From assembly GCA_900617105.1 (NCBI GenBank), contig UYFQ01000673.1, positions 1 to 64,000 on the forward strand: 64,000 nucleotides of DNA, in the 5' to 3' direction. The first letter of the stretch is position 1; every line of letters begins with the position of its first letter. Under the pieces are notes generated by a model that searched no databases, was not told where the DNA came from, and saw only the letters and a list, made by a program, of their open reading frames with translations. This stretch comes from Hydrurus foetidus. Its lineage: Eukaryota. The position numbers were made by a program, and so were the translations under genes. Below are positions 1 through 64,000 of this stretch, piece by piece.

Positions 1-100
1 TGGAACTAAGACCTAAAAAGTGGAATCTGGGCGTAATATACCTATTGTACCTAGTTAACCTAGACACATTGTATTCCCTTAGGAATGCAATAAGGCTACA
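1..100 (-). repeat. 3' LTR (partial)
   Basis: Matches 5428-5526 and ends ...TAAGGCTACA on +, which is TGTAGCCTTA on -. Confidence 0.92.
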
Positions 101-114
101 CTACCCCTTCTTCC
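101..114 (-). promoter_or_regulatory. Polypurine tract (PPT)
   Basis: The minus strand reads GGAAGAAGGGGTAG immediately before the TG of the 3' LTR. Confidence 0.85.
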
Positions 115-288
115 TTTTTTGAAGATCTTTGATTTGATATACAGAAAAAAAGAGATATGTAAAACATATATATGAGATATAGATGAAACGATTATGTCAG
201 ACTTTTACTGACTAAACTCTCCAAAAAAGACCCGTAGGTAAAAAAAATAGGAGAGAATCCTCATGGATAAAGTTTCAAATATATTAAG

Positions 289-1887
289 TCATCGATGTTG
301 TTTATTGATTAATTTAGTCATGTTATTATGACGTAAATAATCATGAAGTTTATCAACATCACGAAGACTTGAGTAAGGTTCCCAAGTGTTTTTGTCTGAA
401 GGGTAATTTAACCATTTGACTAAAAACTCTATGTGGGTACGTTGGTGTTTGCCACGATGATCAAGAATGTCTTCAACAAAGTATTCCATGTGATCACGTC
501 GTGCAACATCCAACGGATTTGTGATTGAAGGGTCAAATAGAAACGGTTTCATTGCAGAAACATGAAACTCTGAAGTTTTTTGAGTGACTAGATCATAAAG
601 TGTGTAACGCGAATTTTCGCCACTAACGACTTTTAAGGGACCTCTCCAATGCGTGTGAAGACGTGAAGGAGAAGAACCGTCGCGATAGTGTACTAAGATA
701 TATGAATCTTTTGGGTACTCGATATGTTGAGAGATTTGAGACTGACTTTGATGAAGCAAATCTGTACGAAGAAGTTCTTTAGCAGAAGCTTTGAGGAGAC
801 TATCTTGTGTTTTGATCAGATTGCTCATACGTTTTGACAAAGGTTTGTCATCAGTAACATTTCGCTCAGCAGGAGGTAAAAAAATACCTCTATCGAGTTT
901 GAGTACATTTCCGAAAAGAAGTTGAGAAGATGATATTTTTAGACGGTCACTGTGATTAGAATTTAAAATTCTTTGCACAAATGGAAGTGATTCTTTATAG
1001 ACTTCTAAAGTGACATTATCGAATGTTAATGCACGAAGATGTCGATTAACTTCTTTATTCATGCGCTCAACAATAGCATTTTCTTCTTTAGAGTATGCTA
1101 AAGTAAGACAATGTTGAGTGCCGATGAGAGATAGAAACTCTTTAATTACTTCGGAAATGAAGTGTGGCCCATTATCAGAACGGAGTTGAAGAGGTGCGCC
1201 GAAACGACCGAAATGTTGCAAGAGGCATTTAGCTGTTGAAAGTGCAGTAGCATCTTCTGTATGAAACAGTTCAACCCATCTTGTGAACGTATCGATAATC
1301 ACGAGTACGTACCCGCCGTCTGGAAACGGTCCTATGAAATCTATGTTAAGGCATTCCATAGGTGTGTAAGTAGAAGTCGAGAAGCCATGAGCATGTATTG
1401 GTATCTTTAACATACTCATCTTCTGACAACACGAACAGTGATCTATGAAGTACCTGACATGCTGTCGCATATATTGCCAATTTTCATTTCTATCTCTGAG
1501 ACGTTTTATAGTACGCTCGAGGCCGAAATGACCAACTTGTGAATTGTGCAGTTTACTGATTTTATCATACTGCTCACGTGTTAGTTTAAATTTTTCAATA
1601 GTATTAGCAGACATGATTGCATCAGGAGTATATTCCTGAGGAGAGTCAACCACGTTATTGCGACAGAGTCGAGACATCGAATCAGCTATATTATTGTTAG
1701 GTCCAGGAATATATTCAATGTTAAATGAATATTCAGATAAGGCCATAAACCATCGAACAATCATTGGATTTGAATTTTCCTTTATGTATAACAAGTTACG
1801 ATGGTCTGTACGTAATGTAAACGTACGATCACGTAATAGCGATTTTAAATACGTGCACGCATAAAAGATAGCATGACTTACTGACAA
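289..1887 (-). pseudogene. pol: Pol C-terminal part: end of RNase H, integrase, chromodomain
   Basis: RNase H motif FTLRTDHRNL; HHCC finger H..GHFG...CSCC; catalytic core IDFIGP / SDNGPHF / ERMNK; chromodomain YFVEDILDHR...FLVKWLNY...NTWEP. Confidence 0.93.
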
Positions 1888-3822
1888 ATGTTATGGGCGT
1901 CAACTAACTGGAAAAGATAGGCACCTACACCGTAGTCCGATGCATCAGTGTGCAAGTAAATCGGATCGGTGTCACTTAGAAAGTGCATAGTCATGCATTT
2001 TGAAATCTCAGATTTGATTAAATTGAATGCTCGAAGAACTTCTATTGTCCGAGTTATTTTTTTATATTTATTGTAGTTAAGCAACAACTGGTTCGTTGGA
2101 TATACAACAGTTGAAGCGTTTCTAACAAAATCGTGAAAATAATTAACCAATCCTGAAAAACTTTTAAGTTGTTTAGATAGTACTGGTTTAGGAAAATCTA
2201 AGACATTCCGTATTTTTTCTTGTGACATTCTTAGTCCTTCAGCAGAAAGAACTTTGCCAACATAATCTATTTCGGCGTAGCCTAGATAACACTTATTCGG
2301 TTTAAGGAATATTTTGTGTTTTCTAAAACGTTCAAAAACAAGACGACGTCTCGCAATGAGCTCATCAATGTCTTTACCGAATACATTGCAATCATCAATG
2401 TACATTTCGCAAATAGAGTATATCAACCCTGCTAAGACAACAGTCGTCATGATCTGTTGGAAGTAGGAGGGAGCTTGTTTAGGCCCAAAGGGTAAACGAG
2501 TGAATTGATATACTCCGCAGAAAAGTATGAATGCAGTATAAGCGCGTGCAGCGAGAGTAAGTGGTGCTTGATGATATCCTTGAGTAAGGTCAAGTACAGC
2601 AAATATTGGTGCTCCATGTGCACCTATTCGACGCAACATCTCACCGATGTGTGAAATAGGATGTGATGTATCTTCGGTACAATTGTTTAAGTTCCGAAAA
2701 TCAATACACATACGCTTAGTTCCATCTGATTTTGGAACTAGTAAAACTTGGCTATAATATGCCGCGTTTGATTTTTCAACAATTTTATGTTTTTCAAGCT
2801 TTGTGATTTGACTTAAGATGTCAGCTTGATCAACATTTAATTTTGTCGATGGAGGTTGTCTATTCTTAGGTATTTTCCATTTGACATCATTGACATTAAA
2901 GCCAAAAGGTAGAATATCAGCAGGAGTATGTGATAGTTCACTACTGAATATATCCTCAAATTCGTGTACTAGTATACGTAATTTATTTTTTTGTTCTTCG
3001 TCACCTGCTAAGTGTATTAGCGAGAGTGGGTCAGAATCAGGGAATTCATCCATCCAAGGTGAAAACGAGTCCTTGATCGAGTCGTCGATTTCGTCCTCAT
3101 CAGGTGGTACTGCTCCAAAGAGTCTATCTGACTCTTGGATTAGCGAGGCTAAAATAACGTGTGTTTGGGCGACTGCCGGTTTCACCTTTTGGGTTAAAGG
3201 ATCCACTTTTGGGGAGCCTTCGGAGGGTTGCAAATTCTCCTTAGGCAGACAGCCACACGTTATGTCCACATCTTCAGAAGCTAAAACTTCTTCTAACGGA
3301 ACAGTGCCTGATGAAGCATTGGCGGATATTTGATCCGGGAATCGTGAAAACAAATTCAATTCACGAATTTTTTTTCGTCCGATTACAAGATCGAATTTGG
3401 AGTCTTCTAAAACATAAGCCGTGATTGGAAAAGTAAAATAATTATTTATATCATGGCAAAAAGAAGAAATAGTTAAGTCTATAGTATCAATGATATCATA
3501 ACAATGATCGTCTAATCCACTACAAACTCTACACAATTTATTATTTGTATTTGAAATAAATTGAGTTAATTTATGTGAAAGTATGGTGCGGCGATTAATG
3601 AAGTTGCCAGCGAAAGAGCCGGTGTCCAGAAGAGTAAGTACTCTATCACTTTTTCCCAACAACGGCTCCTGTGAAAGAGGAGAGATGTAAAAAGGGATCA
3701 GCTCTGGATCATCGGAGAGAGTAGATGATGAGTTGAGGTTGCATAGTTGCTTACCTTTGTGTTTCTTCGAAGGGTGTGTCGAATCTGCTGTTGAAGTAGC
3801 AGACCTTGACGAAGAAGAAGAA

Positions 3823-3854
<32 letters not shown>

Positions 3855-4787
3855 TGAAGAAGAGGTTGTCTTAGGCAAAGTCGGAATGAACTGAGCTTTT
3901 GGATCAACTTTCAACAACTGCTTATGACCCTCAGAGTTGATATAGGGGGCGTCTGTACTGTTATAGTACGGAGAAAAAGTGTAGAAACACGTGGCGACTA
4001 TATGGCCGAGTCTCCCACAACCTGTGCACATAGGTCGTGGAGGCCTATCAGACTTTTCAGCCTGCACAGATTGCTCGTCTTCTCGTTGACGCTTTTTGAT
4101 TTGCGAATCAAGAGAAGAGCGAGGTTGGGCTTTGATCTGGCGAGAGCTATTGCCATAACCAGGTGTGACATCAATGAAACGCAAAGCATCAATTGATTCA
4201 CGAAGTTTTGCTAACTGCGCCAGCCATACGAATCGAAAGTCTTCGATCGTGATGAGTCTAGGCGTAGTGTCGTCAAGACTACGTTGTAACACTGTTCTCC
4301 AATTGACAGGTTCGACTGGCAACTTCTCGATGAGAATATTTGTTGCCTGAAGTTGGAGAGCAGGTGTCACATCAGGGAAGGCATCAACAATATCTGCTAA
4401 AAGCTGATCTGTTTTATCTTCAACTGATTTGTTCTTCAGGTCGAATTGAAGTGCGACCTGAGAAACTGTTTCAATGAAACTCAGCTTGTCAGTACGATTG
4501 ACAGCTGATATAGGAATTGTGATATTTAATTCTCTACAAAACATTTGATTCGTCCAATGCTTCCAACCGTTACACGCATCACGACGAGTTGGATTCGTCG
4601 CGAATTTACGCTTGAGAAGCGTTGTGAACGATTGATGGTTTGAAGCATGAACGACATCAATTGGTCGAAACGGAGTTCCATTTGAAAGGAGGACCTCCGT
4701 AACTCGTAAGACTTCCTGTCGAGAGGACACGGCGCTCAACTTAGGAGCTCTCTCGCCCGTTTGCACATAGTGCTGAGGTGGTGCCAT
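1878..4787 (-). pseudogene. gag-pol: Gag-protease-reverse transcriptase and RNase H N-terminus
   Basis: Zinc knuckle CTGCGRLGHIVATC; protease LLDTGS; RT motifs RMCIDFRNLN, LDLTQGYHQ, PFG, YIDD; RNase H TDASDYGVGA followed by a premature stop. Gag probably extends upstream through a frameshift into ORF 4895-5230. Confidence 0.93.
3811..3863 (+). repeat. (GAA)n microsatellite encoding poly-Ser in gag
   Basis: gaagaagaagaa run, read as poly-Ser on the minus strand. Confidence 0.9.
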
Positions 4788-5427
4788 CGAACGTGGAATC
4801 TCAGCCGAAGCTGGTGTCGCAGACGAATCTGGTGTCTCAGCCGAAGCTGGTATCTCAGCCGAAGCTGGTGTCGCAGCCGGAGCTGGTGATAACGTTAGAG
4901 CGGATAAAGCAGATAAAACAGGAACATCAATGACAGACGAGACCGCAGGCTCCGAATTCCGCTGAGGAATCGGTGCAGACAGGTCGCCGGCGGGGTCCTG
5001 AGCCGCAGGTGGCCCAGGAGACTCGATGTTATCTCCTCCACGATTGTGGTGCTCCTCGTAACGTTGTCGGAAGGCGACGGCGACAGCTCTAGGGGGCTGT
5101 CGTTGTCGGCGAAGAGAGTTGATGGTGCTAATCCTCCCTCTTGTCCTGGCGTCGGAGAGCCATTGTCTTCGACTGTCGGAAATAGGTGATGGGATTTAAA
5201 ATTGATGGAGTGGAGAAAAGAATTTCTCACGAAAAAAGCTTCGGTATCGACCGAATATCGATATTGTGGTCTGGGGCGGGGCCTAGGACGTTGGAGCTGA
5301 TGTTGGTGGGCGGTTGGTGTAAGCGGTGGACAAAGAAAAGTGGCAGTCGGTGGAATAGACTTGTGTTAGTATCTTACAGTTGAGTATATACAAGTGATGT
5401 GTACGCTAAGTGCTCTCACGTCATATA

Positions 5428-5526
5428 TGGAACTAAGACCTAAAAGTGGAATCTGGGCGTAATATACCTATTGTACCTAGTTAACCTAGACACATTGTAT
5501 CCCCTTAGGAATGCAATAAGGCTACA
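5428..5526 (-). repeat. 5' LTR, portion verifiable against 1-100; inner boundary lies further left and is undetermined
   Basis: Near-identical to 1-100. Confidence 0.9.
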
Positions 5527-5557
5527 CAGCTATAACATGCACTTATGGCAGTCGTAA

Positions 5558-6292
5558 GCCGACAGTTTCTTTGCTCTTCTAGTTCAAGCCTTCTGCGGAG
5601 CTCACACAAATATTCGGCACTTCAGAATAGGTTGGTCGGGAGCAACAAATGACATAACAGCCTATAAACAAACTCCATTACACCAGAATTCTACAAACAA
5701 TTCTTTGGAAACTTCTACACTTGATTGGGTCTCATTCCTCGTAGATGAGGCATACAGTCCAATTGGTGGTTGCCATCTAACACCATACAGTCAACATCAA
5801 CTAAAAAAAGCGATTAATTTACCTGACCGGACTAAAACAGTATATTACAAAATGCGAACGTTTAGTCATGTTTTATCATCACAAAGAATAACGATAGAGA
5901 GAGCGTTTGGTCAATTAGTGCATAGATGGGGGATTCTGTGGTGTGCCAACAGCTGCCGACTGAAAAACGTCTCATAAATGGTACAGTGTTGCGCAAAATT
6001 ACACAACGTATGCGTTAAAAGATGGTTGAAGAATGGTAGAGTGCATAATTTTGACGCATCAGTTGAGCAAGAAGTTATTCCTGAACATGTTAATATTGAT
6101 AGCGAGTCTAGACCGACTGATGCAGAAGTTACAAACACATTAAATAATCGATACCCTGGAATAGGAGTTAGAGCTGTTAGTTGTGATCTTAAAGTCTCAA
6201 TGATGAATATGATTTGGGATACTGGACTGAGAATTACTGACTCGCAAGATCTCGTTGGATTTCCAACAGTGGAAGTGGATACGGATGTGTAG
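5558..6292 (+). pseudogene. PIF/Harbinger (DDE_Tnp_4, HARBI1-like) transposase C-terminal remnant
   Basis: One frame reads FFALLVQAFC...GWSGATND...LVDEAY...LTPY...SSQRITIERAFGQLVHRWGIL...CCAKLHN, matching Harbinger motifs. In-frame stops at 5555-5557 and 5975-5977. Confidence 0.85.
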
Positions 6293-6488
6293 AAAGAATT
6301 CGTAATTAATGTGGAACACACAAATTTATTCTTATATCTTTTTAAATCATTCAAATGCAGCATGTTGGTGCTAAGTGCAGTATCAAGAATTTATGAAATA
6401 CTTTTTATGAGAGTACAGAAATTTAAACTACAACACTAAATGCCAATTTACTGATTACACTCACTCAGAGTATTCTCGTAACACTCTC

Positions 6489-6857
6489 TTAACTTTGTAA
6501 AAGACTATACGACGGGGCTTCAATTGCTTCGCGCTGGCGTTTCAGCTTTAGGTTGAGTATCTGTTCATTGTCTCTGAGTCGGATCGCCTCCGACCGGGAT
6601 GGAATCTGCTCACTTGTTCCACTTCTGTCCCGAAGAAGAGGCCCCAAGCTGGTCTTCAGGACCTCACCTATTGTGATCGCTACCTTCTCCATATGCATCC
6701 CTTTAGCGTAATTGGACTTGACTGATGATCCGGTTGATTTTGATGACGATATAGTAGATCGAGAGTAGGTTTCAGGTACCGCTCCACCTCCTGTTGCACC
6801 ACAATTTTTACTTGGACAAGAGTTCTCCAATCTGCATGCTTTATCAAACAATGGCAC
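6489..6857 (-). other. Unassigned ORF fragment, possibly the tail of the Harbinger accessory gene
   Basis: A 122-aa ORF convergent with the transposase, with a charged coiled-coil-like end. No domain recognised. Confidence 0.2.
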
Positions 6858-6967
6858 AAACGCAGGGTAACCGGTCGACGTTGTAAATACGTCATGCAGT
6901 CCGGTTTCCCCACACGGAACATTTACATCCTTAGCTAGTGAATCAGGTAAAAAAACATATACGGCAC

Positions 6968-8131
6968 TTACTTTTCCGAGGAAGTGTGACGCGCAGGTGC
7001 GTTCTTCTTCGGCGGCTTCTTACACTCGTACGCGTAGTGGCCCTCCTCCCTGCAGTCATTGCAGCATCCATATCTCGTACCGTACTCATGTACGGTACCG
7101 CTCCTCTCTCGTTGCGGGGTGGCCTCCCTATCCCTATAGGGAGTGCCTGCCCTCGCCGTACTCTCACTGGGGGTTTCATAACCCCCCTTCTCTCCTCCGC
7201 TCTAACTCCCGCGGCCCCTGTCGCCTCTGCCTCCGGAACCCGCTCTCCCACCCCGACCGGCCGCGAAAACGTTTCGCTTCTCCGAGTTCGGGGGAGCTCC
7301 TCCGTGGACGGGCCTTCCCATGAGGAAGTTGGCCGCGTCCTGGTTGGCATCGGCCATGGTCTGCGGCCATGACCGAACTTTATTTTTAAACGTATTTATG
7401 TATTCTGAATAGTTTGTATTAAGTCCAGTTATAAATAATATAGAATAGAACTCATCTATGTGTTCTGGGACGTCTTCGTCCGCCAACCTGTACGCTTCGT
7501 TCTTGACAAATAGCAGCGTCCTACACCTACTATAATATGCAGCTAGGTCTTCGTGCATAGTCATTTTGTTAATATAAATGTTTCTAATAGCAGTTTCTCC
7601 ATACCTTTTGTTGCTCATGTGTGTTGCAATCACACATGTCAACAGACCAAGTGGATCGCACTCCTCCATGGCTCTCTTCCCAGAGGGCATCTCATTCACC
7701 CTCGTTTGGGATACCTCTGACATCTGACCTAATATTACACCATACAGTTTTGCACAATCTTTTATAAGCAATTCAGATGCAGCTTCGTATTTCTTACGCG
7801 CTGTTTTCCATCTCTCTATCGCGACCAGGCCGGCTCCCTCCGGCGGGTCTTCAGGTTCCACCTGTTCTACGTAGTCGTAGAGAATCCCGTCGATCCCTAT
7901 TATTTCTTTTACAGTAGATTCATAAGTGCTGTACATATATACTCGAAAACATTCGAGCCATTTCAACACAGATTCTGGATCTGCCGCTTGACCTCGCGGC
8001 AGATCCAGGTAAGCACCTACCTCGGGCTTCCTACCTTTTACTATGGGTTTATGAGGCTCTCCTTGCCCCCTACCATATCGACCCCTACCCCCGCCACGGG
8101 ACTGGAATCTTCCATCGCCTCGTCCTCTCAT
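6968..8131 (-). pseudogene. gag: LTR-retrotransposon gag, Copia-like, with in-frame TAG at 7202-7204
   Basis: RG-rich ends; motifs KLYGVILGQMSE, DPLGLL, FITGLN, WPQTM. The same frame continues past the TAG to a CCHC knuckle CNDCREEGHYAYEC (about 7022-7063) and TAA at 6968-6970. No pol follows. Confidence 0.75.
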
Positions 8132-8345
8132 CCTTGCAATTCTTTTTGCAACTTCTAGCTAAGCTATTTAAGGATGACTGTCGATTATGTTGGAATTCTG
8201 GGCTATTTACACGGAATTTCTTCCGAGTTCCCAAACGATCCCTGCACTTCCTACTGCTAGCAACGCTTGCTCAAAAGAGAAGACAACGTTCTATTCGGTA
8301 AGTTGGATTGAAAGACAGTGACATGCTGTCGATTGCATCTAGGTA

Positions 8346-8826
8346 CCGTCAAGTGCCTCTTTAAGTGTATCGAGAAGGGGAAAATGGAATTTCAACCCCT
8401 TCTTTTAACGCTGAGAAACACTGAAAAAAAACGAAATTCGGACACGGAAAAAAAAAGAAGCGAAATACGGAAAATCTATCTCAACCAATATAGATTTTCA
8501 TCAAAATCTTTTTTGCGATTCGGATTCAGCGCACTCTTTTAAGGAAGATTGCTCATTTCAAAATTTTCTGGCATATTCATAGTTTGAAATATTTTGGATC
8601 CCGCGAGTCGAGAATGAGAAATTGTCATTTTTGACGACAAATTGTAGCTTAAGTAGCGCTCGGACAACAATGCTGTCATATTATTTCTTGCGCAGAATGT
8701 TCGGATTAGTCTGGAAAGCTGAACTCGTTTCAACGAGATTAAGTGTGTCAGAAAAGGTTCCTTAAAATATGCGTATTTGGTCGTTTTTGGCTAAAACCGG
8801 AATACAATTAAAGAGGCACTTGACGG
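8346..8826. mobile_element. MITE, Tc1/mariner-pogo type (TA target duplication)
   Basis: TA-CCGTCAAGTGCCTCTTTAAGTGTAT at 8344-8370 and ATACAATTAAAGAGGCACTTGACGG-TA at 8802-8828 give a 25-bp TIR with one mismatch. The interior is non-coding. Confidence 0.88.
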
Positions 8827-8872
8827 TAGCATAACATGAGTGCGAGGGTTGCGGTCAATGTTATCACAGCTA

Positions 8873-9053
8873 GGACGAACGAACGATGAACGAGACATGA
8901 ACGAACGAAAATAAATATATATTTCGTTCACGAACGAAAAGTCCGTTCATGAAGGAGAACTCTAAATTCTCCTGCTATCGTTTGAAAATTGTTGTTTACC
9001 TTTCGTTCGTTCATGTTCAAATATTTTTCTTATTGTTCGTTCGTTTAATGAAC
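8873..9053. repeat. GAAC/GTTC-rich inverted subterminal-type repeats, probable DNA transposon remnant
   Basis: CATGAACGAACGAAA (about 8896) versus TTTCGTTCGTTCATG (9001), with many GAACGAAC motifs. Confidence 0.5.
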
Positions 9054-9114
9054 ATTTTCCGGTGAAAAAAAATAATTAAAAAAAGATATAAGTATTTTTG
9101 GGGGCAAAAAGCAT

Positions 9115-9469
9115 TGTAGTCCGAATGGCATAAGAGAGAAAGGAAAGGAGAGGAGCTGAAGTCTTAGTTACAGGGGGAAGCCGTAGCTAGGGTAACTTCT
9201 ATGTGGACTAGCTAGATGATAGCAGAGTACACGTTGTAAGGGTGAGGCTGGAAGCCTACGACCCCGTAGACCAATCTGTATACCGATAGTCCTAGAAGCT
9301 CATAATGCAAAACTAAATGGCATATGGCTACAGCATGAGCATTTGTTCACGTTTACAATAATTGATGTGAATGTTATCGCTGAATGTACGTACACCCGTG
9401 CCTGAAAACAATCATGCATCACACATCACAAAGGGTACAAGATCCTAGTCTAATCCGGATATCCCAACA
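9115..9469 (-). repeat. Possible LTR of the Copia-like element
   Basis: The minus strand runs TGTTGGGATATCC...GGACTACA and lies upstream of the gag. No partner LTR, PBS or TSD seen. Confidence 0.25.
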
Positions 9470-10384
9470 GGGAACCCGGACCGTTTGCACGATCAGGTCC
9501 GCCAATATTTTCCCACGGCTACTGTAACGTACAACGCATACACAGTAGTACGTTCCCTCACCTGTAATGATTAATCAAAGCTTCCAACAATCGCTATCTG
9601 CCATTTATACGAGAAATCCACAAGCGCGGTACTGCTGAGCCCCCGACATCTAGCGTTATTTCTGATAGAATTGATTTACCAGGTGCGCCATTCAACGCCC
9701 GCTTCACAGCTCTCCTAACCTATTGTTGCGCAGTGCTGTCGTCCTTGAAATTTTCCTCCTCTTCCTCCTCTTCACAACCAACTCCATTCGATCCGCTAAA
9801 TACGATACATTATCGTTGACATCGTCGAAACGTCGGATTCCAACAACTTCAGGAGATGCAACCATCCTCTGTTTCTTCTTTGGCCGTCTGCTCTGTCTCA
9901 CCTTCGGCATAGTGATTTCGCCGGTCGAGTTTTCTTGCAAGCTACAGCGTCTCAAAGGAAGACCGCCATGTCAATCTCCATCAGAATTTACAGAGGAACA
10001 GAAGTTATATCTTGGTTTTGGTTGACATGGAGTGCTACCATGTCTAGTCAGCATTTTAATTCAAACATTAAAAAAAAGTTTCAAATTTTGAAAAAAGATG
10101 ATATAACTTCTGAAGTCCATACGAAGGCTGACAGATTCCCGTAGTTTCCAGTGGCTTCGGAGCGATATTCGTAGAGAAAGCTCGACCGCCAAAATCACGG
10201 ATCGGTGGGAAAATTTTATGCAGGAATGGCTTGCCATTCGTCGATTTGGCTAGCAGAATTTCAGCAGAATTCACACCCAAATATATTGAGTGGCATCTGC
10301 TAGCATGAATTTCATCTAATTTAGGTTATCTAGCATATTTATTTTTTTAGCAGCAGAATATTCCTCCAAGTGGCAGAAATGCAA

Positions 10385-10532
10385 AAGTAGTAGCAGAAAT
10401 AGAGCAGAAATGTAGAAGTAGCAGCAGAAATAGAGCAGAAATGTAGAAGTAGCAGCAGAAATAGAGCAGAAATGTTGAAGTAGCAGCAGAAATAGAGCAG
10501 AAATGTAGAAGTAGCAGCAGAAATAGAGCAGA
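10385..10532 (+). repeat. 31-bp minisatellite, about 5 copies
   Basis: Unit AAGTAGCAGCAGAAATAGAGCAGAAATGTAG; TAGAGCAGA recurs at 10400, 10431, 10462, 10493 and 10524. Confidence 0.9.
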
Positions 10533-10632
10533 TATGCGGCACCGTCACCAGTCACCCATCACTGTCAATTGTCACCGAAGGCACAAGGCACATGGCTCAT
10601 ACTTCCTGAGGACACAAAATTGCTGAGAAGCG

Positions 10633-10941
10633 ATGGAACAGGGATACATTTGCGAGGCGCATACTTGCCAATTGGAGGCGTTCAAGGAATGCACAAATTG
10701 TGCCAAAAAGCTTTGCTGGATACATTTTGCTTATCATAGCTGCAATGCCAACAATGGCGCGTCATCATGCTCGTCAACAGCATCAATTGCAGCCTCTGAA
10801 GTAATTGAAAATACTTCAGTAGTAGTGCAGCCTAGACCTTACGCCTTACGTAGTCCTGCGATCAGCAACTTCTTCTCTCATCAGGACACTTCAGTCGTCG
10901 ATCCTGTCGGAGGAGACGACCTCAATCGACTGGGGGGATGA
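10633..10941 (+). CDS. Small ORF with a Cys/His zinc-finger-like motif inside TIR element 1
   Basis: CEAHTC...FKECTNCAKKLCWIHFAYHSC. Confidence 0.4.
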   Translation: MEQGYICEAHTCQLEAFKECTNCAKKLCWIHFAYHSCNANNGASSCSSTASIAASEVIENTSVVVQPRPYALRSPAISNFFSHQDTSVVDPVGGDDLNRLGG

Positions 10942-11778
10942 AATCGCAGGATGAGAAAAAATCGTCTAAAATTGAGGCTGCATCGATACGCAGGGAAAAG
11001 GTTTCGGAGCTTCGGAGCAGCCTGCAACTAAGTTACCTGATAATTGGAGCGTTCCGAACCAGGAATCAGTCGCCAGAAGTTCCGCAAATGTAGAAATGAA
11101 AGTGCTCTGTTGTCATCCTGGGACACTGAATGTAATCATGACATACAGTAGGAATCGATCGCTGATATTATTAGCCGGATTTTTTTCGGCCAAGTTCGGC
11201 CGATCACCGTACACTGCAATGAGCCCGTACGGGAATACGAGCGGGAAGCTCCGCAGCTCTGCAAAGCTGCAAAAATTGCATTTTATATTAAGTGGCATAA
11301 TCTTTATACTTAAGTGGCATAATTCCTATTTAAGTGGCATAATTGTCGGCTGTACCAGCAGAATGTACTGAAAATTCGGCTAGCAGAATCCCAAAATTGA
11401 GTGGCAGAATCGACGAATGGCAAGGAATGGCGGACCTGATCGTGCAAACGGTCCCCGGACCCTTTGCATGATCAGCGCATCCATTTCCGTCCAGACGATG
11501 TACCGTCTTTTACTTTTGTACGTTATTTCATGCCAGTTTAACGGACACTTCGTAACGGCATTGTCACATCAATTTATCAGTCGCAGTACCTCAATTTGAA
11601 TTCTCCATTCTACAATACAACACAGCAGCCACAATTCTTCATCGTCAGCATCGCAGACGATGAGAAGTAAGTCATGCATTGGCCTCGGACCTCGGACAGC
11701 CCAAATTTCAATAAGGTGTTGAAAGAATTCGCATTATGTTTGCTTCATCGATCAGTCATGTCATTGTCTTCTTGATCA

Positions 11779-14250
11779 TCATCATCTTCTTGATCATCAT
11801 GTTCATGACTAATGCTTTTAAAATTCGTGTCGCAGATTGTAGAGCAGCGAGCTGGACTTTATCAGCAGCTCCTGCAGGCGGTATCAGCTGCGCTGAGGAA
11901 GTGAGTTGATGCTCTCACCGATATCAACCATCATCATCTTCTTGATCATCATGTTCATGACTAATGCTTTTAAAATTCGTGTCGCAGATTGTAGAGCAGC
12001 GAGCTGAAGTTTATCAGCAGCTCCTGCAGGCGGTATCAGCTGCGCTGAGGAAGTGAGTTGATGCTCTCACCGATATCAACCATCATCATCTTCTTGATCA
12101 TCATGTTCATGACTAATGCTTTTAAAATTCGTGTCGCAGATTATAGAGCAGCGAGCTGAAGTTTATCAGCAGCTCCTGCAGGCGGTATCAGCTGCGCTGA
12201 GGAAGTGAGTTGATGCTCTCACCGATATCAACCATCATCATCTTCTTGATCATCATGTTCATGACTAATGCTTTTAAAATTCGTGTCGCAGATTGTAGAG
12301 CAGCGAGCTGGACTTTATCAGCAGCTCCTGCAGGCGGTATCAGCTGCGCTGAGGAAGTGAGTTGATGCTCTCACCGATATCAACCATCATCATCTTCTTG
12401 ATCATCATGTTCATGACTAATGCTTTTAAAATTCGTGTCGCAGATTGTAGAGCAGCGAGCTGAAGTTTATCAGCAGCTCCTGCAGGCGGTATCAGCTGCG
12501 CTGAGGAAGTGAGTTGATGCTCTCACCGATATCAACCATCATCATCTTCTTGATCATCATGTTCATGACTAATGCTTTTAAAATTCGTGTCGCAGATTAT
12601 AGAGCAGCGAGCTGAAGTTTATCAGCAGCTCCTGCAGGCGGTATCAGCTGCGCTGAGGAAGTGAGTTGATGCTCTCACCGATATCAACCATCATCATCTT
12701 CTTGATCATCATGTTCATGACTAATGCTTTTAAAATTCGTGTCGCAGATTATAGAGCAGCGAGCTGGACTTTATCAGCAGCTCCTGCAGGCGGTATCAGC
12801 TGCGCTGAGGAAGTGAGTTGATGCTCTCACCGATATCAACCATCATCATCTTCTTGATCATCATGTTCATGACTAATGCTTTTAAAATTCGTGTCGCAGA
12901 TTGTAGAGCAGCGAGCTGAAGTTTATCAGCAGCTCCTGCAGGCGGTATCAGCTGCGCTGAGGAAGTGAGTTGATGCTCTCACCGATATCAACCATCATCA
13001 TCTTCTTGATCATCATGTTCATGACTAATGCTTTTAAAATTCGTGTCGCAGATTATAGAGCAGCGAGCTGGACTTTATCAGCAGCTCCTGCAGGCGGTAT
13101 CAGCTGCGCTGAGGAAGTGAGTTGATGCTCTCACCGATATCAACCATCATCATCTTCTTGATCATCATGTTCATGACTAATGCTTTTAAAATTCGTGTCG
13201 CAGATTGTAGAGCAGCGAGCTGGACTTTATCAGCAGCTCCTGCAGGCGGTATCAGCTGCGCTGAGGAAGTGAGTTGATGCTCTCACCGATATCAACCATC
13301 ATCATCTTCTTGATCATCATGTTCATGACTAATGCTTTTAAAATTCGTGTCGCAGATTATAGAGCAGCGAGCTGAAGTTTATCAGCAGCTCCTGCAGGCG
13401 GTATCAGCTGCGCTGAGGAAGTGAGTTGATGCTCTCACCGATATCAACCATCATCATCTTCTTGATCATCATGTTCATGACTAATGCTTTTAAAATTCGT
13501 GTCGCAGATTATAGAGCAGCGAGCTGAAGTTTATCAGCAGCTCCTGCAGGCGGTATCAGCTGCGCTGAGGAAGTGAGTTGATGCTCTCACCGATATCAAC
13601 CATCATCATCTTCTTGATCATCATGTTCATGACTAATGCTTTTAAAATTCGTGTCGCAGATTGTAGAGCAGCGAGCTGGACTTTATCAGCAGCTCCTGCA
13701 GGCGTTATCAGCTGCGCTGAGGAAGTGAGTTGATGCTCTCACCGATATCAACCATCATCATCTTCTTGATCATCATGTTCATGACTAATGCTTTTAAAAT
13801 TCGTGTCGCAGATTGTAGAGCAGCGAGCTGGACTTTATCAGCAGCTCCTGCAGGCGGTATCAGCTGCGCTGAGGAAGTGAGTTGATGCTCTCACCGATAT
13901 CAACCATCATCATCTTCTTGATCATCATGTTCATGACTAATGCTTTTAAAATTCGTGTCGCAGATTATAGAGCAGCGAGCTGAAGTTTATCAGCAGCTCC
14001 TGCAGGCGGTATCAGCTGCGCTGAGGAAGTGAGTTGATGCTCTCACCGATATCAACCATCATCATCTTCTTGATTATCATGTTCATGACTAATGCTTTTA
14101 AAATTCGTGTCGCAGATTGTAGAGCAGCGAGCTGAACTTTATCAGCAGCTCCTGCAGGCGGTATCAGCTGCGCTGAGGAAGTGAGTTGATGCTCTCACTG
14201 ATATCAACCATCATCATCTTCTTGATCATCATGCTCATGACTAATGCTTT
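11779..14250 (+). repeat. 152-bp tandem repeat, about 16 copies
   Basis: GTTCATGACTAATG recurs at 11801, 11953, 12105 and onward. Units are near-identical, with two recurrent variant sites (GATTGTAG/GATTATAG and CTGGACTT/CTGAAGTT). Confidence 0.97.
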
Positions 14251-15318
14251 ACTCCCATGTACCATCTTCATTCTCAACAAAAACTTTATCCTTCGCAAAT
14301 GTATCTATTCTAAAAACCTCATGAGCATAACTTCTTACTATAGACATATAATTTGGACAATCTTTTCTTTTTTTCCTCTTATCTTGTGTCAAATGTTTTT
14401 GATATGCATTAACTTTTCTAATCTTTTTAGGTGGTTCTATTGTAGCATCATCAGACAACTCTTCGAAGAAAAAACTGTCGTTATTGTCAAGACCGGATGC
14501 TTGGAACAAATAGAATAAGCCAAGTTCTTCTCTATTCATATCACCAATGAATTCTTCATTACCGTTTATTAAGTTCTCATCTTGTATTTGAATGTTGTCA
14601 TTTATTTGAACTTCGTTCTCAATCATTGCTTGTGTATTTTGTATATTATGTGCTTTGCATTTTATTTTATCGAATTCTTTTCTTTTAATTATTAATTGAG
14701 GTACGCTTAATCTATTAATTTTCAATCGAATTGCAACTTTACGATGAGAAGTGAGAAAGGTACACATCAGTGCCTCAAGTACCCTAGAACGGACGTACTG
14801 ATTAGAGGTGAAGTTGGTGCCTCCAGCAGAAGATAGGGAGAGTGCTTCGATAAATGCAACAGCATATCTACAATAATTGAATCAATATTCTCAGCAGATC
14901 TTTTACATATAGCTGAGACATCCAATGATGCTCGAACCCGAGCGAAAACATGCTCTAAAAATTGAATTTTTCTTTCACTACCCCATGTAGTTTTTCGACC
15001 TGGAGTTCCTGTTGCTGTGATAGCTTTCGATATTGATGATACTATAGATTCTACTACAGGTTTGGCTATTTCATATAGCAGACTTCTCTTTATCAAAGAG
15101 TCAAAGTGCTCTGGAAGATGCACTGGTTCTTCATAAACGAGAGTCTCTGGGACTTGAATCTCAGTTGCATGACATATTCTGTCAGCAAGAAACAGCGATT
15201 CAGTACAGAAATCAGCACTCTCCCTCCTCACATCAGGAGAGACAACAAAAGCTTCCTTGCTCCTCAATTGGATTGACCGGAATCTCTTCGAACCCTTGCT
15301 CGGTTTGTAGCGCGGCAT
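14249..15318 (-). pseudogene. Two abutting ORFs (183 aa and 172 aa) of unknown function in TIR element 2, likely one broken gene
   Basis: Basic N-terminus MPRYKPSKGSKRFR; NLS-like PPKKIRK and KRKKRK; the ORFs overlap at TGATG (14767). Confidence 0.45.
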
Positions 15319-15972
15319 TATGTCTTTTTTTAAGGTACCAAAATCTCTGCAACGAGATTGAGTTAGAGCTTACAGGGCATATCAAATTCAATCAGATTTT
15401 TGCAAGGAATCGGACGACATCATCTGCATGCACATACATGGAGTGGAACATGCAGCATTTGAGGCATAAAAGCCAACATAGATTTTGAAAATTCAAAATT
15501 TTGAATTTTGAAACGGCGGTCTGGTAGATAATCGAATTACAAAACGATTCCCGTAGTTTTCAGCGAGTAAATGTCAAAATTCGTGGAGTTCTGTGTTCCT
15601 TAAAAACACGAAACCCACTGGACGACTTTGGGCGGGGGGTGGATGTGCTGACCATGCAAAGGGTCCCCGGAACGTGCTCGCAATCTTCCTCAAAAGAAGT
15701 TATTTCATTTTTTTGAAAAACTTCTTCTTCGGTCTTCTCTCAGACTACTGTACGACTTTGAAGGAAGGAGGACGAAGTCAAAACGGAAAACAAAAGTGCT
15801 GCATGTAACCGTATCGGATGTGTGATGCATCATGAGACTATGAAGGCGTCAGCTGTCATATTTGAATTCGGGATTGTACGACTGGTATTCCCCATTGTCA
15901 AACTTGCTCCTGCAGGGAACGTCGATCTCTCTGACTACTAGGAGCGGGTGCTACGAAGTTGCAATCGTCATC

Positions 15973-18900
15973 ATGACACATATGAATCTTATGTGGTTCG
16001 TGATTCTCCTCCTTGTCGCTTCAAGACCTGAACGAGCGAAAGCATACGAAGTGGCGACATTGTCCTTAGAACCAATGCGTTCGATCGGTAACTTTGCTGG
16101 GTGCGACTTTCTGTCCGATTGTTCACAAGTTGGTGTTGCGCTGGAGTCACGGATGAATAAACCGATTGCTTTAGCCTTGAGTGTTGATGGCGACCTGTTT
16201 GTAATAGAGTCGGTGACTGACAATCTTAAAGTGATCAACAACAACGGAATCATGTCTTTCATCTGCGGTGGTAAAAATAATAGCGAGGGAGATGGCCTCT
16301 TGGCACAATTCACAAAACTCTATAAGCCTCTGGGTGTCGCAGTCGATGCCTCTGGGAACATTTACATAGCTGACAATAATGTCGATCGCATCCGCAAAAT
16401 AGATGCGATCACAAAGTTCGTTAGCACTGTTGCCGGCAAAGGACCATTTGCTGGATCCCGTAGCCGTTCTTACTCAGGAGATGGTGGTCTTGCGACATCG
16501 GCGGAGCTCAACGAGCCAACGAGTGTTGCTGTTGACAAATTGGGTAACATTTACATAGCGGATAGTCAGAATTATCGCGTTAGGAAGGTCGATGTTACGA
16601 GTGGTCTGATCACTACCGTCGCAGGCAACGGATCACCTGGTTATTCAGGGGATGGAGCCAGTGCACTTTCCGCTTCCTTGAATGTCATCCACGTCGCTGT
16701 AGATACCAGTGACAATATCTACATATCCGATTCTCGTAATCATGTCGTGAGATTGGTGAGCGCGAACAGCGGAAACATTTCGACATTTGCGGGGTCTGGG
16801 GTCAGCGGCTATAATGGAGATAATATCACGGCAACGACAGCGCGACTATCCACTCCCAGGAGCGTTGCCTTTGACAATTCAGGCAATGTCTACATTGTTG
16901 ATCAGAACAACTACAGAATTCGGATGGTTTCAGCAACAACTAAATTGATCTCTACGGTCGCTGGCAACGGAGTTCGTGGTAGGAGCGAAAGCAACACAGA
17001 TGCGAGAAACTCAGAACTAGGTGGACTCGGTGGTATTGCAATCGACAGAATGGACAAAATATTTATAACAGACTTTACAAACGAAAAAGTAGTAGTTATA
17101 AAAAAAGTTCAGACGATAACTGAACCAAGTGCTGCACCTACACCATCACCGTCATCGTTGGGTGATACCAATGCACCCAGTGCTGAACCATCACCACAAC
17201 CATCGGCATCACCAACACTTGCTACCTTCCAACCATCACCATCGCCAACGGTATCACCACCACCATCGGTATCACCATCACCACAACCATCGGCATCACC
17301 AACACTTGCTACCCCCCGACCATCACCACCACCATCGGTATCACCATCACCACAACCATCGGCATCACCAACACTTGCTACCCCCCGACCATCACCATCG
17401 CCAACGGCATCACCACCACCATCGGTATCACCATCACCACAACCATCGGCATCACCAACACTTGCTACCTTCCAACCAACATCGGTACCAACGGTATCAC
17501 CACCACCATCGGTATCACCATCACCACAACCATCGGCATCACCAACACTTGCTACCCCCCGACCATCACCATCGCCAACGGTATCACCACCACCATCGGT
17601 ATCACCATCACCACAACCATCGGCATCACCAACACTTGCTACCTTCCAACCAACATCGGCACCAACGGTATCACCACCACCATCGGTATCACCATCACCA
17701 CAACCATCGGCATCACCAACACTTGCTACCTTCCAACCAACATCGGCACCAACGGTATCACCACCACCATCGGTATCACCATCACCACAACCATCGGCAT
17801 CACCAACACTTGCTACCTTCCAACCAACATCGGCACCAACGGTATCACCACCACCATCGGTATCACCATCACCACAACCATCGGCATCACCAACACTTGC
17901 TACCCCCCGACCATCACCATCGCCAACGGTATCACCACCACCATCGGTATCACCATCACCACAACCATCGGCATCACCAACACTTGCTACCTTCCAACCA
18001 TCATCGGCACCAACGGTATCACCACCACCATCGGTATCACCATCACCACAACCATCGGCATCACCAACACTTGCTACCTTCCAACCAACATCGGCACCAA
18101 CGGTATCACCACCACCATCGGTATCACCATCACCACAACCATCGGCATCACCAACACTTGCTACCTTCCAACCAACATCGGCACCAACGGTATCACCACC
18201 ACCATCGGTATCACCATCACCACAACCATCGGTATCACCATCACACAACCATCGGCATCACCAACACTTGCTACCCCCCAACCATCACCATCGCCAACGG
18301 TATCACCACCACCATCGGTATCACCATCACCACAACCATCGGCATCACCAACACTTGCTACCCCCCGACCATCACCATCGCCAACGGTATCACCACCACC
18401 ATCGGTATCACCATCACCACAACCATCGGCATCACCAACACTTGCTACCTTCCAACCAACATCGGCACCAACGGTATCACCACCACCATCGGTATCACCA
18501 TCACCACAACCATCGGCATCACCAACACTTGCTACCTTCCAACCAACATCGGCACCAACGGTATCACCACCACCATCGGTATCACCATCACCACAACCAT
18601 CGGCATCACCAACACTTGCTACCCCCCGACCATCACCATCGCCAACGGTATCACCACCACCATCGGTATCACCATCACCACAACCATCGGCATCACCAAC
18701 ACTTGCTACCCCCCGACCATCACCATCGCCAACGGTATCACCACCACCATCGGTATCACCATCACCACAACCATCGGCATCACCAACACTTGCTACCCCC
18801 CGACCATCACCATCGCCAACGGTATCACCACCACCATCGGTATCACCATCACCACAACCATCGGCATCACCAACACTTGCTACCCCCCGACCACATCATC

Positions 18901-21900
18901 GCCAACGGTATCACCACCACCATCGGTATCACCATCACCACAACCATCGGCATCACCAACACTTGCTACCCCCCGACCATCACCATCGCCAACGGTATCA
19001 CCACCACCATCGGTATCACCATCACCACAACCATCGGCATCACCAACACTTGCTACCCCCCGACCATCACCATCGCCAACGGTATCACCACCACCATCGG
19101 TATCACCATCACCACAACCATCGGCATCACCAACACTTGCTACCCCCCGACCATCACCATCGCCAACGGTATCACCACCACCATCGGTATCACCATCACC
19201 ACAACCATCGGCATCACCAACACTTGCTACCCCCCGACCATCACCATCGCCAACGGTATCACCACCACCATCGGTATCACCATCACCACAACCATCGGCA
19301 TCACCAACACTTGCTACCCCCCGACCATCACCATCGCCAACGGTATCACCACCACCATCGGTATCACCATCACCACAACCATCGGCATCACCAACACTTG
19401 CTACCCCCCGACCATCACCATCGCCAACGGTATCACCACCACCATCGGTATCACCATCACCACAACCATCGGCATCACCAACACTTGCTACCCCCCGACC
19501 ATCACCATCGCCAACGGTATCACCACCACCATCGGTATCACCATCACCACAACCATCGGCATCACCAACACTTGCTACCCCCCGACCATCACCATCGCCA
19601 ACGGTATCACCACCACCATCGGTATCACCATCACCACAACCATCGGCATCACCAACACTTGCTACCCCCCGACCATCACCATCGCCAACGGTATCACCAC
19701 CACCATCGGTATCACCATCACCACAACCATCGGCATCACCAACACTTGCTACCCCCCGACCATCACCATCGCCAACGGTATCACCACCACCATCGGTATC
19801 ACCATCACCACAACCATCGGCATCACCAACACTTGCTACCCCCCGACCATCACCATCGCCAACGGTATCACCACCACCATCGGTATCACCATCACCACAA
19901 CCATCGGCATCACCAACACTTGCTACCCCCCGACCATCACCATCGCCAACGGTATCACCACCACCATCGGTATCACCATCACCACAACCATCGGCATCAC
20001 CAACACTTGCTACCCCCCGACCATCACCATCGCCAACGGTATCACCACCACCATCGGTATCACCATCACCACAACCATCGGCATCACCAACACTTGCTAC
20101 CCCCCGACCATCACCATCGCCAACGGTATCACCACCACCATCGGTATCACCATCACCACAACCATCGGCATCACCAACACTTGCTACCCCCCGACCATCA
20201 CCATCGCCAACGGTATCACCACCACCATCGGTATCACCATCACCACAACCATCGGCATCACCAACACTTGCTACCCCCCGACCATCACCATCGCCAACGG
20301 TATCACCACCACCATCGGTATCACCATCACCACAACCATCGGCATCACCAACACTTGCTACCCCCCGACCATCACCATCGCCAACGGTATCACCACCACC
20401 ATCGGTATCACCATCACCACAACCATCGGCATCACCAACACTTGCTACCCCCCGACCATCACCATCGCCAACGGTATCACCACCACCATCGGTATCACCA
20501 TCACCACAACCATCGGCATCACCAACACTTGCTACCCCCCGACCATCACCATCGCCAACGGTATCACCACCACCATCGGTATCACCATCACCACAACCAT
20601 CGGCATCACCAACACTTGCTACCCCCCGACCATCACCATCGCCAACGGTATCACCACCACCATCGGTATCACCATCACCACAACCATCGGCATCACCAAC
20701 ACTTGCTACCCCCCGACCATCACCATCGCCAACGGTATCACCACCACCATCGGTATCACCATCACCACAACCATCGGCATCACCAACACTTGCTACCCCC
20801 CGACCATCACCATCGCCAACGGTATCACCACCACCATCGGTATCACCATCACCACAACCATCGGCATCACCAACACTTGCTACCCCCCGACCATCACCAT
20901 CGCCAACGGTATCACCACCACCATCGGTATCACCATCACCACAACCATCGGCATCACCAACACTTGCTACCCCCCGACCATCACCATCGCCAACGGTATC
21001 ACCACCACCATCGGTATCACCATCACCACAACCATCGGCATCACCAACACTTGCTACCCCCCGACCATCACCATCGCCAACGGTATCACCACCACCATCG
21101 GTATCACCATCACCACAACCATCGGCATCACCAACACTTGCTACCCCCCGACCATCACCATCGCCAACGGTATCACCACCACCATCGGTATCACCATCAC
21201 CACAACCATCGGCATCACCAACACTTGCTACCCCCCGACCATCACCATCGCCAACGGTATCACCACCACCATCGGTATCACCATCACCACAACCATCGGC
21301 ATCACCAACACTTGCTACCCCCCGACCATCACCATCGCCAACGGTATCACCACCACCATCGGTATCACCATCACCACAACCATCGGCATCACCAACACTT
21401 GCTACCCCCCGACCATCACCATCGCCAACGGTATCACCACCACCATCGGTATCACCATCACCACAACCATCGGCATCACCAACACTTGCTACCCCCCGAC
21501 CATCACCATCGCCAACGGTATCACCACCACCATCGGTATCACCATCACCACAACCATCGGCATCACCAACACTTGCTACCCCCCGACCATCACCATCGCC
21601 AACGGTATCACCACCACCATCGGTATCACCATCACCACAACCATCGGCATCACCAACACTTGCTACCCCCCGACCATCACCATCGCCAACGGTATCACCA
21701 CCACCATCGGTATCACCATCACCACAACCATCGGCATCACCAACACTTGCTACCCCCCGACCATCACCATCGCCAACGGTATCACCACCACCATCGGTAT
21801 CACCATCACCACAACCATCGGCATCACCAACACTTGCTACCCCCCGACCATCACCATCGCCAACGGTATCACCACCACCATCGGTATCACCATCACCACA

Positions 21901-24900
21901 ACCATCGGCATCACCAACACTTGCTACCCCCCGACCATCACCATCGCCAACGGTATCACCACCACCATCGGTATCACCATCACCACAACCATCGGCATCA
22001 CCAACACTTGCTACCCCCCGACCATCACCATCGCCAACGGTATCACCACCACCATCGGTATCACCATCACCACAACCATCGGCATCACCAACACTTGCTA
22101 CCCCCCGACCATCACCATCGCCAACGGTATCACCACCACCATCGGTATCACCATCACCACAACCATCGGCATCACCAACACTTGCTACCCCCCGACCATC
22201 ACCATCGCCAACGGTATCACCACCACCATCGGTATCACCATCACCACAACCATCGGCATCACCAACACTTGCTACCCCCCGACCATCACCATCGCCAACG
22301 GTATCACCACCACCATCGGTATCACCATCACCACAACCATCGGCATCACCAACACTTGCTACCCCCCGACCATCACCATCGCCAACGGTATCACCACCAC
22401 CATCGGTATCACCATCACCACAACCATCGGCATCACCAACACTTGCTACCCCCCGACCATCACCATCGCCAACGGTATCACCACCACCATCGGTATCACC
22501 ATCACCACAACCATCGGCATCACCAACACTTGCTACCCCCCGACCATCACCATCGCCAACGGTATCACCACCACCATCGGTATCACCATCACCACAACCA
22601 TCGGCATCACCAACACTTGCTACCCCCCGACCATCACCATCGCCAACGGTATCACCACCACCATCGGTATCACCATCACCACAACCATCGGCATCACCAA
22701 CACTTGCTACCCCCCGACCATCACCATCGCCAACGGTATCACCACCACCATCGGTATCACCATCACCACAACCATCGGCATCACCAACACTTGCTACCCC
22801 CCGACCATCACCATCGCCAACGGTATCACCACCACCATCGGTATCACCATCACCACAACCATCGGCATCACCAACACTTGCTACCCCCCGACCATCACCA
22901 TCGCCAACGGTATCACCACCACCATCGGTATCACCATCACCACAACCATCGGCATCACCAACACTTGCTACCCCCCGACCATCACCATCGCCAACGGTAT
23001 CACCACCACCATCGGTATCACCATCACCACAACCATCGGCATCACCAACACTTGCTACCCCCCGACCATCACCATCGCCAACGGTATCACCACCACCATC
23101 GGTATCACCATCACCACAACCATCGGCATCACCAACACTTGCTACCCCCCGACCATCACCATCGCCAACGGTATCACCACCACCATCGGTATCACCATCA
23201 CCACAACCATCGGCATCACCAACACTTGCTACCCCCCGACCATCACCATCGCCAACGGTATCACCACCACCATCGGTATCACCATCACCACAACCATCGG
23301 CATCACCAACACTTGCTACCCCCCGACCATCACCATCGCCAACGGTATCACCACCACCATCGGTATCACCATCACCACAACCATCGGCATCACCAACACT
23401 TGCACCCCCCGACCATCACCATCGCCAACGGTATCACCACCACCATCGGTATCACCATCACCACAACCATCGGCATCACCAACACTTGCTACCCCCCGAC
23501 CATCACCATCGCCAACGGTATCACCACCACCATCGGTATCACCATCACCACAACCATCGGCATCACCAACACTTGCTACCCCCCGACCATCACCATCGCC
23601 AACGGTATCACCACCACCATCGGTATCACCATCACCACAACCATCGGCATCACCAACACTTGCTACCCCCCGACCATCACCGGCGCCAACGGTATCACCA
23701 CCACCATCGGTATCACCATCACCATCAACCATCGGCACCACCAACACTTGCTACCATCGCCCCGGTCACCACCATCGGTATCACCATCCACCATCGTCAC
23801 CATCACTATCACCATCAGCATCACCAACGCCTACCCCCCACCATCGGTATCACCATCGGTATCACCACCACCATCGGTATCACCATCACCACAAGCGGCA
23901 TCCCAACACTGCTACCATCGGTATCACCATCGCCAACGGTATCACCACCACCATCGGTATCACCATCACCACAACCATCGGCATCACCAACACTTGCACC
24001 ATCGGTATCACCATCGCCAGGTCACCACCACCATCGGTATCACCATCACCACAACCATCGGCATCACCAACACTTGCTACCCCCCGACCATCACCATCGC
24101 CAACGTATCATCACCACCATCGGTATCACCATCACCACAAATCGGCATCACCAACACTGCACCATCGGTATCACCATCGCAGTCATCACCACCATCGGTA
24201 TCACCATCACCACAACCATCGGCATCACCAACACTTGCTACCCGCGACCATACCTGCACCATCGGTATCACCATCGCACCATCGTCACCATCGGTATCAC
24301 CATCAGCATAAGCGGCGCCCCTAGTGCTGCACCATCGACCATCACCATCGCAGGTCATCACCACCATCGGTATCACCATCACCACAACCATCGGCATCAC
24401 CAACACTTGCTACCCCCCGACCATCACCATCGCCAACGGTATCACCACCACCATCGGTATCACCATCACCACAACCATCGGCATCACCAACACTTGCTAC
24501 CCCCCGACCATCACCATCGCCAACGGTATCACCACCACCATCGGTATCACCATCAGTTGTACCATCGGCGCCCCAACACTTGCACCATCGGTATCACCAT
24601 CGCCAACGGTATCACCACCACCATCGGTATCACCATCACCACAACCATCGGCGCCACCAAGTGCTGCACCATCGGTATCACCATCGCCAGGTATCATCGT
24701 CACCATCGGTATCACCGTCAGTTGTACCCGGCGCCCCTAGTGCTGCACCATCGGTATCACCATCGCAGTCATCGTCACCATCGGTATCACCGTCAGTTGT
24801 AAGCGGCGCCCCTAGTGCTGCACCATCGGTATCACCATCGCAGTCATCGTCACCATCGGTATCACCGTCAGTTGTAAGCGGCGCCCCTAGTGCTGCACCA

Positions 24901-27900
24901 TCGGTATCACCATCGCAGTCATCGTCACCATCGGTATCACCGTCAGTTGTAAGCGGCGCCCCTAGTGCTGCACCATCGGTATCACCATCGCAGTCATCGT
25001 CACCATCGGTATCACCGTCAGTTGTAAGCGGCGCCCCTAGTGCTGCACCATCGGTATCACCATCGCAGTCATCGTCACCATCGGTATCACCGTCAGTTGT
25101 AAGCGGCGCCCCTAGTGCTGCACCATCGGTATCACCATCGCAGTCATCGTCACCATCGGTATCACCGTCAGTTGTAAGCGGCGCCCCTAGTGCTGCACCA
25201 TCGGTATCACCATCGCAGTCATCGTCACCATCGGTATCACCGTCAGTTGTAAGCGGCGCCCCTAGTGCTGCACCATCGGTATCACCATCGCAGTCATCGT
25301 CACCATCGGTATCACCGTCAGTTGTAAGCGGCGCCCCTAGTGCTGCACCATCGGTATCACCATCGCAGTCATCGTCACCATCGGTATCACCGTCAGTTGT
25401 AAGCGGCGCCCCTAGTGCTGCACCATCGGTATCACCATCGCAGTCATCGTCACCATCGGTATCACCGTCAGTTGTAAGCGGCGCCCCTAGTGCTGCACCA
25501 TCGGTATCACCATCGCAGTCATCGTCACCATCGGTATCACCGTCAGTTGTAAGCGGCGCCCCTAGTGCTGCACCATCGGTATCACCATCGCAGTCATCGT
25601 CACCATCGGTATCACCGTCAGTTGTAAGCGGCGCCCCTAGTGCTGCACCATCGGTATCACCATCGCAGTCATCGTCACCATCGGTATCACCGTCAGTTGT
25701 AAGCGGCGCCCCTAGTGCTGCACCATCGGTATCACCATCGCAGTCATCGTCACCATCGGTATCACCGTCAGTTGTAAGCGGCGCCCCTAGTGCTGCACCA
25801 TCGGTATCACCATCGCAGTCATCGTCACCATCGGTATCACCGTCAGTTGTAAGCGGCGCCCCTAGTGCTGCACCATCGGTATCACCATCGCAGTCATCGT
25901 CACCATCGGTATCACCGTCAGTTGTAAGCGGCGCCCCTAGTGCTGCACCATCGGTATCACCATCGCAGTCATCGTCACCATCGGTATCACCGTCAGTTGT
26001 AAGCGGCGCCCCTAGTGCTGCACCATCGGTATCACCATCGCAGTCATCGTCACCATCGGTATCACCGTCAGTTGTAAGCGGCGCCCCTAGTGCTGCACCA
26101 TCGGTATCACCATCGCAGTCATCGTCACCATCGGTATCACCGTCAGTTGTAAGCGGCGCCCCTAGTGCTGCACCATCGGTATCACCATCGCAGTCATCGT
26201 CACCATCGGTATCACCGTCAGTTGTAAGCGGCGCCCCTAGTGCTGCACCATCGGTATCACCATCGCAGTCATCGTCACCATCGGTATCACCGTCAGTTGT
26301 AAGCGGCGCCCCTAGTGCTGCACCATCGCAGTCATCGTCACCATCGGTATCACCGTCAGTTGTAAGCGGCGCCCCTAGTGCTGCACCATCGGTATCACCA
26401 TCGCAGTCATCGTCACCATCGGTATCACCGTCAGTTGTAAGCGGCGCCCCTAGTGCTGCACCATCGGTATCACCATCGCAGTCATCGTCACCATCGGTAT
26501 CACCGTCAGTTGTAAGCGGCGCCCCTAGTGCTGCACCATCGGTATCACCATCGCAGTCATCGTCACCATCGGTATCACCGTCAGTTGTAAGCGGCGCCCC
26601 TAGTGCTGCACCATCGGTATCACCATCGCAGTCATCGTCACCATCGGTATCACCGTCAGTTCGTATCACCGTCAGTTGTAAGCGGCGCCCCTAGTGCTGC
26701 ACCATCGGTATCACCATCGCAGTCATCGTCACCATCGGTATCACCGTCAGTTGTAAGCGGCGCCCCTAGTGCTGCACCATCGGTATCACCATCGCAGTCA
26801 TCGTCACCATCGGTATCACCGTCAGTTGTAAGCGGCGCCCCTAGTGCTGCACCATCGGTATCACCATCGCAGTCATCGTCACCATCGGTATCACCGTCAG
26901 TTGTAAGCGGCGCCCCTAGTGCTGCACCATCGGTATCACCATCGCAGTCATCGTCACCATCGGTATCACCGTCAGTTGTAAGCGGCGCCCCTAGTGCTGC
27001 ACCATCGGTATCACCATCGCAGTCATCGTCACCATCGGTATCACCGTCAGTTGTAAGCGGCGCCCCTAGTGCTGCACCATCGGTATCACCATCGCAGTCA
27101 TCGTCACCATCGGTATCACCGTCAGTTGTAAGCGGCGCCCCTAGTGCTGCACCATCGGTATCACCATCGCAGTCATCGTCACCATCGGTATCACCGTCAG
27201 TTGTAAGCGGCGCCCCTAGTGCTGCACCATCGGTATCACCATCGCAGTCATCGTCACCATCGGTATCACCGTCAGTTGTAAGCGGCGCCCCTAGTGCTGC
27301 ACCATCGGTATCACCATCGCAGTCATCGTCACCATCGGTATCACCGTCAGTTGTAAGCGGCGCCCCTAGTGCTGCACCATCGGTATCACCATCGCAGTCA
27401 TCGTCACCATCGGTATCACCGTCAGTTGTAAGCGGCGCCCCTAGTGCTGCACCATCGGTATCACCATCGCAGTCATCGTCACCATCGGTATCACCGTCAG
27501 TTGTAAGCGGCGCCCCTAGTGCTGCACCATCGGTATCACCATCGCAGTCATCGTCACCATCGGTATCACCGTCAGTTGTAAGCGGCGCCCCTAGTGCTGC
27601 ACCATCGGTATCACCATCGCAGTCATCGTCACCATCGGTATCACCGTCAGTTGTAAGCGGCGCCCCTAGTGCTGCACCATCGGTATCACCATCGCAGTCA
27701 TCGTCACCATCGGTATCACCGTCAGTTGTAAGCGGCGCCCCTAGTGCTGCACCATCGGTATCACCATCGCAGTCATCGTCACCATCGGTATCACCGTCAG
27801 TTGTAAGCGGCGCCCCTAGTGCTGCACCATCGGTATCACCATCGCAGTCATCGTCACCATCGGTATCACCGTCAGTTGTAAGCGGCGCCCCTAGTGCTGC

Positions 27901-30900
27901 ACCATCGGTATCACCATCGCAGTCATCGTCACCATCGGTATCACCGTCAGTTGTAAGCGGCGCCCCTAGTGCTGCACCATCGGTATCACCATCGCAGTCA
28001 TCGTCACCATCGGTATCACCGTCAGTTGTAAGCGGCGCCCCTAGTGCTGCACCATCGGTATCACCATCGCAGTCATCGTCACCATCGGTATCACCGTCAG
28101 TTGTAAGCGGCGCCCCTAGTGCTGCACCATCGGTATCACCATCGCAGTCATCGTCACCATCGGTATCACCGTCAGTTGTAAGCGGCGCCCCTAGTGCTGC
28201 ACCATCGGTATCACCATCGCAGTCATCGTCACCATCGGTATCACCGTCAGTTGTAAGCGGCGCCCCTAGTGCTGCACCATCGGTATCACCATCGCAGTCA
28301 TCGTCACCATCGGTATCACCGTCAGTTGTAAGCGGCGCCCCTAGTGCTGCACCATCGGTATCACCATCGCAGTCATCGTCACCATCGGTATCACCGTCAG
28401 TTGTAAGCGGCGCCCCTAGTGCTGCACCATCGGTATCACCATCGCAGTCATCGTCACCATCGGTATCACCGTCAGTTGTAAGCGGCGCCCCTAGTGCTGC
28501 ACCATCGGTATCACCATCGCAGTCATCGTCACCATCGGTATCACCGTCAGTTGTAAGCGGCGCCCCTAGTGCTGCACCATCGGTATCACCATCGCAGTCA
28601 TCGTCACCATCGGTATCACCGTCAGTTGTAAGCGGCGCCCCTAGTGCTGCACCATCGGTATCACCATCGCAGTCATCGTCACCATCGGTATCACCGTCAG
28701 TTGTAAGCGGCGCCCCTAGTGCTGCACCATCGGTATCACCATCGCAGTCATCGTCACCATCGGTATCACCGTCAGTTGTAAGCGGCGCCCCTAGTGCTGC
28801 ACCATCGGTATCACCATCGCAGTCATCGTCACCATCGGTATCACCGTCAGTTGTAAGCGGCGCCCCTAGTGCTGCACCATCGGTATCACCATCGCAGTCA
28901 TCGTCACCATCGGTATCACCGTCAGTTGTAAGCGGCGCCCCTAGTGCTGCACCATCGGTATCACCATCGCAGTCATCGTCACCATCGGTATCACCGTCAG
29001 TTGTAAGCGGCGCCCCTAGTGCTGCACCATCGGTATCACCATCGCAGTCATCGTCACCATCGGTATCACCATCGCAGTCATCGTCACCATCGGTATCACC
29101 GTCAGTTGTAAGCGGCGCCCCTAGTGCTGCACCATCGGTATCACCATCGCAGTCATCGTCACCATCGGTATCACCGTCAGTTGTAAGCGGCGCCCCTAGT
29201 GCTGCACCATCGGTATCACCATCGCAGTCATCGTCACCATCGGTATCACCGTCAGTTGTAAGCGGCGCCCCTAGTGCTGCACCATCGGTATCACCATCGC
29301 AGTCATCGTCACCATCGGTATCACCGTCAGTTGTAAGCGGCGCCCCTAGTGCTGCACCATCGGTATCACCATCGCAGTCATCGTCACCATCGGTATCACC
29401 GTCAGTTGTAAGCGGCGCCCCTAGTGCTGCACCATCGGTATCACCATCGCAGTCATCGTCACCATCGGTATCACCGTCAGTTGTAAGCGGCGCCCCTAGT
29501 GCTGCACCATCGGTATCACCATCGCAGTCATCGTCACCATCGGTATCACCGTCAGTTGTAAGCGGCGCCCCTAGTGCTGCACCATCGGTATCACCATCGC
29601 AGTCATCGTCACCATCGGTATCACCGTCAGTTGTAAGCGGCGCCCCTAGTGCTGCACCATCGGTATCACCATCGCAGTCATCGTCACCATCGGTATCACC
29701 GTCAGTTGTAAGCGGCGCCCCTAGTGCTGCACCATCGGTATCACCATCGCAGTCATCGTCACCATCGGTATCACCGTCAGTTGTAAGCGGCGCCCCTAGT
29801 GCTGCACCATCGGTATCACCATCGCAGTCATCGTCACCATCGGTATCACCGTCAGTTGTAAGCGGCGCCCCTAGTGCTGCACCATCGGTATCACCATCGC
29901 AGTCATCGTCACCATCGGTATCACCGTCAGTTGTAAGCGGCGCCCCTAGTGCTGCACCATCGGTATCACCATCGCAGTCATCGTCACCATCGGTATCACC
30001 GTCAGTTGTAAGCGGCGCCCCTAGTGCTGCACCATCGGTATCACCATCGCAGTCATCGTCACCATCGGTATCACCGTCAGTTGTAAGCGGCGCCCCTAGT
30101 GCTGCACCATCGGTATCACCATCGCAGTCATCGTCACCATCGGTATCACCGTCAGTTGTAAGCGGCGCCCCTAGTGCTGCACCATCGGTATCACCATCGC
30201 AGTCATCGTCACCATCGGTATCACCGTCAGTTGTAAGCGGCGCCCCTAGTGCTGCACCATCGGTATCACCATCGCAGTCATCGTCACCATCGGTATCACC
30301 GTCAGTTGTAAGCGGCGCCCCTAGTGCTGCACCATCGGTATCACCATCGCAGTCATCGTCACCATCGGTATCACCGTCAGTTGTAAGCGGCGCCCCTAGT
30401 GCTGCACCATCGGTATCACCATCGCAGTCATCGTCACCATCGGTATCACCGTCAGTTGTAAGCGGCGCCCCTAGTGCTGCACCATCGGTATCACCATCGC
30501 AGTCATCGTCACCATCGGTATCACCGTCAGTTGTAAGCGGCGCCCCTAGTGCTGCACCATCGGTATCACCATCGCAGTCATCGTCACCATCGGTATCACC
30601 GTCAGTTGTAAGCGGCGCCCCTAGTGCTGCACCATCGGTATCACCATCGCAGTCATCGTCACCATCGGTATCACCGTCAGTTGTAAGCGGCGCCCCTAGT
30701 GCTGCACCATCGGTATCACCATCGCAGTCATCGTCACCATCGGTATCACCGTCAGTTGTAAGCGGCGCCCCTAGTGCTGCACCATCGGTATCACCATCGC
30801 AGTCATCGTCACCATCGGTATCACCGTCAGTTGTAAGCGGCGCCCCTAGTGCTGCACCATCGGTATCACCATCGCAGTCATCGTCACCATCGGTATCACC

Positions 30901-33900
30901 GTCAGTTGTAAGCGGCGCCCCTAGTGCTGCACCATCGGTATCACCATCGCAGTCATCGTCACCATCGGTATCACCGTCAGTTGTAAGCGGCGCCCCTAGT
31001 GCTGCACCATCGGTATCACCATCGCAGTCATCGTCACCATCGGTATCACCGTCAGTTGTAAGCGGCGCCCCTAGTGCTGCACCATCGGTATCACCATCGC
31101 AGTCATCGTCACCATCGGTATCACCGTCAGTTGTAAGCGGCGCCCCTAGTGCTGCACCATCGGTATCACCATCGCAGTCATCGTCACCATCGGTATCACC
31201 GTCAGTTGTAAGCGGCGCCCCTAGTGCTGCACCATCGGTATCACCATCGCAGTCATCGTCACCATCGGTATCACCGTCAGTTGTAAGCGGCGCCCCTAGT
31301 GCTGCACCATCGGTATCACCATCGCAGTCATCGTCACCATCGGTATCACCGTCAGTTGTAAGCGGCGCCCCTAGTGCTGCACCATCGGTATCACCATCGC
31401 AGTCATCGTCACCATCGGTATCACCGTCAGTTGTAAGCGGCGCCCCTAGTGCTGCACCATCGGTATCACCATCGCAGTCATCGTCACCATCGGTATCACC
31501 GTCAGTTGTAAGCGGCGCCCCTAGTGCTGCACCATCGGTATCACCATCGCAGTCATCGTCACCATCGGTATCACCGTCAGTTGTAAGCGGCGCCCCTAGT
31601 GCTGCACCATCGGTATCACCATCGCAGTCATCGTCACCATCGGTATCACCGTCAGTTGTAAGCGGCGCCCCTAGTGCTGCACCATCGGTATCACCATCGC
31701 AGTCATCGTCACCATCGGTATCACCGTCAGTTGTAAGCGGCGCCCCTAGTGCTGCACCATCGGTATCACCATCGCAGTCATCGTCACCATCGGTATCACC
31801 GTCAGTTGTAAGCGGCGCCCCTAGTGCTGCACCATCGGTATCACCATCGCAGTCATCGTCACCATCGGTATCACCGTCAGTTGTAAGCGGCGCCCCTAGT
31901 GCTGCACCATCGGTATCACCATCGCAGTCATCGTCACCATCGGTATCACCGTCAGTTGTAAGCGGCGCCCCTAGTGCTGCACCATCGGTATCACCATCGC
32001 AGTCATCGTCACCATCGGTATCACCGTCAGTTGTAAGCGGCGCCCCTAGTGCTGCACCATCGGTATCACCATCGCAGTCATCGTCACCATCGGTATCACC
32101 GTCAGTTGTAAGCGGCGCCCCTAGTGCTGCACCATCGGTATCACCATCGCAGTCATCGTCACCATCGGTATCACCGTCAGTTGTAAGCGGCGCCCCTAGT
32201 GCTGCACCATCGGTATCACCATCGCAGTCATCGTCACCATCGGTATCACCGTCAGTTGTAAGCGGCGCCCCTAGTGCTGCACCATCGGTATCACCATCGC
32301 AGTCATCGTCACCATCGGTATCACCGTCAGTTGTAAGCGGCGCCCCTAGTGCTGCACCATCGGTATCACCATCGCAGTCATCGTCACCATCGGTATCACC
32401 GTCAGTTGTAAGCGGCGCCCCTAGTGCTGCACCATCGGTATCACCATCGCAGTCATCGTCACCATCGGTATCACCGTCAGTTGTAAGCGGCGCCCCTAGT
32501 GCTGCACCATCGGTATCACCATCGCAGTCATCGTCACCATCGGTATCACCGTCAGTTGTAAGCGGCGCCCCTAGTGCTGCACCATCGGTATCACCATCGC
32601 AGTCATCGTCACCATCGGTATCACCGTCAGTTGTAAGCGGCGCCCCTAGTGCTGCACCATCGGTATCACCATCGCAGTCATCGTCACCATCGGTATCACC
32701 GTCAGTTGTAAGCGGCGCCCCTAGTGCTGCACCATCGGTATCACCATCGCAGTCATCGTCACCATCGGTATCACCGTCAGTTGTAAGCGGCGCCCCTAGT
32801 GCTGCACCATCGGTATCACCATCGCAGTCATCGTCACCATCGGTATCACCGTCAGTTGTAAGCGGCGCCCCTAGTGCTGCACCATCGGTATCACCATCGC
32901 AGTCATCGTCACCATCGGTATCACCGTCAGTTGTAAGCGGCGCCCCTAGTGCTGCACCATCGGTATCACCATCGCAGTCATCGTCACCATCGGTATCACC
33001 GTCAGTTGTAAGCGGCGCCCCTAGTGCTGCACCATCGGTATCACCATCGCAGTCATCGTCACCATCGGTATCACCGTCAGTTGTAAGCGGCGCCCCTAGT
33101 GCTGCACCATCGGTATCACCATCGCAGTCATCGTCACCATCGGTATCACCGTCAGTTGTAAGCGGCGCCCCTAGTGCTGCACCATCGGTATCACCATCGC
33201 AGTCATCGTCACCATCGGTATCACCGTCAGTTGTAAGCGGCGCCCCTAGTGCTGCACCATCGGTATCACCATCGCAGTCATCGTCACCATCGGTATCACC
33301 GTCAGTTGTAAGCGGCGCCCCTAGTGCTGCACCATCGGTATCACCATCGCAGTCATCGTCACCATCGGTATCACCGTCAGTTGTAAGCGGCGCCCCTAGT
33401 GCTGCACCATCGGTATCACCATCGCAGTCATCGTCACCATCGGTATCACCGTCAGTTGTAAGCGGCGCCCCTAGTGCTGCACCATCGGTATCACCATCGC
33501 AGTCATCGTCACCATCGGTATCACCGTCAGTTGTAAGCGGCGCCCCTAGTGCTGCACCATCGGTATCACCATCGCAGTCATCGTCACCATCGGTATCACC
33601 GTCAGTTGTAAGCGGCGCCCCTAGTGCTGCACCATCGGTATCACCATCGCAGTCATCGTCACCATCGGTATCACCGTCAGTTGTAAGCGGCGCCCCTAGT
33701 GCTGCACCATCGGTATCACCATCGCAGTCATCGTCACCATCGGTATCACCGTCAGTTGTAAGCGGCGCCCCTAGTGCTGCACCATCGGTATCACCATCGC
33801 AGTCATCGTCACCATCGGTATCACCGTCAGTTGTAAGCGGCGCCCCTAGTGCTGCACCATCGGTATCACCATCGCAGTCATCGTCACCATCGGTATCACC

Positions 33901-36900
33901 GTCAGTTGTAAGCGGCGCCCCTAGTGCTGCACCATCGGTATCACCATCGCAGTCATCGTCACCATCGGTATCACCGTCAGTTGTAAGCGGCGCCCCTAGT
34001 GCTGCACCATCGGTATCACCATCGCAGTCATCGTCACCATCGGTATCACCGTCAGTTGTAAGCGGCGCCCCTAGTGCTGCACCATCGGTATCACCATCGC
34101 AGTCATCGTCACCATCGGTATCACCGTCAGTTGTAAGCGGCGCCCCTAGTGCTGCACCATCGGTATCACCATCGCAGTCATCGTCACCATCGGTATCACC
34201 GTCAGTTGTAAGCGGCGCCCCTAGTGCTGCACCATCGGTATCACCATCGCAGTCATCGTCACCATCGGTATCACCGTCAGTTGTAAGCGGCGCCCCTAGT
34301 GCTGCACCATCGGTATCACCATCGCAGTCATCGTCACCATCGGTATCACCGTCAGTTGTAAGCGGCGCCCCTAGTGCTGCACCATCGGTATCACCATCGC
34401 AGTCATCGTCACCATCGGTATCACCGTCAGTTGTAAGCGGCGCCCCTAGTGCTGCACCATCGGTATCACCATCGCAGTCATCGTCACCATCGGTATCACC
34501 GTCAGTTGTAAGCGGCGCCCCTAGTGCTGCACCATCGGTATCACCATCGCAGTCATCGTCACCATCGGTATCACCGTCAGTTGTAAGCGGCGCCCCTAGT
34601 GCTGCACCATCGGTATCACCATCGCAGTCATCGTCACCATCGGTATCACCGTCAGTTGTAAGCGGCGCCCCTAGTGCTGCACCATCGGTATCACCATCGC
34701 AGTCATCGTCACCATCGGTATCACCGTCAGTTGTAAGCGGCGCCCCTAGTGCTGCACCATCGGTATCACCATCGCAGTCATCGTCACCATCGGTATCACC
34801 GTCAGTTGTAAGCGGCGCCCCTAGTGCTGCACCATCGGTATCACCATCGCAGTCATCGTCACCATCGGTATCACCGTCAGTTGTAAGCGGCGCCCCTAGT
34901 GCTGCACCATCGGTATCACCATCGCAGTCATCGTCACCATCGGTATCACCGTCAGTTGTAAGCGGCGCCCCTAGTGCTGCACCATCGGTATCACCATCGC
35001 AGTCATCGTCACCATCGGTATCACCGTCAGTTGTAAGCGGCGCCCCTAGTGCTGCACCATCGGTATCACCATCGCAGTCATCGTCACCATCGGTATCACC
35101 GTCAGTTGTAAGCGGCGCCCCTAGTGCTGCACCATCGGTATCACCATCGCAGTCATCGTCACCATCGGTATCACCGTCAGTTGTAAGCGGCGCCCCTAGT
35201 GCTGCACCATCGGTATCACCATCGCAGTCATCGTCACCATCGGTATCACCGTCAGTTGTAAGCGGCGCCCCTAGTGCTGCACCATCGGTATCACCATCGC
35301 AGTCATCGTCACCATCGGTATCACCGTCAGTTGTAAGCGGCGCCCCTAGTGCTGCACCATCGGTATCACCATCGCAGTCATCGTCACCATCGGTATCACC
35401 GTCAGTTGTAAGCGGCGCCCCTAGTGCTGCACCATCGGTATCACCATCGCAGTCATCGTCACCATCGGTATCACCGTCAGTTGTAAGCGGCGCCCCTAGT
35501 GCTGCACCATCGGTATCACCATCGCAGTCATCGTCACCATCGGTATCACCGTCAGTTGTAAGCGGCGCCCCTAGTGCTGCACCATCGGTATCACCATCGC
35601 AGTCATCGTCACCATCGGTATCACCGTCAGTTGTAAGCGGCGCCCCTAGTGCTGCACCATCGGTATCACCATCGCAGTCATCGTCACCATCGGTATCACC
35701 GTCAGTTGTAAGCGGCGCCCCTAGTGCTGCACCATCGGTATCACCATCGCAGTCATCGTCACCATCGGTATCACCGTCAGTTGTAAGCGGCGCCCCTAGT
35801 GCTGCACCATCGGTATCACCATCGCAGTCATCGTCACCATCGGTATCACCGTCAGTTGTAAGCGGCGCCCCTAGTGCTGCACCATCGGTATCACCATCGC
35901 AGTCATCGTCACCATCGGTATCACCGTCAGTTGTAAGCGGCGCCCCTAGTGCTGCACCATCGGTATCACCATCGCAGTCATCGTCACCATCGGTATCACC
36001 GTCAGTTGTAAGCGGCGCCCCTAGTGCTGCACCATCGGTATCACCATCGCAGTCATCGTCACCATCGGTATCACCGTCAGTTGTAAGCGGCGCCCCTAGT
36101 GCTGCACCATCGGTATCACCATCGCAGTCATCGTCACCATCGGTATCACCGTCAGTTGTAAGCGGCGCCCCTAGTGCTGCACCATCGGTATCACCATCGC
36201 AGTCATCGTCACCATCGGTATCACCGTCAGTTGTAAGCGGCGCCCCTAGTGCTGCACCATCGGTATCACCATCGCAGTCATCGTCACCATCGGTATCACC
36301 GTCAGTTGTAAGCGGCGCCCCTAGTGCTGCACCATCGGTATCACCATCGCAGTCATCGTCACCATCGGTATCACCGTCAGTTGTAAGCGGCGCCCCTAGT
36401 GCTGCACCATCGGTATCACCATCGCAGTCATCGTCACCATCGGTATCACCGTCAGTTGTAAGCGGCGCCCCTAGTGCTGCACCATCGGTATCACCATCGC
36501 AGTCATCGTCACCATCGGTATCACCGTCAGTTGTAAGCGGCGCCCCTAGTGCTGCACCATCGGTATCACCATCGCAGTCATCGTCACCATCGGTATCACC
36601 GTCAGTTGTAAGCGGCGCCCCTAGTGCTGCACCATCGGTATCACCATCGCAGTCATCGTCACCATCGGTATCACCGTCAGTTGTAAGCGGCGCCCCTAGT
36701 GCTGCACCATCGGTATCACCATCGCAGTCATCGTCACCATCGGTATCACCGTCAGTTGTAAGCGGCGCCCCTAGTGCTGCACCATCGGTATCACCATCGC
36801 AGTCATCGTCACCATCGGTATCACCGTCAGTTGTAAGCGGCGCCCCTAGTGCTGCACCATCGGTATCACCATCGCAGTCATCGTCACCATCGGTATCACC

Positions 36901-39900
36901 GTCAGTTGTAAGCGGCGCCCCTAGTGCTGCACCATCGGTATCACCATCGCAGTCATCGTCACCATCGGTATCACCGTCAGTTGTAAGCGGCGCCCCTAGT
37001 GCTGCACCATCGGTATCACCATCGCAGTCATCGTCACCATCGGTATCACCGTCAGTTGTAAGCGGCGCCCCTAGTGCTGCACCATCGGTATCACCATCGC
37101 AGTCATCGTCACCATCGGTATCACCGTCAGTTGTAAGCGGCGCCCCTAGTGCTGCACCATCGGTATCACCATCGCAGTCATCGTCACCATCGGTATCACC
37201 GTCATCGTCACCATCGGTATCACCGTCAGTTGTAAGCGGCGCCCCTAGTGCTGCACCATCGGTATCACCATCGCAGTCATCGTCACCATCGGTATCACCG
37301 TCAGTTGTAAGCGGCGCCCCTAGTGCTGCACCATCGGTATCACCATCGCAGTCATCGTCACCATCGGTATCACCGTCAGTTGTAAGCGGCGCCCCTAGTG
37401 CTGCACCATCGGTATCACCATCGCAGTCATCGTCACCATCGGTATCACCGTCAGTTGTAAGCGGCGCCCCTAGTGCTGCACCATCGGTATCACCATCGCA
37501 GTCATCGTCACCATCGGTATCACCGTCAGTTGTAAGCGGCGCCCCTAGTGCTGCACCATCGGTATCACCATCGCAGTCATCGTCACCATCGGTATCACCG
37601 TCAGTTGTAAGCGGCGCCCCTAGTGCTGCACCATCGGTATCACCATCGCAGTCATCGTCACCATCGGTATCACCGTCAGTTGTAAGCGGCGCCCCTAGTG
37701 CTGCACCATCGGTATCACCATCGCAGTCATCGTCACCATCGGTATCACCGTCAGTTGTAAGCGGCGCCCCTAGTGCTGCACCATCGGTATCACCATCGCA
37801 GTCATCGTCACCATCGGTATCACCGTCAGTTGTAAGCGGCGCCCCTAGTGCTGCACCATCGGTATCACCATCGCAGTCATCGTCACCATCGGTATCACCG
37901 TCAGTTGTAAGCGGCGCCCCTAGTGCTGCACCATCGGTATCACCATCGCAGTCATCGTCACCATCGGTATCACCGTCAGTTGTAAGCGGCGCCCCTAGTG
38001 CTGCACCATCGGTATCACCATCGCAGTCATCGTCACCATCGGTATCACCGTCAGTTGTAAGCGGCGCCCCTAGTGCTGCACCATCGGTATCACCATCGCA
38101 GTCATCGTCACCATCGGTATCACCGTCAGTTGTAAGCGGCGCCCCTAGTGCTGCACCATCGGTATCACCATCGCAGTCATCGTCACCATCGGTATCACCG
38201 TCAGTTGTAAGCGGCGCCCCTAGTGCTGCACCATCGGTATCACCATCGCAGTCATCGTCACCATCGGTATCACCGTCAGTTGTAAGCGGCGCCCCTAGTG
38301 CTGCACCATCGGTATCACCATCGCAGTCATCGTCACCATCGGTATCACCGTCAGTTGTAAGCGGCGCCCCTAGTGCTGCACCATCGGTATCACCATCGCA
38401 GTCATCGTCACCATCGGTATCACCGTCAGTTGTAAGCGGCGCCCCTAGTGCTGCACCATCGGTATCACCATCGCAGTCATCGTCACCATCGGTATCACCG
38501 TCAGTTGTAAGCGGCGCCCCTAGTGCTGCACCATCGGTATCACCATCGCAGTCATCGTCACCATCGGTATCACCGTCAGTTGTAAGCGGCGCCCCTAGTG
38601 CTGCACCATCGGTATCACCATCGCAGTCATCGTCACCATCGGTATCACCGTCAGTTGTAAGCGGCGCCCCTAGTGCTGCACCATCGGTATCACCATCGCA
38701 GTCATCGTCACCATCGGTATCACCGTCAGTTGTAAGCGGCGCCCCTAGTGCTGCACCATCGGTATCACCATCGCAGTCATCGTCACCATCGGTATCACCG
38801 TCAGTTGTAAGCGGCGCCCCTAGTGCTGCACCATCGGTATCACCATCGCAGTCATCGTCACCATCGGTATCACCGTCAGTTGTAAGCGGCGCCCCTAGTG
38901 CTGCACCATCGGTATCACCATCGCAGTCATCGTCACCATCGGTATCACCGTCAGTTGTAAGCGGCGCCCCTAGTGCTGCACCATCGGTATCACCATCGCA
39001 GTCATCGTCACCATCGGTATCACCGTCAGTTGTAAGCGGCGCCCCTAGTGCTGCACCATCGGTATCACCATCGCAGTCATCGTCACCATCGGTATCACCG
39101 TCAGTTGTAAGCGGCGCCCCTAGTGCTGCACCATCGGTATCACCATCGCAGTCATCGTCACCATCGGTATCACCGTCAGTTGTAAGCGGCGCCCCTAGTG
39201 CTGCACCATCGGTATCACCATCGCAGTCATCGTCACCATCGGTATCACCGTCAGTTGTAAGCGGCGCCCCTAGTGCTGCACCATCGGTATCACCATCGCA
39301 GTCATCGTCACCATCGGTATCACCGTCAGTTGTAAGCGGCGCCCCTAGTGCTGCACCATCGGTATCACCATCGCAGTCATCGTCACCATCGGTATCACCG
39401 TCAGTTGTAAGCGGCGCCCCTAGTGCTGCACCATCGGTATCACCATCGCAGTCATCGTCACCATCGGTATCACCGTCAGTTGTAAGCGGCGCCCCTAGTG
39501 CTGCACCATCGGTATCACCATCGCAGTCATCGTCACCATCGGTATCACCGTCAGTTGTAAGCGGCGCCCCTAGTGCTGCACCATCGGTATCACCATCGCA
39601 GTCATCGTCACCATCGGTATCACCGTCAGTTGTAAGCGGCGCCCCTAGTGCTGCACCATCGGTATCACCATCGCAGTCATCGTCACCATCGGTATCACCG
39701 TCAGTTGTAAGCGGCGCCCCTAGTGCTGCACCATCGGTATCACCATCGCAGTCATCGTCACCATCGGTATCACCGTCAGTTGTAAGCGGCGCCCCTAGTG
39801 CTGCACCATCGGTATCACCATCGCAGTCATCGTCACCATCGGTATCACCGTCAGTTGTAAGCGGCGCCCCTAGTGCTGCACCATCGGTATCACCATCGCA

Positions 39901-42900
39901 GTCATCGTCACCATCGGTATCACCGTCAGTTGTAAGCGGCGCCCCTAGTGCTGCACCATCGGTATCACCATCGCAGTCATCGTCACCATCGGTATCACCG
40001 TCAGTTGTAAGCGGCGCCCCTAGTGCTGCACCATCGGTATCACCATCGCAGTCATCGTCACCATCGGTATCACCGTCAGTTGTAAGCGGCGCCCCTAGTG
40101 CTGCACCATCGGTATCACCATCGCAGTCATCGTCACCATCGGTATCACCGTCAGTTGTAAGCGGCGCCCCTAGTGCTGCACCATCGGTATCACCATCGCA
40201 GTCATCGTCACCATCGGTATCACCGTCAGTTGTAAGCGGCGCCCCTAGTGCTGCACCATCGGTATCACCATCGCAGTCATCGTCACCATCGGTATCACCG
40301 TCAGTTGTAAGCGGCGCCCCTAGTGCTGCACCATCGGTATCACCATCGCAGTCATCGTCACCATCGGTATCACCGTCAGTTGTAAGCGGCGCCCCTAGTG
40401 CTGCACCATCGGTATCACCATCGCAGTCATCGTCACCATCGGTATCACCGTCAGTTGTAAGCGGCGCCCCTAGTGCTGCACCATCGGTATCACCATCGCA
40501 GTCATCGTCACCATCGGTATCACCGTCAGTTGTAAGCGGCGCCCCTAGTGCTGCACCATCGGTATCACCATCGCAGTCATCGTCACCATCGGTATCACCG
40601 TCAGTTGTAAGCGGCGCCCCTAGTGCTGCACCATCGGTATCACCATCGCAGTCATCGTCACCATCGGTATCACCGTCAGTTGTAAGCGGCGCCCCTAGTG
40701 CTGCACCATCGGTATCACCATCGCAGTCATCGTCACCATCGGTATCACCGTCAGTTGTAAGCGGCGCCCCTAGTGCTGCACCATCGGTATCACCATCGCA
40801 GTCATCGTCACCATCGGTATCACCGTCAGTTGTAAGCGGCGCCCCTAGTGCTGCACCATCGGTATCACCATCGCAGTCATCGTCACCATCGGTATCACCG
40901 TCAGTTGTAAGCGGCGCCCCTAGTGCTGCACCATCGGTATCACCATCGCAGTCATCGTCACCATCGGTATCACCGTCAGTTGTAAGCGGCGCCCCTAGTG
41001 CTGCACCATCGGTATCACCATCGCAGTCATCGTCACCATCGGTATCACCGTCAGTTGTAAGCGGCGCCCCTAGTGCTGCACCATCGGTATCACCATCGCA
41101 GTCATCGTCACCATCGGTATCACCGTCAGTTGTAAGCGGCGCCCCTAGTGCTGCACCATCGGTATCACCATCGCAGTCATCGTCACCATCGGTATCACCG
41201 TCAGTTGTAAGCGGCGCCCCTAGTGCTGCACCATCGGTATCACCATCGCAGTCATCGTCACCATCGGTATCACCGTCAGTTGTAAGCGGCGCCCCTAGTG
41301 CTGCACCATCGGTATCACCATCGCAGTCATCGTCACCATCGGTATCACCGTCAGTTGTAAGCGGCGCCCCTAGTGCTGCACCATCGGTATCACCATCGCA
41401 GTCATCGTCACCATCGGTATCACCGTCAGTTGTAAGCGGCGCCCCTAGTGCTGCACCATCGGTATCACCATCGCAGTCATCGTCACCATCGGTATCACCG
41501 TCAGTTGTAAGCGGCGCCCCTAGTGCTGCACCATCGGTATCACCATCGCAGTCATCGTCACCATCGGTATCACCGTCAGTTGTAAGCGGCGCCCCTAGTG
41601 CTGCACCATCGGTATCACCATCGCAGTCATCGTCACCATCGGTATCACCGTCAGTTGTAAGCGGCGCCCCTAGTGCTGCACCATCGGTATCACCATCGCA
41701 GTCATCGTCACCATCGGTATCACCGTCAGTTGTAAGCGGCGCCCCTAGTGCTGCACCATCGGTATCACCATCGCAGTCATCGTCACCATCGGTATCACCG
41801 TCAGTTGTAAGCGGCGCCCCTAGTGCTGCACCATCGGTATCACCATCGCAGTCATCGTCACCATCGGTATCACCGTCAGTTGTAAGCGGCGCCCCTAGTG
41901 CTGCACCATCGGTATCACCATCGCAGTCATCGTCACCATCGGTATCACCGTCAGTTGTAAGCGGCGCCCCTAGTGCTGCACCATCGGTATCACCATCGCA
42001 GTCATCGTCACCATCGGTATCACCGTCAGTTGTAAGCGGCGCCCCTAGTGCTGCACCATCGGTATCACCATCGCAGTCATCGTCACCATCGGTATCACCG
42101 TCAGTTGTAAGCGGCGCCCCTAGTGCTGCACCATCGGTATCACCATCGCAGTCATCGTCACCATCGGTATCACCGTCAGTTGTAAGCGGCGCCCCTAGTG
42201 CTGCACCATCGGTATCACCATCGCAGTCATCGTCACCATCGGTATCACCGTCAGTTGTAAGCGGCGCCCCTAGTGCTGCACCATCGGTATCACCATCGCA
42301 GTCATCGTCACCATCGGTATCACCGTCAGTTGTAAGCGGCGCCCCTAGTGCTGCACCATCGGTATCACCATCGCAGTCATCGTCACCATCGGTATCACCG
42401 TCAGTTGTAAGCGGCGCCCCTAGTGCTGCACCATCGGTATCACCATCGCAGTCATCGTCACCATCGGTATCACCGTCAGTTGTAAGCGGCGCCCCTAGTG
42501 CTGCACCATCGGTATCACCATCGCAGTCATCGTCACCATCGGTATCACCGTCAGTTGTAAGCGGCGCCCCTAGTGCTGCACCATCGGTATCACCATCGCA
42601 GTCATCGTCACCATCGGTATCACCGTCAGTTGTAAGCGGCGCCCCTAGTGCTGCACCATCGGTATCACCATCGCAGTCATCGTCACCATCGGTATCACCG
42701 TCAGTTGTAAGCGGCGCCCCTAGTGCTGCACCATCGGTATCACCATCGCAGTCATCGTCACCATCGGTATCACCGTCAGTTGTAAGCGGCGCCCCTAGTG
42801 CTGCACCATCGGTATCACCATCGCAGTCATCGTCACCATCGGTATCACCGTCAGTTGTAAGCGGCGCCCCTAGTGCTGCACCATCGGTATCACCATCGCA

Positions 42901-45900
42901 GTCATCGTCACCATCGGTATCACCGTCAGTTGTAAGCGGCGCCCCTAGTGCTGCACCATCGGTATCACCATCGCAGTCATCGTCACCATCGGTATCACCG
43001 TCAGTTGTAAGCGGCGCCCCTAGTGCTGCACCATCGGTATCACCATCGCAGTCATCGTCACCATCGGTATCACCGTCAGTTGTAAGCGGCGCCCCTAGTG
43101 CTGCACCATCGGTATCACCATCGCAGTCATCGTCACCATCGGTATCACCGTCAGTTGTAAGCGGCGCCCCTAGTGCTGCACCATCGGTATCACCATCGCA
43201 GTCATCGTCACCATCGGTATCACCGTCAGTTGTAAGCGGCGCCCCTAGTGCTGCACCATCGGTATCACCATCGCAGTCATCGTCACCATCGGTATCACCG
43301 TCAGTTGTAAGCGGCGCCCCTAGTGCTGCACCATCGGTATCACCATCGCAGTCATCGTCACCATCGGTATCACCGTCAGTTGTAAGCGGCGCCCCTAGTG
43401 CTGCACCATCGGTATCACCATCGCAGTCATCGTCACCATCGGTATCACCGTCAGTTGTAAGCGGCGCCCCTAGTGCTGCACCATCGGTATCACCATCGCA
43501 GTCATCGTCACCATCGGTATCACCGTCAGTTGTAAGCGGCGCCCCTAGTGCTGCACCATCGGTATCACCATCGCAGTCATCGTCACCATCGGTATCACCG
43601 TCAGTTGTAAGCGGCGCCCCTAGTGCTGCACCATCGGTATCACCATCGCAGTCATCGTCACCATCGGTATCACCGTCAGTTGTAAGCGGCGCCCCTAGTG
43701 CTGCACCATCGGTATCACCATCGCAGTCATCGTCACCATCGGTATCACCGTCAGTTGTAAGCGGCGCCCCTAGTGCTGCACCATCGGTATCACCATCGCA
43801 GTCATCGTCACCATCGGTATCACCGTCAGTTGTAAGCGGCGCCCCTAGTGCTGCACCATCGGTATCACCATCGCAGTCATCGTCACCATCGGTATCACCG
43901 TCAGTTGTAAGCGGCGCCCCTAGTGCTGCACCATCGGTATCACCATCGCAGTCATCGTCACCATCGGTATCACCGTCAGTTGTAAGCGGCGCCCCTAGTG
44001 CTGCACCATCGGTATCACCATCGCAGTCATCGTCACCATCGGTATCACCGTCAGTTGTAAGCGGCGCCCCTAGTGCTGCACCATCGGTATCACCATCGCA
44101 GTCATCGTCACCATCGGTATCACCGTCAGTTGTAAGCGGCGCCCCTAGTGCTGCACCATCGGTATCACCATCGCAGTCATCGTCACCATCGGTATCACCG
44201 TCAGTTGTAAGCGGCGCCCCTAGTGCTGCACCATCGGTATCACCATCGCAGTCATCGTCACCATCGGTATCACCGTCAGTTGTAAGCGGCGCCCCTAGTG
44301 CTGCACCATCGGTCATCGTCACCATCGGTATCACCATCGCAGTCATCGTCACCATCGGTATCACCGTCAGTTGTAAGCGGCGCCCCTAGTGCTGCACCAT
44401 CGGTATCACCATCGCAGTCATCGTCACCATCGGTATCACCGTCAGTTGTAAGCGGCGCCCCTAGTGCTGCACCATCGGTATCACCATCGCAGTCATCGTC
44501 ACCATCGGTATCACCGTCAGTTGTAAGCGGCGCCCCTAGTGCTGCACCATCGGTATCACCATCGCAGTCATCGTCACCATCGGTATCACCGTCAGTTGTA
44601 AGCGGCGCCCCTAGTGCTGCACCATCGGTATCACCATCGCAGTCATCGTCACCATCGGTATCACCGTCAGTTGTAAGCGGCGCCCCTAGTGCTGCACCAT
44701 CGGTATCACCATCGCAGTCATCGTCACCATCGGTATCACCGTCAGTTGTAAGCGGCGCCCCTAGTGCTGCACCATCGGTATCACCATCGCAGTCATCGTC
44801 ACCATCGGTATCACCGTCAGTTGTAAGCGGCGCCCCTAGTGCTGCACCATCGGTATCACCATCGCAGTCATCGTCACCATCGGTATCACCGTCAGTTGTA
44901 AGCGGCGCCCCTAGTGCTGCACCATCGGTATCACCATCGCAGTCATCGTCACCATCGGTATCACCGTCAGTTGTAAGCGGCACCATCGGTATCACCATCG
45001 CAGTCATCGTCACCATCGGTATCACCGTCAGTTGTAAGCGGCGCCCCTAGTGCTGCACCATCGGTATCACCATCGCAGTCATCGTCACCATCGGTATCAC
45101 CGTCAGTTGTAAGCGGCGCCCCTAGTGCTGCACCATCGGTATCACCATCGCAGTCATCGTCACCATCGGTATCACCGTCAGTTGTAAGCGGCGCCCCTAG
45201 TGCTGCACCATCGGTATCACCATCGCAGTCATCGTCACCATCGGTATCACCGTCAGTTGTAAGCGGCGCCCCTAGTGCTGCACCATCGGTATCACCATCG
45301 CAGTCATCGTCACCATCGGTATCACCGTCAGTTGTAAGCGGCGCCCCTAGTGCTGCACCATCGGTATCACCATCGCAGTCATCGTCACCATCGGTATCAC
45401 CGTCAGTTGTAAGCGGCGCCCCTAGTGCTGCACCATCGGTATCACCATCGCAGTCATCGTCACCATCGGTATCACCGTCAGTTGTAAGCGGCGCCCCTAG
45501 TGCTGCACCATCGGTATCACCATCGCAGTCATCGTCACCATCGGTATCACCGTCAGTTGTAAGCGGCGCCCCTAGTGCTGCACCATCGGTATCACCATCG
45601 CAGTCATCGTCACCATCGGTATCACCGTCAGTTGTAAGCGGCGCCCCTAGTGCTGCACCATCGGTATCACCATCGCAGTCATCGTCACCATCGGTATCAC
45701 CGTCAGTTGTAAGCGGCGCCCCTAGTGCTGCACCATCGGTATCACCATCGCAGTCATCGTCACCATCGGTATCACCGTCAGTTGTAAGCGGCGCCCCTAG
45801 TGCTGCACCATCGGTATCACCATCGCAGTCATCGTCACCATCGGTATCACCGTCAGTTGTAAGCGGCGCCCCTAGTGCTGCACCATCGGTATCACCATCG

Positions 45901-48900
45901 CAGTCATCGTCACCATCGGTATCACCGTCAGTTGTAAGCGGCGCCCCTAGTGCTGCACCATCGGTATCACCATCGCAGTCATCGTCACCATCGGTATCAC
46001 CGTCAGTTGTAAGCGGCGCCCCTAGTGCTGCACCATCGGTATCACCATCGCAGTCATCGTCACCATCGGTATCACCGTCAGTTGTAAGCGGCGCCCCTAG
46101 TGCTGCACCATCGGTATCACCATCGCAGTCATCGTCACCATCGGTATCACCGTCAGTTGTAAGCGGCGCCCCTAGTGCTGCACCATCGGTATCACCATCG
46201 CAGTCATCGTCACCATCGGTATCACCGTCAGTTGTAAGCGGCGCCCCTAGTGCTGCACCATCGGTATCACCATCGCAGTCATCGTCACCATCGGTATCAC
46301 CGTCAGTTGTAAGCGGCGCCCCTAGTGCTGCACCATCGGTATCACCATCGCAGTCATCGTCACCATCGGTATCACCGTCAGTTGTAAGCGGCGCCCCTAG
46401 TGCTGCACCATCGGTATCACCATCGCAGTCATCGTCACCATCGGTATCACCGTCAGTTGTAAGCGGCGCCCCTAGTGCTGCACCATCGGTATCACCATCG
46501 CAGTCATCGTCACCATCGGTATCACCGTCAGTTGTAAGCGGCGCCCCTAGTGCTGCACCATCGGTATCACCATCGCAGTCATCGTCACCATCGGTATCAC
46601 CGTCAGTTGTAAGCGGCGCCCCTAGTGCTGCACCATCGGTATCACCATCGCAGTCATCGTCACCATCGGTATCACCGTCAGTTGTAAGCGGCGCCCCTAG
46701 TGCTGCACCATCGGTATCACCATCGCAGTCATCGTCACCATCGGTATCACCGTCAGTTGTAAGCGGCGCCCCTAGTGCTGCACCATCGGTATCACCATCG
46801 CAGTCATCGTCACCATCGGTATCACCGTCAGTTGTAAGCGGCGCCCCTAGTGCTGCACCATCGGTATCACCATCGCAGTCATCGTCACCATCGGTATCAC
46901 CGTCAGTTGTAAGCGGCGCCCCTAGTGCTGCACCATCGGTATCACCATCGCAGTCATCGTCACCATCGGTATCACCATCACAGTCATCGTCACCATCGGT
47001 ATCACCGTCAGTTGTAAGCGGCGCCCCTAGTGCTGCACCATCGGTATCACCATCGCAGTCATCGTCACCATCGGTATCACCGTCAGTTGTAAGCGGCGCC
47101 CCTAGTGCTGCACCATCGGTATCACCATCGCAGTCATCGTCACCATCGGTATCACCGTCAGTTGTAAGCGGCGCCCCTAGTGCTGCACCATCGGTATCAC
47201 CATCGCAGTCATCGTCACCATCGGTATCACCGTCAGTTGTAAGCGGCGCCCCTAGTGCTGAGCCATCGCAGTCATCGTCACCATCGGTATCACCGTCAGT
47301 TGTAAGCGGCGCCCCTAGTGCTGCACCATCGGTATCACCATCGCAGTCATCGTCACCATCGGTATCACCGTCAGTTGTAAGCGGCGCCCCTAGTGCTGCA
47401 CCATCGGTATCACCATCGCAGTCATCGTCACCATCGGTATCACCGTCAGTTGTAAGCGGCGCCCCTAGTGCTGCACCATCGGTATCACCATCGCAGTCAT
47501 CGTCACCATCGGTATCACCGTCAGTTGTAAGCGGCGCCCCTAGTGCTGCACCATCGGTATCACCATCGCAGTCATCGTCACCATCGGTATCACCGTCAGT
47601 TGTAAGCGGCGCCCCTAGTGCTGCACCATCGGTATCACCATCGCAGTCATCGTCACCATCGGTATCACCGTCAGTTGTAAGCGGCGCCCTAGTGCTGCAC
47701 CATCGGTATCACCATCGCAGTCATCGTCACCATCGGTATCACCATCGCAGTCATCGTCACCATCGGTATCACCGTCAGTTGTAAGCGGCGCCCCTAGTGC
47801 TGCACCATCGGTATCACCATCGCAGTCATCGTCACCATCGGTATCACCGTCAGTTGTAAGCGGCGCCCCTAGTGCTGCACCATCGGTATCACCATCGCAG
47901 TCATCGTCACCATCGGTATCACCGTCAGTTGTAAGCGGCGCCCCTAGTGCTGCACCATCGGTATCACCATCGCAGTCATCGTCACCATCGGTATCACCGT
48001 CAGTTGTAAGCGGCGCCCCTAGTGCTGCACCATCGGTATCACCATCGCAGTCATCGTCACCATCGGTATCACCGTCAGTTGTAAGCGGCGCCCCTAGTGC
48101 TGCACCATCGGTATCACCATCGCAGTCATCGTCACCATCGGTATCACCGTCAGTTGTAAGCGGCGCCCCTAGTGCTGCACCATCGGTATCACCATCGCAG
48201 TCATCGTCACCATCGGTATCACCGTCAGTTGTAAGCGGCGCCCCTAGTGCTGCACCATCGGTATCACCATCGCAGTCATCGTCACCATCGGTATCACCGT
48301 CAGTTGTAAGCGGCGCCCCTAGTGCTGCACCATCGGTATCACCATCGCAGTCATCGTCACCATCGGTATCACCGTCAGTTGTAAGCGGCGCCCCTAGTGC
48401 TGCACCATCGGTATCACCATCGCAGTCATCGTCACCATCGGTATCACCGTCAGTTGTAAGCGGCGCCCCTAGTGCTGCACCATCGGTATCACCATCGCAG
48501 TCATCGTCACCATCGGTATCACCGTCAGTTGCTGCGGCGCCCCTAGTGCTGCACCATCGGTATCACCATCGCAGTCATCGTCACCATCGGTATCACCATC
48601 GCAGTCATCGTCACCATCGGTATCACCGTCAGTTGTAAGCGGCGCCCCTAGTGCTGCACCATCGGTATCACCATCGCAGTCATCGTCACCATCGGTATCA
48701 CCGTCAGTTGTAAGCGGCGCCCCTAGTGCTGCACCATCGGTATCACCATCGCAGTCATCGTCACCATCGGTATCACCGTCAGTTGTAAGCGGCGCCCCTA
48801 GTGCTGCACCATCGGTATCACCATCGCAGTCATCGTCACCATCGGTATCACCATCACAGTCATCGTCACCATCGGTATCACCGTCAGTTGTAAGCGGCGC

Positions 48901-51900
48901 CCCTAGTGCTGCACCATCGGTATCACCATCGCAGTCATCGTCACCATCGGTATCACCGTCAGTTGTAAGCGGCGCCCCTAGTGCTGCACCATCGGTATCA
49001 CCATCGCAGTCATCGTCACCATCGGTATCACCGTCAGTTGTAAGCGGCGCCCCTAGTGCTGCACCATCGGTATCACCATCGCAGTCATCGTCACCATCGG
49101 TATCACCGTCAGTTGTAAGCGGCGCCCCTAGTGCTGCACCATCGGTATCACCATCGCAGTCATCGTCACCATCGGTATCACCGTCAGTTGTAAGCGGCGC
49201 CCCTAGTGCTGCACCATCGGTATCACCATCGCAGTCATCGTCACCATCGGTATCACCATCACAGTCATCGTCACCATCGGTATCACCGTCAGTTGTAAGC
49301 GGCGCCCCTAGTGCTGCACCATCGGTATCACCATCGCAGTCATCGTCACCATCGGTATCACCGTCAGTTGTAAGCGGCGCCCCTAGTGCTGCACCATCGG
49401 TATCACCATCGCAGTCATCGTCACCATCGGTATCACCGTCAGTTGTAAGCGGCGCCCCTAGTGCTGCACCATCGGTATCACCATCGCAGTCATCGTCACC
49501 ATCGGTATCACCGTCAGTTGTAAGCGGCGCCCCTAGTGCTGCACCATCGGTATCACCATCGCAGTCATCGTCACCATCGGTATCACCGTCAGTTGTAAGC
49601 GGCGCCCCTAGTGCTGCACCATCGGTATCACCATCGCAGTCATCGTCACCATCGGTATCACCGTCAGTTGTAAGCGGCGCCCCTAGTGCTGCACCATCGG
49701 TATCACCATCGCAGTCATCGTCACCATCGGTATCACCATCACAGTCATCGTCACCATCGGTATCACCGTCAGTTGTAAGCGGCGCCCCTAGTGCTGCACC
49801 ATCGGTATCACCATCGCAGTCATCGTCACCATCGGTATCACCGTCAGTTGTAAGCGGCGCCCCTAGTGCTGCACCATCGGTATCACCATCGCAGTCATCG
49901 TCACCATCGGTATCACCGTCAGTTGTAAGCGGCGCCCCTAGTGCTGCACCATCGGTATCACCATCGCAGTCATCGTCACCATCGGTATCACCGTCAGTTG
50001 TAAGCGGCGCCCCTAGTGCTGCACCATCGGTATCACCATCGCAGTCATCGTCACCATCGGTATCACCGTCAGTTGTAAGCGGCGCCCCTAGTGCTGCACC
50101 ATCGGTATCACCATCGCAGTCATCGTCACCATCGGTATCACCGTCAGTTGTAAGCGGCGCCCCTAGTGCTGCACCATCGGTATCACCATCGCAGTCATCG
50201 TCACCATCGGTATCACCGTCAGTTGTAAGCGGCGCCCCTAGTGCTGCACCATCGGTATCACCATCGCAGTCATCGTCACCATCGGTATCACCGTCAGTTG
50301 TAAGCGGCGCCCTAGTGCTGCACCATCGGTATCACCATCGCAGTCATCGTCACCATCGGTATCACCGTCAGTTGTAAGCGGCGCCCCTAGTGCTGCACCA
50401 TCGGTATCACCATCGCAGTCATCGTCACCATCGGTATCACCGTCAGTTGTAAGCGGCGCCCCTAGTGCTGCACCATCGGTATCACCATCGCAGTCATCGT
50501 CACCATCGGTATCACCGTCAGTTGTAAGCGGCGCCCCTAGTGCTGCACCATCGGTATCACCATCGCAGTCATCGTCACCATCGGTATCACCGTCAGTTGT
50601 AAGCGGCGCCCCTAGTGCTGCACCATCGGTATCACCATCGCAGTCATCGTCACCATCGGTATCACCGTCAGTTGTAAGCGGCGCCCCTAGTGCTGCACCA
50701 TCGGTATCACCATCGCAGTCATCGTCACCATCGGTATCACCGTCAGTTGTAAGCGGCGCCCCTAGTGCTGCACCATCGGTATCACCATCGCAGTCATCGT
50801 CACCATCGGTATCACCGTCAGTTGTAAGCGGCGCCCCTAGTGCTGCACCATCGGTATCACCATCGCAGTCATCGTCACCATCGGTATCACCGTCGGTGTA
50901 AGCGGCGCCCCTAGTGCTGCACCATCGGTATCACCATCGCAGTCATCGTCACCATCGGTATCACCGTCAGTTGTAAGCGGCGCCCCTAGTGCTGCACCAT
51001 CGGTATCACCATCGCAGTCATCGTCACCATCGGTATCACCGTCAGTTGTAAGCGGCGCCCCTAGTGCTGCACCATCGGTATCACCATCGCAGTCATCGTC
51101 ACCATCGGTATCACCGTCAGTTGTAAGCGGCGCCCCTAGTGCTGCACCATCGGTATCACCATCGCAGTCATCGTCACCATCGGTATCACCGTCAGTTGTA
51201 AGCGGCGCCCCTAGTGCTGCACCATCGGTATCACCATCGCAGTCATCGTCACCATCGGTATCACCGTCAGTTGTAAGCGGCGCCCCTAGTGCTGCACCAT
51301 CGGTATCACCATCGCAGTCATCGTCACCATCGGTATCACCGTCAGTTGTAAGCGGCGCCCCTAGTGCTGCACCATCGGTATCACCATCGCAGTCATCGTC
51401 ACCATCGGTATCACCGTCAGTTGTAAGCGGCGCCCCTAGTGCTGCACCATCGGTATCACCATCGCAGTCATCGTCACCATCGGTATCACCGTCAGTTGTA
51501 AGCGGCGCCCCTAGTGCTGCACCATCGGTATCACCATCGCAGTCATCGTCACCATCGGTATCACCGTCAGTTGTAAGCGGCGCCCCTAGTGCTGCACCAT
51601 CGGTATCACCATCGCAGTCATCGTCACCATCGGTATCACCGTCAGTTGTAAGCGGCGCCCCTAGTGCTGCACCATCGGTATCACCATCGCAGTCATCGTC
51701 ACCATCGGTATCACCGTCAGTTGTCATCGTCACCATCGGTATCACCGTCAGTTGTAAGCGGCGCCCCTAGTGCTGCACCATCGGTATCACCATCGCAGTC
51801 ATCGTCACCATCGGTATCACCATCGCAGTCATCGTCACCATCGGTATCACCGTCAGTTGTAAGCGGCGCCCCTAGTGCTGCACCATCGGTATCACCATCG

Positions 51901-54900
51901 CAGTCATCGTCACCATCGGTATCACCGTCAGTTGTAAGCGGCGCCCCTAGTGCTGCACCATCGGTATCACCATCGCAGTCATCGTCACCATCGGTATCAC
52001 CGTCAGTTGTAAGCGGCGCCCCTAGTGCTGCACCATCGGTATCACCATCGCAGTCATCGTCACCATCGGTATCACCGTCAGTTGTAAGCGGCGCCCCTAG
52101 TGCTGCACCATCGGTATCACCATCGCAGTCATCGTCACCATCGGTATCACCGTCAGTTGTAAGCGGCGCCCCTAGTGCTGCACCATCGGTATCACCATCG
52201 CAGTCATCGTCACCATCGGTATCACCGTCAGTTGTAAGCGGCGCCCCTAGTGCTGCACCATCGGTATCACCATCGCAGTCATCGTCACCATCGGTATCAC
52301 CGTCAGTTGTAAGCGGCGCCCCTAGTGCTGCACCATCGGTATCACCATCGCAGTCATCGTCACCATCGCGTCATCGTCACCATCCAGTCACCGTCAGTTG
52401 TAAGCGGCGCCCCTAGTGCTGCACCATCGGTATCACCATCGCAGTCATCGTCACCATCGGTATCACCGTCAGTTGTAAGCGGCGCCCCTAGTGCTGCACC
52501 ATCGGTATCACCATCGCAGTCATCGTCACCATCGGTATCACCGTCAGTTGTAAGCGGCGCCCCTAGTGCTGCACCATCGGTATCACCATCGCAGTCATCG
52601 TCACCATCGGTATCACCGTCAGTTGTAAGCGGCGCCCCTAGTGCTGCACCATCGGTATCACCATCGCAGTCATCGTCACCATCGGTATCACCGTCAGTTG
52701 TAAGCGGCGCCCCTAGTGCTGCACCATCGGTATCACCATCGCAGTCATCGTCACCATCGGTATCACCATCACACAGCTCATCGCTCACCATCGTATCACC
52801 GTCAGTTGTAAGCGGCGCCCCTGCTGCACCATCGGTATACCATCGCAGTCATCGTCACCATCGGTATCACCATCAGTCATCGTCACCATCGGTATCACCG
52901 TCAGTTGTAAGCGGCGCCCCTAGTGCTGCACCATCGGTATCACCATCGCAGTCATCGTCACCATCGGTATCACCGTCAGTTGTAAGCGGCGCCCCTAGTG
53001 CTGCACCATCGGTATCACCATCGCAGTCATCGTCACCATCGGTATCACCGTCAGTTGTAAGCGGCGCCCCTAGTGCTGCACCATCGGTATCACCATCGCA
53101 GTCATCGTCACCATCGGTATCACCATCGCAGTCATCGTCACCATCGGTATCACCGTCAGTTGTAAGCGGCGCCCCTAGTGCTGCACCATCGGTATCACCA
53201 TCGCAGTCATCGTCACCATCGGTATCACCGTCAGTTGTAAGCGGCGCCCCTAGTGCTGCACCATCGGTATCACCATCGCAGTCATCGTCACCATCGGTAT
53301 CACCGTCAGTTGTAAGCGGCGCCCCTAGTGCTGCACCATCGGTATCACCATCGCAGTCATCGTCACCATCGGTATCACCGTCAGTTGTAAGCGGCGCCCC
53401 TAGTGCTGCACCATCGGTATCACCATCGCAGTCATCGTCACCATCGGTATCACCGTCAGTTGTAAGCGGCGCCCCTAGTGCTGCACCATCGGTATCACCA
53501 TCGCAGTCATCGTCACCATCGGTATCACCGTCAGTTGTAAGCGGCGCCCCTAGTGCTGCACCATCGGTATCACCATCGCAGTCATCGTCACCATCGGTAT
53601 CACCGTCAGTTGTAAGCGGCGCCCCTAGTGCTGCACCATCGGTATCACCATCGCAGTCATCGTCACCATCGGTATCACCGTCAGTTGTAAGCGGCGCCCC
53701 TAGTGCTGCACCATCGGTATCACCATCGCAGTCATCGTCACCATCGGTATCACCATCACAGTCATCGTCACCATCGGTATCACCGTCAGTTGTAAGCGGC
53801 GCCCCTAGTGCTGCACCATCGGTATCACCATCGCAGTCATCGTCACCATCGGTATCACCGTCAGTTGTAAGCGGCGCCCCTAGTGCTGCACCATCGGTAT
53901 CACCATCGCAGTCATCGTCACCATCGGTATCACCGTCAGTTGTAAGCGGCGCCCCTAGTGCTGCACCATCGGTATCACCATCGCAGTCATCGTCACCATC
54001 GGTATCACCGTCAGTTGTAAGCGGCGCCCCTAGTGCTGCACCATCGGTATCACCATCGCAGTCATCGTCACCATCGGTATCACCGTCAGTTGTAAGCGGC
54101 GCCCCTAGTGCTGCACCATCGGTATCACCATCGCAGTCATCGTCACCATCGGTATCACCGTCAGTTGTAAGCGGCGCCCCTAGTGCTGCACCATCGGTAT
54201 CACCATCGCAGTCATCGTCACCATCGGTATCACCGTCAGTTGTAAGCGGCGCCCCTAGTGCTGCACCATCGGTATCACCATCGCAGTCATCGTCACCATC
54301 GGTATCACCATCACAGTCATCGTCACCATCGGTATCACCGTCAGTGTAAGCGGCGCCCCTAGTGCTCACCATCGGTATCACCATCGCAGTCATCGTCACC
54401 ATCGGTATCACCGTCAGTTGTAAGCGGTGCCCCTAGTGTTGCACCATCGGTATCACCATCGCAGTCATCGTCACCATCGGTATCACCGTCAGTTGTAAGC
54501 GGCGCCCCTAGTGCTGCACCATCGGTATCACCATCGCAGTCATCGTCACCATCGGTAACACCGTCAGTTGTAAGCGGCGCCCTAGTGCTGCACCATCGGT
54601 ATCACCATCGCAGTCATCGTCACCATCGGCATCACCGTCAGTTGTAAGCGGCGCCCCTAGTGCTGCACCATCGGTATCACCATCGCAGTCATCGTCACCA
54701 TCGGTATCACCGTCAGCTGTAAGCGGCGCCCCTAGTGATGCACCATCGGTATCACCATCGCAGTCATCGTCACCATCGGTATCACCATCACAGTCATCGT
54801 CACCATCGGTATCACCATCGCAGTCATCGTCACCATCGGTATCACCGTCAGTTGTAAGCGGCGCCCCTAGTGCTGCACCATCGGTATCACCATCGCAGTC

Positions 54901-57900
54901 ATCGTCACCATCGGTATCACCGTCAGTTGTAAGCGGCGCCCCTAGTGCTGCACCATCGGTATCACCATCGCAGTCATCGTCACCATCGGTATCACCGTCA
55001 GTTGTAAGCGGCGCCCCTAGTGCTGCACCATCGGTATCACCATCGCAGTCATCGTCACCATCGGTATCACCGTCAGTTGTAAGCGGCGCCCCTAGTGCTG
55101 CACCATCGGTATCACCATCGCAGTCATCGTCACCATCGGTATCACCGTCAGTTGTAAGCGGCGCCCCTAGTGCTGCACCATCGGTATCACCATCGCAGTC
55201 ATCGTCACCATCGGTATCACCGTCAGTTGTAAGCGGCGCCCCTAGTGCTGCACCATCGGTATCACCATCGCAGTCATCGTCACCATCGGTATCACCGTCA
55301 GTTGTAAGCGGCGCCCCTAGTGCTGCACCATCGGTATCACCATCGCAGTCATCGTCACCATCGGTATCACCGTCAGTTGTAAGCGGCGCCCCTAGTGCTG
55401 CACCATCGGTATCACCATCGCAGTCATCGTCACCATCGGTATCACCGTCAGTTGTAAGCGGCGCCCCTAGTGCTGCACCATCGGTATCACCATCGCAGTC
55501 ATCGTCACCATCGGTATCACCGTCACAGTCATCGTCACCATCGGTATCACCGTCAGTTGTAAGCGGCGCCCCTAGTGCTGCACCATCGGTATCACCATCG
55601 CAGTCATCGTCACCATCGGTATCACCGTCAGTTGTAAGCGGCGCCCCTAGTGCTGCACCATCGGTATCACCATCGCAGTCATCGTCACCATCGGTATCAC
55701 CGTCAGTTGTAAGCGGCGCCCCTAGTGCTGCACCATCGGTATCACCATCGCAGTCATCGTCACCATCGGTATCACCGTCAGTTGTAAGCGGCGCCCCTAG
55801 TGCTGCACCATCGGTATCACCATCGCAGTCATCGTCACCATCGGTATCACCGTCAGTTGTAAGCGGCGCCCCTAGTGCTGCACCATCGGTATCACCATCG
55901 CAGTCATCGTCACCATCGGTATCACCGTCAGTTGTAAGCGGCGCCCCTAGTGCTGCACCATCGGTATCACCATCGCAGTCATCGTCACCATCGGTATCAC
56001 CGTCAGTTGTAAGCGGCGCCCCTAGTGCTGCACCATCGGTATCACCATCGCAGTCATCGTCACCATCGGTATCACCGTCAGTTGTAAGCGGCGCCCCTAG
56101 TGCTGCACCATCGGTATCACCATCGCAGTCATCGTCACCATCGGTATCACCGTCAGTTGTAAGCGGCGCCCCTAGTGCTGCACCATCGGTATCACCATCG
56201 CAGTCATCGTCACCATCGGTATCACCATCGCAGTCATCGTCACCATCGGTATCACCGTCAGTTGTAAGCGGCGCCCCTAGTGCTGCACCATCGGTATCAC
56301 CATCGCAGTCATCGTCACCATCGGTATCACCGTCAGTTGTAAGCGGCGCCCCTAGTGCTGCACCATCGGTATCACCATCGCAGTCATCGTCACCATCGGT
56401 ATCACCGTCAGTTGTAAGCGGCGCCCCTAGTGCTGCACCATCGGTATCACCATCGCAGTCATCGTCACCATCGGTATCACCGTCAGTTGTAAGCGGCGCC
56501 CCTAGTGCTGCACCATCGGTATCACCATCGCAGTCATCGTCACCATCGGTATCACCGTCAGTTGTAAGCGGCGCCCCTAGTGCTGCACCATCGGTATCAC
56601 CATCGCAGTCATCGTCACCATCGGTATCACCGTCAGTTGTAAGCGGCGCCCCTAGTGCTGCACCATCGGTATCACCATCGCAGTCATCGTCACCATCGGT
56701 ATCACCGTCAGTTGTAAGCGGCGCCCCTAGTGCTGCACCATCGGTATCACCATCGCAGTCATCGTCACCATCGGTATCACCGTCAGTTGTAAGCGGCGCC
56801 CCTAGTGCTGCACCATCGGTATCACCATCGCAGTCATCGTCACCATCGGTATCACCATCACAGTCATCGTCACCATCGGTATCACCGTCAGTTGTAAGCG
56901 GCGCCCCTAGTGCTGCACCATCGGTATCACCATCGCAGTCATCGTCACCATCGGTATCACCGTCAGTTGTAAGCGGCGCCCCTAGTGCTGCACCATCGGT
57001 ATCACCATCGCAGTCATCGTCACCATCGGTATCACCGTCAGTTGTAAGCGGCGCCCCTAGTGCTGCACCATCGGTATCACCATCGCAGTCATCGTCACCA
57101 TCGGTATCACCGTCAGTTGTAAGCGGCGCCCCTAGTGCTGCACCATCGGTATCACCATCGCAGTCATCGTCACCATCGGTATCACCGTCAGTTGTAAGCG
57201 GCGCCCCTAGTGCTGCACCATCGGTATCACCATCGGTATCACCGTCATTCGCAAGCGAGGCACCCAGTGCTGAGCCATCACAGTCACCATCGGAATCACC
57301 GTCATTCGCAAGCGAGGCACCCAGTGCTGAGCCATCACAGTCACCATCGGAATCACCGTCATTCGCAAGCGAGGCACCCAGTGCTGAGCCATCACAGTCA
57401 CCATCGGAATCACCGTCATTCGCAAGCGAGGCACCCAGTGCTGAGCCATCACAGTCACCATCGGAATCACCGTCATTCGCAAGCGAGGCACCCAGTGCTG
57501 AGCCATCACAGTCACCATCGGAATCACCGTCATTCGCAAGCGAGGCACCCAGTGCTGAGCCATCACAGTCACCATCATCACCAGTTGCAAGCGAGGCACC
57601 CAGTGCTGAGCCATCACAGTCACCATCGGAATCACCGTCATTCGCAAGCGAGGCACCCAGTGCTGAGCCATCACAGTCACCATCGGAATCACCGTCATTC
57701 GCAAGCGGGGCACCCAGTGCTGAGCCATCACAGTCACCATCGGAATCACCGTCATTCGCAAGCGAGGCACCCAGTGCTGAGCCATCACAGTCACCATCGG
57801 AATCACCGTCATTCGCAAGCGAGGCACCCAGTGCTGAGCCATCACAGTCACCATCGGAATCACCGTCATTCGCAAGCGAGGCACCCAGTGCTGAGCCATC

Positions 57901-60900
57901 ACAGTCACCATCGGAATCACCGTCATTCGCAAGCGAGGCACCCAGTGCTGAGCCATCACAGTCACCATCGGAATCACCGTCATTCGCAAGCGAGGCACCC
58001 AGTGCTGAGCCATCACAGTCACCATCGGAATCACCGTCATTCGCAAGCGAGGCACCCAGTGCTGAGCCATCACAGTCACCATCGGAATCACCGTCATTCG
58101 CAAGCGAGGCACCCAGTGCTGAGCCATCACAGTCACCATCGGAATCACCGTCATTCGCAAGCGAGGCACCCAGTGCTGAGCCATCACAGTCACCATCGGA
58201 ATCACCGTCATTCGCAAGCGAGGCACCCAGTGCTGAGCCATCACAGTCACCATCGGAATCACCGTCATTCGCAAGCGAGGCACCCAGTGCTGAGCCATCA
58301 CAGTCACCATCGGAATCACCGTCATTCGCAAGCGAGGCACCCAGTGCTGAGCCATCACAGTCACCATCGGAATCACCGTCATTCGCAAGCGAGGCACCCA
58401 GTGCTGAGCCATCACAGTCACCATCGGAATCACCGTCATTCGCAAGCGAGGCACCCAGTGCTGAGCCATCACAGTCACCATCGGAATCACCGTCATTCGC
58501 AAGCGAGGCACCCAGTGCTGAGCCATCACAGTCACCATCGGAATCACCGTCATTCGCAAGCGAGGCACCCAGTGCTGAGCCATCACAGTCACCATCGGAA
58601 TCACCGTCATTCGCAAGCGAGGCACCCAGTGCTGAGCCATCACAGTCACCATCGGAATCACCGTCATTCGCAAGCGAGGCACCCAGTGCTGAGCCATCAC
58701 AGTCACCATCGGAATCACCGTCATTCGCAAGCGAGGCACCCAGTGCTGAGCCATCACAGTCACCATCGGAATCACCGTCATTCGCAAGCGAGGCACCCAG
58801 TGCTGAGCCATCACAGTCACCATCGGAATCACCGTCATTCGCAAGCGAGGCACCCAGTGCTGAGCCATCACAGTCACCATCGGAATCACCGTCATTCGCA
58901 AGCGAGGCACCCAGTGCTGAGCCATCACAGTCACCATCGGAATCACCGTCATTCGCAAGCGAGGCACCCAGTGCTGAGCCATCACAGTCACCATCGGAAT
59001 CACCGTCATTCGCAAGCGAGGCACCCAGTGCTGAGCCATCACAGTCACCATCGGAATCACCGTCATTCGCAAGCGAGGCACCCAGTGCTGAGCCATCACA
59101 GTCACCATCGGAATCACCGTCATTCGCAAGCGAGGCACCCAGTGCTGAGCCATCACAGTCACCATCGGAATCACCGTCATTCGCAAGCGAGGCACCCAGT
59201 GCTGAGCCATCACAGTCACCATCGGAATCACCGTCATTCGCAAGCGAGGCACCCAGTGCTGAGCCATCACAGTCACCATCGGAATCACCGTCATTCGCAA
59301 GCGAGGCACCCAGTGCTGAGCCATCACAGTCACCATCGGAATCACCGTCATTCGCAAGCGAGGCACCCAGTGCTGAGCCATCACAGTCACCATCGGAATC
59401 ACCGTCATTCGCAAGCGAGGCACCCAGTGCTGAGCCATCACAGTCACCATCGGAATCACCGTCATTCGCAAGCGAGGCACCCAGTGCTGAGCCATCACAG
59501 TCACCATCGGAATCACCGTCATTCGCAAGCGAGGCACCCAGTGCTGAGCCATCACAGTCACCATCGGAATCACCGTCATTCGCAAGCGAGGCACCCAGTG
59601 CTGAGCCATCACAGTCACCATCGGAATCACCGTCATTCGCAAGCGAGGCACCCAGTGCTGAGCCATCACAGTCACCATCGGAATCACCGTCATTCGCAAG
59701 CGAGGCACCCAGTGCTGAGCCATCACAGTCACCATCGGAATCACCGTCATTCGCAAGCGAGGCACCCAGTGCTGAGCCATCACAGTCACCATCGGAATCA
59801 CCGTCATTCGCAAGCGAGGCACCCAGTGCTGAGCCATCACAGTCACCATCGGAATCACCGTCATTCGCAAGCGAGGCACCCAGTGCTGAGCCATCACAGT
59901 CACCATCGGAATCACCGTCATTCGCAAGCGAGGCACCCAGTGCTGAGCCATCACAGTCACCATCGGAATCACCGTCATTCGCAAGCGAGGCACCCAGTGC
60001 TGAGCCATCACAGTCACCATCGGAATCACCGTCATTCGCAAGCGAGGCACCCAGTGCTGAGCCATCACAGTCACCATCGGAATCACCGTCATTCGCAAGC
60101 GAGGCACCCAGTGCTGAGCCATCACAGTCACCATCGGAATCACCGTCATTCGCAAGCGAGGCACCCAGTGCTGAGCCATCACAGTCACCATCGGAATCAC
60201 CGTCATTCGCAAGCGAGGCACCCAGTGCTGAGCCATCACAGTCACCATCGGAATCACCGTCATTCGCAAGCGAGGCACCCAGTGCTGAGCCATCACAGTC
60301 ACCATCGGAATCACCGTCATTCGCAAGCGAGGCACCCAGTGCTGAGCCATCACAGTCACCATCGGAATCACCGTCATTCGCAAGCGAGGCACCCAGTGCT
60401 GAGCCATCACAGTCACCATCGGAATCACCGTCATTCGCAAGCGAGGCACCCAGTGCTGAGCCATCACAGTCACCATCGGAATCACCGTCATTCGCAAGCG
60501 AGGCACCCAGTGCTGAGCCATCACAGTCACCATCGGAATCACCGTCATTCGCAAGCGAGGCACCCAGTGCTGAGCCATCACAGTCACCATCGGAATCACC
60601 GTCATTCGCAAGCGAGGCACCCAGTGCTGAGCCATCACAGTCACCATCGGAATCACCGTCATTCGCAAGCGAGGCACCCAGTGCTGAGCCATCACAGTCA
60701 CCATCGGAATCACCGTCATTCGCAAGCGAGGCACCCAGTGCTGAGCCATCACAGTCACCATCGGAATCACCGTCATTCGCAAGCGAGGCACCCAGTGCTG
60801 AGCCATCACAGTCACCATCGGAATCACCGTCATTCGCAAGCGAGGCACCCAGTGCTGAGCCATCACAGTCACCATCGGAATCACCGTCATTCGCAAGCGA

Positions 60901-63544
60901 GGCACCCAGTGCTGAGCCATCACAGTCACCATCGGAATCACCGTCATTCGCAAGCGAGGCACCCAGTGCTGAGCCATCACAGTCACCATCGGAATCACCG
61001 TCATTCGCAAGCGAGGCACCCAGTGCTGAGCCATCACAGTCACCATCGGAATCACCGTCATTCGCAAGCGAGGCACCCAGTGCTGAGCCATCACAGTCAC
61101 CATCGGAATCACCGTCATTCGCAAGCGAGGCACCCAGTGCTGAGCCATCACAGTCACCATCGGAATCACCGTCATTCGCAAGCGAGGCACCCAGTGCTGA
61201 GCCATCACAGTCACCATCGGAATCACCGTCATTCGCAAGCGAGGCACCCAGTGCTGAGCCATCACAGTCACCATCGGAATCACCGTCATTCGCAAGCGAG
61301 GCACCCAGTGCTGAGCCATCACAGTCACCATCGGAATCACCGTCATTCGCAAGCGAGGCACCCAGTGCTGAGCCATCACAGTCACCATCGGAATCACCGT
61401 CATTCGCAAGCGATGCACCCAGTGCTGAGCCATCACAGTCACCATCGGAATCACCGTCATTCGCAAGCGAGGCACCCAGTGCTGAGCCATCACAGTCACC
61501 ATCGGAATCACCGTCATTCGCAAGCGAGGCACCCAGTGCTGAGCCATCACAGTCACCATCGGAATCACCGTCATTCGCAAGCGAGGCACCCAGTGCTGAG
61601 CCATCACAGTCACCATCGGAATCACCGTCATTCGCAAGCGAGGCACCCAGTGCTGAGCCATCACAGTCACCATCGGAATCACCGTCATTCGCAAGCGAGG
61701 CACCCAGTGCTGAGCCATCACAGTCACCATCGGAATCACCGTCATTCGCAAGCGAGGCACCCAGTGCTGAGCCATCACAGTCACCATCGGAATCACCGTC
61801 ATTCGCAAGCGAGGCACCCAGTGCTGAGCCATCACAGTCACCATCGGAATCACCGTCATTCGCAAGCGAGGCACCCAGTGCTGAGCCATCACAGTCACCA
61901 TCGGAATCACCGTCATTCGCAAGCGAGGCACCCAGTGCTGAGCCATCACAGTCACCATCGGAATCACCGTCATTCGCAAGCGAGGCACCCAGTGCTGAGC
62001 CATCACAGTCACCATCGGAATCACCGTCATTCGCAAGCGAGGCACCCAGTGCTGAGCCATCACAGTCACCATCGGAATCACCGTCATTCGCAAGCGAGGC
62101 ACCCAGTGCTGAGCCATCACAGTCACCATCGGAATCACCGTCATTCGCAAGCGAGGCACCCAGTGCTGAGCCATCACAGTCACCATCATCACCAGGTGAG
62201 GGCGAGGTACCCAGTGCTGAGCCATCACAGTCACCATCATCACCAGGTGAGGGCGAGGTACCCAGTGCTGAGCCATCACAGTCACCATCATCACCAGGTG
62301 AGGGTGAGGTACCTAGTGCTGAGCCATCACAGTCACCATCATCACCAGGTGAGGGCGAGGTACCTAGTGCTGAGCCATCACAGTCACCATCATCACCAGG
62401 TGAGGGCGAGGTACCCAGCGCTGAGCCATCACAGTCACCATCATCACCAGGTGAGGGCGAGGTACCTAGTGCTGAGCCATCACAGTCACCATCATCACCA
62501 GGTGAGGGCGAGGTACCTAGTGCTGAGCCATCACAGTCACCATCATCACCAGGTGAGGGCGAGGCACCTAGTGCTGAGCCATCACAGTCACCATCATCAC
62601 CAGGTGAGGGCGAGGTACCTAGTGCTGAGCCATCACAGTCACCATCATCACCAGGTGAGGGCGAGGTACCTAGTGCTGAGCCATCACAGTCACCATCATC
62701 ACCAGGTGAGGGCGAGGTACCTAGTGCTGAGCCATCACAGTCACCATCATCACCAGGTGAGGGTGAGGTACCTAGTGCTGAGCCATCACAGTCACCATCA
62801 TCACCAGGTGAGGGCGAGGTACCTAGTGCTGAGCCATCACAGTCACCATCATCACCAGGTGAGGGCGAGGTACCTAGTGCTGAGCCATCACAGTCACCAT
62901 CATCACCAGGTGAGGGCGAGGTACCCAGTGCTGAGCCATCACAGTCACCATCATCACCAGGTGAGGGCGAGGTACCTAGTGCTGAGCCATCACAGTCACC
63001 ATCATCACCAGGTGAGGGCGAGGTACCTAGTGCTGAGCCATCACAGTCACCATCATCACCAGGTGAGGGCGAGGTACCTAGTGCTGAGCCATCACAGTCA
63101 CCATCATCACCAGGTGAGGGCGAGGTACCTAGTGCTGAGCCATCACAGTCACCATCATCACCAGGTGAGGGCGAGGTACCTAGTGCTGAGCCATCACAGT
63201 CACCATCATCACCAGGTGAGGGCGAGGTACCTAGTGCTGAGCCATCACAGTCACCATCATCACCAGGTGATATTAATGCGCCCATCTTCGCACCTTCTTT
63301 TGAATTCCCGTCTTCTCGACCTTCTTTTCGTTCTTCGTCCCCCACGTCTAACGTCACTAACATCCGTCAGAATGTAGCTGTGAACCAAAGAAATACATTT
63401 TTGAGTGATGATAAGACCAGAACTTATTTCATCGTAGGAACGTCTATTGGATCGTTCGTACTCTTGGTTCTGTGTGCACTAATAGCTGTCAAATATTGTG
63501 CATCTCCCTGTTGCTCTCCGAAAACCATTGAGGAGATAATCTGA
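15973..63544 (+). CDS. Giant mucin-like type I membrane protein (about 15,850 aa): signal peptide, NHL beta-propeller, Ser/Pro repeat stalk, TM helix, short tail; frame interrupted by indels in the repeats
   Basis: ATG at 15973/15982 followed by WFVILLLVA...AKA. The NHL region runs in frame into the SP repeats. All repeat units are multiples of 3 with a stop-free SP frame. The last block runs in frame into ...[41 protein letters not shown], with TGA at 63542-63544. Confidence 0.85.
16156..17106 (+). other. Six NHL repeats (six-bladed beta-propeller)
   Basis: Six blades such as [26 protein letters not shown] and [26 protein letters not shown], with STVAGNG..YSGDG linkers. Confidence 0.93.
17188..23720 (+). 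repeat. Coding repeat block A: 87 bp, 29 aa ([29 protein letters not shown]), about 75 copies
   Basis: Same phase at 18961 and 20701 (20 x 87). An FQPTSA variant occurs in the 5' copies. Confidence 0.97.
24730..57240 (+). repeat. Coding repeat block B: 75 bp, 25 aa ([25 protein letters not shown]), roughly 430 copies
   Basis: The pattern recurs every 300 bp (4 x 75) and is nearly invariant over 32.5 kb. Confidence 0.97.
57241..62180 (+). repeat. Coding repeat block C: 57 bp, 19 aa ([19 protein letters not shown]), about 87 copies
   Basis: Unit TCGGAATCACCGTCATTCGCAAGCGAGGCACCCAGTGCTGAGCCATCACAGTCACCA. Confidence 0.97.
62181..63270 (+). repeat. Coding repeat block D: 51 bp, 17 aa ([17 protein letters not shown]), about 21 copies
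   Basis: Same phase at 62221 and 63241 (20 x 51). Variation is mostly synonymous (CCC/CCT, GGC/GGT, AGT/AGC). Confidence 0.97.
63425..63490 (+). other. Predicted transmembrane helix of the giant protein
   Basis: [22 protein letters not shown] (22 aa) followed by Lys. Confidence 0.88.
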
Positions 63545-64000
63545 AACTTAAACTTCGAAAATGTTTCTCCTATGTGGACTGTACAAAGTAAAATCGCGAT
63601 TCTTATTATGACAAAAACAGTGAATAATTGGGGGTGTAATTTCACGGAAATTCAAATGTCGTAATAGATCTCGTCTATCACAATCATAACACTTTAAGTG
63701 ACTACACAATTATCAAAGCAGACCGAGGGCGTTGCACACTACACTGCCAAATGAGAACAAAAATGTCACGGTACTTTTTTGAAGATTCTTGTTTGAATGT
63801 CAATTTTTTAGAAATAGTTTTATAAATATTTGAGTAGAAATTGCCGTGATAAATCAGACTACTTTGATACACCTTATTGTACCACCGAAAATAGATCACG
63901 TGCAATACTTCTGTTCGTGTCCAGGATAGCTACTTTAGTAGGCTTCTTTATATTAGACAAATGAAATTTATTATTTATCAATTAAATTTTGCGTAATTTC

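Follow-up and report, generated by a model that had tools for sequence, protein, structure and literature searches.

A candidate gene in Hydrurus foetidus for a giant mucin-like membrane glycoprotein with an NHL propeller head

INTRODUCTION

The adhesive trail protein CaTrailin4 of Craspedostauros australis is described, in the available part of the preprint, as an 894-kDa product of a gene of 28,951 bp that is predicted to be intronless (bioRxiv 10.1101/2023.03.06.531300). The freshwater glycofibril TLP-4 is built, according to the accessible sections of its structural account, from P[S/T]xx tetrapeptides that span 12.4 Å per four residues, and the longest PSxx/PTxx protein listed there has 6,077 aa and 667 motifs (PMC11725842). 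In the Chlamydomonas mastigoneme, MST3 is described in the available text as a single membrane-tethered chain of 8,572 aa, with glycosylated Pro-rich repeats that determine how long the surface filament is (PMC11015965), and the PPII-type filaments measured in these accounts, as far as their accessible portions go, agree with 0.31 nm per residue (PMC11015965, PMC11725842). Human MUC16, as given in excerpts of its description, is a type I transmembrane mucin of 22,152 aa encoded by a 179-kb gene (PMC11101557).

Here, we analyze a 64,000-nucleotide stretch of DNA (the window) from Hydrurus foetidus (GCA_900617105.1, contig UYFQ01000673.1, positions 1 to 64,000), a freshwater microbial eukaryote, in which 46 kb of Ser/Pro repeats lie between a signal peptide and propeller at one end and a membrane anchor at the other. 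A preliminary description of this DNA proposed a single uninterrupted gene for a protein of ~15,850 aa. We find it probable, at roughly 60%, that a single gene here encodes a giant type I mucin-like membrane glycoprotein of ~10,000 to 16,000 aa.

RESULTS

The two unique ends

The locus begins, on the forward strand that carries all features described below, with a start codon and a predicted signal peptide of 24 aa (15973..16044), identified by hydropathy and an A-K-A cleavage-like site; its 12-residue h-region precedes the likely cut, as judged by hydropathy. A six-bladed NHL beta-propeller of the teneurin/bacterial type follows (16078..17106). Pfam recognized the NHL repeats (TEN_NHL, 2e-28; NHL, 2.8e-26), and an alignment-based AF2 model has 24 strands in six blades with a pLDDT of 93.1 and a pTM of 0.92, compared with a pLDDT of 38.5 for a single-sequence fold. 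The best Foldseek match to the propeller is 9IFO (E 4e-31, TMq 0.84, 35% identity), and its best PDB sequence match is a teneurin-type NHL domain (9IFO/9PT5, 4e-57). The homologues recovered for the propeller were generic NHL proteins of ~30 to 53% identity, the named ones being bacterial, and the matches in the ESM Atlas were bacterial NHL clusters only (under 0.9). Four N-glycosylation sequons lie within the N-terminal 396 aa. There is no FN-plug or YD-repeat shell; the propeller runs straight into the Ser/Pro repeats with no other Pfam family, and the CAA/pAdhesive_15 domain was not among the Pfam matches of either unique end. The proposal that a signal peptide and six NHL blades continue in frame into the repeats is borne out by the ATG at 15973, the hydrophobic N-terminus, the Pfam matches, the 24-strand model and an in-frame run into the repeats.

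At the far end, as had also been proposed, the Ser/Pro frame exits into unique sequence. A juxtamembrane linker with one N-glycosylation sequon (63281..63427) is followed by a predicted transmembrane helix (63428..63490; Kyte-Doolittle 2.5 over 19 aa) and a 17-residue tail with three cysteines that ends in a TGA stop at 63542-63544 (63491..63544). A transcribed 3' untranslated region extends to approximately 63790 (63545..63790), with same-strand RNA depth of 1 to 4 up to the bin 63763-63790. No Pfam family was found in 63245-63541, including the SEA/EGF-like juxtamembrane module of MUC1/4/16. The sole match to the C-terminal 92 aa among 1.84 billion representatives was a repetitive sesame protein, in which the hydrophobic helix alone was matched, and it was rejected as spurious.

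Among the protein and metagenome-locus matches, none joined head, stalk and anchor in a single chain. A Ser/Pro/Thr-rich tail occurred in 4 of 238 NHL homologues, none of these 4 with a transmembrane segment, and one of 72 metagenome loci (67% GC) combined NHL with a Ser/Pro/Thr-rich stretch. In the literature searched, which covered few subscription papers, we found no described protein with an NHL head, a Ser/Pro stalk and a membrane anchor, and no published NHL-repeat protein for chrysophytes.

The Ser/Pro stalk

Between these ends lie four in-frame Ser/Pro blocks, A to D, with unit lengths of 87, 75, 57 and 51 nt, which are 61 to 78% alike pairwise. Over 14,511 in-frame residues the stalk is 65% S+P+T, its repeat units are devoid of Lys, Cys and Asn, and 2,920 P[S/T]xx or [S/T]Pxx motifs make up ~80% of the in-frame residues, the four-residue register being kept for runs of 2 to 5 motifs at most. 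Neither polyproline runs (in the unit translations) nor a PKD2-like channel domain (the locus having a single helix) were found.

The first stalk unit, of 17 aa and ending in GDTNA (17125..17175), is homologous to the last unit (63230-63280), with 36 of 51 nt identical, and across the three forward frames the motif GD.NAP occurs solely at 17161 and 63266, in these two units. Block A (17187..23652) comprises 74 parsed 87-nt units (29 aa; 37% Pro, 27% Ser, 11% Thr), of which 3 break the frame, and RNA reads reach a depth of 62 to 83 on one unit and one strand. The A/B junction (23653..24735) is a mosaic of A-only words, B-only words and unassignable stretches. Block B (24736..57205), delimited by sequence parse alone, has 423 parsed units, 12 of them frame-breaking; 390 are identical 75-mers (25 aa; 44% Ser, 20% Pro) and 13 are in-frame 105-nt variants. 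Between 29.1 and 44.3 kb, 107 and 94 units follow one another in two perfect runs. A search with the block B peptide gave 49 candidates, none at E <= 10. A clean in-frame B/C hybrid unit then leads into block C (together 57206..62158), which is seen in C-type RNA reads and in which 85 of 86 units are 57 nt long (19 aa, acidic). Block D (62159..63280) is made of acidic 17-aa (51-nt) units, 21 in number, and the terminal GDINA unit, with RNA depth of 51 to 75 on one unit; neither C nor D contains a frame break.

None of the 589 in-frame units has a stop in the Ser/Pro frame, which is the sole open forward frame in block B. As proof of coding, stop-free units are weak (about 0.5 per shuffled unit). 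Eight of nine substitution events in D units are synonymous, and all seven codon changes in A units are non-synonymous.

The reading frame

The proposal of one continuous ~47.5-kb frame did not hold. No forward frame is open across the whole locus, and the Ser/Pro register, intact only to ~18238, switches 32 times in total. The literal frame from the ATG at 15973 stops at 24322-24324 after 2,783 aa, which comprise the NHL domain, ~370 Ser/Pro residues and a remainder read in His-rich and Thr/Ile-rich frames. The final stretch with an unbroken Ser/Pro frame is 54512-63541 (3,010 aa), and the N and C ends sit in different frames of the window. The 1.1-kb A/B mosaic holds 14 of the 32 switches; unlike the B/C and C/D transitions it is not clean, it looks like a consensus artefact, and the gene model is at its weakest there. 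Of the 15 frame-breaking units elsewhere, 13 occur once and 10 involve the loss of one base, while exact recurrence is seen for 12 of the 20 in-frame length variants. The last 8.65 kb, adjoining the unique 3' end, are free of frame breaks. The breaks are likely to be consensus errors. The figure of ~15,850 aa survives as the length of the locus divided by three (47,569 nt / 3), and as a protein length it requires both that all the breaks are errors and that the array has its true length.

Transcription and read depth

RNA reads came from X21 and X22, oligo-dT runs of one culture sample, and from X7, a wild metatranscriptome; X1 provided DNA reads. The strand and coverage check suggested in the preliminary description turned out favorably for the NHL domain, the 3' end and three of the repeat blocks (A, C and D), which the reads cover on one strand, and unique depth is equal at the 5' (1.28 and 1.52) and 3' (1.21 and 1.57) ends, with 1.3 to 1.5 across the propeller. 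Depth in X22 starts in the bin 15840-15935, at the signal peptide end of the locus, and is nil in the 15 bins upstream (14400-15839), which are multi-copy DNA in X1; X21 and X22 have no depth beyond 63790. In X7, depth is 2.6 to 5.4 over the NHL domain and 3.8 at the 3' end, the ratios of repeat to unique depth correspond to 35 to 72 copies for A-major, 65 to 134 for C and 17 to 35 for D (64, 85 and 18 in the window), and a contig of the block C type has a depth of 349.5. The X21 and X22 reads imply a block A of 8.7 kb (5 to 17 kb) versus 6.5 to 7.5 kb, and the 106 A-joint reads for which intervening letters are listed all show a period of 63, 69 or 87 nt. In X1, both unique ends are single-copy (136 and 119), but repeat depth deviates from the window: D has 13 to 15 copies versus 20 in the window and C 104 to 118 versus 86; summed A-major depth is 269 to 307 versus 64 to 130 simulated.

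Because their strand is shared with the NHL domain and the 3' end and their depths fit tens of copies per transcript, blocks A, C and D support the proposal that apparent satellite DNA encodes a stalk. Since these blocks and both ends are transcribed on one strand, one giant surface protein running from the NHL domain to the membrane helix is likely, tempered by the garbled A/B junction and by codons around the transmembrane helix (63399-63510) that had zero reads in all three RNA runs, X21 depth over the linker falling from 9.3 to 1.1 up to 63398. A coverage gap of 96 bp also lies inside the NHL domain in both raw RNA runs. An intron over the transmembrane segment was considered and is not supported: the first covered bases follow GAG, not YAG, and no joint is listed. 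The proposal of a single exon agrees with the lack of skip-type joints at either end, to the extent that ~23 and 9 read-equivalents can speak to it.

DISCUSSION

The competing explanation that fares best, although improbable, is that the assembler fused two genes at the A/B mosaic, one for a secreted or separately anchored protein of NHL and A and the other for a B-C-D-TM protein with a different N-terminus. With 70% identity in alignment and 10 11-mers in common, the A and B arrays are similar enough for a false overlap. The words of both arrays interleave in the 1.1-kb junction, but a true junction with two alleles differing by ~12 A units would yield the same mosaic. Equal 5' and 3' depth is unusual for a 47-kb mRNA in an oligo-dT library, and this absence of 3' bias would fit two genes, as would the unequal divergence of the ends from X1 (0 of 1,569 letters mismatched at the 5' end and 8 of 689 at the 3' end). 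Both ends are nonetheless single-copy in X1, both halves are equally expressed in culture and in the wild sample, and the first and last units match each other and are alone in having GD.NAP.

Somewhat less probable again is one gene of the same architecture with a product of <~10,000 aa, block B having been over-expanded in the assembly or partly cut from the mRNA. Only two variant units occur in 17.6 kb of B (26.7-44.3 kb), so the length of that stretch is unanchored, and the flat RNA depth is compatible with a shorter mRNA. However, ~9,990 aa would remain after deletion of the entire stretch, 12 of the 13 in-frame 105-nt marker units are spaced irregularly through 44.3-57.2 kb, and the B/C boundary is a clean in-frame hybrid. 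Assemblers collapse such arrays more often than they expand them. That the frame breaks are real, leaving a broken allele or an unanchored 2,783-aa product with the remainder an untranslated relic, matches the literal sequence and could reflect indels from array slippage but is very unlikely, given that the breaks are one-off, cluster where reads cannot be placed and spare the vicinity of the unique 3' end, that the periods of the listed RNA joints are all divisible by 3, that the unique C-terminus is intact with its transmembrane segment and tail, and that D substitutions are mostly synonymous.

If the locus is one gene for an anchored giant, the signal peptide would send the chain into the ER, and the propeller, whose fold is predicted with high confidence, would fold at the filament tip. 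By analogy with TLP-4 and MST3, stalk prolines may be hydroxylated and O-glycosylated, with the chain held extended at ~0.31 nm per residue, from which a filament of 3 to 5 micrometres would follow. The 4 to 5 micrometres proposed earlier agree in their rise per residue with PPII-type filaments in the available portions of the sources (PMC11015965, PMC11725842) and require the assembled length. The filament would be zoned, with Pro-rich A stiff near the tip, neutral Ser-rich B in the middle and acidic C and D near the membrane; the predicted helix and Cys-rich tail would hold the chain in the plasma membrane. The likeliest role, judging from trailins and teneurin-type heads, may be a long-reach adhesive tether whose propeller could attach, well beyond the cell coat, to substrate, mucilage or another cell. 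A stronger version, which we put forward tentatively and at worse than even odds, is that a membrane-anchored glycofibril of 15,850 residues and ~4.8 micrometres, with a bacterial-type NHL propeller tip and zoned chemistry, is encoded by one exon of 47.5 kb without interruption; it would exceed in length every PSxx-type protein seen so far and would provide a cultured source of the freshwater glycofibril class that was found by cryo-EM without a gene.

Repeat-masked satellite can conceal whole giant genes, and the reads here show repeats (A, C and D) that are transcribed in the sense direction as strongly as the flanking domains. A continuous chain would have a reach of several micrometres, perhaps equal to the cell width; there would then be a sequence, an antibody-ready tip domain and an anchor for a freshwater glycofibril type known from structure only, and the building of micrometre tethers from one polypeptide by protists would become testable.

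The six-bladed NHL propeller is common to teneurins and bacterial teneurin-like proteins, as presented in the accessible part of the source (PDB 9IFO/9PT5; PMC13018210). Teneurins differ in their YD shell and other domains, missing here, and the topology predicted here is type I, not that of teneurins. MUC16 has SEA modules and many exons and is without the N-terminal propeller present here. What the predicted product would have in common with it, as far as the available account goes, is type I topology, a giant Ser/Thr/Pro ectodomain and a short tail, with no homology implied. MST3, in the sections available, has polyproline runs, C-type lectin and Ig-like domains, a PKD2-like channel anchor and a multi-exon gene, whereas the locus here has Ser-rich units, a propeller predicted to lie at the tip and a single predicted helix. 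With TLP-4 the locus shares P[S/T]xx motifs and a freshwater source, at ~2,920 motifs versus 667, so that a continuous chain would have roughly fourfold the PSxx motifs of the longest listed TLP-4-like protein. The four-residue register here breaks every 2 to 5 motifs, and the stalk is therefore not a strict TLP-4 helix. The modifications of the stalk here are putative, and for TLP-4 itself the available text names no gene, head or anchor.

CaTrailin4 and Ca5609, in the part of the preprint at hand, are likewise giant genes with PTS repeats (~70% there), a signal peptide, a bacterial-type folded domain and assembly trouble. Their head is a CAA domain, whereas the head here is NHL, and an anchor helix is predicted here, whereas none was found described for them in the available text of bioRxiv 10.1101/2023.03.06.531300. 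The judgment that the architecture was undescribed thus stands for the combination of NHL, stalk and anchor, of which we found no description, but not for the kind of gene, as a giant repeat gene of the trailin kind is already known in CaTrailin4. In length the present locus reaches up to 1.6 times the CaTrailin4 gene described there, a ratio that would apply to the gene itself if the chain is continuous, and its product may work in the manner of CaTrailin4, MST3 and MUC16.

RESULTS

The frame opened by the ATG at 15973 encodes a hydrophobic leader, predicted as a signal peptide, that continues in frame through NHL repeats into Ser/Pro repeats, and the Ser/Pro frame open from 54512 leads into unique sequence that encodes a hydrophobic helix, predicted to be transmembrane (TM), and ends with a stop at 63542–63544; both ends were thus as the preliminary description had read them. 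The six NHL blades that it proposed agree with a model of the head, predicted from a 50-sequence alignment, as a six-bladed propeller of 24 strands (pLDDT 93.1), and a bacterial teneurin-like protein has the NHL domain nearest to this head in both sequence and structure comparison. Between the two terminal frames, ORF reading of the window found no frame open throughout: the Ser/Pro reading changes register 32 times, with 14 of the changes within 23650–24740, and the literal ORF from the ATG stops at 24324, after 2,783 aa. The continuous ~47.5-kb gene originally proposed is therefore a reconstruction rather than an observation.

The stalk parses into 74 units of 87 nt (block A, 17187–23652), 423 of 75 nt (block B, 24736–57205), 86 of 57 nt (block C, to 62158), and 21 of 51 nt (block D, 62159–63280), and the B/C and C/D transitions are clean and in frame. 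Because the blocks, 61–78% identical in pairwise alignments, share ancestry, their lengths do not count as separate tests. The Ser/Pro frame is the sole open + frame of block B and is free of stops in all 589 in-frame units, which is weak as sole evidence since about half of shuffled units also lack a stop. From 17187 to 24320 all three + frames are open (the other two encode His-rich and Thr/Ile-rich repeats); a genuine frameshift within block A would consequently not halt translation before B-type sequence. Two units of 17 aa bound the stalk, one directly following the propeller and one directly preceding the linker; they are identical at 36 of 51 nt and contain the only two occurrences of the motif GD.NAP, a pattern that would be expected of one array grown from inside.

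Runs that contain the NHL DNA derive from one organism and from samples of freshwater, sediment, biofilm, and air; of these runs, read comparisons used only X1 (DNA-like, as contigs), X7 (a wild metatranscriptome, also as contigs), and X21 and X22 (raw RNA runs from one culture sample, with 6 in 100 reads compared at the two ends of the locus). The window reads as eukaryotic DNA, since it carries a Ty3/gypsy element with a chromodomain and the locus is covered by oligo-dT RNA; the style of the repeats would suit an ochrophyte alga, in line with PMC11725842. The regions in which depth was taken (NHL, blocks A, C, and D, and the 3′ end) are transcribed, all from one strand: depth in X21 and X22 is entirely first-mate-minus, which denotes + strand RNA in most stranded libraries, with none in 15 upstream bins or beyond 63790. 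The earlier view of the satellite as coding stalk is supported for A, C, and D, while for block B it is a reading of sequence. Mean depth in X21 and X22 is 1.28 and 1.52 over unique 5′ sequence and 1.21 and 1.57 over unique 3′ sequence, resting on only ~23 and ~9 read-equivalents; one A unit reaches 62–83 and a D/C unit 51–75, and C-type loose ends occur in both runs. From the A reads, a transcript would carry 8.7 kb (5–17 kb) of A versus 6.5–7.5 kb assembled, and block A may be longer than assembled. Repeat/unique ratios in X7 correspond to 35–72 A-major, 65–134 C, and 17–35 D copies, versus 64, 85, and 18 in the window. No skip-type joint was among those listed at either end. In all 106 listed reads that have letters between at a block A joint the period is 63, 69, or 87 nt, while the listed D joints give 51 or 102; the listing shows only the commoner joints. 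The strand and coverage check proposed earlier returned one strand and both ends, with no read over 63399–63510, the interval that contains the TM codons, in any of three RNA runs; NHL likewise has a 96-bp uncovered gap in both raw RNA runs. Oligo-dT selection of a 47-kb mRNA would not usually give such flat 5′–3′ depth, and this, the TM-codon gap, and the absence, among reads placed at the two ends, of any joining the NHL/A half to the B-C-D-TM half count against a single gene.

Both unique ends are single-copy in X1 (depth 136 and 119). Summed contig depths, which are not copy numbers, are 13–15 for D, 104–118 for C, and 269–307 for A-major, versus simulated values of 20, 86, and 64–130. The X1 5′ NHL contig is identical to the window across 1,569 letters, whereas 63294–63982 differs at 8 of 689, four of these variant alleles being shared with RNA reads. 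Upstream, 14400–15670 is multi-copy in X1 (depth 550–1,630 versus 136) and has no RNA; its divergent copies end at ~15635–15677, ~300 bp before the ATG, so a repeated element adjoins the promoter. Farther out lie a Ty3/gypsy element (289–5195, −; reverse transcriptase, RNase H, integrase, and chromodomain by Pfam), the pol of which is split over two frames near 1880–1890; a 318-aa frame with RGG-rich ends (7202–8158, −; Pfam match below threshold only), which we take to be gag-like from its appearance; a 31-nt array regarded as non-coding (10373–10536); and 16.3 units of 152 nt (11777–14250, 98% matches), likely non-coding because stops occur in every frame when the unit is looped.

DISCUSSION

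We regard this mucin-like locus as genuine, expressed, and very large; its kind is known but its combination of parts is undescribed, and we infer one chain from head to anchor, its continuity and length remaining at candidate level. Across the 1.1-kb A/B junction (23653–24735), A-only and B-only words are interleaved with unassignable sequence, the product expected from a consensus of A-carrying and B-carrying reads. The assembler could have produced this mosaic by falsely joining two arrays, or two genes, whose repeats are 70% alike, but a true junction at which alleles, or copies that have been collapsed, are out of register can yield an equal one, and we consider a mis-join unlikely.

The locus spans 47,569 nt, or 15,856 codons, matching the ~15,850 aa first claimed, but the 17.6 kb between 26.7 and 44.3 kb contain perfect runs of 107 and 94 units and only two variant units, and the length of this stretch is therefore unanchored. 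A much shorter stalk, for which that stretch leaves room, is nonetheless somewhat less probable still than a mis-join, as ~9,990 aa are left without it. That the frame breaks are real, as the early stop of the literal ORF would have it, is very improbable, since the breaks are mostly one-off and absent from the last 8.65 kb while in-frame variants recur. Outside the A/B junction, 13 of the 15 frame-breaking units occur once, and 11 breaks lie in 44.3–54.6 kb; a single missing base is involved in 10 of the units (within a C run in three), and insertions or deletions of 14–31 nt account for the others, several of which look like partial copies of the 30-nt insert found in a 105-nt variant. Length variants that keep the frame, in contrast, recur exactly in 12 of 20 cases. 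The breaks are probably assembly errors.

With a single membrane-anchored chain as the preferred reading, the protein would enter the ER, its stalk would be proline-hydroxylated, O-glycosylated, and held extended, and adhesion would be its job. The stalk is 65% Ser+Pro+Thr, and 80% of it lies within P[S/T]xx motifs, which number 2,920 and occur in runs of 2–5. At the rise given in the reports on MST3 (133 nm for 429 residues; PMC11015965) and TLP-4, a fibril from freshwater built of these tetrapeptides (12.4 Å per four residues; PMC11725842), 15,400 residues would measure 4.8 micrometres, in line with the 4–5 micrometres proposed, although on an unanchored chain length. We put the probability that the locus encodes a membrane-anchored, long-reach adhesive tether at about 0.6.

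Four database proteins pair NHL blades with short Ser/Pro/Thr tails, so head-plus-stalk is not unique to the locus. These metagenome proteins (P0043, P0058, P0093, and P0127), whose blades are highly regular, are 44–51% identical to the head of the locus and possibly represent a eukaryote family of NHL-plus-stalk proteins. A homology search with the C-terminal sequence found no relative bearing the anchor, and literature on NHL repeats, chrysophytes, stramenopiles, and algal mucin-like adhesins yielded no described protein with NHL head, stalk, and anchor, as had been supposed. As for the claimed place among the largest known size classes, the protein would be well short of the largest proteins, with titin at ~40,000 aa. 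Despite its teneurin-type NHL head, the protein is not a teneurin. Although without the defining domains of any of the three, in its working it would resemble CaTrailin4 (28,951 bp, predicted intron-free, ~70% PTS; bioRxiv 10.1101/2023.03.06.531300), MST3 (an 8,572-aa chain; PMC11015965), and MUC16 (22,152 aa, with type I topology; PMC11101557).
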